A program made the position numbers and the translations under genes. Positions 1 through 64,000 of a stretch of DNA of 64,000 bases are shown here, one piece after another (the stretch's first letter is position 1; the number at the start of each line of letters is the position of its first letter). Source of the DNA: Phyllobates terribilis (lineage: Eukaryota); assembly GCF_046119375.1 (NCBI RefSeq), contig NW_027362768.1, positions 164,548,001 through 164,612,000 on the forward strand, read 5' to 3'. A model generated the notes under the pieces. That model did no database searches and had not been told where the DNA came from. It saw nothing but the letters and a program-made list of their open reading frames with translations.

Positions 1-804
1 ATTAAAAATGAACAAAAAGTTCATTGTGGAAACATAGCCTAAGTGTGACTTTTTTTAGTTGAGTATTTGGAGCAGAAACTCTCCAAAAACTTGAAAGTGT
101 TCAAAAACCAGGAGTTTTGATTAGATAGCTGGATAATTTGCTCTGAAAATTCAGCAAAAAGAAAAACAACTCAGTGTGAACACATCCTAAAGGCTTGTTG
201 ATACTTGGCTTTTATTATGTGCACATTGAATTAAATTACTGACACCTCATCTACATGGTGTTTTGTTTTTTTTTGCATTTGTTGACATCTAGTTAATTTT
301 TTAAAAATACCAGACAATGGCAATTCATTCAGCATTTTAACTGCAATTTTCCCCATTAAGATCAAAATGTCTTAACATCAAAAATCAGTAATTTCCACAG
401 GAGTTTTCTGACCATAGCCTGCATCTTTCATAGTGATAAAAAATATGTAAAAAAATCAACATGTGAACATTCAGTATGCTAGGCGAATTCACCTATCTAT
501 ATATTAGGGTCTGCGGTTCAAGCCAAAAATGTATTCTAAGGATACATTGGAATAGCAACTCTCAGTCTTTATAGACAGATCCAATAGACAATTATATAAA
601 GGAAGTTTTCTGTAGAGGCTGAAGTCAGTGAGGCCAGAACCTCCACCTCACCTAAATAGCCCAAAAATTGCCCGCTTGAACATTGAATATAATAAAAAGA
701 ACATGGTCTGTATTTATTTGGGGGTCTGGTGTGGGGTCTGTTTTTTGTTTTGGAGTTTAGCTGTGACTGTTACTTAGTTCTGAATAATCCCAGTGTAGAC
801 TTAC

Positions 805-968
805 CTCTAGACTGAATACTCTGAGGATCAATCTGTAAATCACCCATGGTGTTCGGTGGGGTTGTGTTTTTCAGTTCTTCATACACTTTATCCACCATCT
901 CTCTGTGGGTCGGGGTTTCTGTCTCATTTGCAAATTCTACATTCATGGAGGGCACTAAGGAACCGCTC
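805..968 (-). CDS. SEA domain C-terminal exon, module A (164 bp; (M)SGSLVPSMNVEFANETETPTHREMVDKVYEELKNTTPPNTMGDLQIDPQSIQSR-G)
   Basis: Acceptor TTTTTCTGGATCCTTTCTGCAG| ends at 969 and donor |GTAAGT starts at 804 (minus strand). GS-hydrophobic motif and the terminal xIDPxSI motif are typical of SEA domains. A paralogous exon of identical length lies at 31710-31873. Confidence 0.85.
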
Positions 969-1148
969 CTGCAGAAAGGATCCAGAAAAATTAGGTTAGA
1001 AGTGTGGAGCATCCAGTGTATTGTGCACAACAGCAGAACGGGGGCTGTAGAAGAGGATTATTCCATGAGAAATTCTCTCCTACACCAAAACCTACATATT
1101 CTACATTGCAGACACTGCAGATTTGCACTTGCACATTTATGTCACTTA

Positions 1149-3467
1149 CTAGATGGTGGCCCGATTCAAACGCATCGGGTATTCTAGAATATGTATGCGG
1201 TACACCGGGCGCAATCAGCAAAGCGGTGCTTAAATTTGGCGCCAATCAGCGAACCGTGTTAGTGAGGACCGGAGAGCGCGTTTAAATTTGGCGCCAATAT
1301 CTCTGATTGGTCGCGGCCGGCGGGCGCGACCAATCAGCACAGCGGTGTTTCAATTTGGCGCCAATATCACTGATTGGTCGCGGCCGGCGGGCGTGACCAA
1401 TCAGCACAGCGGTGGTTAAATTTGGCGCCAATATCGCTGATTGGTCGCGGCCGGCGGGCGCGACCAATCAGCACAGCGGTGTTTCAATTTGGCGCCAATA
1501 TCGCTGATTGGTCGCGGCCGGCGGGCGTGACCAATCAGCACAGCGGTGGTTAAATTTGGCGCCAATATCGCTGATTGGTCGCGGCCGGCGGGCGCGACCA
1601 ATCAGCACAGCGGTGGTTAAATTTGGCGTCAATATCGCTGATTGGTCGCGGCTGGCGGAGGCGACCAATCAGCACAGCTGTGTTTCAATTTGGCGCCAAT
1701 ATCACTGATTGGTCGCGGCCGGCGGGCGTGACCAATCAGCGCAGCGGTGGTTAAATTTGGCGCCAATATCGCTGATTGGTCGCGGCCGGCGGGCGCGACC
1801 AATCAGCACAGCGGTGTTTAAATTTGGCGCCAATATCGCTGATTGGTCGCGGCTGGCGGGCGCGACCAATCAGCACAGCGGTGGTTAAATTTGGCGCCAA
1901 TATCGCTGATTATTCGCGGCCAGCGGGCGCGACCAATCAGCACAGCGGTGTTTCAATTTGGCGCCAATATCACTGATTGGTCGCGGCCGGCGGGCGTGAC
2001 CAATCAGCACAGCGGTGGTTAAATTTGGCGCCAATATCGCTGATTGGTCGCGGCCGGCGGGCGCGACCAATCAGCACAGCGGTGTTTCAATTTGGCGTCA
2101 ATATCGCTGATTGGTCGCGGCTGGCGGAGGCGACCAATCAGCACAGCTGTGTTTCAATTTGGCGCCAATATCACTGATTGGTCGCGGCCGGCGGGCGTGA
2201 CCAATCAGCGCAGCGGTGGTTAAATTTGGCGCCAATATCGCTGATTGGTCGCGGCCGGCGGGCGCGACCAATCAGCACAGCAGTGTTTAAATTTGGCGCC
2301 AATATCGTTGATTGGTCGCGGCCGGCGGGCACGACCAATCACCACAGCGGTGTTTAAATTTGGCGCCAATATCGCTGATTGGTCGCGGCCGCCGGGCGCG
2401 ACCAATCAGCACAGCGGTGTTTAAATTTGGCGCCAATATCGCTGATTGGTCGCGGCTGGCGGGCGCGACCAATCAGCACAGCGGTGGTTAAATTTGGCGC
2501 CAATATCGCTGATTATTCGCGGCCAGCGGGCGCGACCAATCAGCACAGCGGTGTTTCAATTTGGCGCCAATATCACTGATTGGTCGCGGCCGGCGGGCGT
2601 GACCAATCAGCACAGCGGTGGTTAAATTTGGCGCCAATATCGCTGATTGGTCGCGGCCGGCGGGCGCGACCAATCAGCACAGCGGTGTTTCAATTTGGCG
2701 TCAATATCGCTGATTGGTCGCGGCTGGCGGAGGCGACCAATCAGCACAGCTGTGTTTCAATTTGGCGCCAATATCACTGATTGGTCGCGGCCGGCGGGCG
2801 TGACCAATCAGCGCAGCGGTGGTTAAATTTGGCGCCAATATCGCTGATTGGTCGCGGCCGGCGGGCGCGACCAATCAGCACAGCAGTGTTTAAATTTGGC
2901 GCCAATATCGTTGATTGGTCGCGGCCGGCGGGCACGACCAATCACCACAGCGGTGTTTAAATTTGGCGCCAATATCGCTGATTGGTCGCGGCCGCCGGGC
3001 GCGACCAATCAGCACAGCGGTGTTTAAATTTGGTGCCAATATCGCTGATTGGTCGCGGCCGGCGGGCGCGACCAATCAGCACAGCGGTGTTTAAATTTGG
3101 CGCCAATATCGCTGATTGGTCGCGGCTGGCGGGCGCGACCAATCAGCACAGCAGTGTTTAAATTTGGCGCCAATATCGCTGATTGGTCGCGGCTGTCGGC
3201 CGCGACCAATCAGCGAATTGTATTAGTGAGGACCGGGGAGCGGCGCTGCGGGAGATGACCGGCTGCTCGCAGCAGAAATATCCCGACCGGCGGTGCCGCT
3301 CCCCGGTCCTCCCTTCACACTTGCTGCTGATCTCTCGACGGTAGCCGCATGGAGGTCAGCGGCGCCGCCGGTCGGGGTACTTCGGCTGCATCGCCGCTGA
3401 CCTCTGTGCAGAGCGGTGTTTAAAGTTGGCGCCAATATTGCGGGATAAGACAATTATATACATTAGA
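1149..3467 (-). mobile_element. Non-autonomous Helitron (2319 bp) containing a 67-bp satellite
   Basis: On the minus strand it starts TC (3467-3466) and ends CTAG (1152-1149), with a subterminal hairpin CCCGAT/ATCGGG (1160-1179). Inserted between A and T with no TSD. The paralogous intron shows the empty site GTCACTTA|TTTAGAAATAAG at about 32046-32065. Confidence 0.9.
1284..3214. repeat. 67-bp GC/CpG-rich tandem repeat, about 29 units, each with an internal hairpin
   Basis: Unit AAATTTGGCGCCAATATCGCTGATTGGTCGCGGCCGGCGGGCGCGACCAATCAGCACAGCGGTGTTT. ORF-track offsets of 67, 134 and 603 bp confirm the period. Confidence 0.97.
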
Positions 3468-4023
3468 TTTAGAAATAAGTGTGTTTCTTTATATCCTTCT
3501 TATACCAGTCATCCTCACACCCTTCACCCTCCCATGAAATAGACATTTTCCTGTAACTATTCCTATAATTTTACTGTAGAGATGCAGTCTGCTTTACCTG
3601 AGGACAAGGAGTTGCAGCCATAGTCAGACTTTTTGGTGGCTATTGATGGGAATTTTGACCACCTGGTCATTTACCTATATACAAATATATGTTAAATCTT
3701 ACTTTCCTCCATATGGTACGACTGTATGATTCAATGGGAGCTACAGAAACAGCTAAGGGAAAGTGCCCATTGGTTTATTTAATAGTCTGCATTTATATGA
3801 AGCCGCAGCACACGCTCAACCTCCGCTCATTATAAACCGGCTCTCCTGACCCGAGCGTGACAGCACAATATTTCTACGCTCGAATCAGGAGAGCCGCCGG
3901 CCAGTCCGAGGATTGCGGTGCGATCGTCATCCGTGTTATACGGCTGTCTGACTGCGCCAAAATCAGGAGTGGAATAATCAGAGAAAAAGTATAATAAAAA
4001 CACGTCACCACTTCTGCATTTTT

Positions 4024-5783
4024 GAGGGAACCAGGAAAATGCAGCTGAGCAAATCTTCTAAAATCAATTAAATTTATTAGGTCATGAAAATTTAGTAAAA
4101 CACCTTAGGAAGAAATCAGCAAACGCGTTTCGAACTATGAGTTCTTAATCATTGCATGGAAAGAAACCGCAAGGAAATGGCATTATATGTCATATCCTGC
4201 TGATCACATGTTGAAAGGTAAGCCAATCAAAATTAAACAGACATAATGAATAAAAACATATAACATGATAAAATACTTGAATCCCTGTAGTATCCCAGCA
4301 GGGAAAGGATTATAATACAGGAGATAGTAAATGGATAAATGAAGTTATTTAAATTGTATCCACTAATATATGTGGAGGAACAGGATGGGGGAAAGAAGTT
4401 CTCATTCATAATGATACATCAGGTCATGTCTGTTGTTCATGCCGGCCGGTGCGCGTGTGTTCAATGTATAAATCCACCAACTTTCTCTATTAAGGAGCTT
4501 TCTCCTATGATCGCCACCCCTATGTGGTCTTATGACTCTCTCAATACCAATTACACTAAAGACTGTGGTGTCCCCATTATGACACATAGAAAAATGTCTT
4601 GATGCCGCAGAACATTTTGTAGTCAATTTATTATGGGCGTCTGACAGGTGGCGTCTGATACGTTTTTTTAAAGGATTGCAAGTGCATCCCACATATTGAA
4701 GATGGCATGTATTGCATGAAATAATATATATAACGTAGGTGGAGTTGCAATTAATACATTTTTTATATTATATTTTGCATTAGTAGAAAAAGATATGAAG
4801 GTTTTAGTACTAGTTATGTGAGTGCAGCACGTACAAATGGAATGTCCACACTTATAAAAACCGGTTGTGTGTAGCCAGGTAGTTGGACTAGATTGAGTTT
4901 CATTCAAATATAGACTCGGAGATAATAGATCACCCAAAGTGGGTGCTCTGCGGGCTGTGAATCTAACAGGTGTTGAAAGCGCTTCCCTTAATTTAGGATC
5001 CGCATATAGCATGGGTAAGTATTTACTTATTATATTTTTTATTGAAGAAAATTGAGGGCTATATTGAGAAACAAATGTAACATGATCAGACATTTTAGTT
5101 ATGATTTTAGGTTTTGTTCTAATCACATCCCACCTGTCTTTTTTGGTTACAATATGATGTGCTCTATTTAGCATCCAGTCAGGATATTGTTTTGCTGATA
5201 GTCTATTCATAACTTTGTTTGCCTCTGTCTTATATTGTTGTGCGTTACTCGTATTTCTTTTGGTGCGTATTAATTCACCTACCGGTATATTTGTAATAGT
5301 TTTTTTGTTATGACAAGAAGAAGCCAATAAGATGGAATTCCTAGATAGACTCTTTCTATAAGGTGTAATGGCCAGGTAACATCTAAAAAATCAATAGATT
5401 TATGTTGTAAATTATGAGTAAAAGTGAGATTCATGGAATTGTCCGCAATGAATTTGAGAAAGTCCTCTGCTTCTGTCCTTGTCCCATCCCATATCAGGAG
5501 TAGATCGTCTATATAGCGGCCATACCAACTGATATGGGAGGAGAAAGGACTAGAATCCAAAAAAATGAAATGTTCTTCCCAAAAAGCCATGAATATGTTG
5601 GCTATGGATGGCGAGAAACCTGCCCCCATCGATGCTCCACATTTCTGCAGAAAAAATTTGCCATTGAAAGAAAAATAATTGTGGCTAACTAAGAACTCCA
5701 CTGATAGTACTAAAAATTGTTTTAAGTCCTCATTATAAACACTGTATGCATTAAGGTGATATGAAAATTTTTTCTCTTTTGCG
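4024..5783 (-). mobile_element. 5'-truncated, frameshifted Penelope-like retroelement (RT + Cys motif + GIY-YIG endonuclease)
   Basis: RT fragment with HNYFSFNGKFFLQ..G.SMG..FSPSIAN and RYIDDL (5279-5800); linker RRAPTL.D.L and GFYKCGHSICTCC (4668-5327); GIY-YIG C-terminus PLKKRIRRH..ESWWIYTLNT..P.GMN (4402-4692). Three different frames, so it is inactive. The Cys cluster before the endonuclease suggests the Neptune clade. Confidence 0.9.
4118..4155 (-). ncRNA. Minimal type-I hammerhead ribozyme-like motif at the PLE 3' end
   Basis: Minus strand: GCA ATGATTA A GAACT-CAT-AGTTC GAAA CGCG TT TGC. Stem II GAACT/AGTTC, stem I GCA/UGC, palindromic CGCG stem III. The core is A3..U8 instead of C3..G8. 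Confidence 0.55.
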
Positions 5784-6119
5784 ACTTCTGCATTTTTCAC
5801 CCACCCATCATTTTGGCTTACAAATACTGATGTAAAATATTGACCAAATACTGAACGTGTGAACGTGGCCTTAGACTACTTTCCCACGATGAGCTTTTGA
5901 TGAGTTTTTGATGCTGCAGAATTTCTGAACCATTTCTGCACGTATTTAAATTAGGCTACTTGCAGTTTTTCATTGTATTTTTGTATGCGTTTTATAAACT
6001 TGCATTTTTATCTCGTTTTTGAGGCTGCGTTTTTGTTGCGTTTTTGATGTGTTGTGCTTTAAGTAAAGCTGTTTTTGATGCTTCCTGGCATGAAGATATT
6101 CAAGGTAATCCCCTGTCGA

Positions 6120-7378
6120 TCACTGTAGACTGCCAGGCAGGTTTTACAGAGCTTTACATATGTAAATCCGACACCACTGCTGCTCAAGCAGAGGGGAGGG
6201 GGCTAAGAGACACAGTGAGTGACAAAAGCCCCCACCAACAGCAGCTGTGAAGCTGCTGCATGCAGGCCATTCCCCCAAGCCATGTGCTCTTTGTGTAAAA
6301 TACGATAATTCAACAGCGAATTATGGGAAGACGATATATCTCAGTGATAAATCAACCAGATCTTTGGAAACCTAAGATAACGTCACCCTAGCTTTAAACA
6401 CAGTCCAGCGTGCCTGGATGGAGAGATACCCAGCACAGCCTTGCAGGGGCCCCTAGGACCCCAGTGTTAGGTATCCACGTGTAGCAGGGGCCTGGCTGGA
6501 TCCGATGACATCAGAACCAGCTTCCTAGCATCGTCCAGTAAGGAGGTATAGCCCATCTTTGTTTTTGGGAATCTGTAGCTGGGAGAGAACAGGGGTGGAG
6601 ACTTGGGCTCAAGCAGGGGGTGGAAGTGGGAGTGACCCAGAGAGTTTATCAGTCCCTGCTGGCCGAGCCCAGTGTCTTTTCCTGGGCATCAAGTCATGTG
6701 GGGAAAGTCCTGCAACAACAAAGAGAAGGCCTGCACACCTCCCATGTGGCAGCCCTTCCCCGACAGCCATATCTTCCATACAACCGATAACTGACTCTTA
6801 ATAACTGTTTTACATCTTTCGTACCCATGTTTTTGTGTTTGTAACTCTGACCACTGTGTATGTATAACCCTTATGTATATAGTGTATTGTTTAGTGTGCC
6901 CTTATGGCGATTAAATGTATAATTTAACCTTTGGCTGTTTTTTTATCTCAATCCACGAACCTTACGCCTGTTGTTCGGTCCAACGAAACACGCTACCGGG
7001 CTGGTTTCTAGCCCGATATAAGTCTGCTATATCAAATAAAAACTGGTGGCAGCTCTCCCAGTCCGACCAGGCTTTGATTCACTGGATCTAGTGAACGAAG
7101 CCTCTCCGCCTCAGTCAGGGTTGTGGGCACGTGTGCTGCCACGTCAGTGACTGAGTGGGCCTCCTCTCCCCACTCCCTGGTGCCTTCCTGTACCCATGTG
7201 GACAGGGGGTGTCTGTGCATAACTGTACCAATCTGACCTTACGCATCCCTCAGGGGGGTGTGGAATGTCACATTGGTTCAAAGGGCTGATCCGTACCACG
7301 TGCTACATCTGACGTAATTGTGACATCAGGTGGGTGGCGGGGTGTGGATCCATCACAAGTGGTGTCAACAGCGAGATC
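6120..7378 (+). mobile_element. Probable Gypsy-type LTR remnant with adjacent PBS-like sequence
   Basis: Ends ...CATCACA (7357), followed by AG and TGGTGTCA.. (7360-7378), resembling a degenerate tRNA-Leu primer-binding site. No gag/pol follows and the segment is absent from the paralogous intron. The left boundary is uncertain. Confidence 0.4.
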
Positions 7379-7853
7379 CTGCGGGGTCTCCCTGTTGCCA
7401 TTTCTTTTCTTCACACCTGGTATTTGGCTTTGACAAAACTTTATTGATATATACTTAGGTGCGCATTACATGTGTTTTTGATGTGTTTGTCACAGAAACA
7501 CATCAAAGACGCATGTGCGTTTTTTACCTGTGGATTTTACTAATTTAATTCAAATCTATGGGGAAAATCCGCACAGAAAACTCAGTGTATATTCTGCAGA
7601 TGTGAAACACACCACAGGTCAGGTTACGCTGAGTACAAAAAAGCACATTGGGAATGAGATTTCTATAAATCCCATCCACTTTGCTGAAACTGTAAGACGC
7701 TGTGTTTTTGATACAACAAAAATACACACAGTCAAAAACACACCAAGAGCCCATCATGGGAACATAAAATTCCGTTCCTCTATATGGCATGACTATATGA
7801 TTCAATTAGAATTACAGGAACAAGCAAGGGAAAGTGTCTAGTGATTTATTTAA

Positions 7854-8271
7854 AGCACCACTCCTGCGTTTTTTTAATTTCACCACTGGAGTGGTGCTTT
7901 AGATGTAAGTCCCCTGCCCCCTGTCTCATATTTACCTGCCGCCGTCTTCATCCTTTTCCAGCGTTGCTCTCGTCGGTCTCTGGCCAAAAGTGCTGGTAGC
8001 TCCTGTGTTTCATGGATAGGCGCGGAGGTCACGTTTCAATACCAGTCTATGTGGACCTCGTTCTGGCTCTCATAGATTTGCATTGAAGTCTTGTGTTGTA
8101 ACTCTTCTGACTTCTGGCCAGTCAGAGGTTACAGGCACAAGATGGCGCCGGACCGGAGGGCTGTCATTAAAAGGTGAAGCCGCCAGAAGATGAATATAAG
8201 AACGGGTGCAGGGGGCTTACATTTAAGGATCCACTCCAGTGCAGAAAAACAAAACCCGCTGGAGTGGTGCT
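7854..8271. mobile_element. Kolobok/T2-type MITE
   Basis: TIR AGCACCACTCC / GGAGTGGTGCT flanked by TTAA (7850-7853) and TTAT (8272-8275). Homologous uninterrupted sequence TTATTTAATAGTCTGCA is seen near 3775 and 32360. Confidence 0.7.
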
Positions 8272-8918
8272 TTATTAGTCTGCAGCTATATGAAGCCGCA
8301 GAACACGCTCAACTACCGCTCATTATAACTTCTGAATGTTGTGCTGTGATTGAAGAAAAGGGGACAAAGGGCCCTACATTATTCATCATGGGGGTCACAA
8401 CATTTTAATATTAATCACCAGTAATCTGACGTCTGACTCAGTATCTGTCTTGGATAAAGAAAAGTCTTAGGGGCCGATTCATCTGGCTTTTGCACCTTTT
8501 TTCTAGTATAAAAATTGTTCTAAGAGCGACTCTGTGTTTGCACTCTATTCATTATTTCATTTGCACATTTTTTCAGTTTACTTGTTTGTTTTGTTTTTTT
8601 TTGTTTTTCTTTCAGCATTTTCAAGGTGGTTTTTAGTCATCATTTTTTACTTTTTAAAATGTCACAATTTTTTGAGCAATTGTACCCCAGTACCTTATAA
8701 AATCTGTCAAATAATTTTGCATAGTTGAAGAATAACATGTGACATTTTAAAACTCATTGGAGATTGTGTCTCATTTTACTCTAAATAGGTGTAAAAAAAG
8801 CCCAAAAAAGAAACATCTTTGAATTTGCACTAATTTATCAAACTTTGTGAGTCCATTTTTATGAATTTTGAGCAAAATTGTAACAAATTCTTCACACTTA
8901 TATATAATAATCACTTAC

Positions 8919-8980
8919 ATGAATTCTATGTCTCTTATTGTTTTAACCGCCCACCAAATTATCCTTAAAATTTTCAGCAC
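8919..8980 (-). CDS. SEA domain middle micro-exon, module A (62 bp; VLKILRIIWWAVKTIRDIEF-M)
   Basis: Strong acceptor CCCTTTTCTCCTTTCATCTCTCTCTACAG| (AG at 8982-8981) and donor |GTAAGT at 8918. Phase 0 in and phase 2 out, exactly bridging the flanking exons. The paralog is 59 bp (frame preserved). Confidence 0.8.
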
Positions 8981-9312
8981 CTGTAGAGAGAGATGAAAGG
9001 AGAAAAGGGTGAGAGCTCCAGTAATGACAGTGGTAATACCCTCATCATCCGATGTTGTAGCTTCTAGTCTGGTCTGCTGCAGTCTACACTCCTAGATTTG
9101 ACCGACGCAGCAGATGATGAACATGTAATTAAAGGAAGAGGAAATGGTGCAAAATGTGTCCCAAATCTACTACATCTGTTCTGATCAGTCGTAGATTTCA
9201 TTATTATAACTGTCAAAAAGATAAAAATGCAAAACATTACTGATATCGTAGGAACCTTTTAATGAGTTAATTTCACCTCCTTTCTTAGACTGGTTTTAAA
9301 ACAACACTATTA

Positions 9313-9738
9313 GACCTGATTCCGACATCCATATAATCAGTCTGAGTGCCAGCAGTGCTTTGCATTTGATTTTCATCAGAGTTTGGCCTTTGTGTCAGAA
9401 TTTATCAGTTATTTTCAAGCCGCAAGTAGAAAAAAAAAAGATTACAAAGCTTCTCCTATCTATTACAATGTTAATCATGGGCAGCACACGGGCAGCCCAC
9501 ACTGATGCCATCCAAGTGCTGTCCGTAATTTTCACTGACCAAAGACTTGTATCTGTAATTTTGATCTGTAGCTCAGATAAAAAATTAACATGTCCCAGGG
9601 ATTTTTGTGCAGACACAAACTCGACAAAAAACGGACATGTGAATAAGCACCATAGACTTTAATAAGCACCGTATATGTTTTATCTTTGAAAATCACGGAT
9701 GGAATATGTGCAAAACTCTCGGACATCTGAATGAGGCC
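9313..9738. mobile_element. PIF/Harbinger-type MITE, shared with the paralogous intron
   Basis: TTA-GACCTGATTCCGACATCC ... GGACATCTGAATGAGGCC-TTA (imperfect TIR, TTA TSD). Present at the same position in module B, so it predates the duplication. Confidence 0.65.
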
Positions 9739-9933
9739 TTAATGCATGTGGTTTACAGGAATCCATTAAATTAGATGAAACCTCCCACAGTGGAGAGGAT
9801 CAGATGAGAGAATAAATCTTCCATATCTCTGCCTGGTAGTACATGGTACAACATCAGCGTCTTATGAAATACATATAGAATGCATCCTAACAATGTTTAA
9901 AAAGAGTATGGAGATTAATACATTGTTACTTAC

Positions 9934-12900
9934 ATTCTCTTGTACTTCAGTGGACCTTGTTCTATAGTCTGCAGACGATGTGTCCTTGAGACTGTCCGTA
10001 TATGATCTGTTTATAATCCTGAATTTTAATGGAACTACATTTCTAGCAGTTGTGGTTGTCTTTGGACTAATAGTTGTTGCAGGCTCAGTGGCGGTACTTG
10101 GAGCCTGTGTGGGAGTTGGAGGCTCAGTGGCCGTGGTTGATGGAGACTCAGTGGCGGTACTTGGAGCCTGTGTGGGAGTTGGAGGCTCAGTGGCCGTGGT
10201 TGATGGAGACTCAGTGGCGGTACTTGGAGCCTCTGTGGAAGTTGGACGCTCAGTGGCCTTGGTTGTTGGAGACTCAGTGGCGGTACTTGGAGCCTGTGTG
10301 GGAGTTGGAGGCTCATTGGATGTGGTTGTTGGAGACTCAGTGGTGGTATTTCGAGCCTGTGTGGGAGTTGAAGGCCCAGTGGCCATGGTTATTGGAGACT
10401 CAGTGACGGTATTTGGAGCCTGTGTGGGAGTTGGAGGCTCAGTGGCGCTGGTTGTTGGAGACTCAGTGGCGGTACTTGAAGCCTGTGTAGAAGTTGAAGG
10501 CTCAGTGGCCGTGGTTGTTGGAGAATCAGTGGTGGTACTGGGAGCCTGTGTGGGAGTTGGAGGCTCAGTAGCCGAGGTTGTTGGAGCCTGTGTGGGAGTT
10601 GAAGGATCAGTGGCCTTGGTTGTTAGAGACTCAGTGGCGGGACTTGAAGCCTGTGTGGGAGTTGGAGGCTCAGAGGCCATGGTTGTTGGAGACTCAGTGG
10701 CGGTACTTGGAGCCTGTGTGGGAGTTGGAGGCTCAGTGGCCGTGGTTGTTAAAGCCTGTGAGGGAGTTGGAGGCTCAGTGGCCGTGGTTGTTGTAGACTC
10801 AGTGGCAGTATTTGGAGCCTGTGTAGGAGTTGGAGGCACATTGGATGTGGTTGACGGAGACTCAGTGGTGGAACTTGGAGCCTGTGTGGGAGTTGGAGGC
10901 CCAGTGGCCGTGGTTGTTGGAGACTCAGTGGTGGTACTTCGAGCCTGTGTGGGAGTTGAAGGCCCAGTGGCCATGGTTATTGGAGACTCAGTGACGGTAT
11001 TTGGGGCCTGTGTCGGAGTTGGAGGCTCAGTGGCCATGGTTGTTGGAGACTCAGTGGCGGTACTTGGAGCCTGTGTGGGAGTTGGAGGCTCAGTGGCCTT
11101 GGTTGTTGGAGTCTGTGTGGGAGTTGGAGGTTGAGTGGCTGTGGTTGTTTGAGACTCAGTGGTGGTACTTGGAGCCTGTGTGGGAGTAGTAAGCTCAGTG
11201 GCCGTGGATTTTGGGGACTCAGTGGTGGTACTTGGAGCCTGTGTGGGAGTTGGAGGATCAGTGGCCATGGTTGTTGTAGACTCAGTGGCAGTACTTTGAG
11301 CCTGGGTGGGAGTTGGAGGCTCAGTGGCTGTGGTTGTTGGAGCCTGTGTGGGAGTTGGAGGTTCAGTGGCCGTGGTTGTTGGAGCCTGTGTGGGAGTTGG
11401 AGGTTCAGTGGCCGTGGTTGTTGGAGCCTGTGTGGGAGTTGGAGGTTCAGTGGCCGTGGTTGTTGGAGCCTGTGTGGGAGTTGGAGGCTCAGTGGCTGTG
11501 GTTGTTGGAGACTCAGTAGCGGTACTTGGAGCCTGTGTGGGAGTTGGAGGCTCAGTGGCTGTGGTTGTTGGAGACTCAGTGGCGGTACTTGGAGCCTGTG
11601 TGGGAGTTGGAGGCTCAGTGGCCGTGGTTGTTGGAGTCTGTTTGGGAGTTGGAGGCTGAGTGGCTGTGGTTGATGGAAACTCAGTGGCGGTACTTGCAGC
11701 CTGTGTGGAAGTTGGAGGCTCAGTGGCTGTGATTGTTGGAGACTCAGTGGGGGTACTTGGAGCCTGTGTTGGAGTTGGAGGATCAGTGGCCGTGGTTGTT
11801 GGAGACTCAGTAGCGGTACTTGGAGCCTGTGTGGGAGTTGGAGGCTCAGTGGCCGTGGTTGTTGGAGCCTCTGTGGTAGTTGGAGGCTCAGTGGCCTTGG
11901 TTGCTGGAGACTCAGTGGCGTTACTTGGAGCCTGTGTGGGAGTTGGAGGCTCAGAGGCCATGGTTGTTGGAGACTCAGTGGTGGTACTTGGAGCCTTTGT
12001 GCAAGTTGGAAGCTCAGTGGCTGTGGTTGTTAAAGCCTGTGTGGGAGTTGGAGGCTCAGTGGTCGTGGTTATTTGAGACTCAGTGGTGGTACTTGGAGCC
12101 TGTGTAGGAGTTGGAGGCTCAGTGGCCATGGTTGATAGAGACTCAGAGGCGGTACTTGGAGCCTCTGTGGGAGTTGGAGGCCCAGTGGCCGTGGTTATTG
12201 GAGACTCAGTGGCGGTCCTTGGAGCCTGTGTGGTAGTTGGAGGCCCAGTGGCCGTGGTTGTTGGAGACTCAGTGGCGGTACTTGGAGCCTGTGTGGGAGT
12301 TGGAGGCTCAGTGGCCGTGGTTGTTGGAGCCTGTGTGGGAGTTGGAGGCTCAGGGGCCTTGGTTGTTAGAGACTCAGTGGCGGTACTTGAAGCCTGTGTG
12401 GAAGTTGAAGTCTCAGTGGCCATGGTTGTTGGAGAATCAGTGGTGGTACTTGGAGCCTGTGTGGGAGTTGGAGGCTCAGTAGCCGTGGTTATAGGAGACT
12501 CAGTGGCGCTCCTTGGAGCCTGTGTGGAAGTTGAAGTCTCAGTGGCCATGGTTGTTGGAAAATCAGTGGTGGTATTTGGAGCCTGTGTGGGAGTTGGAGG
12601 CTCAGTAGCCATGGTTGTTGGAGCCTGTGTGGGAGTTGAAGGCTCACTGGCCTTGGTTGTTAGAGACTCAGTGGCGGGACTTGAAGCCTGTGTGGGAGTT
12701 GGAGGCTCAGAGGCCGTGGTTGTTGAAGACTCAGTGGCGGTACTTGGAGCCTGTGTGGGAGTTGGAGGCTCAGTGGCCATGGTTGTTGGAGACTCAGTGG
12801 CAGTATTTGGAGCCTGTGTATGAGTTGGAGGCTCATTGGATGTGGTTGATGGAGACTCAGTGGTGGAACTTGGAGACTGTGTGGGAGTTGGAGGCCCAGA

Positions 12901-15900
12901 GGCCGTGGTTGTTGGAGACTCAGTAGTGGTACTTCGAGCCTGTGTGGGAGTTGAAGGCCCAGTGGCCATGGTTATTGGAGACTCAGTGACGGTATTTGGA
13001 GTCTGTGTGGGAGTTGGAGGCTCAGTGGCGCTGGTTGTTGGAGACTCAGTGGCGGTACTTGAAGCCTGTGTAGAAGTTGAAGGCTCAGTGGCCGTGGTTG
13101 ATGGAGAATCAGTGGTGGTACTGGGAGCCTGTGTGGGAGTTGGAGGCTCAATAGCCGTGGTTGTTGGAGCCTGTGTGGGAGTTGAAGGCTCAGTGGCCTT
13201 GGTTGTTAGAGACTCAGTGGCGGGACTTGAAGCCTGAGTAGGAGTTGGAGGCTCAGAGGACGTGGTTGTTGGAGACTCAGTGGCGGTACTTGGAGCCTGT
13301 GTGGGAGTTTGAGGCTCAGTGGCCGTGGTTGTTAAAGCCTGTGTGGGAGTTGGAGGCTCAGTGGCCGTGGTTGTTGGAGACTCAGTGGCAGTATTTGGAG
13401 CCTTTGTAGGAGTTGGAGGCTCATTGGATGTGGTTGATGGAGACTCAGTGGTGGAACTTGGAGCCTGTGTGGGAGTTGGAGGCCCAGTGGCCGTGGTTGT
13501 TGGAGAGTCAGTGGTGGTACTTCGAGCCTGTGTGGGAGTTGAAGGCCCAGTGGCCATGGTTATTGGAGACTCAGTGACGGTATTTGGAGGCTGTGTCGGA
13601 GTTGGAGGCTCAGTGGCCATGGTTGTTGGAGACTCAGTGGCGGTACTTGGAGCCTGTGTGGGAGTTAGAGGATCAGTGGCCATGGTTGTTGGAGACTCAG
13701 TGGCGGTACTTGGAGCCTGTGTGGCAGTTGGAGGCTCAGTGGCCGTGGTTGTTGGAGACTCAGTGGCGGTACTTGGAGCCTGTGTAGGAGTTGGAGGCTC
13801 AGTGGCCGTGGATGATGGAGACTCAGTGGCGGTACTTGCAGCCTGTGTGGGAGTTGGAGGCTCAGTGGCCGTGGTTGTTGGAGTCTGTGTGGGAGTTGGA
13901 GGCTGAGTGGCTGTGGTTGTTTGAGACTCAGTGGTGGTACTTGGAGCCTGTGTGGGAGTTGTAGGCTCAGTGGCCGTGGATTTTGGGGACTCAGTGGTGG
14001 TACTTGGAGCCTGTGTGGGAGTTGGAGGATCATTGGCCGTGGTTGTTGTAGACTCAGTAGCAGTACTTGGAGCCTGTGTGGGAGTTGGAAGCTCAGTGGC
14101 CGTGGTTGTTGGAGCCTCTGTGGTAGTTGGAGGCTCAGTGGCCATGGTTGTTGGAGACTCAGTGGCGTCACTTGGAGCCTGTGTGGGAGTTGGAAGCTCA
14201 GTGGCCATGGTTGTTGGAGACTCAGTGGTGGTACTTGGAGCCTTTGTGCGAGTTGGAGGTTCAGTGGCTGTGGTTGTTAAAGCCTGTGTGGGAGTTGGAG
14301 GCTCAGTGGTCGTGGTTGTTTGAGACTCAGTGGTGGTACTTGGAGCCTGTGTAGGAGTTGGAGGCTCAGTGGCCATGGTTGATAGAGACTCAGAGGCGGT
14401 ACTAGGAGCCTCTGTGGGAGTTGGAGGCCTAGTGGCCGTGGTTATTGGAGACTCAGTGGCGGTCCTTGGAGCCTGTGTGGTAGCTGGAGGCCCAGTGGCC
14501 GTGGATGTTGAAGACTCAGTGGCGGTACTTGGAGCCTGTGTGGGAGTTGGAGGCTCAGTGGCACTGGTTGTTGGAGGCTCAGTGGTGGTACTTGGAGCCT
14601 GTGTAGGAGTTGGAGGCTCAGTGGCCTTGGTTGTTGGAGACTCAGTGGCGGTACTTGGAGCCTGTGTGGGAGTTGGAGGCTCAGTGGCGGTGGTTGTTGG
14701 ATACTCAGTAGCCGTACTTGTAGCCTGTGAGGGAGAAAGACGCTCAGTGGCCGTGGTTGTTAGAGAATAAGTGACGGTATTTGGAGTCTGTGTGGGAGTT
14801 GGAGGCTCAGTGGCGCTGGTTGTTGGAGACTCAGTGGCGGTACTTGAAGCCTGTGTAGAAGTTGAAGGCTCAGTGGCCGTGGTTGATGGAGAATCAATGG
14901 TGGTACTGGGAGCCTGTGTGGGAGTTGGAGGCTCAGTAGCCGTGGTTGTTGGAGCCTGTGTGGGAGTTGAAGGCTCAGTGGCCTTGGTTGTTAGAGACTC
15001 AGTGGCGGGACTTGAAGCCTGAGTAGGAGTTGGAGGCTCAGAGGACGTGGTTGTTGGAGACTCAGTGGCGGTACTTGGAGCCTGTGTGGGAGTTTGAGGC
15101 TCAGTGGCCGTGGTTGTTAAAGCCTGTGTGGGAGTTGGAGGCTCAGTGGCCGTGGTTGTTGGAGACTCAGTGGCAGTATTTGGAGCCTTTGTAGGAGTTG
15201 GAGGCTCATTGGATGTGGTTGATGGAGACTCAGTGGTGGAACTTGGAGCCTGTGTGGGAGTTGGAGGCCCAGTGGCCGTGGTTGTTGGAGAGTCAGTGGT
15301 GGTACTTCGAGCCTGTGTGGGAGTTGAAGGCCCAGTGGCCATGGTTATTGGAGACTCAGTGAGGGTATTTGGAGGCTGTGTCGGAGTTGGAGGCTCAGTG
15401 GCCATGGTTGTTGGAGACTCAGTGGCGGTACTTGGAGCCTGTGTGGGAGTTAGAGGATCAGTGGCCATGGTTGTTGGAGACTCCTTGGCTGTACTTGGAG
15501 CCTGTGTGGCAGTTGGAGGCTCAGTGGCCGTGGTTGTTGGAGACTCAGTGGCGGTACTTGGAGCCTGTGTAGGAGTTGGAGGCTCAGTGGCCGTGGTTGA
15601 TGGAGACTCAGTGGCGGTACTTGGAGCCTGTGTGGGAGTTGGAGGCACAGTGGCCGTGGTTGTTGGAGTCTGTGTGGGAGTTGGAGGCTGAGTGGCTGTG
15701 GTTGTTTGAGACTCAGTGGTGGTACTTGGAGCCTGTGTGGGAGTTGTAGGCTCAGTGGCCGTGGATTTTGGGGACTCAGTGGTGGTACTTGGAGCCTGTG
15801 TGGGAGTTGGAGGATCATTGGCCGTGGTTGTTGTAGACTCAGTAGCAGTACTTGGAGCCTGTGTGGGAGTTGGAAGCTCAGTGGCCGTGGTTGTTGGAGC

Positions 15901-18900
15901 CTCTGTGGTAGTTGGAGGCTCAGTGGCCATGGTTGTTGGAGACTCAGTGGCGTCACTTGGAGCCTGTGTGGGAGTTGGAAGCTCAGTGGCCATGGTTGTT
16001 GGAGACTCAGTGGTGGTACTTGGAGCCTTTGTGCGAGTTGGAGGCTCAGTGGCTGTGGTTGTTAAAGCCTGTGTGGGAGTTGGAGGCTCAGTGGTCGTGG
16101 TTGTTTGAGACTCAGTGGTGGTACTTGGAGCCTGTGTAGGAGTTGGAGGCTCAGTGGCCATGGTTGATAGAGACTCAGAGGCGGTACTAGGAGCCTCTGT
16201 GGGAGTTGGAGGCCTAGTGGCCGTGGTTATTGGAGACTCAGTGGCGGTCCTTGGAGCCTGTGTGGTAGTTGGAGGCCCAGTGGCAGTGGTTGTTGAAGAC
16301 TCAGTGGCGGTACTTGGAGCCTGTGTGGGAGTTGGAGGCTCAGTGGCACTGGTTGTTGGAGGCTCAGTGGTGGTACTTGGAGCCTGTGTGGGAGTTGGAG
16401 GCTCAGTGGCCTTGGTTGTTGGAGACTCAGTGGCGGTACTTGGAGCCTGTGTGGGAGTTGGAGGCTCAGTGGCGGTGGTTGTTGGATACTCAGTAGCCGT
16501 ACTTGTAGCCTGTGAGGGAGAAAGACGCTCAGTGGCCGTGGTTGTTAGAGAATCAGTGGTGGTACTTGGAGCCTGTGTGGGAGTTGGAGGCTCAGTGGCC
16601 GTGGTTGTTGGAGCCTGTGTGGGAGTTGGAGGCTCAGGGGCATTGGTTGTTAGAGACTCAGTGGCGGTACTTGAAGCCTGTGTGGAAGTTGAAGTCTCAG
16701 TGGCCATGGTTGTTGGAGAATCAGTGGTGGTACTTGGAGCCTGTGTGGTAGTTGGAGGCCCAGTGGCCGTAGTTGTTGGAAACTCAGTGGCGGTACTTGG
16801 AGCCTGTGTGGGAGTTGGAGGCTCAGTGGCCGTGGTTGTTAGAGAATCAGTGGTGGCACTGGGAGCCTCTGTGGGAGTTGGAGGCTCAGTAGCCGTGATT
16901 TTTGGAGCCTGTGTGGGAGTTGAAGGCTCAGTGGCCTTGGTTGTTAGAGACTCAGTGGCGGGACTTGAAGCCTGTGTGGGAGTTGGAGGCTCAGAGGCCA
17001 TGGTTGTTGGAGACTCAGTGGCGGTACTTGTAGCCTGTGTGGGAGTTGGAGGCTCAGTGGCCATGGTTGTTGGAGACTCAGTGGCAGTATTTGGAGCCTG
17101 TGTAGGAGTTGGAGGCTCATTGGATGTGGTTGATGGAGACTCAGTGGTGGAACTTGGAGCCTGTGTGGGAGTTGGAGGCCCAGTGGCCGTGGTTGTTGGA
17201 GACTCAGTGGTGGTACTTGGAGCCTGTGTGGGAGTTGGAGGCTCAGTGGCCGTGGTTGTTGGAGACTCAGTGGTGGTACTTGGAGCCTGTGTGGGAGTTG
17301 GAGGCACAGTGGCCGTGGTTGTTAGAGAATCAGTGGTGGTACTTGGAGCCTGTGTGGGAGTTCGAGGCTCAGTGGCCGTGGTTAATGGAGACTCAGTGGC
17401 GGTACTTGGAGCCTGTGTGGGAGTTGGAGGCTCAGTGGCCGTGGTTGTTGTAGACTCAGTGGCAGTACTTTGAGCCTGTGTGGGAGTTGGAGGCTCAGTG
17501 GCTGTGGTTGTTGGAGCCTGTGTGGGAGTTGGAGGTTCAGTGGCCATGGTTGTTGGAGCCTGTGTGGGAGTTGGAGGCTCAGTGGCCGTGGTAGTTGGAG
17601 ACTCAGTGGCAGTACTTGGAGCCTGTGTGGGAGTTGGAGGTTCAATGGCCGTGGTTGTTGGAGCCTGTGTGGGAGTTGGAGGCTCAGTTGCTGTGGTTGT
17701 TGGAGACTCAGTGGCGGTACTTGGAGCCTGTGTGGAAGTTGGAGGCTCAGTGGCCGTGGTTGTTGGAGACTCAGTGGCGGTACTTGGAGCCTGTGTGGGA
17801 GTTGGAGGCTCAGTGGCCGTGGTTGTTGGAGTCTGTGTGGGAGTTGGAGGCTGAGTGGCTGTGGTTGATGGAGACTCAGTGGCGGTACTTGCAGTCTGTG
17901 TGGAAGTTGGAGGCTTCGTGGCTGTGATTGTTGGAGACTCAGTGGCGGTACTTGGAGCCTGTGTTGGAGTATCAGTGGCCGTGGTTGTTGGAGACTCAGT
18001 AGCGGTACTTGGAGCCTGTGTGGGAGTTGGAGGCTCAGTGGCCGTGGTTGTTGGAGCCTTTGTGGTAGTTGGAGGCTCAGTGGCCTTGGTTGTTGGAGAC
18101 TCAGTGGCGTTACTTGGAGCCTGTGTGGGAGTTGGAGGCTCAGTGGCCATGGTTGTTGGAGACTCAGTGGTGGTACTTGGAGCCTTTGTGCGAGTTGGAG
18201 GCTCAGTGGCTGTGGTTGTTAAAGCCTGTGTGGGAGTTGGAGGCTCAGTGGTCGTGGTTGTTTGAGACTCAGTGGTGGAACTTGGAGCCTGTGTAGGAGT
18301 TGGAGGCTCAGTGGCCATGGTTGATAGAGACTCAGAGGCGGTACTTGGAGCCTCTGTGGGAGTTGGAGGTCCAGTGGCCGTGGTTATTGGAGACTCAGTG
18401 GCAGTCCTTGGAGCCTGTGTTGTAGTTGGAGGCCCAGTGGCCGTGGTTGTTGGAGACTCAGTGGCGGTACTTGGAGCCTGCGTGGGAGTTGGAGGCTCAG
18501 TGGCCGTGGTTGTTGGAGACTCAGTGGTGGTACTTGGAGCCTGTGTAGGAGTTGGAGGCTCAGTGGCCTTGGTTGTTGGAGACTCAGTGGCGGTACTTGG
18601 AGCCTGTGTGGGAGTTGGAGGCTCAGTGGCGGTGGTTGTTGGATACTCAGTAGCGGTACTTGTAGCCTGTGTGGGAGAAAGAGGCTCAGTGGCCGTGGTT
18701 GTTAGAGAATCAGTGGCGGTACTTGGAGCCTGTGTGGGAGTTGGAGGCTCAGTGGCCGTGGTTGTTGGAGCCTGTGTGGGAGTTGGAGGCTCAGGGGCCT
18801 TGGTTGTTAGAGACTCAGTGGTGGTACCTGAAGCCTGTGTGGAAGTTGAAGTCTCAGTGGCCATGGTTGTTGGAGAATCAGTGGCGGTCCTTGGAGCCTG

Positions 18901-21900
18901 TGTGGTAGTTGGAGGCCCAGTGGCCGTGGTTGTTGGAGACTCAGTGGCGGTACTTGGAGCCTGTGTGGGAGTTGGAGGCTCAGTGGCCGTGGTTGTTGGA
19001 GACTCAGTGGCGGTACTTGGAGCCTGTGTGGGAGTTGGAGGCTCAGTGGCCGTGGTTGATGGAGACTCAGTGGCGGTACTTGCAGCCTGTGTGGGAGTTG
19101 GAGGCTCAGTGGCCGTGGTTGTTGGAGCCTCTGTGAAAGTTGGAGGCTCAGTGGCGGTACTTGGAGCCTGTGTGGGAGTTGGAGGCTCAGTGGCCTTGGT
19201 TGTTGGAGACTCAGTGGCGGTACTTGAAGCCTGTGTGGAAGTTGAAGGCTCAGTGGCCATGATTGTTGGAGAATCAGTGGTGGTACTTGGAGCCTGTGTG
19301 GGAGTTGCAGGCTCAGTAGCCGTGGTTGTTGGAGCCTGTGTGGGAGTTGGAGGCTCAGTGGCCTTGCTTGTTGGAGACTCAGTGGCAGTACTTGGAGCCT
19401 GTGTAGGAGATGGAGGCTCATTGGCCGTGGTTGATGGAGACTCAGTGGTGGTACTTGGAGCCTGTATGGGAGTTGGAGGCCAAGTAGCCGTGATTGTTGG
19501 AGATTCAGTGGCTGTACTTGGAGCCTGTGTGGGAGTTGGATGCTCAGTGGCCGTGGTTGTTGGAGCCTGTGTGAGAGTTGGAGGCTCAGTGACCATGGTT
19601 GATGGAGACTCAGTGGCGGTACTTGGAGCCTGTGTGGGAGTTGGAGGCTCAGTGGCTGTGGTTGTTGGAGCCTGTGTGGGAATTGGAGGCTCAGTGGCTG
19701 TGGTTGTTGGAGACTCAGTGGCGGTATTTGGAGCCTGTGTGGGAGTTGGAGGCTCAGTGGCCGTTGTTGATGGAGACTCTGTGGCAGTAATTTGAGCCTG
19801 TGTAGGAATTGGAGACTCAGTGGCAGTACTTGGAGCCTGTGTGGCAGTTGGAAGTTCACTGGACGTGGTTGTTGGAGCCTGTGTGGGAGTCAGAGGCTCA
19901 GTGGCCGTGGTTATTTGAGCCTGTGTGGGAGTTGGAGGCTCAGTGGCTGTGGTTCTTGGAGACTCAGTGGCTGTACTTGGAGCCTGTGTGGGAGTTGGAG
20001 GCTCAGTGGCCGTGGTTGTTGGAGACTCAGTGGCGGTACTTGTAGACTGTGTCGAAGTTGGAGGCTCAGTGGCCGTGGTTGATGGGGACTCAGTGGTGGT
20101 ACTTGGAGCCTGTGTGGGAGTTGGAGGCTCAGTGGCCGTGGTTGTTGGATACTCAGTGGCGGTACTTGGAGCCTGTGTGGGAGTTGGAGGCTCAGTGGTC
20201 GTGGTTGTTGGAGACTCAGTGGTGGTACTTGGAGACTGTGTGGGAGTTGGAGGCTCAGTGGCCGTGGTTGTTGGAGAATCAGTGGCGGTACTTGGAGCCT
20301 GTGTGGGAGGTGGAGGCTGAGTGGCGGTACTTGAAGCCTGTGTGGTTGTTGGAGAATCAGTGGAGGTACTTGGAGCCTGTGTGGGAGTTGGAGGCTCCGT
20401 GGCCGTGGTTGATGGAGACTCAGTGGCGGTTGTTGTTAAAGCCTGTGTGGGAGTTTGAGGCTCAGTGGCCGTGGTTGTTGGAGACTCAGTGGCAGCACTT
20501 GGAGCCTGTGTGGGAGCTGGAGGCTCCGTGGCCGTGGTTGATGGAGACTCAGTGGCGGTACTTGGAGCCCGTGTGGGAGTTTGAGACCCAGTGGCCGTGG
20601 TTGTTGGAGACTGAGTGGTGGTACTTGGAGCCTGTGTGGGAGTTGGAGGCTCAGTGGCCGCGTTTGTTGAAGGCTCAGTGGCGGTACTTGGAGACTGTGT
20701 GGGAGTTGCAGGCTCAGTGGCCGTGGTTGGAGACTCAGTGGTGGTACTTGGAGCCTGTGTGGGAGGTGGAGGCTGAGTGGCGGTACTTGAAGCCTGTGTG
20801 GTTGTTGGAGAATCAGTGGAGGTACTTGGAGCCTGTGTGGGAGTTGGATGCTCCGTGGCCGTGGTTGGTGGAGACTCAGTGGCGGTGGTTGTTAAAGCCT
20901 GTGTGGGAGTTCGAGGCTCAGTGGCCGTGGATGTTGGAGACTCAGTGGCAGTACTTGGAGCCTGTGTGGGAGTTGGAGGCTCCGTGGCCGTGGTTGATGG
21001 AGACTGAGTGGTGGTACTTGGAGCCTGTGTGGGAGTTGGAGACTCTGTGGCCGTGGTTGTTGGAGACTCAGTGGCGGTAGTTGGAGCCTGTGTGGGAGTT
21101 AGAGGCTCAGTGGCCGTGTTAGTTGAAGACTCAGTGGCGGTACTTGGAGACTGTGTGGGAGTTGCAGGCTCAGTGGCCGTGGTTGGAGACTCAGTGGCGG
21201 TACTTGGAGTCTGTGTGGGAGTTGTAGGCTCAGTGGCCGTGGTTGGAGACACATTTGCGGTACTTGGAGCCTGTGTGGGAGTTGGAGGCTCAGTGGCTAT
21301 GGTTGTTGGAGACTCAGTGGCGGTACTTGGAGCCTGCGTGGGAGTTGGAGGCTCAGTGGCCGTGGTCGATGGAGACAAAGTGGCGGTATTTGGAGCTTGT
21401 GTGGGAGTTGGAGGCTCAGTGGCTATGGTTGTTGGAGACTCAGTGGCGGTACTTGGAGCCTGTGTGGGAGTTGCAGGCTCAGTGGCCGTGGTCGATGGAG
21501 ACAAAGTGGTGGTACTTGGAGCTTGTGTGGGAGTTGGAGGCTCAGTGGCCATGCTTGTTGGAGCCTGTGTGGGAGTTGGAGGCTCATTGGCAGTGGTTGT
21601 TGGAGACTCAGTGGCAGTACTTGGAGCCTGTGTGGGAGTTGGAGGTTCAGTGGCCGTGGATGTTGGAGCCTGTGTGGGAGTTGAAGGCTCAGTGGCTGTG
21701 GTTGTTGGAGACTCAGTGGCGGTACTTGGAGCCTGTGTTGGAGTTGGAGGCTCAGTGGCCGTACTTGTTGGAGACTCAGTGGCGGTACTTGGAGCCTGTG
21801 TGGGAGTTGGAGGCTCAGTGGCCGTGGTTGTTGGAGACTCAGTAGCAGTACTTGGAGCCTGTGTGGGAGTTGCAGGCTCAGTGGCTGTGGTTGTTGGAGA

Positions 21901-24900
21901 CTCAGTGGCGGTACTTGGAGCCGGTGTGGGAGTTGGAGGCTCAGTGGCCGTGGTTTTTGGAGACTCAGTGGCGGTACTTGGAGCCTGTGTGGGAGTTGGG
22001 AGCTCAGTGGCCATGGTTGTTGGAGCCTGTGTGGGAGCTGGAGGTTGAGTGGCCATGGTTGATGGAGACTCAGTGGTGGTACTTGGAGCCTGTGTGGGAG
22101 TTGGAGGCTCAGTGGCTATGGTTGTTGGAGACTCAGTGGCGGTACTTGGAGCCTGCGTGGGAGTTGGAGGCTCAGTGGCCATGGTCGATGGAGACAAAGT
22201 GGCGGTATTTGGAGCTTGTGTGGGAGTTGGAGGCTCAGTGGCTATGGTTGTTGGAGACTCAGTGGCGGTACTTGGAGCCTGTGTGGGAGTTGCAGGCTCA
22301 GTGGCCGTGGTCGATGGAGACAAAGTGGTGGTACTTGGAGCTTGTGTGGGAGTTGGAGGCTCAGTGGCCATGCTTGTTGGAGCCTGTGTGGGAGTTGGAG
22401 GCTCATTGGCAGTGGTTGTTGGAGACTCAGTGGCAGTACTTGGAGCCTGTGTGGGAGTTGGAGGTTCAGTGGCCGTGGATGTTGGAGCCTGTGTGGGAGT
22501 TGAAGGCTCAGTGGCTGTGGTTGTTGGAGACTCAGTGGCGGTACTTGGAGCCTGTGTTGGAGTTGGAGGCTCAGTGGCCGTACTTGTTGGAGACTCAGTG
22601 GCGGTACTTGGAGCCTGTGTGGGAGTTGGAGGCTCAGTGGCGGTGGTTTTTGGAGACTCAGTGGCGGTACTTGGAGGCTGCTTAAGAGTTGGAGGCTCAG
22701 TGGCCGTGGTTGTTGCAGTCTCAGTGGTGGTACTTGGAGTCTGTGTGGGAGTTGGAGGCTCAGTGGCCGTGGTTAATGGAGACTCAGTGGCGGTATTTTG
22801 AGCCAGTGTGGGAGTTGGAGGCTCCGTGGCCGTGGTTTTTGGAGACTCAGTGGCGGTACTTGGAGCCTGTGTGGGAGTTGGAGGCTCAGTGGCCATGGTT
22901 GATGGAGACTCAGTGGCGGTACTTGTAGCCTGTGTGGGAGTTGGAAGCTCAGTGGCCATGGTTGTTGGAGCCTGTGTGGGAGTTGGAGGCTCAGTGGCCA
23001 TGGTTGTTGGAGGCTCAGTGGCCGTGGTTGTTGGAGACTCAGTGGCGGTACTTGGAGCCTGTTTAGGAGTTGGAGGCTCAGTGGCCTTGGTTGACAGAGA
23101 CTCAGTGGCGATACTTGGAGCCTGTGTGGGAGTTGGAGGCTCAGTGGCCGTAGTTGTTGGAGACTCAGTGGCGGTACTTGGAGCCTGTGTGGGAGCTGGA
23201 GGCTCAGTGGCCATGGTTGTAGGAAACTCAGTGGCGGTACTAGAAGCCTGTGTGGGAGTTGGAGTCTCAGTGGCCGTGGTTGATGGAGACTTAGTGCTGG
23301 TATTTGGAGTCTGTGTGGAAGTTGGAGGCTTAGTGGCCTTGGTTGTTGGAGATTCTGTGGCGGTACTTGGAGCTTGTGTGGGAGTTGGAGTCTCAGTGGC
23401 CATTGTTGCTGGAGCCTGTGTGGGAGTTGGAGGCTCAGTGGCCGTGGTTGTTGGTGACTCATTGGCAGTACTTGGAGCATGTGTGGGAGTTGGAGGTTCA
23501 GTGGCCGTGGGTGTTGGAGCTTGTGTGGGAGTTGGAGGCTCAGTGGCCGTGGTTGTTGGAGACTCAGTGGTAATACTTGGAGCCTGTGTGGGAGTTGGAG
23601 GCTCACTGTCCGTGGTTGTTGGAGACTCAGTGGCGGTACTTGGAGCCTGTGTGGGAGTTGGAGGCTCAGTGGCCGTGCTTGTTGGAGGTTCAGTGGCGGT
23701 ACTTGGAGCCTGTGTGGGAGTTGGAGGCTCATTGGCCAAGGTTGTTGGAGCCTGTGTGGGAGTTGGAGGCTCAGTGGCCGTGGTTGTTGGAGACTCAGTA
23801 GCAGTACTTGGAGCCTGTGTGGGAGTTGCAGGCTCAGTGGCTGTGGTTGTTGGAGACTCAGTGGCGGTACTTGGAGCCGGTGTGGGAGTTGGAGGCTCAG
23901 TGGCCGTGGTTTTTGGAGACTCAGTGGCGGTACTTGGAGCCTGTGTGGGAGTTGGGAGCTCAGTGGCCATGGTTGTTGGAGCCTGTGTGGGAGCTGGAGG
24001 TTGAGTGGCCATGGTTGATGGAGACTCAGTGGTGGTACTTGGAGCCTGTGTGGGAGTTGGAGGCTCAGTGGCTATGGTTGTTGGAGACTCAGTGGCGGTA
24101 CTTGGAGCCTGCGTGGGAGTTGGAGGCTCAGTGGCCGTGGTCGATGGAGACAAAGTGGCGGTATTTGGAGCTTGTGTGGGAGTTGGAGGCTCAGTGGCTA
24201 TGGTTGTTGGAGACTCAGTGGCGGTACTTGGAGCCTGTGTGGGAGTTGCAGGCTCAGTGGCCGTGGTCGATGGAGACAAAGTGGTGGTACTTGGAGCTTG
24301 TGTGGGAGTTGGAGGCTCAGTGGCCATGCTTGTTGGAGCCTGTGTGGGAGTTGGAGGCTCATTGGCAGTGGTTGTTGGAGACTCAGTGGCAGTACTTGGA
24401 GCCTGTGTGGGAGTTGGAGGTTCAGTGGCCGTGGATGTTGGAGCCTGTGTGGGAGTTGAAGGCTCAGTGGCTGTGGTTGTTGGAGACTCAGTGGCGGTAC
24501 TTGGAGCCTGTGTTGGAGTTGGAGGCTCAGTGGCCGTACTTGTTGGAGACTCAGTGGCGGTACTTGTAGCCTGTGTGGGAGTTGGAAGCTCAGTGGCCAT
24601 GGTTGTTGGAGCCTGTGTGGGAGTTGGAGGCTCAGTGGCCATGGTTGTTGGAGGCTCAGTGGCCGTGGTTGTTGGAGACTCAGTGGCGGTACTTGGAGCC
24701 TGTGTGGGAGCTGGAGGCTCAGTGGCCATGGTTGTAGGAAACTCAGTGGCGGTACTAGAAGCCTGTGTGGGAGTTGGAGGCTCAGTGGCCGTGCTTGTTG
24801 GAGGTTCAGTGGCGGTACTTGGAGCCTGTGTGGGAGTTGGAGGCTCATTGGCCAAGGTTGTTGGAGCCTGTGTGGGAGTTGGAGGCTCAGTGGCCGTGGT

Positions 24901-25847
24901 TGTTGGAGACTCAGTAGCAGTACTTGGAGCCTGTGTGGGAGTTGCAGGCTCAGTGGCTGTGGTTGTTGGAGACTCAGTGGCGGTACTTGGAGCCGGTGTG
25001 GGAGTTGGAGGCTCAGTGGCCGTGGTTTTTGGAGACTCAGTGGCGGTACTTGGAGCCTGTGTGGGAGTTGGGAGCTCAGTGGCCATGGTTGTTGGAGCCT
25101 GTGTGGGAGCTGGAGGTTGAGTGGCCATGGTTGATGGAGACTCAGTGGTGGTACTTGGAGCCTGTGTGGGAGTTGAAGGCTCAGTGACCGTGGTTGTTGG
25201 AGGCTCAGTGGCCGTGGTTGTTGGAGGCTCAGTGGCCGTACTTGGAGCCTGTGTAGGAGTTGGAGGCTCAGTGTCCATGGTTGATGGAGACTCAGTGGCG
25301 GTACTTGGAGCCTGTGTGGAAGTTGGAGGCTCAGTGGCCATGATTGTTGGAGACTCAGTGGCAGTACTCGGTGCCTGTGTGGAAGTTGGAGGCTCAGTGG
25401 GCATTGTTGTTGGAGCCTGTGTGGGAGTTGGAGGCTCAGTGGCCGTGGTTGTTGGAGACTCAGTGGCGGTACTTGGTGCCTGTGTGGGAGTTGGAGGCTC
25501 AGTGGCCGTGGTTGTTAGTGACTCAATGGCGGTACTTGGAGCCTGTGTGGGAGATGGAGGCTCAGTGGCCGTGGTTGTTGGAGACTCAGTGGCGGTACTT
25601 GGAGCCTGTGTGGAAGTTGGAGGGTCAGTGGTCTTGGTTGATGGAGACTCAGTGGCGGTACTTGGAGACTGTGTGGGAGTTGAAGCCTGTGTGGGAGTTG
25701 GAGCCTGTGTGGGAGTTGGAGCCTCTGTGCGAGTTGGAGCCTCTGTGCGAGTTGGAGCCTCTGTGCGAGTTGGAGCTGGTCCTGTGTTGGTTGATAATAC
25801 AGTAGTGGTTTGTTCTGTGTTCGGTTCCATAGTGGGTATTGTTGCTT
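9934..25847 (-). CDS. Giant PTS exon A (15,914 bp, about 5,300 aa), 63/39-bp repeats TATEPPTPTQAPSTATESPTT, ending in SEA N-terminus NVVPLKFRIINRSYTDSLKDTSSADYRTRSTEVQEN
   Basis: Uninterrupted 5322-codon ORF; acceptor TTATTCTATTTATGCAG| (AG at 25849-25848, phase 1); donor AAT|GTAAGT at 9933 (phase 0). The SEA start pattern F.I.N..Y...L.D..S..Y is typical. Confidence 0.92.
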
Positions 25848-26495
25848 CTGCATAAATAGAATAATTGACATTTACAAACTTTTCTGCTCCTTTTGTTATT
25901 TGTGGATCTCTCTATAAAATCTCTATGAATCTCATCCTGGATTATAGAAAGTATTAGTACAGATGATTCCTAAATTTATTCACCAATTACTGACATGTTC
26001 ACAATTATGATTGCTAGAACTATGACAAGACTTTGTATTGAGATCTTGGTTGGATGAAATTCACCATCCACATCAATGTCCACATCTAGTAGATTTGATT
26101 GAATCATGTGTGAACAATGATGTGAATTCGGATTCAGCCTGACAGTGCGGCGGTGATGTGGTGGTAAAGCTGATAAAACTCTGCCCTCCTGCAGTGGGCG
26201 CGATGGCGATTGGCCTATGTAGCAGTCACTTTCAGCTGTATGGAGCCGACAATACAGTTAGAAATGAAATCATGAATGATTGTAATAAGATAATCCAATT
26301 CAGCCGCCTCAGGCCTATAACTTTAAATTTTTTAAATGTCGTCGCTGAATTATATCATCTATATATTTTTCATTAGCATTACGGGGAATATCAGATTGTT
26401 CTTGCATTTCATTTTCTTTCATAGAATCCTCATGCTTATTCCATTATTCCATACTTGTCTGATGTAGTGGTCTGTGTGGTCTGAATGATTGCAAT

Positions 26496-26804
26496 TAGTG
26501 ATGAGCGAGTATGTTCTGCTAACCGTTTCGGTGAGCATGCTCGGGCGAACACTGAGTATCTTCATCGTGCTCGGGTGTTATGTTTCAGTCTCACTGTGTG
26601 CATGATTTGCGACTGTTTGATAGCTTTAATACATGTATGGAATGTCTGTTTCTTAGGCATTCCTCACATGCATTAAAGCTGTCAAACAGTCGCAAATCAT
26701 GCACACAGAGAGACTGAAACATAACACCTGAGCACTCTGAAGATACTCTGTTCGCTCGAGCATGCTCGCCAAAAGGGTTAACAGAACATACTCGCTCATC
26801 ACTA
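26496..26804. mobile_element. hAT-type foldback MITE (309 bp)
   Basis: TIR TAGTGATGAGCGAGTATGTTCTG (Ac-like TAG.GATG start); 8-bp TSD ATTGCAAT (26488-26495) / GTTGCAAT (26805-26812). The two halves are nearly complementary along the whole length. Confidence 0.85.
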
Positions 26805-27439
26805 GTTGCAATACATATTTTGGTTAGCTTATATCAGGGGTCTAAAACTAAAGTGAGATCCGGGCCTACTTAGAAAAATGCCATAATGGCACTGTGCATT
26901 GTTAAATTTTGGTTGGGATTTTACAGCGACAGAGGTCGTTCGGTTAAAGTTTGCTCACTGTGTCATACAAGAAAATGTGCATCTCCAAGTGTAGTGGCCT
27001 CGGCCAGGTCCTGCAACACAGCTCCTGATCAAAAGGGTAGGAGCTGTTCTTCAATGATCGGCAGTAGCTGCCACACATTGAATGGTGCGAGGCTCAGCCA
27101 CTACTTTCAATGTGTTTACATCCAGTGACTGACGGACTTGTTTTCAGCTGATCATTCAGGCTCCAATGTGTCTGGTGCAGCACGGTGTTGGCTGTAGTAT
27201 ACAGCTGATACACAGCCTGTACCCGCTTGGGTGTGTTATTCAATTAGTCCTCAGTGCCATAAAAGGCGGCTCTGAGGAATAAATTAATAGCATCCTCCAG
27301 TAGGTGCAGGCTGAGCAGGTACCAGCTGTATACTACAACTGCTCCTTCCTGATGTAGCTGCCTTGAGCTGTAATACACTTGGGAGTTCTCCTCCACTGAC
27401 ATCCTCAGCTGACACTGCTCTCTATGGTTTTAGATTCCA

Positions 27440-27750
27440 CATTATTATTGGTTTGATACATTTAATACCATCATATATATGCCTTTGTCTTTCTATTAAT
27501 CAGTTACACAGGTGTATCTAACCAATTTACTATATAGTGTTGTATTTATATTTGTACTTTTCCTTGCGGCGCCTTCTTTTGCTCTTTCACTCTGTCAACA
27601 CCCACCTGTGAGACCAAATAATAGCCTTTGATAAAGGATGCAGGATAGTGTCTGAAACGCGTAAAGCAACACTCCCTTCCTCTTCACAAGTGGATGTGTC
27701 TTTTTAAATAGATTGAATAAATTTAAATGTTTTTATCTGGAGCTGGAAAA
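27440..27750 (+). mobile_element. Solo Penelope-like terminal repeat fragment
   Basis: Same motif order as the PLE end at 4024-4200: TTCCTTGCGG, hammerhead-like core with GAAACGCGT, then AATAAATTTA. Boundaries are approximate. Confidence 0.5.
27624..27667 (+). ncRNA. Minimal hammerhead ribozyme-like motif
   Basis: GCCT TTGATAA A GGATGC-AGGATA-GTGTCT GAAA CGCG TA AAGC. U3..A8 core variant, wobble-rich stem II, one mismatch in stem I. Confidence 0.45.
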
Positions 27751-28734
27751 TCTACAATATTTTCCTACAAGTTCACATCTGTTTCCGTGCTCCAACCTTG
27801 AGATGTGCTGCAAGTACAGGTGAGCTGGCACTCTTCTCTCCAATACCAAATAATAGCCTTGGTATCTGCCACTATGGTGTCTGGTGTCCTGTCAGCCCCT
27901 ATCATAAGCAGATCTATCAGGCCATGTGTCCCTCTAAACCTGACAGGTTTAATGCACAGCAGTACAGAAGAATGGCCGTGCATTAGACCAGAGAACAATA
28001 TATAAAATGTTCAGTTTTCATGGTGGGACAAAATAAAAAGGGAAAATAATCCAAGAAATATATTTCACTATTAAAAATGTTTTTTTCTATGTACAAAAAT
28101 ATACCAATAAATAGTATCACTATATTCGGAATGGTTGGAGTTAAAACTGTCCCAATACATAACCCATATTGTGAATAAGGTAGAAAAGAATAAGTAAGTA
28201 AAATATACACTGAAAGCTTCAACTCATCAAGTAAAAAGCAAACCCTCATATAGCACTGTTAGCAAACAAAAATGTATAAGGCTATGTTCTCACAGGGCGT
28301 TTTATCAGCGTTTTTTTCTGCAGCAAAACCTGATCTCTTGGCAGGAAAGAAACAGCGTAAAAAATGCAGGTTTTAGTGCGTTTTTGGTGCCTTTTTGCTG
28401 TGTTTTTTTGTTCGTTTTGCAGGATCCCAAAGTTCAGCTTTGCTTGCACCACAGAAGCATGAACACCGGTCACCAATGGAAGACATATCTTCATGAAAAA
28501 ATACACATTACAAATTTAACAAGGGGGAAGTAAATTGGCCTGGAATAGGTTACCTAAGACACTGGCAGTGCATTGAGTTTGTAGGACACTAGCCAAAACT
28601 AGGAGTCGGTGATAAATGCAGAATTGGTGCACTTGTTTCTATTATACCTTTTCTCTGATTGTTCTTCACTTGGTTTGGCTCCCACTCTTGAGGAAAAATA
28701 CTGACCAAATACTGATAGTGGAGCCGTGGCCTAA

Positions 28735-29582
28735 GGCTACGATGCAGAAATGCTCCGGATTTTTTCCTGAGCATTTCTGCATCTCCCTGGCAGAAAAAAA
28801 CGCATGTGGATTGTACATGCGTTTTTCCTGCCAGGGACAAGCGGATGTGAAGCGTTCTTCACATGCATTTTCGCATGCGGGTTAACAAGCACTTTCCAAG
28901 CGATTTTAGCAACACTTGGAAAGTGCTTGACAACTTGGTCACACTATATAAATCCATGCAAACGGCATGGATTTATATAGTGTGATCTTAAAGAATGGTA
29001 AAAAAAAAAAAAAATCTATACTTACCTTCTGATGGCTTCCAGAGTCTTTATTCGCTCTGTCCTGGCTTGCCGGCAGCTCGCGGTATACTGAAGGACCTGC
29101 CGACATCAGCGGTCGCATGACCCGTCACATGACTAAATGACGTCAGCGCAGGTCCTTCAGTCCACGGGGAAATATGCCGGCAAGTGAAGACAAGCACACC
29201 GGGGGCCATCAGAAGGTAAGTATAATATTTATTTTTTATTTTATTCTTTTTTTTACATGTTCTATGGTACCTGGTTCCGGAGGAGAGTCTCCTCTCCTCC
29301 AGACCCGGGTACCATCCGCACATTGAAACGCATGGAATGCGCACCTACAGATGCAGTGATGCGTAATCCATGCGTTCCAATGCAAGTCAATGGCGGCAAA
29401 AAACAGCGCTTCCGCAAAATAATTGGTAGTGCTGCGTTTTTTTCCGCAATGATAATTTCCGCAGCATATGCACAGCACATGCGGATTGTCATTGGGGAAC
29501 ATGGCAGGCCTTCTACCAAGTGTTTTTTAAGCGTTTCTGCAGCGGAATTGCCGCTGCAAAAACGCATCGTGGGCACACAGCC
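28735..29582. mobile_element. PIF/Harbinger-type MITE with internal hairpins
   Basis: TAA-GGCT(del)ACGATGC ... GCATCGTGGGCACACAGCC-TTA. Internal 20-bp perfect inverted repeat (28939-28985) and inverted repeat TACTTACCTTCTGATGGC / GCCATCAGAAGGTAAGTA. Confidence 0.55.
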
Positions 29583-29672
29583 TTAGGGTGACTTTTTAGT
29601 TGAGTTTTTGGAGGAGAAACTCTCCAAAAACTACAAAGTGTTCAAGAAACAGGAGTTTTGATTAGATAGTTA

Positions 29673-31055
29673 GGGCTCTTTCACACCTCCTGATATTTCC
29701 GGTACTGGAAAAAACAGTATTGAAGATATACGTGTCCATGTGCACCTGTGTGGCACATATGTGACAACCGTGTGGTGCCCTAGTGCCACATAAGGAGCAC
29801 ACGCAGCGGTGCTTGGGAATCAGCGTACAGTTAGCACTGTTACCCAGCGCCGGGTGTTGAACGCTACACTCATTATTGTCCCCTGCTTATGCTGCGATCA
29901 GTGTGAGCAATGGACATTGATGAGAGTAGTAGTCTGCTCCCGCAGTCTCCAACTGTAAAAATAAGAATAAAATTTAAAAAAATCCTTATACTCACCTGTC
30001 CAAAGTTTCTCCAGCTGTAATCCATGCGACCGATCATGCAGAGGAGCCGGGGAGAATGACTCGCTGCAGAGAGGGGGCCCCGGAGCTGCGCTGATCTCAG
30101 TGAGTGACAGGACACCGCTCGCTGAGTGCAGCTCCAGGGCCCGCTTGCTGCAGCGGCTCATTCTCCCCGTCTCCTCGGCGTTAGTGGTCAGATGGATTAC
30201 AGCAAGGGACACTTGGGACAGGTGAGTATAAGGACTTTTTTTTTTATTTTATTCTTACAGTTCGAGACAGCCAGAGCAGACTATTACTCTCATTATTGTT
30301 CCTTGCTTGCACCGATCGCAGCGCAAACAGGGGACAATGATGAGGGCAGCGTTCAGCACCCGGCACTTGGGAACAGCGCTAACTGTACAACTGATTCCCA
30401 GGCGTCGGTATGTGTCACACATGTCATGAGTGTAGGACGATTTGCGGCCTGTGCAGCGGGTAAAACATTGACATGTTAGTGTGTTTTGCCCACAGACACA
30501 TGGTCCGTGGAAACACGTTGACACGTGCACAGAGGGTCTACGTGTGTCAGTGACTCCAGTACATGTGGAAACTGTCATCACACGTACTGGACACTATTCT
30601 GTCCCCATGGCCTGTGGCTGTAAATATGGCTCTGTGAAACAGGGTCTCTTCACCTGTACTTACAATGGCGATGGTCGCAGATAGCTTAACTCGGCTGCAA
30701 GCTGGCACGTTGTAAAGAATTCAGAAGAGACTTTGTTTTCTATAAGAACTCTTGTTAAATGCATGCAGGAGCAGCAGGTCAAAAAGAACTTTTCACAGAA
30801 CAAGCTGTGAGCACATGAGCTTTAGAAGGTGCCAAGATGGTGAATGAAAGCAAGGCAGGAGAAAAGAAGGGAAGGGTTAGCTAAAGAAGTCACATGAGAG
30901 GAAGACAGGGAGAGAGAAGGGACAGACTTAAAGAAAGTAAACACTACAGAAATGCAATAAGATAGTAGTGCATAGCAACTGTAAGAAGGTCCATTATAGT
31001 CCGTAAATGTCCCAATCATGGGACAGAACAGACACAATAACATATGAAAGAGCCT
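29673..31055. mobile_element. PIF/Harbinger-type composite MITE with long internal foldback
   Basis: TTA-GGGCTCTTTCAC ... ATGAAAGAGCCT-TTA. Arms at about 29800-30090 and 30110-30410 are complementary. The paralogous site at about 121-145 lacks the insertion. Confidence 0.75.
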
Positions 31056-31709
31056 TTAGAGATCATTTGCTCTGAAAATTCTGCAAAAAGAAAAAACTCT
31101 GTGTGAACACATCCTAAAGGCTTATTATGTGCAAATTGAATTAAATTCCTGACACCTCATCCATATGTTTTTTTTTGTACTTGTTGATGTTTGGTTCATT
31201 TTTAAAAATATCACACAATGACAATTCATTCAGCATTTTAACTGCAATTTTCCCCCATTAAGATCAAAATGTCTTAGCATCAAAAATGAGTACCAGTAAT
31301 TTCCACATCATTTTTCTGACCATAGCCTGCATCTTTCATGATGATAAAAAATGTCAAAAAAGCACCATGTGAACATACAGTATGCTAAGTGAGATCACCT
31401 ATCTGTATATTAGGGTCTGTAGTTCCAGCCAAAAATGTATTCTAAGGATACATTGGAATAGCAACTCTCAGTCTTTATAATCAGATCCAATAGATAATTA
31501 CATAAAGGAAGGTTTCTTAGAGGCTGAAGTCAGTGAGGCCAGAACCTCCACCTCACCTAAATCGCCCAAAAATTGTCCACTTGAACATTGAATATAATAA
31601 AAAGCACATGGTCTGTATTTATTTGGGGGTCTGGTGTGGGGTCTGTTTTTTGTTTTGGAGTTTAGCTGTGACTGTTACGTAGCTCTGAATAATCCCAGTG
31701 TAGACTTAC

Positions 31710-31873
31710 CCCTAGACTGAATACTCTGAGGATCAATCTGTAAACCATCCATGGTGTTCGGTGGGTTGGAGTTTTTCAGTTCTGCAGCGACTTTATCCAC
31801 CATCTCTCTGTGGGTCGGAGTAACTGTCTCATTTGCAAATTCTACATCCATGGAGGACACTAAGGAACCGCTC
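31710..31873 (-). CDS. SEA domain C-terminal exon, module B (164 bp; (M)SGSLVSSMDVEFANETVTPTHREMVDKVAAELKNSNPPNTMDGLQIDPQSIQSR-G)
   Basis: Acceptor CCTTTCTGCAG| (AG at 31875-31874); donor G|GTAAGT at 31709 (phase 1). Splicing to 25847 gives G+AA = Glu, in frame with PTS exon A. Confidence 0.85.
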
Positions 31874-32604
31874 CTGCAGAAAGGATCCAGAAAAGTCAGG
31901 TTAGAAGTGTGGAGCATCCAGTGTATTGTGCACAACAGCAGAATGGGGGCTGTAGAAGAGGATTATTCCATGAGAAATTATCTCCTACACCAAAACCTAT
32001 ATATTCTACATTGCAGACACTGCAGATTTGCACTTGCACATTTATGTCACTTATTTAGAAATAAGTGTGTTTCTCTGTGTCCCTCTTGTACCAGTCATCC
32101 TCACACCCTTCACCCTCCCATGAAATAGACATTTTCCTGTAACTATTCCTATAATTTTACTGTAGAGATGCAGTCTGCTTTACCTGAGGACAAGGAGTTG
32201 CAGCCATAGTCAGACTTTTTGGTGGCTATTGATGGGAATTTTGACCACCTGGTCATTTACCTATATAGAAGTATATGTTAAACCTTACTTTCCTCCATAT
32301 GGTATGACAGTATGATTCAATGGGAGTTACAGAAACAGCTAAGGGAAAGTGTCCAGTGGTTTATTTAATAGTCTGCAGTTATATGAAGCTCAACCACCGC
32401 TCATTATAAACTGGCGGCTCTCCTGATCCGAGCGTGACAGCACAATATTTCTATGCCACTCTCACGCTCCAATCAGGAGAGCCGCAGGCCAGTCCGAGGA
32501 TTGCGGTGCGATCGTCATCCGTGTTATACGGCCGTCTGACTGCGACAAAATCAGGAGTGGAATAATCAGAGAAAAAGTATAATAGAAACACGTCACCACG
32601 TCAC

Positions 32605-33005
32605 TTGGAAAAGTACTTGAAAGTTGGTCACACAATATAAATCCATGTAACCGCCATGGATTTATATTGTGTGACCAACATAATGTTAAAAAAATAATAA
32701 TTAGAACGTAAAAAATAAAAAATAACCTTATACTCACCTTCTGATGGCCCCGCTCTGCTCCCGGTTTTGCTGCTGGCTCCGTGGCTGGTACCGGAAATGT
32801 AAAAATACCTTACATGACGTCAGCGGTCATGTGACAGGTCACGCGACCGCTGACTTCGGCGATTGCGTGACCTGTCACATGACCGCTGACGTCATGGATG
32901 GTCCTTTTACATTCTTGGACCCACCACGGAGCCACCAGCGACGCCAGGAGCAGAGCGAGGGCCATTAGAAGGTGAGTATAAGGTTATTTTTTATTTTAAT
33001 TCTTT
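32605..33005. mobile_element. MITE remnant (same family as 28735-29582), interrupted by DIRS; remaining right end at about 36790-36929
   Basis: Shares the TCACAC.ATATAAATCCATG hairpin and the ATACTCACCTTCTGATGGCC / GGCCATTAGAAGGTGAGTAT inverted repeat. GCACAGCACATGCGGATT after the DIRS matches about 29460-29500. Confidence 0.65.
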
Positions 33006-33609
33006 TTTTTCTGTCACCCATGACGGCACAACGAGAGAGGGGATCAGCCCTTCAAGGATAGGAAACTTTCAATATAAAAAGGGCGGCGCCTCTCTCCGCC
33101 TCAGTAGTTTCCTGTCCTTGATGGGGTACCTTCTTACTGGTCGACCGCGACAGCAGGAAGATTTGTCTTACCTGGGCTGTGGCCGGTCGGTTATGGCAGG
33201 GCACAGTCTCTGCTGCGGCCTATCCCGTGTGTCCTGGAAGCACCGCGGAGGGCGCCGACATTTGTTCTCCTCGCGTGCGGGCGGGGGTTTGCGGCACCTA
33301 CACAACATGGTGGCCGGCAACCCCGCGTCCCGGATGTGACGTCATGGGGCACGACCGGAAGTGACGAACCAGTAGTCGCGCCCCGATGACGCGCAGCGGG
33401 ACTTCTGACCCCCGGATGTAATTTTCGGGGGAGGTACCGGAAGCTGTGGGAACGCTGGCCGGTGATCTCCCTGGCACAATGGGAGTACTTAAGGGTAGAT
33501 CACCAACTAGGCAGGGGCGCAGTGCACCGTAATGGTCTCACAGCAGCCCTCCCCACCACATTAGCAGCAAGAGCAGCAGACCATGCTGCAGCTGCAGCAG
33601 CACGAGAAG

Positions 33610-35161
33610 ATGGAGCAGCCGCAGCAGCCTCGGCACCAGAAGCACACCCAGGAGCAGCGTCCACCGCAGAGCAGGAGCAGTGGGCGTTCTGGAACACGCA
33701 GCACCAAGGATTCAAGATCCAGCCGGCATAGCTCAAGCAGGATTGATGATTCCACGGTCTCCCGAGGAGAAGTGTCGGATACCGTCCTGCCTCCCGTTCC
33801 GGTACCGTGTTTTTATCTACTGGGTGGTGAGTGAGCTACGTGAAAGTCAACATATTAATGTAGACTTTTTTCTGTTTTGTCTCTCTCTCTCCCTCTTCTT
33901 CCTTTCATCTCGTCAGGATATCCCTAAGAAATGTACGGGGAAATCCAAATACAGAGAGTGTGGCCTCTGTGAATGGGGTCTGACTAAAGACTGGCCTAAA
34001 AAGTTATGCCAGCCATGTATTGAGGAAACAGTTTCAGAGGGAACTCCGGACTTTGCTTCAAATTTAAAAACACTTATTAAGTCTGAGGTGGAAAGATCAC
34101 TAAAATTGTTTTCTCAGGGAAAAGAAGCGTCCCAGACCCATAGAGCAAAAAGTCCACCCACCCTTTCAGACTCTGAATCCGACGAGGGAATGCTGAATGA
34201 CTCCATTGACTCTTCCTCTTCGGATAGTGAGGCAGGCACAGGTCATTGTTTTCCCCTAGAGAGTGTTGATAGCTTAGTTAAAGCCGTCAGGTCCACAATG
34301 GGGTTAGTTGACCAGAAGGCAAAAAAATCGGTCCAAGATATTATGTTCGGTACCTTGGATCGGAAGAAACATAGGGTTTTTCCGATTATCGATAAGGTGC
34401 AGGGACTTATCAAGAAGGAGTGGGATAGGCTGGAGAAAAAAGGTCCCCTTCCATCCTACTTCAAAAGAAAATATCCCTTTGATGAGGAAGATACCGCATC
34501 CTGGAATAAAGCCCCGAAGCTGGATGTTGCGATGTCCAAAGCTTCTAAAATATCTTCTCTCCCTTTTGAAGATACAGGGATGCTGAAGGGCCCACTGGAC
34601 CAGAAGGTAGATACCTTCCTTAAGGGTACTTGGGAATCATCAGCGAGGGCATTGAAACCAGCCATAGCGGCAACATGTACTGCAAGATCCCTCATGGTTT
34701 GGTTAGACAGGTTAGAAGACCAGTTTAAAAGCAACGAGTCACAGGACTCCATTCTGGCCTCTGTTCCAGTATTGAAAGGAGCTGCGGCCTTCATATCTGA
34801 CACCTCTGCGGATTCCGCCAGATTAGCGGCAAGATCTGCGGCCCTGTCTAATGCCGGCCGTAGAGCAGTCTGGCTGAAATGTTGCCCAGGGGATATACAG
34901 ACGAAAGTGAAACTATGTTCTCTTCCGTGTGAAGGAGATTTTATTTTTGATACCTCTCTTGACACAATTCTTGAGAAGGCAGGTGACAACAAAAAGGGAT
35001 TTCCTAAATCTTCCTTCTCGGCTTTTAAACAGTCCTTTCGGAGGAAGAAATTTGCCCGCATAAGAGCATCCACAGAACAACCTAGATGGGAGGATCGTTC
35101 CAGAAAAGGAAAAGGGTTTTTATTCAGCGGGCCCTCCCAAGATAGTCGTAAACCCCGAAAA
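33610..35161 (+). pseudogene. DIRS gag-like ORF (probably spliced 33610-33801 + 33917-35161)
   Basis: ATG in strong Kozak context at 33610; long pyrimidine tract and AG at 33915-33916; CGLC..LCQPC finger and the LAP2-alpha-like PKLD..MSK..K..LPFED..LK.P.D.K.D region. Confidence 0.7.
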
Positions 35162-35990
35162 CGACTCTTTATCCCAGGTGGGAGGCTCTCTCTCTTCCTT
35201 CCAGCCTGGGAAAGGATCTCTTCCAAAAGGTGGATCCACAGATTGATAAAATCAAGATTAAAGCTGGAATTTCTGAGGAACCCGCCAGAGAGATTTATCC
35301 TGATTGCCTTAAGATCCTCTCTACCGCAACAGCAGGCACTGAAGGAAGAGATTTCAGGTCTCCTTCGAAAGAACATCTTACGGGAGGTATCCCCACAAGA
35401 GGACAGAAGAGGGTTCTATTCCCTCTTTTTCCTTGTAAAGAAACCAGACAACTCATACAGAGTAATTATCAACTTGAAAGGCCTGAACAAATTCCTGAAC
35501 ATTCCATCATTCAAGATGGAAACAATAAAATCAACGATAAGCCTTCTATTTCCCGGCTGCTACATGGCAATGTTGGACCTAAGAGATGCGTATTATCATG
35601 TGCCAATCCATCACGAGTGGCTGTAACTGTACAGGGAGTCGTCAGGCACTTTCAGTACAGAACTCTTTCCTTCGGCCTAGCAGTGGCGCCCCGCATATTC
35701 ACAAAACTTATAGTGGAGGTTACGGCTCATGTCAGGGAGGAACACAGATTGATCATCCCGTACTTGGACGACTTCCTGATAGTGGGAAAAACTCACGATC
35801 ATTGCCTGGCCCAAGTGGATCAGGTGTGCGTCATCTTAGGATGGTGTTTAAACCTGGAAAAATCAAAACTGATCCCGCAAACAATTCAGATCATTTTAGG
35901 TATACTCTGGATTCGGTTCGACAGGACTGCCTCCTGCCTGAACAGAAAAAATAAAAAAAACGTGCCTAATTTCAGCTCTGTTGAGGAAGA
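35162..35990 (+). pseudogene. DIRS reverse transcriptase, frameshifted and truncated
   Basis: GGRL..F..AW, FYS.FFLVKK....YRVIINLK.LN, LDLRDAYYHVPI, then in another frame FQY..LSFGLAVAPRIFTK and PYLDDFLI. Confidence 0.85.
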
Positions 35991-36099
35991 TCCGGGAGGA
36001 TCAGGCTCGAGTGGTCCTCATAGCCCCCTTCTGGATTTTTCCAGAGATTCCCGACCTTCTTGCTCAAGGTACTATATTCCATCCTCAGGTGAAAGGATT

Positions 36100-36780
36100 G
36101 CACTTAGCGGCCTGGAACTTGAGAGGTCATTGCTAGAAGGTCGGGGATTCTCATCAAATCTAGTTACTACCCTTCTAGGTAGTAGGGAACCGATCACTAC
36201 TAAGATTTACAGTAGAATCTGGAAGAAATCCTTGTCATCTGAGGGTTTCTCCCTGGGGGGGGTTCCCGTAAAGTCCATTTTGGAATTTCTTCAAAAAGGG
36301 CTGGAAAAAGGCCTAGCGGTTAGCACCCTAAAGGTCCAAATCTCTGCATTCGGGGCCTTGTATAATTATAATCTGGCTGGTAACAAATGGATTTCCAGGT
36401 TCGTGAGGGCATGCAGTAGAGCCAAACCAGCCCCTATAATAAGGGTCCCTTCTTGGGATTTAAACTTAGTGCTAAACGCATTAACAAATTCTCCCTTTAA
36501 GCCCCTTAGTTCAGGGTCCATAAAGTTACTTGCCCTAAAAACAATACTTCTTGTGGCCTTAACATCAGCACGGAGGGTTAGTGAGTTACAGGTTTTATCT
36601 GCAGATCCACCTTTTACCTTAGTTCTAGACGATAGGGTAGTTTTGAGACCTGACCCTGCTTTCCTACCTAAGATTATATCCAAGTTTCACATGTCTCAGG
36701 ATATAGCCCTACCATCCTTCTGTCCTGAACCAAAAAATAGCAAGGAGGAAAAATTTCATACCTTGGATGTCAGGAGACGA
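36100..36780 (+). pseudogene. DIRS tyrosine recombinase, N-terminal half only
   Basis: GFS..LV..LL.SR...T.KIY.R.W, LEFLQ.GLEKGL..STLK.QISA, PSWDLNLVL, LALTSARRVSEL, FLPK..SKFH, TLDVRR; breaks off before the catalytic HxxR/Y region. Confidence 0.85.
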
Positions 36781-38581
36781 TGTCAGGAAATTTCTGCCGC
36801 ATGTGCACAGCACATGCGGATTATCATTGGGAAACATGGCAGACAACTTAACATGCGTTTTTAATGCGTTTTCGTGGAGGAAATGGTGCCGTGGAAACGC
36901 ATTAAATCCGCATCATGGGCATGCAGCCTAAGACGCAAAAATATGCAGTATCAAAAACACACCAAAAGCGCATTGTGGGAACATAGCCTTACTGTCAGGT
37001 ATTCCCCAGGGTCGACACCGGGGAGATCTCGCAATATCTCACCGTGCCGTCACTCTGTCAGAATTTTGTCAGGGATCCACGAGCACACGGTCCCCACTAC
37101 TCACTACGTAGGTATCGGCAAGCGACCAGTGAACGTATGGCGTCACATCTCCGGATTTCAATGCATGGAATGTGTATGCGCCTCCCGTACGGTCACTGTC
37201 AGCTTCACGATAGCCCAATTATTAATATTATTCGCTGCCACCACTGACCGAGTTTGAAATATAATATAGGCCTGGTGGGACTCCTGCGTTCTGGTAGTGT
37301 ATACGGCTTTGGGGGAGGGAATGATGACAGAGGAAAAGAAACAGAGCTATTAAATTTTAGATTTAATCCAAAAGGGAGGCATTGTTTAGGAAAATAGGGT
37401 TTTACAAAGGAGACATTACAATACATAAGCAGTTATACAAAATAATAAGGATTAAAGCAGAAACTTACGCTATAAAGATCGCTGCAACGATTCAATATAG
37501 CCGGAGGAGGGGCTCCCCGATTTGATTTGAGAATTATCTAAAGCGATACGTTGCTTATAGTATCTATACCCCCGCTGGCAAAGAATATTGATCGATCTTC
37601 CATCGTCTCTCTTATGCCGAAGGGGAAGATCGGCCCACACACCCACATGACATCATGTGGGCTTGGGCTCCACCATTCATGCTAGTATTAAAAAACCTGG
37701 TTTCTGGGATAACTTATTGCTGGTTGATCCCAGAAGCCCAAAAGTGGTACCATATTTTCCGTTATGAATTTACCTTCATTTAGAGACCACACATCGCATC
37801 CATGTGATCCATTATTCTTGTGCTTTTGCGCTTCAGCTCCACGGAGGGGCTTACGGCTACGAAAAAATAAGCTGTTCTTTAGCTGACCCTACCACTAAAA
37901 ATACGGGTCCTATCATTGTCAGAATTATGGAACTTCAGTTATTCCATATTTCGTATCGGCTCAGAAAATCCTGCAGTCTGCAGCTGGGGAATTGTCTTAA
38001 TTATAGTGAGTGTGGTTGATCTTAAGAGCTAAGTCCTCCTCTTTGTGCTGTTGATGAAGAAAAGGGGACAACAGGCCCCTACATTATTCATCATGGGGGG
38101 TCACAACATTTTAATATTAATCACCAGTAATCTGACGTCTGACTCAGTACCTGTCTTGGATAAAAAAAAAGTATTAGGGACTGATTCACGTGGCTTTTGC
38201 ACCTTTTTTTTAGTATAAAAATTGTTCTGAGAGCAACTCTGTAGTTGCACTCTATTCATTTTTTAATTTTTTCAGTTTACTTGGTGGTTTTGTGTTTTTT
38301 TTTGTGTTTTTTGTTTCTTTCAGCATTATGAAGGTGGTTTTTAGTCATCATTTTTGACTTTTTAAAATGTCACAAGTGCCTTACAAAATCTGTCATAGTT
38401 GAAGACTAACGTGACATTTTAAAACTCATTGGAGATTGTGTGACATTTTACTCTAAAAAGATGCAAAAAAAAGCCCAATAAAGAAGCATCTTTGAATTTG
38501 CAATAATTTATCAAACTTTGTGAGTCCTTATTGATGAATTTTGTAATAAATCCTTCACACTTATATATAATAATCACTTAC

Positions 38582-38640
38582 ATGAATTCTTTGATGGATA
38601 TGCTTCGAACGATGAAAATTCTCCCTAAAAATAACATCAC
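38582..38640 (-). CDS. SEA domain middle micro-exon, module B (59 bp; VMLFLGRIFIVRSISIKEF-M)
   Basis: Acceptor CCCTTTTCTCCTTTCATCTCTCTAAAG| (AG at 38642-38641); donor AT|GTAAGT at 38581; phase 0 in and phase 2 out. Confidence 0.8.
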
Positions 38641-38970
38641 CTTTAGAGAGATGAAAGGAGAAAAGGGTGAGAGCTCCAGTAATGACAGTGGGAATATTCT
38701 CATCATCCGGTGTTGTAGCTTCTAGTCTGGTCTGCTGCAGTCTACACTCCTAGATTTGACCGACGCAGCAGATGATGAACATGTAATTAAAGGAAGAGGA
38801 AATGGTGCAAAATGTGTCCCAAATCTACTACATCTGTTCTGATCAGTCGTAGATTTCATGATTATAACTGTCAAAAAGTTAAAAATGCAAAACATTACTG
38901 ATATCGTGGGCGCCGTTTAATGAGTTAATTTCACCTCCCTTCTAAGACTGGTTTAAAAAAAACACTATTA

Positions 38971-39400
38971 GACCTCATTCCGACATCCGTATAAAGAGTC
39001 TGAGTGCCAGCAGTGCTTTGTATCCGATTTTCATCAGTGTTTGGTCCATGCGTTAGAGTTTTTACCGTCAAGAGTTCATCAGTTATTTCCACGTATGAAA
39101 AAAAAATGATATTAAAGCTTCTCCTATCTATTACAATGTTAATCATGGGCCGCACACGGGCAGCTCACACTGATGCCATCCAAGTGCTGTCCGTAATTTT
39201 TCACTGACCAAAGACTTGTCTGGGTAATTTTGATCTGTAACGCAATAAAAAATAGACATGTCCCAGGGATTTTTGTGCGGACACAAAGTGCACAAAAACA
39301 CGGACATGTGAATAGCACCATAGACTTTAATATTAAGTACGTGTTTTATCTTTGAAAATAACAGAACATGTACGAAATTCTTGGATGTCTGAATGAGGCC
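38971..39400. mobile_element. PIF/Harbinger-type MITE (paralog of 9313-9738)
   Basis: TTA-GACCTCATTCCGACATCC ... GGATGTCTGAATGAGGCC-TTA; TIR match 16/18. Confidence 0.7.
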
Positions 39401-39601
39401 TTAATGCATGTGGTTTACTATAATCCATTCAATTAGATGAAATCCCCCGCAGTGGAGAGGATCAGAAGAGAGAATAAAATTTTCCATATATCTGCCTGGT
39501 AATACATGGTACAACATCAACGTCCTATGAAATATATATAGACTACATCTTAACAATAAGATTATGAAAAAGAGTATGGAGATGAATTCATTGTTACTTA
39601 C

Positions 39602-42600
39602 TATGTTAACTATTTCAGTGGACTGTCTTCTATAGTCTGCAGACGATGTGTCTCTGAGACTTTCCGTATATGATCTGTTTATAATCTTGAATTTTAATGG
39701 AACTACGTTGTTAGGAGTTTTGGTTGTCTTTGGCAGAGTAATCGTTGTGGACTTAATGGTTGCGGCGGCTGGAGGCGCAGCGGGGGTGGACTCTGCAGGG
39801 GTGGACGGAGGAGCAGCTGGGGTGGTCTCTGCGAGGGTGGACGGAGGCGCAGCGGGGGTGGACGGAGGCGCAGCGGGTGTGGTCTCTGCAGAGGTGGACG
39901 GAGGCGCAGCGGAGGTGGTCACTGCGGGGGTGGATGGAGGCGCAGCGGGGGTGTTCTCTGCGGGGGTGGATGGAGGCGCAGTGGGGGTGGTCTCTGCGGG
40001 GGTAGATGGAGGCGCAGCGGGCGTGGTCTCTGTGGGGGTGGACGGAGGTGCAGCGGTGGTGGTCTTTGCGGGGGTGGACAAAGGAGCAACGGGGGTCGTC
40101 TCTGCGGAGGTGGACGGAGGCGCAGCGGTGGAGGTCTCTGCGGGGGTGGACGGAGGCGCAGCGGTGGTGGTCTTTGCGGGGGTGGACAAAGGCGCAGCGG
40201 GGGTCGTCTCTGCGGAGGTGGACGGAGGCGCAGCGGTGGTTGACTCTGCGGGGGTGGACAAAGGCGCAGAGGGGGTTGTCTTTGTGGGTGTGGATGGAGG
40301 CGCAGCGAGAGTGGTCTCTGCAGGGGTGGGCGGAGGCGCAGCGGGGGTGGTCTCTGCGGGGGTGGACAGAGGCGCAGCGGGGGTGGACGGAGGCGCATCG
40401 GGGGTGGTCTCTGCGGGGGTGGAAGGAGGCGCAGCGGGGGTGGACGGAGGCACAGCGGTGGTGGTCTCTGCGGGGGTGGACGGAGGCGCAGCGGGGGTGG
40501 TCTCTGCGGGGGTGGACGGAGGTGCAGCGGGGGTGGTCTCTGCGGGGGTGGACGGAGGTGCAGCAGGGGTGGTCTCTGCGGGGGTGGACGGAGGCGCAGT
40601 GGGGGTGGATGGAGGCGCATCGGGGGGCGTCTCTGCGGGGGTGGACGGAGGCGCAGCGGGGGTGGTCTCTGCGGGGGAGGACGGAGGTGCAGCGGGGGTG
40701 GACGGAGGCGCTGCGGGGGTGGACTCTGCGGGGGTAGACGGAGGCGCAGCGGGGGTGGACGGAGGAGCAGCGGGGGTCGTCTCTGCGTGGGTGGACGGAG
40801 GCGCAGCGGAGGTGGTCTCTGCGGGGGTGGACAGATGTGCAGCGGGGGTGGTCTTTGCGAGGGTGGATGGAGGCGCAGCGGGGGTGGTCTCTGCGGGGGT
40901 GTACTGAGGCGCAGCAGGGGTGGTCTCTGCGGTGGTGGACGGAGGCGCAGCGGGGGTGCTCTCTGCGGGGGTGGACGGAGGTGCAGCGGGGGTGGACGGA
41001 GGCGCCGCGGCGGTGGTCTCTGCGGGGGTGGATGGAGGCGCAGCGGGGGTCGTCTCTGCGGAGGTGGACAGAGGCGCACCGGGGGTGGTATCTGCGGGAG
41101 TGGACAGAGGCGCACCGGGGGTGGTCTCTGCGGGGGTGGACGGAGGCGCAGCGGGGGTGGTCTCTCCGGAGGTGGACGGAGGCGCAGTGGGGTTGGTCTC
41201 TGAGGGGGTGGATGGAGGCGCAGCGGGGGTGGTCTCTGTGGGGGTGGAAGGAGGCGCAGCGGGGGTGGACGGAGGCGCAGTGGTGGTGGTCTCTGCGGGG
41301 GTGGACGGAGGCGCAGCGGGGGTGGTCTCTGCAGGGGTGGACGGAGGCGCAGCGGGGGAGGTCTCTGCAGGGGTGGACGGAGGCGCAGCGGGGGTGGACG
41401 GAGGCGCATCGGGGGGCGTCTCTGCGGGGGTGGACGGAGGCGCAGTGGGGGTGGTCTCTGCGGGGGTGGACGGAGGCGCAGCGGGGGTGGATGGAGAAGC
41501 AGCGGGGGTCGTCTCTGCGTGGGTGGACGGAGGCGCAGCGGAGGTGGTCTCTGCGGGGGTGGACAGAGGTGCAGCGGGGGTGGTCTTTGCGGGGGTGGAT
41601 GGAAGCGCAGTGGGGGTAGTCTCTGCGGGGGTGTACTGAGGCGCAGCAGGGGTGGTCTCTGCGGTGGTGGACGGAGGCGCAGCAGGGGTGCTCTCTGCGG
41701 GGGTGGACGGAGGTGCAGCGGGGGTGGACGGAGGCACCGCGGCGGTGGTCACTGCGGTGGTGGATGGAGACGCAGCGGGGGTCGTCTCTGCGGTGGTGGA
41801 CAGAGGCGCACCGGGGGTGGTCTCTGCGGGAGTGGACAGAGGCGCACCGGGGGTGGTCTCTGCGGGGGTGGATGGAGGCGCAGCGGGGGTGGTCTCTCCG
41901 GAGGTGGACGGAGGCGCAGTGGGGTTGGTCTCTGCGGGGGTGGACGGAGGCGCAGAGGGGGTGGTTTCTGCGGGGGTGGATGGAGGCGCAGCGGGGGTGG
42001 ACAGAGGCGCAGCGGGGGTGGTCTCTGCGGGGGTGGATGGAGGCGCAGCGGGGGTGGTCTCTGCGGGGGTGGATGGAGGCGCAGCAGGGGTGGTCTCTGC
42101 GGTGGAGGACAGAGGCGCAGTGGGGGTGCTCTCTGCGGGGGTGGACGGAGGTGCAGCGGGGGTGGACGGAGGCGCCACTGGGGTGGTCTCTGCGGGGGTG
42201 GATGGAGGCGCAGCGGGGCTGGTCTCTGCGGGGGTGTACTGAGGCGCAGCAGGGGTGGTCTCTGCGGGGGTGGACAGAGGCGCACCTGGGGTGGTTTCTG
42301 CGGGGGTGGACGGAGGCGCAGCGGGGTTGGTCTCTGCGGGGATGGACGGAGGCCCTGCGGGGGTGGTTTCTGCGGGGGTGGACGGAGGTGCAACGAGGGT
42401 GGACGGAGGTGCACCGGGGGTGGTCTCTGCGGGGAAGGATGGAGGCGCAGCGGGGGAGGTCTCTGCGGGGGTGGACAGAGGCACTGCGGGGGTGGTCTCT
42501 GCGGTGGTGGACGGAGGCGCAGCGGGGGTGGTCTCTGCGGGGGTGGACGGAGGCGCAGCGGGGGTGGTCTCTGCGGGGGTGGACGGAGGCGCAGCGGGGG

Positions 42601-45600
42601 TGGTCTCTGCGGGGGTGGACGGAGGCGCAGCGGGGGTGGTCTCTGCGGGGGTGGACGGAGGTGTAGCGCGGGTGGACGGAGGCGCCACGGGGGCGGTCTC
42701 TGCGGGGGTGGACGGAGGCGCAGCGGGGGTGGTCTCTCTGGGGGTGGACAGAGGCGCAGTGGGGTTGGTCTCTGCGGGGGTGGACGGAGGCGCAGCGGGG
42801 GTGGTCTCTCTGGGGGTGGACAGAGGCGCAGCGGGGTTGGTCTCTGCGGGGGTGGACGGAGGCGCTGCGGGGGTGGTTTCTGCGGGGGTGGATGGAGGCG
42901 CTGCGGGGGTGGACGGAGGCGTAGTGGGGGTGGTCTCTGCGGGGATGGATGGTGGCACAGCGGGGGAGGTCTCTGCGGGGGTGGACAGAGGGGCAGCAGG
43001 GGTGGTCTCTGCGGGGGTGGATGGAGGCGCTGCAGGGGTGGTCTCTGCGGGGGTGGACGGAGGCGCAGCGGGGGTGGTCTCTGCGGGGGTGGATGGAGGC
43101 GCAGTGGGGGTGGTCTCTACGGGGGTGGACGGAGGCGCAGCGGGGGTGGTTTCTGCGGGGGTGGATGGAGGCGCAGCGGGGGTGGACGGAGGCGCATCGG
43201 GGGTGGTCTCTGTGGGGGTGGATGGAGGTACAGCAGGGGTGGTCTCTGCGATGGTGGACGGAGGCGCAGCAGGGGTGATCTCTGCGGGGGTGGACGGAGG
43301 TGCAGCGGGGGTGGACGGAGGCGCTGCGGTGGTGGTTTCTGCAGGGGTGGATGGAGGCGCAGCGGGGGTGGTCTCTGCGGGGGTGGACAGATTCGCACCG
43401 GGGGTGGTTTCTGCGGGGGTGGACGGAGGCGCAGCGGGGGTGGTCTCTCCGGGGGTGGATGGAGGCGCAGCAGGGTTGGTCTCTGCGGGGGTGGACGGAG
43501 GCGCAGCGGGGGTGGCTTCTGCGGGGGTGGATGGAGACGCTGCGGGGGTGGATGGAGGCGCTCCGGGGGTGGTCTCTGCGGGGATGGACGGAGGCGCAGC
43601 GGGGGAGGTCTCTGCAAGGGTGGACAGAGGCGCAGCGGGGGTGGTCTCTGCTTGGGTGGACGGAGGCGCCGCGGCGGTGGTCTCTGCGGGGGTGGATGGA
43701 TGCGCAGCGGGGGTGGTCTCTGCAGGGGTGGATGGAGGTCCAGTGGGGGTGGTCTCTGCAGGGGTGGACGGAGGTGCTGCGGGGGTGGTTTCTGCGGGGA
43801 TGGACGGAGGCGCAGCGGGGGAGGTCTCTGCGGGGGTGGACAGAGGGGCAGCAGGGGTGGTCTCTGCGGTAGTGGGCGGAGGCGCTGCGGGGGTGGTCTC
43901 TGCGGGGGTGGACGGAGGTGCCGCGGGGGTGGTCAATGTGGGGGTGGACAGAGGCGCAGAGGGGGTGTTCTCTGAGGGAGTGTACGGAGGCGCAGCATAG
44001 GTAGACGGAGGCGCAGTGGGGGTGGGCTCTGCGGGGGTGGACAGAGGCGCAGCGGGGGTGGTTTCTGCGGGGGTGGACAAAGGCGCAGCGGGGGTCGTCT
44101 CTGCGGGCGTGGACAGAGGCGCAGCGGCGGTGGTCTCTGCGGGGGTGGACGGAGGCACGGCGGGGGTGGTCTCTGCGGGGCTGGACGGAGGCGCAGCAGG
44201 GGTGGTCTCTGCGGGGGTGGACGGAGGCGCAGCGGGGGTGGTCTCTGCGGGGGTGGATGGAGGCGCAGCGATGGTGGTCTCTGTGGGGTTCGACAGAGGC
44301 ACAGCGGGGGTGGTCTCTGCGGGGGTGGACGAAGGCGCAACCGGGGTGGTCTCTGCGGGGGTGGATGGAGGTGTAGCGCGGGTGGACGGAGGCGCTGCGG
44401 ATGTCGGCTCTGCGGGGGTGGACGGAGGCGCAGCAGGCGTGGTCTCTGCGGGGGTGGAGAGAGGCGCAGTGGGGGTGGTCTCTGTGGGAGTGGACGGTGG
44501 CGCAGCAAGGGTGGTCTCTGTGGGGTTGGACGGAGGCACAGCGGAGGTGGTCTCTGCGGGGGTGGACGGAGGCGCAACGGAGGTGGTCTCTGCGGGTGTG
44601 GACCGAGGCACAGCGGGGGTGGTCACTGCGGGGGTGGACGGAGGTGTAGCGCGGGTGGACGGAGGTGCTGCGGAGGTCGTCTCTGGGGTGGTGGACGGAA
44701 GCGCAGCAGGCGTGGTCTCTGCGGGGGTGGACGGAGGCGCAGCGGGGGTCGTCTCGGCGGGGGTGGACGGAGGCGCAGAGGAGGTGGTCTCTGCGGGGGT
44801 GGACAGAGGTGCCGTGGGGGTGGTCTCTGTGGGGGTGGACGGAGGTGCAGCGGGGGTGGTCTCTGTGGGGGTGGATGGAGGCACAGCGGGGGTGGTCTCT
44901 GCGGGGGTTGACAGAGGTGCCTTGGGGGTGGTCTCTGCGGGGGTGGACAGAGGCGCAGCGAGGGTGGTCTCTGCGGGGGTGGACAGAGCCGCAGCGGGGG
45001 TTGTCTCTGAGGGGGTGGATGGAGGCGCAGCAGGGGTGGTCTCTGCGGGGGTGGAAGTAAGTGCAGCGGGCGTAGTCTCTGCGGGGGTGGACAGAGGCGC
45101 CGTGGGGGTGGTCTCTGCGGGGATGGACAGAGGCGCAGCGGGGGTGGTCTCTGTGGGAGTGGACGGTGGCGCAGCGGAGGTGGTCTCTGCGGGGGTGGAC
45201 GGAGGCGCAGAGGGGGTGGATTGAGGAGCAGCGGGGGTGGTCTTTGCGGGGGTGGACGAAGCTGAAGCGGGGGTTGTCTCTGCGGGGGTGGATGGAGGTG
45301 CAGCAGGGGTGTTCTCTGCGGGGGTGGACGGAGGCGCAGCGGGGCTGGTCTCTGCGGGGGTGGACGGAGGCGGAGCGGGGGTGGTCTCTGCAGGGGTGGA
45401 CGAAAGCGCAGCGGGGGTGGTGACTGCGGGGGTGGACGGAGGCGCAGTGAGGGTGGTCTCTGCGGGGGTGGATGGAGGCGCTGCGGGGGTGGTCTCTGCG
45501 GGGGTGGACGGAGGCGCAGAGGGGGTGGATGGAGGAGCAGCGGGGGTGGTCTCTGCGGGGGTGGATGGAAGCGCTGCGGGGGTGGTCTCTGCGGGGGTGG

Positions 45601-48600
45601 ACGGAGGCGCAGAGGGGGTGGATGGAGGAGCAGCGGGGGTGGTCTCTGCGGGGGTGGACAGAGGCGCTGCGGGGGTCGTCTTGGCGGGGGTGGACGGAGG
45701 AGCAGAGGAGGTGGTCTCTGCGGGGGTGGAGAGAGGCTCAGTGGGGGTGGTCTCTGCGGGGGTGGACTGAGGCACAGAGGGGGTGGTCTCTGCGGGGATG
45801 GATGGAGGCGCAGCTGGGGTGGTCTCTGTGGGGGTGGATGGAGGCAGAGCGGGGGTCGTTCCTGCGGGGGTGGACGGAGGCGCAGCGGGGGTGGACGGAG
45901 GCGCAGTGGGGGTGGAAGTAGGCGCATCGGGGGTGGTCTGTGCGGGGGTGGATGGAGGCGCCGTGGGGGTGGTCAGTGCGGGGGTGGACGGAGGTGCAGC
46001 GGGGGTGGAATCTGTGGGGGTGGACAGAGGTGCAGCGGGGGTGGACTCTGCGGGGGTGAACAGAGGCGCAACGGGGGTGTACTCTGCTGGGGTGGACGGA
46101 GGCGCAGCGGGGGTGGAGGGAGGCGCCGCGGGGGTGGTCTCTGCAGGAGTGGACGGAGGTGCAGCGGGCGTGGTCTCTGCAGGGGTGGACGGAGGCGCTA
46201 CCGGGGTGGTCTCTGCGGGGGTGGACGGAGGCGCAGCGGGGCTGGTCTCTGCGGGCGTGGATGGAGGCGCAGCGGGGGTGGTCTCTGCGGGGGTGGACAG
46301 AGGCGCAGCGAGGGTGGTCTCTGCGGGGGTGGACGGAGGCACAGCGGGGGTTGTCTCTGCGGGGGTGGATGGAGGTGCAGCAGGGGTGGTCTCTGCGGAG
46401 GTGGACGGAGGCGCAGCAGGGGTGGTCTCTGCGGGGGTGGACAGAGGCTCAGCGGGGGTGGTCTCTACGGGGGTGGATGGTGGCGCAGCGGCTGTGGTCT
46501 CTGCGGGGGTGGACGGAGGCGCCGCGGGGGTGGTCACTGCGGAGGTGGACAGAGGTGCAGCGAGGGTGGTCTCTGCGGGGGTGAACGGAGGCACAGCGGG
46601 GGTGGTCTCTGCGGGGGTGGACGGAGGCGCAGAGGGGGTGGATGGAGGAGCAGTGGGGGTGGTCTCTACGGGGGTGGACGGAGCAGCCGCGGGGGTTGTC
46701 TCTGCGGGGGTGGATGGAGGCGCAGCAGGAGTGGTCTCTGTGGGGGTGGACGGAGGAGCAGCGGGGGTGGTCTCTGCGGGGGTGGAAAGAGGCGCTGCGG
46801 GGGTGGTCTCGGCGGGGGTGGACGGAGGAGCAGAGGAGGTGGTCTCTGCGGGGGTGGAGAGAGGCTCAGTGGGGGTGGTCTCTCCGGGGGTGGACTGAGG
46901 TACAGCGGGGGTGGTCTCAGCGGGGGTGGACGGAGGTGCAGCGGGGGTGGTCTCTGCGGGGGTGAACAGAGGTGCCGCGGGGGTGGTCTCTGCGGGTGTG
47001 GACGGAGGCGCAGCAGGAGTGGCCTCTGCGGGGGTGGACAGAGGCGCAGCCGTGGTGGACTCTGCGGGAGTGGACGGAGGCACAGCGGAGATGGACGGAG
47101 GGGTAGCGGGGGTGGATGGAGGTGCTGCGGGGGTGGTCTCTGTGGGGTTGGATGGAGGTGCAGCGGGGGTGGTCTCTGCGAGGGTGGACGGAGGCGCCGC
47201 GGGGGTGGTCTTTGTGGGGGTGGACGGAGGCGCAGCGGGGGTGGTCTCTTCAGGGGTGGACGGAGGCGCTGCGGGGGTTGTCTCTGCGGGGGTGGACGGA
47301 GGCGCAGTGGAGGTGGTCTCTCCGGGGGTGGACGGAGGCGCAGCGGGGGTGGTCTCTGCGGGGGTGGACGGAGGCGCAGCGGGGGTGGTCTCTGCGGGGG
47401 TGGACGGAGGAGCAGCGGGGGTGGTCTCTGCGGGAGTGGACGGAGGCGCAGCGGGGGTGGTCTCTGCGGTGGTGGACTCTGCGGGGGTGGACGGAGGCGC
47501 AGCGGGGTTGGTCTCTGCAGGGGTGGATGGAGGCGCAGCGGAGGTGGTCTCTTCGCGGGTGGATGGAGGCGCAGCGGAGGTGGTCTCTTCGAGGGTGGAA
47601 AGAGGCGCTGCGGGGGTGGTCTCTGCGGTGGTGGATGAAAGCGCATCAGGAGTGGTCTCTGCGGGGGTGGACGGAGGCACAGCGGAGGTGGTCTCTGTAG
47701 GGGTGGACAGAGGCGCCGCGGGGGTGGTCTCTGCGGGGGTGGACGGAGGCGCATTGGGGGTGGTCTCTGCGGGGGTGATATCTGCGGGGGTGGACGGAGG
47801 CACGGCTGGGGTGGTCACTGTGGGGGTGGACGGAGGCACAGCGGGGGTGGTCTCTGCGGGGGTGGACGGAGGCGCAGCGGGAGTGGTCTCTGTGGGGGTG
47901 GAGAGAGGCGTAGCCGGGGTGGACGGAGGAGCAGCGGGTGTGGTCTCTGCGGGGGTGGACGGAGGAGGAGCGGGGGTGGTCTCTGCGGGGGTGGTCTCTG
48001 TGGGGGTGGACGGAGGCGCTGCTGGGGTGGACGGAGGTGCTGCGTGGGTGGTCTCTGCGGCGGTGGACGGAGGCGCAGCGGGGGTGGTCTCTGCGGGGGT
48101 GGATGGAGGCGCAGCGGGGGTGGTCTGTGCGGGGGTGGACAGAGGCGCAGCGGGGGTTGTTTCTGCGGGGGTGGATGGAGGCGCTGCGGGGGTGGTCTCT
48201 GCGGGGGTGGACTGAGGTGCTGCGGGGGTGGATGGAGGTGCAGCTGGGGTGGACGGAGGTGCCGCGGGGGTGGTCTCTGCGGAGGTGGACGGAGGCGCAG
48301 CGGGGGTGGTCTCTGCGGGGGTGGATGGAGGCACGGCCGGGGTGGTCACTGTGGGGGTGGACGGAGGCGCAGCGGGTGTGGCCTCTGTGGCGGTGGACGG
48401 AGGCACAGCGGGGGTGGTCTCTGCAGGGGTGGCCTTTGCGGGGGTGGCCGGAGGCGCAGCCGGGGTGGTCTCTGCGGGGGTGGATGGAGGAAGAGAGGGG
48501 GTGGCCTCTTCGAGGGTGGAAAGAGCCGCAGCGGGGGTGGTCTCTGCGGGGGTGGACGGAGGCGCAGTGCGGGAGGTCTCTGTGAGGGTGGACGGAGGCG

Positions 48601-51600
48601 CAGCGGGAGTGGTCTGTGCTGGGGTGGTCTCTGCGGGGGTGGATGGAGGCGCCACGGGGGTGGTTTCTTCGGGGGTGGAAAGAGGCACTGCGGGGGTTGT
48701 CTCTGCGGTTGTGGACGAAGGCGCATCGGGAGTGGTCTCTGCGGGGGTGGACGGAGGCGCAGCGGAGGTGGTCTCTGTGGGGGTGGACGGAGGCGCATCG
48801 GAGTTGGACGGAGGGGTAGCGGGGGTGGATGGAGGTGCTGCGGGGGTGGTCTCTGTGGGGTTGGATGGAGGTGCAGCGGGGGTGGTCTCTGCGGGGGTCG
48901 ACGGAGGCGCCGCGGGGGTGGTCATTGCGAGGGTGGACGGAGGCGCAGCGGGGGTGGTCTCTTCAGGGGTGGACGGAGGCGCTGCGGGGGTTGTCTCTGC
49001 GGGGGTGGACGGAGGCGCAGCGGAGGTGGTCTCTTCGGGGGTGGACGAAGGCGCAGCGGGGGTGGTCTCTGCGGGGTTGGACGGAGGCGCAGCGGAGGTG
49101 GTCTCTGTGGGGGTGGACGGAGGCGCAGCGGGGGTGGTCTTTGCGGGGATGGTCTCTGCGGGGGTGGACGGAGGCGCAGTGGGGGTGGTCTCTGCGGGGG
49201 TGATCTCTGCGGGGGTGGACGGAGGCGCAGCGGGGGTGGTCTCTGCGGGGGTTGACAGAGGCGCAGCCGGCGTGGACGGAGGCGCAGCGGGTGTGGTCTC
49301 TGTGGCGTTGGATGGAGGCGCTGCGGGGGTGGTCTCTGCGGGGGTGGTCTCTGCGGGGGTGGATGGAGGCGCAGCGGGGGTGGTCCCTGCGGGGGTGGAC
49401 GGAGGCGCTGAGGGGGTGGACGGAGTCGCAGTGGGGGTGGACTCTGCGGAGGTGGATGGAGGCGCAGAGGAAGTGGACTCTGCAGGGGTGGATGGAGGTG
49501 CTGCGGAGGTGGTCTCTGCGGGGGTGGACAGAGGATCAGCCGGGGTGGACGGAGGCGCAGCGGGGGTGGTCTCTGTGGAGGTGGATGGAGGCGCAGTGGA
49601 GGTGGTCTCTGCGGGTGTGGACGGAGGCGCAGCGGGGGTGGTCACTGCGGGGGTGGACGGAGGCGCAGCGAGGGTGGTCTGTGCGAGGGTAGACAGAGGC
49701 GCAGCGGGGGTTGTCTCTGCGGGGATGGACGGAGGCACAGCAGGGGTGGTCTCTGCGGGGGTGGACGGAGGCACAGCCGGGGTGGTCTCTGCGGGGGTGG
49801 ACGGAGGCGCAGCGGGGGTGGACTCTGCGGTGGTGGACGGAGGCGCAGCAGTGGAGGACTCTGCGGGGGTGGACGGAGGCGCATCGGAGTTGGACGGAGG
49901 GGTAGCGGGGGTGGATGGAGGTGCTGCGGGGGTGGTCTCTGTGGGGTTGGATGGAGGTGCAGCGGGGGTGGTCTCTGCGGGGGTCGACGGAGGCGCCGCG
50001 GGGGTGGTCATTGCGAGGGTGGACGGAGGCGCAGCGGGGGTGGTCTCTTCAGGGGTGGACGGAGGCGCTGCGGGGGTTGTCTCTGCGGGGGTGGACGGAG
50101 GCGCAGCGGAGGTGGTCTCTGCGGGGGTGGACGAAGGCGCAGCGGGGGTGGTCTCTGCGGGGTTGGACGGAGGCGCAGCGGGGGTGGTCTCTGTGGTGGT
50201 GGACTCTGCTGGGGTGGACGGAGGTGCAGTGGGGGTGGTCTCTGCGGGGGTGGATGGAGGCGCAGCGGAGGTGGTCTCTTCGAGGGTGGAAAGAGGCGCT
50301 GCGGGGATGGTCTCTGCGGTGGTGGACGAAGGCGCATCGGGAGTGGTCTCTGCGGGGGTGGACGGAGGCGCAGCAGAGGTGGTCTCTGTGGGGGTGGACC
50401 GAGGCGCAGCGGGGGTGGTCTTTGCGGGGGTGGTCTCTGCGGGGGTGGACGGAGGCGCAGTGGGGGTGGTCTCTGCGGGGGTGATCTCTGCGGGGGTGGA
50501 CGGAGGCACGGCCGGGGTGGTCACTGTGGGGGTGGACGGAGGCGCAGCGGGGGTGGTCTCTGCGGGTGTGGATGGAGGCACAGCGGTGGTGGTCTCTGCG
50601 GGGGTGGACAGAGGCGCAGCCGGCGTGGACGGAGGCGCAGCGGGTGTGGTCTCTGTGGCGGTGGATGGAGGCGCAGCGGGGGTGGTCTCTGCGGGGGTGG
50701 TCTCTGCGGGGGTGGCCGGAGGCGCAGCGGGGGTGGTCTCTGCGGGGGTGGACGGAGGCGCAGTGCGGGTGGTCTCTGTGAGGGTAGAAGGAGGCGCAGC
50801 GGGGGTGGTCTCTGCTGGGGTGGTCTCTGCGGGGGTGGATGGAGGCACCACGGGGGTGGTTTCTTCGGGGGTGGAAAGAGGCGCTGCGGGGGTGGTCTCT
50901 GCGGTTGTGGACGAAGGCGCATCGGCAGTGGTCTCTGCGGGGGTGGACGGAGGCGCAGCGGAGGTGGTCTCTGTGGGGGTGGACGGAGGCGCAGCGGGGG
51001 TGGTCTCTGCGGGGGTGGATGGAGGCGCCACGGGGGTGGTTTCTTCGGGGGTGGAAAGAGGTGCTGCGGGGGTGGTCTCTGCGGTTGTGGACGAAGGCGC
51101 ATCGGCAGTGGTCTCTGCGGGGGTAGACGGAGGCGCAGCGGAGGTGGTCTCTGTGGGGGTGGACGGAGGCGCAGCGGGGGTGGTCTTTGCGGGAGTGGTC
51201 TCTGTGGGGGTGGACGGAGGCGCAGTGGGGGTGGTCTCTGCGGGGGTGATCTCTGCGGGGGTGGACGGAGGTGCAGCGGGGGTGGTCTCTGCGGCGGTAG
51301 ACAGAGGCGCAGCCGGCGTGGACGGAGGCGCAGCGGGTGTGGTCTCTGTGGGGGTGGCCGGAGGCGCAGCCGGGGTAGTCTCTGCGGGGGTGGATGGAGG
51401 CGCAGCGGGGGTGGTCCCTGCGGGGGTTGACGGAGGCGCTGAGGGGGTGGACGGAGTCGTAGTGGGGGTGGACTCTGCGGAGGTGGATGGAGGCGCAGAG
51501 GAAGTGGACTCTGCAGGGGTGGACGGAGGTGCTGCGGAGGTGGTCTCTGCGGGGGTGGACAGAGGATCAGCCGGGGTGGAGGGAGGCGCAGCGGGGGTGG

Positions 51601-54600
51601 TCTCTGTGGAGGTGGATGGAGGCGCAGCGAGGGTGGTCTGTGCGGGGGTAGACAGAGGCGCAGCGGGGGTCGTCACTGCGGGGGTGGACGGAGGCGCAGC
51701 GAGGGTGGTCTGTGCGGGGGTAGACAGAGGCGCAGCGGGGGTTGTTCCTGCAGGGTTGGACGGAGGCACAGCAGGGGTGGTCTCTGCGGGGGTGGACGGA
51801 GGCGCAGCGTGGGTGGTCTCTGTGGGGGTGGTCTCAGCGGGGGTGGACGGAGGCACAGCCAGGGTGGTCTCTGCGGGGGTGGACGGAGGCGCAGTGGGGG
51901 TCGACTCTGCAGGGGTGGACGGAGGCGCAGCAGTGGTGGACTCTGCGGGGGTGGACGGAGGCGCAGCGGAGTTGGACGGAGGGGTAGCGGGGGTGGATGG
52001 AGGTGCTGCGGGGGTGGTCTCTGTGGGGGTGGACGGAGGCGCCGCGGGGGTGGTCACTTCAGGGGTGGACGGAGGCGCTGCGGGGGTTGTCTCTGCGGGG
52101 GTGGACGGAGGCGCAGCGGAGGTGGTCTCTGAGGGGGTGGACGGAGGCGCAGCGGGGGTGGTCTCTGTGGGGGTGGACAGAGGCGCAGTGGGGGTGGTCT
52201 CTGCGGGGGTGGATGGAGGCGCAGCGGAGGTGGTCTCTTCGAGGGTGGAAAGAGGCGCTGCGGGGGTGGTCTCTGCGGTGGTGGACGAAGGCGCATCGGG
52301 AGTGGTCTCTGCGGGGGTGGACGGGGGCGCAGCGGAGGTGGTCTCTGTGGGGGTGGACCGAGGCGCAGCGGGGGTTGTCTTTGCGGGGGTGGTCTCTGCG
52401 GGGGTGGACGGAGGCGCAGTGGGGGTGGTCTCTGCGGGGGTGATCTCTGCGGGGGTGGATGGAGGCACGGCCGGGGTGGTCACTGTGGGGGTGGACGGAG
52501 GCGCAGTGGGGGTGGTCTCTGCGGGTGTGGATGGAGGCGCAGCGGGGGTGGTCTCTGCGGGGGTGGACAGAGGCGCAGTCAGCGTGGACGGAGGCGCAGC
52601 GGGTGTGGTCTCTGTGGCGGTGGATGGAGGCGCAGCGGGGGTGGTCTCTGCGGGGGTGGTTTCTGCGGGGGTGGCCGGAGGCGCAGCCGGGGTGGTCTCT
52701 GCGGGGGTGGACGGAGGAAGAGAGGAGGTGGCCTCTTCGAGGGTGGAAAGAGGCCCCGCGGGGGTGGTCTCTGCGGAGTTGGACGGAGGCTCAGTGGGGG
52801 TGGTGTCTGCGAGGGTGGATGGAGGCACAGCGGGGGTGGTCTCTGCAGGGGTGGTCTCTGCGGGGGTGGATGGAGGCGCAGCGGAGGTGGTCTCTTCGAG
52901 GGTGGAAAGAGGCGCTGCGGGGGTGGTCTCTGCCGTGGTGGACGAAGGCGCATCGGGAGTGGTCTCTGCGGGGGTGGACGGAGGCGCAGCAGAGGTGGTC
53001 TCTGTGGGGGTGGACAGAGGCGCAGCCGGCGTGAACGGAGGCGCAGCGGGTGTGGTGTCTGTGGCGGTGGACTGAGGCGCAGCGGGGGTGGTCTCTGCGG
53101 GGGTGGATAGAGGCGCCACGGGGGTGGTTTCTTCGGGGGTGGAAAGAGGCGCTGCGGGGGTGGTCTCTGCGGCTGTGGACGAAGGCGCATCAGGAGTGGT
53201 CTCTGCGGGAGTGGACGGAGGCGCAGAGGAGGTGGTCTCTGTGGGGGTGGACGGAGGCGTAGCGGGGGTGGTCTTTGCGGGGGTGGTCTCTGCGGGGGTG
53301 GACGGAGGTGCAGTGGGGGTGGTCTCTGCGGGGGTGATCTCTTCGGGGGTGTACGGAGGCGCAGCGGGGGTGGTCTCTGCGAGGGTGGACAGAGGCGCAG
53401 CCGGAGTGGACGGAGGTGCAGCGGGTGTGGTCTCTGTGGCGGTGGATGGAGGCACAGCGGGGGTGGTCTCTGCGGGGGTGGTCTCTGTGGGGGTGGCCGG
53501 AGGCGCAGCCGGGGTGGTCTCTGCGGGGGTGGACAGAGGAAGAGAGGGAGTGGCCTCTTCGAGGGTGGAAAAAGGCGCAGCGGGGGTGGTATCTGCGGGA
53601 GTGGACGGAGGTGCAGTGGGGGTGGTCTCTGTGAGGGTGGATGGAGGCACAGCGGGCGTGGTCTCTGCTGGGGTGGTCTCTGCGGGGGTGGATGGAGGCG
53701 CCGCGGGGGTGGTTTCTTCGGGGGTGGAAAGAGGCGCTGCGGGGGTGGTCTCTGCGGTGGTGGACGAAGGTGCATCAGGAGTGGTCTCTGTGGGGGTGGA
53801 CGGAGGCGCAGTGGGGGTGGTCTCTGTGGGGGTGGACGGAGGCGTAGCGGGGGTGGTCTTTGCGGGGGTGGTCTCTGCGGGGGTGGACGGTAGCACAGTG
53901 GGGGTGGTCTCTGCGGGGGTGGACAGAGGTTCAGCGGGGGTGGTCTCTGCAGGGGTGGTTTCTGCGGGGGTGGACGGAGGCGCAGCCGGGGTGGTCCCTG
54001 CGGGGGTGGACGGAGGCGCAGTGGGGGTGGTCTCTGCGGGGGTGGACAGAGGTGCAGCGGGGCTGGTCTCTGCGGCGGTGGTTTCTGCAGGGGTGGACGG
54101 AGGCGCAGCCGGGGTGGTCTCTGCGGGTGTGGAAGGAGGCGCAGCGGTGGTGGACTCTGCGGGGGTGGACGGAAGCGCAGCGGGGGTGGTCTCTGCGGGG
54201 GTGGATGGAGGCGCAGCGGAGGTGGTCTCTTCGAGGGTGGAAAGAGGCGCTGCGGGGGTGGTCTCTGAGGTGGTGGATGAAGGCGCATCGGGAGTGGTCT
54301 CTGCGGGGGTGGATGGAGGCGCAGCGGAGGTGACCTCTGTGGGGGTGGACGAAGGCGCCGCGGCGGTGGTCTTTGCGGGGGTGCTCTCTGCGGGGGTGGA
54401 CGGAGGCGCAGTGGGTGTGGTCTCTGTGGCGGTGGACGGAGGTGCAGCGGGGGTGGTCTCTGCGGGGGTGGACAGAGGCGCAGCAGGGGTGGACAGAGGC
54501 GCAGCGGGTGTGGTCTCTGTGGCAGTGGACGGAGGCGCAGCGGGGGTGGTCTCTGTGGGGGTGGCCGTAGGCGCTGCCGGGGTGGTCTCTGTGGGGGTGG

Positions 54601-57600
54601 ACGGAGGAAGAGAGGGGGTGGCCTCTTCGAGGGTGGAAAGAGGTGCCACAGGGGTGGTCTCTGCGGGGGTGGACAGAAGCGCAGCAGGGGTGGACGGAGG
54701 CGCAGCGGGTGTGGTCTCTGTGGCAGTGGACGGAGGCGCAGCGGGGGTGGTCTCTGTGGGGGTGGCCGTAGGCGCTGCCGGGGTGGTCTCTGTGGGGGTG
54801 GACGGAGGAAGAGAGGGGGTGGCCTCTTCGAGGGTGGACAGAGGTGCCACAGGGGTGGTCTCTGTGGGGGTGGACGGAGGCGCAGCGGAGGTGATCTCTG
54901 CGGGTGTGGACGAAGGGGCACCGGGGGTGGTCTCTGCGGGTGTGGACGGAGGCGCAGCGGGGGTGGTCTCTGCAGGGGTGGACAGAGGCACAGCCGGCGT
55001 GGACGGAGGCGTAGCGGGTGTGGTCTCTGTGGCAGTGGACGGAGGCGCAGCGGGGGTGGTCTCTGTGAGGGTGGACGGAGGCGCCGCGGGGGTGGTCTCT
55101 GCTGGGGTGGTCCCTGCGGGGGTGGCCGGAGGCGCAGCCGGGGTGGTCTCTGCGGGGGTGGACAGAGGAAGAGAGGGGGTGGCCTCTTCGAGGGTGGAAA
55201 AAGGCGCAGCGGCGGTGGTCTCTGCGGGGGTGGACGGAGGCGCAGTGGGGGTGGTCTCTGTTAGGGTGGACGGAGGCGCAGCGGGGGTGGTCTCTGCTGG
55301 GGTGGTCTCTGCGGGGGTGGATGGAGGCGCCACGGGGGTGGTTTCTTCGGGGGTGGAAAGAGGCGCTGAGGGGGTGGTCTCTGCGGTGGTGGACGAAGGA
55401 GCATCGGGAGTGGTCTCTGCGGGGGTGGACGGAGGCGCAGCGGAGGTGGTCTCTGTGGGGGTGGACGGAGGCGCAGTGGGGGTGGTCTTTGCGGGGGTGG
55501 TCTCTGCGGGGGTGGACGGAGGCGCAGTGGGGATGGTCTCTGCGGGGGTGGACGGAGGCGCAGCGGGGGTGGTCTCTGCGGGGGTGGACAGAGGCGCAGC
55601 CGGCGTGGACGGAGGCGCAGTGGGGGTGGTCTCTGCGGGGGTGGTCTCTGCGGGGGTGGCCGGAGGCGCAGCCGGGGTGATCTCTGCGGGGGTGGATGGA
55701 GGAAGAGAGGGGGTGGCCTCTTCGAGGGTGGAAAGAGGCGCAGCGGGGGTGGTCTCTACGGGGGTGGTCTCTGCGGGGGTGGCCGGAGGCGCAGCCGGGG
55801 TGGTCTCTGCGGGGGTGGACTGAGGAAGAGAGCGGGTGGCCTCTTCGAGGGTGGAAAGAGGCGCAGTGGGGGTGGTCTCTGCGGGGGTGGACGGAGGCGC
55901 AGTGGGGGTGGTCTCTGCGAGGGTGGACGGAGGCACAGCGGGGGTGGTCTCTGCTGGGGTGGTCTCTGCGGGGGTGGATGGAGGCACCGCGGGGGTGATT
56001 TCTTCGAGGTTGGAAAGAGGCGCTGCGGGGGTGGTCTCTGCGGTGGTGGACGAAGGCGCATCGGGAGCGGTCTCTGCGGGGGTGGACGGAGGCGCAGCGG
56101 GGGTGGTCTCTGTGGGGGTGGACGGTGGCGCAGTGGGGGTGGTCTCTGCGGGGGTGGACAGAGGTGTAGCGGGGGTGGTCTCTGCGGGGGTGGTTTCTGC
56201 GGGGGTGGAAGGAGGCGAAACCGGGGTGGTCTCTGCGGGGGTGGACGGAGGCGCAGCGGTGGTGGACTCTGCGGGGGTGGACGGAGGCGCAGCGGGGGTG
56301 GTCTTTGCGGGGGTGGTCTCTGCGGGGGTGGACGGAGGCGCAGTGGGAGTGGTCTCTGCGGGGGTGGACGGAGGCGCAGCGGGGGTGGTCTCTGCAGGGG
56401 TGGACAGAGGCACAGCCCGCGTGGACGGAGGCGCAGCGGGTGTGGTCTCTGTGGCAGTGGACGGAGGCGCAGTGGGGGTGGTCTCTGTGGGGGTGGCCGT
56501 AGGCGCTGCCGGGGTGGTCTCTGTGGGGGTGGACGGAGGAAGAGAGGGGGTGGCCTCTTCGAGGGTGGAAAGAGGTGCCACAGGGGTGGTCTCTGTGGGG
56601 GTGGACGGAGGCGCAGCGGGGGTGATCTCTGCGGGTGTGGACGAAGGCGCACCGGGGGTGGTCTCTGCGGGTGTGGACGGAGGCGCAGCGGGGGTGGTCT
56701 CTGCGGGGGTGGACAGAGGCACAGCCGGCGTGGACGGAGGCGTAGCGGGTGTGGTCTCTGTGGCAGTGGACGGAGGCGCAGCGGGGGTGGTCTCTGTGAG
56801 GGTGGACAGAGGCGCATCGGGAGTGGTCTCTGCGGGGGTGGACGGAGGAGCAGCGGAGGTGGTCTCTGTGGGGGTGGACGAAGGCGCAGTGGGGGTGGTC
56901 TTTGTGGGGGTGGTCTCTGCGGGGGTGGACGGAGGCGCAGTGGGGGTGGTCTCTGCGGGGGTGATCTCTGCGGGGGTGGACGGAGGCGCAGCGGGGGTGG
57001 TCTCTGCGGGGGTGGACAGAGGCGCAGCCGGCGTGGACGGAGGCGCAGCGGGGGTGGTCTCTGCGGGGGTGGTGTCTGCGGGGGTGGCCGGAGGCGCAGC
57101 CGGGGTGGTCTCTGCGGGGGTGGATGGAGGAAGAGAGGGGGTGGCCTCTTCGAGGGTGGAAACAGGCGCAGCGGGGGTGGTCTCTGTGGGGGTGGACGGA
57201 GGCGCAGTGGGGGTGGTCTCTGTGAGGGTGGACGGAGGCGCAGTGGGGGTGGTCTCTGCTGTGGTGGTCTCTGCGGGGGTGGATGGAGGCGCCGCGGGGG
57301 TGGTTTCTTTGGGGGTGGAAAGAGGCGCTGAGGGGGTGGTCTCTGCGGTGGTGGACGAAGGTGCATCGGGAGTGGTCTCTGTGGGGGTGGACGGAGGCGC
57401 AGTGGGGGTGGTCTCTGTGGGGGTGGACGGAGGCGCAGCGGGGGTGGCCTTTGCGGGGGTGGTCTCTGCAGGGGTGGACGGTGGCGCAGTGGGGGTGGTC
57501 TCTGCAGGGGTGGACAGAGGTTCAGCGGGGGTGGTCTCTGCGCGGGTGGTTTCTGCGGGGGTGGACGGAGGCGCAGCCGGGGTGGTCTCTGCGGGGGTGG

Positions 57601-60600
57601 ACGGAGGCGCAGCGGTGTTGAACTCTGCGGGGTTGGACAGAGGCGCAGAGGGGGTGGTCTCTGTGGGGGTGGATGGAGGTGCAGCGGAGGTGGTCTCTTC
57701 GAGGGTGGAAAGAGGCGCTGCGGGGGTGGTCTCTGCGGTGGTGGACGAAGGCGCATCGGGAGTGGTCTCTGCGGGGGTGGACGGAGGCGCAGCGGATGTG
57801 GTCTCTGTGGGGGTGGACGGAGGCGCAGCGGGGGTGGTCTCTGCGGGGGTGGACAGAGGCGCAGCCGGCGTGGACGGAGGCGCAGCGGGTGTGGTCTCTG
57901 TGGCGGTGGATGGAGGCGGAGCGGGGGTGGTCTCTGCGGGGGTGGTCTTTGTGGGGGTGGCCGTAGGCGCTGCCGGGGTGGTCTCTGCAGCGGTGGATGG
58001 AGAAAGAGAGGGGGTGGCCTCTTCGAGGGTGGAAAGAGACGCTGCGGGGGTGGTCTCTGCGGTGCTGGACGAAGGCGCATTGTGAGTGTTCTCTGTGGGG
58101 GTGGACGGAGGTGCAGCGGAGGTGGTCTCGGTGGGGGTGGACGGAGGCGCCGCGGGGGTGGTCTCTGCGGGGGTGGACGGAGGCGCAGTGGGGGTGGTCT
58201 CTGCGGGGGTGATCTCTGCGGTGGTGGACGGAGGCGCAGCGGGGGTGGTCTCTGCGGGAGTGGACAGAGGCACAGCCGGCGTGGACGGAGGCGCAACGGG
58301 TGTGGTCTCTGTGGCGGTGGACGGAGGCGCAGCGGGGGTGGTCTCTGCGGGAGTGGCCGGAGGCGCAGCCGGGGTGGTCTCTGCGGGGGTGGACGGAGGC
58401 GCAGTGGGGGTGGTCTCTGCGGGGGTGATCTCTGCGGGGGTGGACGGAGGCGCAGCGGGGGTGGTCTCTGCGGGGGTGGACAGAGGCACAGCCGGCGTGG
58501 ACGGAGGCGCAACGGGTGTGGTCTCTGTGGCGGTGGACGGAGGCGCAGCGGGGGTGGTCTCTGCGGGAGTGGCCGGAGGCGCAGCCGGGGTGGTCTCTGC
58601 GGGGGTGGACTGAGGAAGAGAGCGGGTGGCCTCTTCGAGGGTGGAAAGAGGCGCAGTGGGGGTGGTCTCTGCGGGGGTGGACGGAGGCGCAGTGGGGGTG
58701 GTCTCTGCGAGGGTGGACGGAGGCACAGCGGGGGTGGTCTCTGCTGGGGTGGTCTCTGCGGGGGTGGATGGAGTCGCCGCGGGGGTGATTTCTTTTAGGG
58801 TGGAAAGAGGCGCTGCGGGGGTGGTCTCTGCGGTGTTGGACGAAGGCGCATCGGGAGTGGTCTCTGCGGGGGTGGACGGAGGCGCAGTGGGGGTGGTCTC
58901 TGTGGGGGAGGACGGAGGCGCAACGGGGGTGGTCTCTGTTGTGGGGGTGGACGGTGGCGCAGTGGGGGTGGTCTCTGCGGGGGTGGACAGAGGTGTAGCG
59001 GGGGTGGTCTCTGCGGGGGTGGTTTCTGCGGGGGTGGAAGGAGGCGCAACCGGGGTGGTCTCTGCGGGGGTGGACGGAGGCGCAGCGGTGGTGGATTCTG
59101 CGGGGGTGGACGGAGGCGCAGCGGGGGTGGACTTTGCGGGGGTGGTCTCTGCGGGGGTGGACGGAGGCGAAGTGGGAGTGGTCTCTGCGGGGGTGATCTC
59201 TGCGGGGGTGGACGGAGGCGCGGCCGGGGTGGTCACTGTGGGGGTGGACGGAGGCGCAGCGGGGGTGGTCTCTGCGGGGGTGGACGGAGGCGCAGCGGGG
59301 GTGGTCTCTGCGGGGGTGGACAGAGGCGTTGCCGGGGTGGACGGAGGAGCAGCTTGTGTGGTCTCTGCGGCGGTGGACGGAGGTGCAGCGGGGGTGGTTT
59401 CTGCGGGGGCCGTCTCTGCCGGGGTGGAGGGAGGCGCCGCGGGGGTGGTCTCTGCGGGGGTGGTCTCTGCGGGGGTGGACGGAGGCACAGCCGGGGTGGT
59501 CTCTGCGGGGGTGTACCGAGGCGCAGCGGGGGTGGTCTCTTTGAGGGTGGAAAGAGGCGCAGCGGGGGTGGTCTCTGCGGGGGTGGATGGAGGCGCAGTG
59601 GGGGTGGTCTCTGCGGGGGTGGACAGAGGTACAGCGGGGGTGGTCTCTGCGGGGGTGGTTTCTGCGGGGGTGGACGGAGGCGCAGCGGTGGGGGACTCTG
59701 CGGGGGTGGACGGAGGCGCCGCGGGGGTGGTCTCTGCGGGGGTGGATGGATGTGCAGCGGAGGTGGTCTCTTCGAGGGTGGAAAGAGGCGCTGCGGGGGT
59801 GGTCTCTGCGGTGGTGGACAAAGGCGCATCGGGAATGGTCTCTGCGGGGGTGTACGGAGGAGCAGCGGAGGTGATCTCTGTGGGGGAGGACGGAGGCGCC
59901 GCGGTGGTGGTCTTTGCGGGGGTGGACGGAGGCGCAGTGGGGGTGGTCTCTGCGGCGGTGGTCTCTGCAGGGGTGGACGGAGGCGCAGTGGGGGTGGTCT
60001 CTGCGGGGGTGGACAGAGGTGCAGCAGGGGTGGACGGAGGCGCAGTGGGTGTGGTCTCTGTGGCGGTGGACGGAGGCTCAGCGGGGGTGGTCTCTGCGGG
60101 GGTGGACGGAGGCGCGGCCGGGGTGGTCTCTGCGGGGGTGGTCTCTGCGGGGGTGGCCATAGGCGCTGCCGGGGTGGTCTCTGCGGGGGTGGACGGAGGA
60201 AGAGAGGGGGTGGCCTCTTCGAGGGTGGAAAGAGACGCCGCGGGGGTGGTCTCTGCGGGGGTGGACGGAGGCGCAGCGGGGGTGGTCTCTGCGGGTGTGG
60301 ATGGAGGCGCAGAGGGGGTGGTCTCTGCGGGTGTGGACGGAGGCGCAGCGGGTGTGGTCTCTGCGGGGGTAGACAGAGGCACAGCCCGCGTGGACGGAGG
60401 CGCAGCGGGTGTGGTCTCTGTGGCAGTGGACGGAGGCGCAGCGGGGGTGGTCTCTGCGGGGGTGTTCTCTGCGGGGGTGGACAGAGGCGCAGCCGGCGTG
60501 GACGGAGGCGCAGCGGGTGTGGTCTCTGTGGCAGTGGACGGAGGTGCAGCCGGGGTGGTCTCTGCGGGGGTGGACGGAGAAAGAGAGGGGGTGGCCTCTT

Positions 60601-63600
60601 CGAGGGTGGAAAGAGGCGCAGCGGGGGTGGTCTCTGCGGGGGTGGATGGAGGCGCAGCGGGTGTGGCCTCTGTGGCGGTGGACGGAGGCGCAGCGGGTGT
60701 GGTCTCTGTGGCAGTGGAGGGAGGCGCAGCGGGGGTGGTCTCTGCATGGGTGTTGTCTGCGGGGGTGGACGGAGGCGCAGCCGGGGTGGTCTCTGTGGGG
60801 GTGAACGGAGGCGCAGTGGGGGTGGTCTCTGCGAGGGTGGACGGAGGCACAGCGGGGGTGGTCTCTGCTGGGGTGGTCTCTGCGGGGGTGGATGGAAGAG
60901 CAGTGGAGGTGGTCTCTTTGAGGGTGGAAAGAGGTGCTGCGGGGGTGGTCTCTGCGGTGGTCGACGAAGGTGCATCGGGAGTGGTCTCTGCGGGGGTGGA
61001 CGGAGGCGCAGCGGAGGTGGTCTCTGTGAGGGTGGATGGATGCGCAGCGGGGGTTGTCTTTGCGGGGGTGGTATCTGCGGGGGTGGATGGAGGCGCAGTG
61101 GGGGTGGTCTCTGCGGGAGTGATCTGTGCGGGGGTGGACGGAGGCGCAGTGGAAGTGGTCTCTGTGGGGGTGGACAGAGGCGCAGCGGGGGTGGTCTTTG
61201 TGGGGGTGGTCTCTGCGGGGGTCGATGGAGGCGCAGTGGGGGTGGTCTCTGCGGGGGTGATTTCTGCGGGGGTGGACGAATGCGCAGCGGGGGTGGTCTC
61301 TGCGGGGGTGGACAGAGGCACAGCCGGCGTGGACGGAGGCGCAGCGGGTGTGGTCTCTGTGGCGGTGGACGGAGGCGCAGCGGGTGTGGTCTCTGTGGCA
61401 GTGGACGGAGGCGCAGCGGGGGTGGTCTCTGCCGGGGTGTTTTCTGCGGGGGTGGCCGGAGGCGCAGCCGGGGTGGTCTCTGTGGGGGTGGACGGAGGAA
61501 GAGAGGGGGTGGCCTCTTCGAGGGTGGAAAGAGGCGCTGCGGGGGTGGTCTCTGCGGGGGTGGACGGAGGCGCAGTGGGGGTGGTCTCTGCGAGGGTGGA
61601 CGGAGGAGCAGCGGGGGTGGTCTCTGCTGGGATGGTCTCTGCGTGGGTGGATGGAGGAGCAGTGGAGGTGGTCTCTTCGAGGGTGGAAAGAGGCGCTGCG
61701 GGGGTGGTCTCTGCGGTGGTCGACGAAGGCGCATCGGGAGTGGTCTCTGCGGGGGTGGACGGAGGCGCAGCGGAGGTGGTCTCTGTGGGGGTGGACGGAG
61801 GCGCAGCAGGGGTTGTCTTTGCGGGGGTGGTCTCTGCGGGTGTGGATGGAGGCGCAGTGGGGGTGGTCTCTGCGGGGGTGATCTCTGCGAGGGTGGACGG
61901 AGGCGCAGCGGGGGTGGTCTCTGCGGGGGTGGACAGAGGCGCAGCCAGCGTGGACGGAGGCGCAGCGGGTGTGGTCTCTGTGGCGGTGGACGGAGGCGCA
62001 GCGGGGGTGGTCTCTGCGGGGGTTGACGGAGGAAGAGAGGGGGTGGCCTCTTCGAGGGTGGAAAGAGGCGCAGTGGGGGTGGACAGATGCACAGTGGGGG
62101 TGGTCTCTGCGAGGGTGGACGGAGGCGCAGCGGGGGTTGTCTCTGCTGGGGTGGTCTCTGCGGGGGTGGATGGAGGTGCCGCAGGGGTGGTTTCTTCGAG
62201 GGTGGACAGAGGCGCAGCAGGGGTGGACGGAGGCGCAGCGGGTGTGGTCTCTGTGGCGGTGGACGGAGGCACTGCGAAGGTGGTCTCTGCGGGGGTGGAC
62301 GGAGGTGCGGCCGGGGTGGTCACTGTGGGGGTGGACGGAGGCGCTGCGGGGGTGGTCTCTGCGGGTGTGGACAGAGGCGCAGCGGGGGTGGTCTCTGCAG
62401 GCGTGGACAGAGGTGCAGCCGCCGTGGACAGAGGCGCAGAGGGGGTGGTCTCTGCGGGGGTGGCCGGACGCGCAGCCGGGGTGGTCTCTGCAGGGGTGGA
62501 CGGAGGAAGAGAGGGGGTGACCTCTTCGAGGGTGGAAAGAGGCGCAGCGGGGGTGGTCTCTGTGGGGGTGGACGGAGGCGCAGCGGGGGTGGTCTCTGCG
62601 GGTGTGGACGGAGGCGCAGCGGGGGTGGTCTCTGCGGGGGTGGACAGAGGCGCAGCCGGCGTGGACGGAGGCGCAGCGGGTGTGGTCTCTGTGGCGGTGG
62701 ATGGAGGCGGAGCGGGGGTGGAATCTGCGGGGGTGGTCTCTGCGGGGGTGGCCGGAGGCGCAGGGGGTGTGGTCTCTGTGGCGGTGGATGGAGGCGGAGC
62801 GGGGGTGGAATCTGCGGGGGTGGTCTCTGCAGGGGTGGACGGAGAAAGAGAGGGGGTGGCCTCTTTGAGGGTGGAAAGAGGAGCTGCGGGGGTGTTCTCT
62901 GCGGTGGTGGATGAAGGCGCATTGGGAGTGGTCTCTGCGGGGGTGGACGGAGGCGCAGCGGAGGTGGTCTCTGTGGGGGTTGACGGAGGCACAGCGGGGG
63001 TGGTCTTTGCGGGGGTGGTCTCTGCAGGAGTGGACAGAGGCGCAGTGGGGGTGGTCTCTGCGGGGGTGATCTCTACGGGGGTGGATGGAGGCACGGCCGG
63101 GGTGGTCACTGTGGGGGTGGACGGAGGCGCAGCGGGGGTGGTCACTGTGGGGGTGGACGGAGGCGCAGCGGGGGTGGTCTCTGCAGGGGTGGACGGAGGC
63201 GCAGTGGGGGTGGTCTCTGCGGGGGTGGACAGAGGCGTAGCCGGGTTGGACGGAGGCGCAGCGGGTGTGGTCTCTGCGGCGGTGGACGGAGGCGCAGCGG
63301 GGGTGGTCTCTGCGGGGGTGGTCTCTGCGGGGGTGGCCGGAGGCGCAGCCGGGGTGGTCTCTGCGGGGGTGGACGGAGGAAGAGAGGGGGTGGCCTCTTC
63401 GAGGGAGGAAAGAGGCACAGCGGGGGTGGTCTCTGCGGGGGTGGACGGAGGCGCCGCAAGGGTGGTCTCTGCAGGGGTGGTCTCTGCGGGGGTGGTCGGA
63501 GGCACAGCCGGGGTGGTCTCTGCGGGGGTATACGGAGGCGCAGCGGGGGTGGTCTCTTCGAGGGTGGAAAGAGGCGCAGCGGGGGTGGTCTCTGCGGGGG

Positions 63601-64000
63601 TTGACGGAGGTGCAGTGGGGGTGGTCCCTGCAGGGGTGGACAGAGGTGCAGCGGGGGTGGTTTCTGCGGGGGTGGACGGAGGCACAGCCGGAGTGGTCTC
63701 TGCAGGGGTAGACGGAGGCGCAGCGGTGGTGGACTCTGCGGGGGTGGACGGAGGCGCAGCGGGGGTGGTCTCTGCGGGGGTGGATGGAGGCGCAGCGGAG
63801 GTGGTCTCTTCGAGGGTGGAAAGAGGCGCTGCGGGGATGGTCTCTGCGGTGGTGGACGAAGGCGCATCGGGAGTGGTCTCTGCGGGGGTGGACGGAGGCG
63901 CAGCGGAGGTGGTCTCTGTGGGGGTGGACGGAGGCGCAGCGGGGGTGGTCTTTGCGGGGGTGGTCTCTGCTGGGGTGGAAGGAGGCGCAGTAGGGGTGGT
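39602..64000 (-). CDS. Giant PTS exon B (at least 24,399 bp, 5' end outside window), 36/21/15-bp repeats PAETTPAAPPST, ending in SEA N-terminus NVVPLKFKIINRSYTESLRDTSSADYRRQSTEIVNI
   Basis: 8094-codon ORF. I translated 63686-64000 and the frame stays open to the window edge. Donor ATA|GTAAGT at 39601 (phase 0). Confidence 0.92.

Follow-up and report, generated by a model that had tools for sequence, protein, structure and literature searches.

A probable giant mucin gene of Phyllobates terribilis composed of repeated three-exon PTS-SEA cassettes

The window analyzed in this work, i.e., the whole stretch of 64,000 nucleotides of Phyllobates terribilis DNA, very probably lies inside a single, very large dendrobatid mucin gene, which is carried on the minus strand and consists of a repeated PTS-SEA three-exon unit. 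Two collinear cassettes, A and B, are found on this strand, and each of them is formed by a giant PTS exon, followed by an exon of 59 nt (A) or 62 nt (B) and then by an exon of 164 nt. The exon coordinates and the shared cassette layout that had been proposed in an earlier, sequence-only reading of this DNA all hold, the splice sites and phases having been read directly from the sequence. In the direction of transcription, the features are as follows:

39602..64000, minus strand: PTS exon of cassette A, partial, exceeding the right edge of the window; donor ATA/gtaagt, phase 0
38641..39601, minus strand: intron 1 of cassette A, gtaagt..aaag, homologous to 8981-9933
38582..38640, minus strand: exon 2 of cassette A, 59 nt, phase 0 to 2, peptide VMLFLGRIFIVRSISIKEF, predicted middle part of the SEA domain
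31874..38581, minus strand: intron 2 of cassette A
31710..31873, minus strand: exon 3 of cassette A, 164 nt, phase 2 to 1, beginning with the S-G-S-L-V motif
25848..31709, minus strand: intron 3 of cassette A, 5,862 nt, linking cassettes A and B and spliced out in RNA
9934..25847, minus strand: PTS exon of cassette B, 15,914 nt, 5,304 full codons, phase 1 at its start
8981..9933, minus strand: intron 1 of cassette B
8919..8980, minus strand: exon 2 of cassette B, 62 nt, phase 0 to 2, peptide VLKILRIIWWAVKTIRDIEF
969..8918, minus strand: intron 2 of cassette B
805..968, minus strand: exon 3 of cassette B, 164 nt, phase 2 to 1
1..804, minus strand: start of intron 3 of cassette B, homologous to the beginning of intron 3 of cassette A

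The eight splice sites of the two cassettes are all intact, with GT..AG ends. Each cassette is entered and left in phase 1, and since phase 1 is found at either end of every unit, the units can be spliced head-to-tail into one reading frame. Cassette B measures 16,140 nt (3 x 5,380) and, being a multiple of 3 nt, it can be added or skipped with the frame preserved; cassette skipping would likewise be allowed by the phases. The frame of exon 2 is kept between the cassettes despite the 3-nt difference in length, and exon 3 closes in phase 1 without a stop codon. Altogether, the coding sequence within the window amounts to 40,762 nt or 13,587 codons, in agreement with the ">13,500" codons that had been given for it before.

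The coding frame of the PTS exons contains no stop codon (0 of 8,133 codons in A and 0 of 5,304 codons in B), whereas the stops counted in each of the other five frames range from 13 to 89 for A and from 33 to 439 for B. The repeat as such therefore does not account for the open frame. An alternative acceptor located 15 nt into exon 2 of cassette A (ttatttttag/GG) was rejected, as its use meets a stop in exon 3. The Rfam and tRNA scans across the whole window did not yield any match.

The array of cassette A repeats a 36-nt/12-aa unit (consensus PAETTPAAPPST, 72% GC) in about 670 copies over at least 8,133 codons, and the array of cassette B repeats a 63-nt/21-aa unit (about APSTATESPTTTATEPPTPTQ, 56% GC) in about 250 copies; these array lengths are given as assembled and hinge on the correctness of the assembly. 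Pro, Thr, and Ser together account for 64% of the residues in PTS exon A and for 67% in PTS exon B. The PTS exon of cassette A is a single coding exon of at least 24.4 kb, and thus it outsizes exon 3 of human MUC16 (>21 kb), which has been cited as the largest human internal exon (PMC3467050). Huge mucin exons were already known, with MUC12 alleles of up to 23,080 aa (PMC13345508). Array B also includes the following feature:

13000..16565, minus strand: in-frame tandem duplication in array B, unit of 1,785 bp (595 codons), copies about 99% identical

Both TRF and the ORF list show the array B pattern recurring at an offset of 1,785. This duplication is recent, and the suggestion that the mucin is still evolving is borne out inside array B; at the level of the cassettes, whose copies are about 10% diverged from each other, it is not.

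The final 35 codons of each PTS exon encode the N-terminal third of a SEA domain. Both tails matched positions 3-35 of the 106 positions of the Pfam SEA model (PF01390), with an E value of 6e-4 and 20.3 bits for A and of 2e-4 and 21.6 bits for B, and these scores lie below the 26.4-bit Pfam cut-off, as one would expect of one third of a domain. A weak match (E 0.23) was also found between the tail of exon 1 and residues 10-38 of the SEA structure 2e7v. Exon 3 (SGSLVSSMDVEF...), which corresponds to the C-terminal half of the domain, starts at the G-S motif and aligns with the GSV(I/V).. segment in 12 of the 12 SEA domains of P0003, a Xiphophorus 'mucin-5AC-like' fish PTS/SEA protein whose 12 SEA domains were confirmed with Pfam. 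In a profile of 111 positions derived from these 12 domains, the tails of exon 1 are placed at positions 7-39, collinear with exon 3, which is placed at 62-98 (A) and 62-97 (B), and the 22 positions left between these two matches correspond to the size of exon 2. The SEA matches were scored exon by exon, rather than on the joined three-exon peptide. Scored on its own, exon 2 did not match the P0003-domain profile, exon 3 gave neither a Pfam match nor a PDB sequence match, and the tail of exon 1 had no BLASTP match in P0003, though the profile of the P0003 domains did place this tail. Judging from these placements, the tail of exon 1, exon 2, and exon 3 are together a predicted single SEA domain, split over three exons.

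The G-S motif reads G-S-L-V-S in cassette A and G-S-L-V-P in cassette B, the Gly-Ser pair being kept and the next residues being non-canonical. Autoproteolysis at G/SVVV is a trait of a subset of SEA domains, with GSVVV as the canonical motif. The SEA modules of this locus, with GSLVS and GSLVP at the corresponding place, may act as self-cleaving, non-covalently held links. The SEA exons do not encode any Cys, and no hydrophobic segment was found within the window after either SEA domain.

The likeness of the two cassettes extends into their introns, where blocks are 83-99% alike. The segment 38043-39700 matches 8339-10032 (85%), 31061-32053 matches 132-1148 (90%), 32053-32599 matches 3467-4011 (92%), and 29565-29669 matches 22-128 (87%). 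Since the introns of both cassettes are alike, the entire unit has been duplicated. The sequence located to the left of exon 805-968 (132-804) matches 31061-31709 and, together with the block 22-128, it confirms that the homology runs leftward to the window edge, as had been claimed. The start of intron 3 of cassette B resembles that of cassette A, which suggests that another PTS exon follows outside the window, past its left edge. The two copies of exon 3 share 90.9% nucleotide identity; those of exon 2 have diverged by 35.6%, and the 150 nt of intron directly upstream differ by 0.7%.

Concerning mobile elements, intron 2 of cassette A contains a DIRS-like retroelement on the opposite strand (33680-36864). 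Intron 2 of cassette B carries a 2,319-bp insertion at 1149-3467, which is missing from cassette A, as well as reverse-transcriptase fragments at about 4668-5800.

When exon 3, a 54-aa query of little reach, was searched against 1.84 billion representatives, its relatives were only dendrobatoid frogs and one fish protein, the top match being a Phyllobates terribilis model with 98% identity; neither a Xenopus protein nor MUC16 was recovered in this search. The word-index protein searches with the SEA start of exon 1 (5,304-aa and 1,000-aa references) covered only proteins of 2,917-9,282 aa and of 550-1,750 aa; within these sizes, 2-3 candidates shared words with the query and none of them scored, and no Xenopus protein was among the candidates. 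In a second frog, Anomaloglossus, the gene-model fragments P0002 and P0005, whose locus tags are adjacent, agree with our reading of exon 2, of exon 3, and of the beginning of the PTS exon, and the Phyllobates model P0001 begins in exon 3. The frog annotations and databases hold only fragments of this gene, or a chimera with a transposase, and no intact model.

The RNA data consist of contigs from four runs (X1-X4) of one study, with a guessed library type, and they cover one junction (31710/25847). At the edge of exon 3 of cassette A, the contigs reach a depth of 197-722 in the runs X1-X3 and of about 5 in X4, and the unique bins of intron 3 of this cassette have a depth of 0. The locus is a real, expressed gene. 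It is very unlikely that it represents a decaying or non-functional mucin relic, or that its arrays are partly an assembly artefact, so that the open frame would not be translated as such. The genome is indeed repeat-rich (12 Gb), the introns are rich in mobile elements, a dN/dS of about 0.8 was obtained for the pair of SEA modules, the exons have diverged more than the nearby introns, and the databases lack an intact gene model, all of which would suit such a relic or artefact. Nevertheless, finding 0 stops in 13,437 PTS codons is very unlikely without selection, when each other frame holds at least 13. If stops occurred at the rate of the best other frame, the chance of meeting none would be about e^-13 for A and e^-33 for B. 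Besides, exon 2 stays in frame across its 3-nt indel, the eight splice sites have remained intact, and the exon edges are expressed with a depth in the hundreds in three runs.

The joining of 31710 to 25847 had been set beforehand as the test for one gene or two, and the contigs splice as predicted, favoring one gene. The joint 25847 to 31710 skips 5862 nt; its CT..AC ends read GT..AG in the direction of the minus strand, and its depth in X2 is 389. A joint of equal length but shifted by 2 nt is present in all four runs and is commoner than the exact one. This shifted joint may represent an allele or a different pair of cassettes, because it fits an exon 3 end in ...AGAG like that of cassette B. 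The depths on either side of the joint co-vary between runs. As exon 3 of cassette A is joined to the PTS exon of cassette B in RNA, the cassettes are not two separate genes. Hence, although the annotations of related frogs split the cassettes into small genes (P0002/P0005 with adjacent locus tags, and P0001 starting from exon 3), we consider it highly improbable that the window contains two neighboring single PTS-SEA mucin genes whose cassettes never meet in one mRNA. Contigs of the four runs join exon 3 of A to the PTS exon of B with GT..AG ends; moreover, exon 3 of A ends in phase 1 without a stop codon, and PTS exon B opens in phase 1 after a good acceptor, with neither a start context nor a signal peptide. 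The idea of a modular mucin grown by duplicating a PTS-SEA three-exon cassette, put forward in the sequence-only reading, is sustained by the SEA matches, the intron homology, and the RNA junction.

In such a single modular gene, the giant first exon of each cassette would provide thousands of Pro/Thr/Ser/Ala-rich repeat residues as a scaffold for dense O-glycans. The SEA domain would be begun by the last 35 codons of the PTS exon, continued by the 59/62-nt micro-exon, and completed by the 164-nt exon. The growth of the gene proceeded at two levels. Firstly, short units were amplified within each PTS exon, with the 1,785-bp duplication added in B. Secondly, the whole exon-intron cassette was duplicated, presumably through unequal crossing-over within the gene. 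The product would be an extracellular mucin with heavy O-glycosylation, its very long glycan brushes being interrupted at intervals by folded SEA modules, and additional cassettes would probably be located to both sides of the window.

A more speculative possibility, which we regard as rather unlikely, is that the gene carries a train of many differentiated cassettes whose alternative choice, enabled by their phase 1 symmetry, yields a programmable length and glycan scaffold, with self-cleaving SEA modules as breakable joints between the brushes. In such a train, each cassette could have its own PTS chemistry, as in the Pro/Ala-rich 12-mer and the Thr-rich 21-mer, and could also have its own fast-diverging SEA micro-exon placed between near-identical intron sequences.

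The locus offers an exon-level view of a mucin growing on two scales, i.e., by amplification inside an exon and by frame-neutral duplication of a cassette, in a gene whose coding sequence exceeds 13,500 codons and which is absent from the current frog annotations. Its value resides mainly in the annotation of amphibian mucosal and skin barrier genes and in the natural series of SEA modules that it supplies, and it does not involve a new principle.

Several known mucins can be compared with this gene. The SEA repeats of MUC16 are contiguous 156-aa units, each of them encoded by five exons and containing a conserved Cys pair. Like MUC16, the gene described here appears as a giant mucin in which one PTS exon is very large and numerous SEA modules derive from a repeated, frame-keeping, multi-exon cassette; unlike MUC16, it uses three exons per module, has no Cys, and places thousands of PTS residues between modules. 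A frog counterpart of this membrane mucin, instead of a representative of the secreted PTS/SEA family of frogs and fish, might be suggested by the many SEA modules, by a PTS exon whose size exceeds that of human MUC16 exon 3 (>21 kb, PMC3467050), and by a membrane anchor that could lie at the C-terminus beyond the window, but this is extremely improbable given a SEA domain encoded over three exons without Cys, a next module located thousands of PTS residues away, and no MUC16 match of exon 3 among 1.84 billion representatives.

The single-SEA membrane mucins (MUC1, MUC3, MUC12, MUC13, and MUC17) also have a PTS repeat exon leading straight into a SEA domain with G-S followed by hydrophobic residues. 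In those mucins, a membrane anchor comes after the one SEA domain, whereas here the RNA shows another PTS exon in this place.

Frog and fish mucin-like proteins with alternating PTS and SEA regions have been reported (Lang 2007, as cited in PMC4948705), and the gene is probably a new, very large but otherwise ordinary member of this group. As in those proteins, the order PTS-SEA-PTS-SEA is found in one polypeptide of a frog host, and no VWD domain is visible within the window. The PTS blocks are likewise Pro/Thr/Ser-rich and repetitive (64% and 67%; 12-aa and 21-aa units). A difference from the fish protein P0003 is one of size: its PTS blocks comprise tens of residues and those of the present gene comprise 5,304 and at least 8,133.

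Base composition is extreme and strand-skewed over two long parts of the window, at 9.9-25.8 kb (56% GC) and 39.4-64 kb (72% GC). Each stretch coincides with an enormous minus-strand open frame and with a tandem array, of 63-nt units in the first stretch (cassette B) and 36-nt units in the second (cassette A), which translate into Pro/Thr/Ser/Ala/Glu repeats (PTS arrays). GC skew is near +0.5 on the plus strand in both arrays (39602-64000 and 9934-25847). The coding frame has 0 stops in 8,133 codons in cassette A, whose array continues past the right window edge, and 0 stops in 5,304 codons in cassette B. The remaining five frames contain 13-89 stops across A and 33-439 across B, showing that the open coding frame is being preserved and does not simply result from the repeats. 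P+T+S residues account for 64% of A and 67% of B. Array A is dominated by the unit PAETTPAAPPST (12 aa) and array B by a unit reading approximately APSTATESPTTTATEPPTPTQ (21 aa). The arrays differ in unit length, in the codons chosen for a given amino acid and in GC content, and thus each was built or rebuilt through its own amplification. Array B carries an in-frame tandem duplication of 1,785 bp (595 codons), with ~99% identity between 13000-14780 and 14785-16565. No long near-identical segment was found in array A, whose 1-kb windows have a median best self-identity of 73%.

Both giant frames exit the repeat and end in ...NVVPLKF(K/R)IINRSYT(E/D)SL(R/K)DTSSADYR..., behind which lies a gtaagt donor (phase 0). 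A micro-exon (exon 2), flanked by an ag acceptor and a gtaagt donor, is located ~960 nt downstream of the PTS exon, and an intron of 6.7 kb (A) or 7.9 kb (B) separates it from exon 3.

38640..38582, minus strand: exon 2 of cassette A, 59 nt, phase 0 to 2
31873..31710, minus strand: exon 3 of cassette A, 164 nt, phase 2 to 1, starting S-G-S-L-V
25847 (start), minus strand: PTS exon of cassette B, behind tctatttatgcag, phase 1
8980..8919, minus strand: exon 2 of cassette B, 62 nt, phase 0 to 2
968..805, minus strand: exon 3 of cassette B, 164 nt, phase 2 to 1, starting S-G-S-L-V

The junction-split codon at the start of the cassette B PTS exon is GAA, and the frame continues directly into the 5,304-codon ORF. 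Cassette B measures 16,140 nt, a multiple of three, and the coding total inside the window is 40,762 nt (13,587 codons). Splice sites, phases and frames were re-read from the sequence, and all the coordinates of the sequence-only reading proved correct.

The SEA domain (Pfam PF01390) was searched for with one exon at a time. In both PTS exons the 50-residue tail matches positions 3-35 of the 106-position Pfam SEA profile (E 2e-4 and 6e-4), and in the PDB the tail gave a weak match to the SEA crystal structure 2e7v (residues 10-38, E 0.23). Exon 3 alone had no match in Pfam or PDB. A full scan of exon 3 against 1.84 billion representative proteins yielded only four matches at E<=1e-3 (P0001-P0004). 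One of them, P0003, is a Xiphophorus 'mucin-5AC-like' protein of 1,855 aa with 12 Pfam SEA domains and short PTS stretches between them. It is a fish protein of the alternating PTS/SEA type, which reportedly occurs in fishes too. Exon 3 aligns with the G-S-V-I... segment in all 12 P0003 SEA domains. On a custom profile built from these domains (111 positions), positions 7-39 are taken by the exon 1 tails and 62-98 by exon 3, leaving a 22-position gap that fits the 19-20 codons of exon 2. These collinear exon-wise matches, together with the exon 2-sized gap, argue that the three exons encode one SEA-type module in collinear order. The exon 2/3 boundary falls just before the G-S motif. Gly-Ser is kept where the SEA domains of membrane mucins self-cleave, but the next residues (LVS, LVP) are non-canonical, so that self-cleavage is no more than a possibility.

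The connection between the cassettes was examined with RNA contigs from four runs (X1-X4) of one study and one organism aligned to 25785-31784, which covers one junction. Contig depth at both exon edges is 115-722 in X1-X3 and ~5 in X4, and the two sides fall in step over the four runs (349/696, 418/722, 115/197 and 5/5), while the depth over 1.2 kb of unique intron (26985-28184) is 0; the data, whose library type was guessed, thus behave as RNA. Very high depth is restricted to repeat-like intron parts, where the contigs are mostly 90-95% alike. In cassette A intron 3 (26385-26984 and 28185-29784), depth reaches thousands to tens of thousands with many short contigs 90-95% alike, which suggests that dispersed repeats transcribed at other genomic sites, and not exons of the mucin gene, are the source. 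X2 has a joint between 25847 and 31710 (depth 389) that leaves out 5,862 nt, exactly the predicted intron, with CT..AC ends, or GT..AG on the minus strand. An equal-length joint shifted by 2 nt (25849 to 31712) was present in all four runs (depth 14-1,413). This shift is expected from contigs reading ...TCTAGAG/AAGCA, in which exon 3 ends in AGAG, as in cassette B, and not in AGGG, as in cassette A. The shifted joint may represent an allele of A or the junction of another cassette pair at least 90% alike, the anchors of 20-42 nt being too short to separate them. Under either origin a PTS exon follows an exon 3 in the spliced RNA, and thus the contigs speak for the single gene that had been proposed from the sequence and against two separate genes.

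The non-repeat parts of A and B align by blastn in collinear blocks of 85-92% identity, which span intron 1, the two end regions of intron 2 and the first part of intron 3, with cassette-specific insertions between them. The homology claimed to the left of exon 805-968 reaches base 22 of the window, indicating that cassette B is followed by the intron type that in A leads to a PTS exon. Together with the exon-wise SEA matches and the spliced junction, this intron homology supports the core of the sequence-only reading, i.e., duplication of a whole PTS-SEA cassette. The SEA exons of A and B have diverged by ~0.12 at synonymous sites, and the difference is 2-17% in most intron bins. The cassette duplication is thus of some age, or homogenisation has acted on part of it. 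Between cassettes, the exons have diverged further than the intron next to them: exon 2 (8919-8980 vs 38582-38640) differs by 35.6%, plus an in-frame 3-nt indel, whereas the 150 nt of intron just upstream (38711-38860) differ by 0.7%; exon 3 differs by 9.1% and its flanking intron by 2-5%. For the 87 codons of exon 1 tail plus exon 3 (A vs B), dN/dS is ~0.8. Such values are consistent with diversifying selection acting on the SEA modules or with homogenisation limited to the introns.

Intron 2 of cassette B contains a 2,319-bp insertion (1149-3467) with 29 copies of a 67-bp unit in tandem (1280-3214); the site is empty in cassette A (32053), and thus the insertion postdates the duplication. 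The same intron has reverse-transcriptase fragments at 5279-5800 (minus strand). Antisense in cassette A intron 2 (33680-36864, plus strand), two overlapping ORFs, one with a LAP2alpha-like domain (E 5e-13) and the other with a reverse transcriptase, together look like a DIRS-type retroelement.

Among the other exon 3 matches, P0001 (XP_073501362.1), from Phyllobates terribilis itself, is 98% identical over 47 residues and its exon 3 copy is one residue off cassette A. In the RefSeq model this copy is joined over 45 kb to the ORF of a piggyBac-type transposase, probably as an annotation chimera that spans a masked PTS exon. P0002 (KAM4023534.1), from Anomaloglossus baeobatrachus, and its cluster mate P0005 (KAM4023533.1) are 57% identical to exon 3 and have adjacent locus tags. 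Both are small gene models that read through exon 2, exon 3 and ...SIQSRG/ETIPTQ... into the beginning of a PTS array. They resemble consecutive cassettes of one gene of this kind that the annotator has split, suggesting that Aromobatidae have this tandem cassette gene too. P0004 was discarded as an unrelated repeat protein. No intact model of this mucin gene was found in the collections searched (the scan of 1.84 billion representatives and word searches).

Judging from its domain content, the product is most likely a mucin of the extracellular space with dense O-glycosylation, whose glycan-bearing rods, thousands of residues long, would be spaced by folded SEA modules of ~110 residues. Because of the phase symmetry, cassettes could in principle be skipped. 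Human MUC16 exon 3 exceeds 21 kb and several other exons exceed 10 kb (PMC3467050), and MUC12 alleles reach 23,080 aa (PMC13345508); giant mucin exons being already known, size alone is not novel. This very large PTS/SEA gene has so far no annotation that names it as one, and interest in it could grow with its hypervariable micro-exon and a possible choice between cassettes. The gene is not a single-SEA membrane mucin of the MUC1 type, and its module structure is unlike that of MUC16. By architecture, the feature compared here, it matches the alternating PTS/SEA mucin-like proteins reported from Xenopus (Lang et al., 2007, via PMC4948705), among which it is best placed as a new, very large member.

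Follow-up and report, generated by a model that had tools for sequence, protein, structure and literature searches.

The window analysed here is a stretch of 64,000 nt from Phyllobates terribilis, most of which is filled by two G-rich arrays on the plus strand (10073-25777 and 39771-64000). According to TRF, the former is built from a 63-nt unit (21 aa, ~57% GC) and the latter from a 36-nt unit (12 aa, ETTPAAPPSTPA, ~72% GC). On the minus strand, each array is a single open frame rich in Pro, Thr, and Ser, with 5,349 codons (25911..9865) and 8,199 codons (64000..39404), respectively, and both giant frames are mucin PTS exons. The window is predicted to comprise two consecutive cassettes, A and B, of one giant minus-strand mucin gene of the [PTS-SEA]n type. 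The two cassettes share one plan, in which a multi-kb PTS-repeat exon whose last 35 codons begin the SEA domain is followed by a micro-exon of ~60 nt and then by a 164-nt exon that completes SEA. Although the SEA exons and introns that adjoin the two PTS arrays are 85-97% identical, the arrays themselves have no repeat unit in common; either turnover is far quicker in them than in the other parts of the cassette, or those other parts are being homogenised.

All exons of both cassettes lie on the minus strand. The PTS exon of cassette B (39602..64000) runs off the window edge and ends at the donor ATA/GTAAGT at 39602 (the slash marks the splice junction), and SEA-B begins within it, the closing 105 nt (39706..39602) coding for residues 1-35 of the domain, which match Pfam SEA positions 3-35 with E = 2.6e-4. 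Micro-exon B (38582..38640, 59 nt) encodes VMLFLGRIFIVRSISIKEF(M) between the acceptor aaAG/G and the donor AT/GTAAGT, and exon 3 of this cassette (31710..31873, from G/SLVSSMDVEF to QSIQSR) ends in phase 1. The PTS exon of cassette A (9934..25847) starts in phase 1 at the acceptor tatgcAG/AA (25848/25847), and the first 35 residues of SEA-A, encoded by its last 105 nt (10038..9934), match Pfam SEA 3-35 with E = 1.1e-4. Downstream of it are intron 1 of cassette A (8981..9933, 953 nt), which a spliced RNA contig from run X4 omits exactly with GT..AG ends, micro-exon A (8919..8980, 62 nt), which encodes VLKILRIIWWAVKTIRDIEF(M) between the acceptor ctacAG/G and the donor AT/GTAAGT, and exon 3 (805..968, from G/SLVPSMNVEF to QSIQSR), which also ends in phase 1. 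Both micro-exons are entered in phase 0 and left with two dangling bases, AT, and the first G of exon 3 completes the split codon for the Met of "EFM". A reading of this DNA made from the sequence alone, hereafter the sequence-only reading, had placed a 62-nt exon at 8919-8980 with a sister at 38582-38640 and had stated that splice sites, phase, and the terminal EFM are kept; the coordinates proved exact, and the kept features are seen in both copies.

The spliced SEA-A (110 aa) scored 28.0 bits against Pfam SEA (PF01390) over positions 3-106 of 106, above the gathering score of 26.4, while the spliced SEA-B scored 24.6 bits (E = 2.8e-5), slightly under this cut-off. On the strength of these profile matches, the spliced products are predicted to be SEA domains. 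In SEA-A, the frame, the splice sites, and the hydrophobic pattern are intact. A PDB sequence search with SEA-B gave no match at E <= 10, and a single-sequence AlphaFold2 model was poor (pLDDT 66.8, pTM 0.28) and had no strands. The phase-1 end of exon 3 of B is in frame with the acceptor of PTS exon A, and in gene models of the frog Anomaloglossus SEA exon 3 leads straight into PTS sequence. Because of this phase fit and these models, we regard SEA-A and SEA-B as consecutive modules of one mucin, which bears out the earlier proposal of tandem SEA domains. Furthermore, the homology between the two cassettes persists past exon 3 of A up to the left window edge, so that one or more further cassettes are expected downstream. 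The cassettes are phase-symmetric (1-1), and skipping one of them preserves the reading frame. With exons of >5,000 and >8,000 codons, the gene seems to lack annotation, or to be annotated in fragments only, in the genomes of dendrobatoid frogs.

We compared the two micro-exons by MAFFT and obtained 38 matches, 21 mismatches, and one 3-nt gap (64.4% identity), with 8 of 20 residues identical at the protein level. All of the differing codons (13/13) are replacements, to which one codon indel is added, and the conserved residues are all codon-identical. The figures given before (21 mismatches in 59 nt plus a 3-nt indel, ~64%, 8/20 residues) were all reproduced by MAFFT, and the codon comparison agreed with the claim that every differing codon is a replacement and that no identical residue carries a silent change. 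The sequence-only reading had further noted that the divergence spills into the end of exon 1. This was also observed: the last nine codons of exon 1 (9934..9960 on the minus strand in A), which read TRSTEVQEN in A and RQSTEIVNI in B, are mismatched at 11 of 27 nt, and the first 26 SEA codons in the same exon are 95% identical (4 mismatches in 78 nt). On the mRNA, the diverged patch is one block of 27 codons (SEA codons 26-52) with 32 mismatches in 78 nt. On the DNA, it consists of mismatches at 9959..9934 and 8983..8928, split by the 953-nt intron and ending a few nt from the splice sites; the 29 bases past the micro-exon donor are identical in A and B. When all 60-column windows of the 1.7-kb alignment were ranked, the most mismatched one was the micro-exon (22 mismatches), followed by an A-rich low-complexity tract at 8612-8554 with 20. 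Fisher's test gave p = 1.8e-7 for the micro-exon versus the introns and p = 3e-12 for the whole patch versus the introns. A compensated frameshift behind the protein difference was rejected; the nucleotides themselves have diverged and show no shifted-frame similarity. Within the window, we found no other, alternative, or mutually exclusive copy of either micro-exon and no conversion donor.

Over its full length, intron 1 shows 90.6% identity between A and B, and intron 2 shows 89.7% where it can be aligned. Intron 1 is heterogeneous (p = 6e-5), since its 5' 678 nt are 88.3% identical and its 3' 275 nt (9255..8981) are 96.3% identical. The introns had been described as near-identical. This holds beside the exon, where 8991-9280 and 38650-38930 are 96.4% identical, but not for the whole introns, which are ~90% identical and form a mosaic of 88% and 96% blocks. 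Such a mosaic points to gene conversion as its probable source, and part of the contrast between exon and intron arises because the introns have been reset by this process. The 3' 275-nt block of intron 1 includes a 149-nt run of perfect identity between A and B (9201..9053), which stems either from recent conversion or from constraint on an intronic element beside the micro-exon acceptor. The middle of intron 2 is large and cannot be aligned, and each copy carries different retroelement remnants; as these explain the non-alignable middle at least partly, it gives no argument for great age.

Several other features lie in intron 2. At 33680-36864 on the plus strand, in intron 2 of cassette B, two long ORFs overlap each other antisense to the mucin, one of them containing a LAP2alpha-like domain (E = 5e-13) and its partner a reverse transcriptase domain (E = 5e-8). 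Together they represent a retroelement, which makes up much of the non-alignable middle of that intron. A different retroelement fragment occurs in intron 2 of A (5282-5800, minus strand), where a weak match to RVT_1 (E = 1.3e-4), which falls short of the curated cut-off, marks the remnant of a reverse transcriptase. The same intron contains a 2.3-kb insertion at 1149-3466 with ~29 copies of a 67-nt tandem unit (1280-3214); cassette B has the empty site, and the bases corresponding to 1148 and 3467 abut there at 32053. An inverted repeat with 106-nt arms (7851-7956 and 8169-8274, 76% complementary, 212 nt between the arms) is located in intron 2 of A immediately outside the block that aligns with B.

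RNA contigs were taken from four runs of one study that hold parts of the window and were aligned to 8300-10090. One contig from X4 (record 26, 183 nt, depth 29.7) covers 10007..9932 and 8978..8918 and extends 46 nt further, and these 46 nt must be exon 3. Its joint omits 953 nt with GT..AG on the minus strand, which is exactly the cassette-A junction (9934/8980). In the B-type junction contig, the end of exon 1, ATAGTTAACATA, is joined to GTGATGTTATTTTTAGGG at a depth of 437 in X4, 381 in X1, and 17 in X3, and all six cassette-B differences of exon 1 are present. RNA-seq had been proposed earlier as a check on both exons, and both turn out to be transcribed, the contigs holding the A junction exactly and a matching B-type junction. 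Compared with the window, the spliced A-type contig has no other letter in exon 1 and one in the micro-exon, and intron contigs from the same study (records 1-3) have no difference. The B-type stretch is a single unbranched contig of 150 nt with ~15 times the depth of the A-type contig; as contig depth is a rough guide, this 15:1 ratio is a hint rather than a measurement. The A-type junction contig is absent from X1, and in every run fewer than half of the A exon-3 words were present. Two or more further cassette types are expressed (contigs at 9995-10065), at depths of 212-276 compared with ~30 for cassette A. Both of these further types have a PTS end ...TATKPTTIAL ahead of PKTT, and one of them has CCA>CCG and AAA>ATG, which changes VVPLKF to VVPLMF. 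Two pieces of intron 1 (9430-9540 and 9680-9800) match abundant RNA contigs with depths up to ~700 and lengths up to 4.7 kb, which run on into unrelated sequence and in some cases join 9474 to 9720. They resemble transcripts of a dispersed repeat from other genomic sites rather than mucin pre-mRNA.

The nearest database proteins belong to P. terribilis and Anomaloglossus baeobatrachus. Two Anomaloglossus models (P0004 and P0006) start with 19-20 residues that stand immediately ahead of SGSLV, and this sample of two cassettes, compared at the protein level, served as the outgroup. Micro-exon B and the P0006 N-terminus are identical at 10 of 20 residues without a gap (shuffle p < 0.0002), whereas micro-exon A shares 4 of 20 with it (shuffle p = 0.84). 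From this similarity, the N-termini of both models probably correspond to the micro-exon. A read-through of intron sequence as their origin was disfavoured, since they match the B type with p < 0.0002 and do not resemble the intron read-through of the window. The identity of B to the outgroup is 50% in the micro-exon and 55-57% in exon 3, and P0004 and P0006 differ from each other at 3 of 19 residues in the micro-exon and 5 of 54 in exon 3. Taken together, these results indicate that B is the standard, older form and A the outlier and that the exon is not hypervariable in general. The earlier description of the exon as hypervariable could therefore not be upheld: B is about as conserved against the outgroup as the rest of the domain, the outgroup cassettes are only 3/19 residues apart, and the B-type contig is dominant. 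A third exon 3 in P. terribilis, which is B-like, was found in XP_073501362.1 (P0001), which matches SEA-B exon 3 at 46 of 48 residues (95.8%). In this protein, the C-terminal 47 residues encoded by a B-like SEA exon 3 are fused to a piggyBac-type transposase (DDE_Tnp_1_7) over a gene range of 45 kb; it is most likely an annotation chimera, the mucin being poorly annotated in the P. terribilis genome. Protein database searches gave no match for the 84-aa spliced query, none for the giant-ORF query when restricted to the SEA start, and P0004 alone for the P0006 query. An exhaustive HMMER search with exon 3 returned only one Phyllobates and one Anomaloglossus relative, and three further matches (P0002, P0003, and P0005) were set aside as unrelated repeat proteins.

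We next consider how the patch has diverged. All selection statistics come from one cassette pair, that is, from two sequences. In the patch, pN is 0.41 compared with a divergence of 0.097 in the introns (p = 5e-11), so that replacement divergence is 4-6 times intron divergence. By the Nei-Gojobori method, dN and dS are 0.56 and 0.20 in the micro-exon, where the ratio rests on ~12 silent sites, 0.69 and 0.30 in the exon-1 part of the patch, and 0.087 and 0.143 in exon 3, which is barely more diverged than its own flanks (p = 0.07). Outside the patch, the SEA exons of cassette A share 91-95% identity with those of cassette B. The 11 conserved codons of the patch contain 7.0 silent sites, none of which has changed; the probability of this is 0.50 at intron-level divergence, 0.025 at a neutral divergence of 0.41, which is the patch's own replacement value, and 0.004 at 0.55. 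In the micro-exon interior, nucleotide similarity exceeds the shuffle mean by ~4 SD, and homology is still clear. The first micro-exon half aligns without a gap and differs by single-base steps, and the interior of the second half is ~50% identical, close to random similarity. Among the 19 changed codons of the patch, nine have two or three differences. The changes include five hydrophobic-for-hydrophobic swaps, about eleven radical replacements, exchanges of charged and hydrophobic neighbours, and a one-residue change of register.

The replacement rate in the patch exceeds both the silent and the intron rate, as in a positively selected segment. Because the patch follows the exon boundaries, crosses a conserved intron, and has no silent change in its conserved codons, selection on the protein is favoured over a DNA-level process, and the combination of a 4-6-fold excess of replacement divergence over the introns with this lack of silent change likewise favours it over a leftover old allele. 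We concluded that conversion lowers the baseline, yet the patch itself has been rewritten by replacement substitutions. The sequence-only reading had pictured a specificity patch being diversified on tandem SEA domains, and of this the selection on a contiguous SEA segment stands, but the hypervariable exon does not; the proposed arms race with microbes or proteases and the cassette-specific assembly would be candidate functions.

Judged by the Pfam match and an alignment with the MUC1 SEA sequence, the patch would extend from the second half of helix 1 through the adjoining loop and strand 2, presumably ending four residues before the G-S of the hairpin between strands 2 and 3. The G-S pair is present in both domains (FMSG/SLVP in A and FMSG/SLVS in B) and is followed by LV(P/S), not by VVV or IVV, and neither frog SEA sequence contains a cysteine. 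In self-cleaving SEA domains, this hairpin is cut through conformational strain, and the two halves remain bound via their shared sheet until they are pulled apart (PMC10556640).

The explanation that we favour, to which we would give an even chance, is a lineage-specific adaptive rewriting of the helix-1/strand-2 segment of one cassette against homogenisation by gene conversion. The parts of the cassettes other than the PTS arrays, introns included, would stay similar through gene conversion or unequal exchange. In the lineage of cassette A, SEA codons 26-52 would have been rewritten by amino-acid-changing substitutions and a one-codon indel, while cassette B would retain the older type, and the driving force would be selection on the protein rather than a local DNA-level process. 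The rewritten segment would be where the N-terminal SEA half packs onto, and pairs with, its C-terminal counterpart, and SEA-A would then differ from the standard cassettes in its readiness for self-cleavage, in the force needed to separate the halves, or in what binds that face. SEA-A may, in other words, have been adaptively retuned in cleavage, holding force, or binding face. A more specific and distinctly speculative idea is that the helix-1/strand-2 segment is a cassette-specific setting of the SEA "mechanical fuse", which we think improbable as it stands. In a mucin made of serial self-cleaving SEA modules, each N-terminal half would have to hold its own C-terminal half. Were this idea true, cassette A would form a link that is cleaved with a different efficiency, ruptures at a different force, or is of no use to a microbial protease or adhesin, and the mucin polymer would break or shed at a programmed position.

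Some observations count against the adaptive rewriting of cassette A. Point substitution alone would have had to act at a greatly accelerated rate, and the segment could be older or imported instead; the neutral baseline is itself lowered by intron homogenisation; and the A-type transcript is rare. The strongest rival, which we consider possible though rather doubtful, is that the A and B types are old and that conversion has since homogenised the introns and the conserved exon parts, so that the exon only seems fast, while conversions that overwrote the patch were removed by selection or blocked by heterology. An old divergence of this kind would agree with the 88%/96% mosaic of intron 1 and its 149-nt perfect run, with the near-saturation of the second half of the micro-exon, with a B type at least as old as the split from Anomaloglossus, and with PTS arrays that differ in unit and in GC content (57% vs 72%), as the cassettes may far predate the similarity of their introns. 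However, none of the seven silent sites in the conserved patch codons has changed (P = 0.025 to 0.004), the ends of the conversion tracts would need to match three splice junctions within a few nt, and neither of the two outgroup cassettes has an exon of the A type, although one in some unsampled outgroup cassette could make the type ancient. Selection that keeps the patch distinct is still required, and the main difference from an adaptive rewriting is one of timing. We think it unlikely that part of the patch, chiefly the second micro-exon half, was exchanged in a single step or a few steps instead of by many point substitutions, either through patchy ectopic conversion with a divergent, unsampled cassette or SEA paralogue as donor, or through a "segment switch" like that of snake toxins. 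Such an exchange would account for the ~50% identity in the interior of that half and for the many codons with two or three differences; RNA reveals at least two further cassette types, and three-finger toxin genes show radical change of exon segments with conserved introns (PMC2474615, PMC2711939). Nevertheless, no donor-like sequence for either exon type occurs elsewhere in the window, the first half of the micro-exon shows ungapped single-nucleotide steps, and a patch lying in two exons around a conserved 953-nt intron would take at least two precisely exon-bounded events.

The rarity of the A-type transcript could also mean that cassette A is seldom included in the mature mRNA and that its SEA domain is decaying under relaxed constraint. 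The depth of its junction contig (29.7 compared with 437 for the B type), the absence of this contig from X1, the lack of any run with half or more of the A exon-3 words, and the in-frame skippability of phase-symmetric (1-1) cassettes are all in line with this. But decay cannot outpace the neutral rate, and the patch is 4-6 times as diverged as the introns; moreover, frame, splice sites, and hydrophobic pattern are intact, the Pfam score of SEA-A is above that of SEA-B (28.0 vs 24.6 bits), and the remaining parts of its SEA exons are 91-95% identical to B. We therefore hold relaxed constraint to be very unlikely. An error of assembly or alignment or a miscalled exon might be suspected in a region adjoining very long tandem arrays that are hard to assemble. 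This is effectively refuted and can be given next to no weight, since both exon types and their junctions reappear in independent RNA contigs and intron contigs from the same study match the window with no differences.

An exon that evolves faster than its introns is real and transcribed here, as a burst in one cassette. Mucin SEA domains are commonly treated as interchangeable spacers or cleavage modules, and the present case, which is supported by transcripts, means that selection can rewrite one structural segment within an internal module of a giant mucin amid DNA that conversion keeps uniform. SEA-A and SEA-B form a natural pair of variants for asking what sets the self-cleavage and the rupture force of SEA. 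For genome scans, the case also carries a caution, because the apparent speed of an exon relative to its intron, when tandem units are compared, in part reflects the time since the introns were last homogenised.

Several known systems resemble this locus in part. As in SEA domains of the MUC1 type, the order of elements in the Pfam alignment is kept and a G-S pair lies in the hairpin between strands 2 and 3 (FMSG/SLV in the frog and FRPG/SVVV in MUC1). The frog motif GSLV(P/S) differs from GSVVV or GSIVV and marks a putative cleavage site, and the frog protein has many SEA modules, whereas MUC1 has one that is membrane-adjacent. A closer parallel in architecture is MUC16, in which the second repeat exon (~23 aa) presumably corresponds in position to the frog micro-exon. 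MUC16 (CA125) consists of a 156-aa repeat encoded by five exons (PMC3431878), its repeats are partly conserved with some divergent terminal ones (repeats 18-19, PMC10829539), and splice variants drop whole repeats (PMC12563253). Both are membrane or secreted mucins with serial, tandem SEA modules in one polypeptide, each module being encoded by a few small exons. However, the frog modules are separated by PTS exons of >5,000 aa compared with a 25-aa linker in MUC16, the frog unit has three exons instead of five, and the conserved Cys59-Cys79 loop is missing. On these three grounds, we do not file the frog mucin as MUC16.

With regard to the mode of evolution, the nearest precedent is the "accelerated segment switch in exons" (ASSET) of snake toxin genes, in which exon segments are radically changed and introns are conserved (PMC2474615, PMC2711939). 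The frog cassettes are likewise tandem paralogous units in which a short contiguous segment is radically different (32/78 nt mismatched, compared with 9.7% in the introns), the introns and the other exon parts are highly similar, and the fold is presumably kept. Unlike a replaced, unrelated segment, the frog patch keeps nucleotide homology, its interior being alignable at ~4 SD with only the second half near random, and its first half has changed stepwise. Moreover, the frog case spans an intron and lies between cassettes of one mucin gene, and a change of target is not indicated. A similar balance operates in the MHC and in venom PLA2 genes, where recombination or conversion resets neutral sites while selection holds coding differences, and introns are more alike than the selected exons. 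Those systems involve alleles or separate genes with known ligand-binding sites, whereas the frog units are internal cassettes of one polypeptide. The locus adds one more example to a known evolutionary pattern, and its host gene is unusual.
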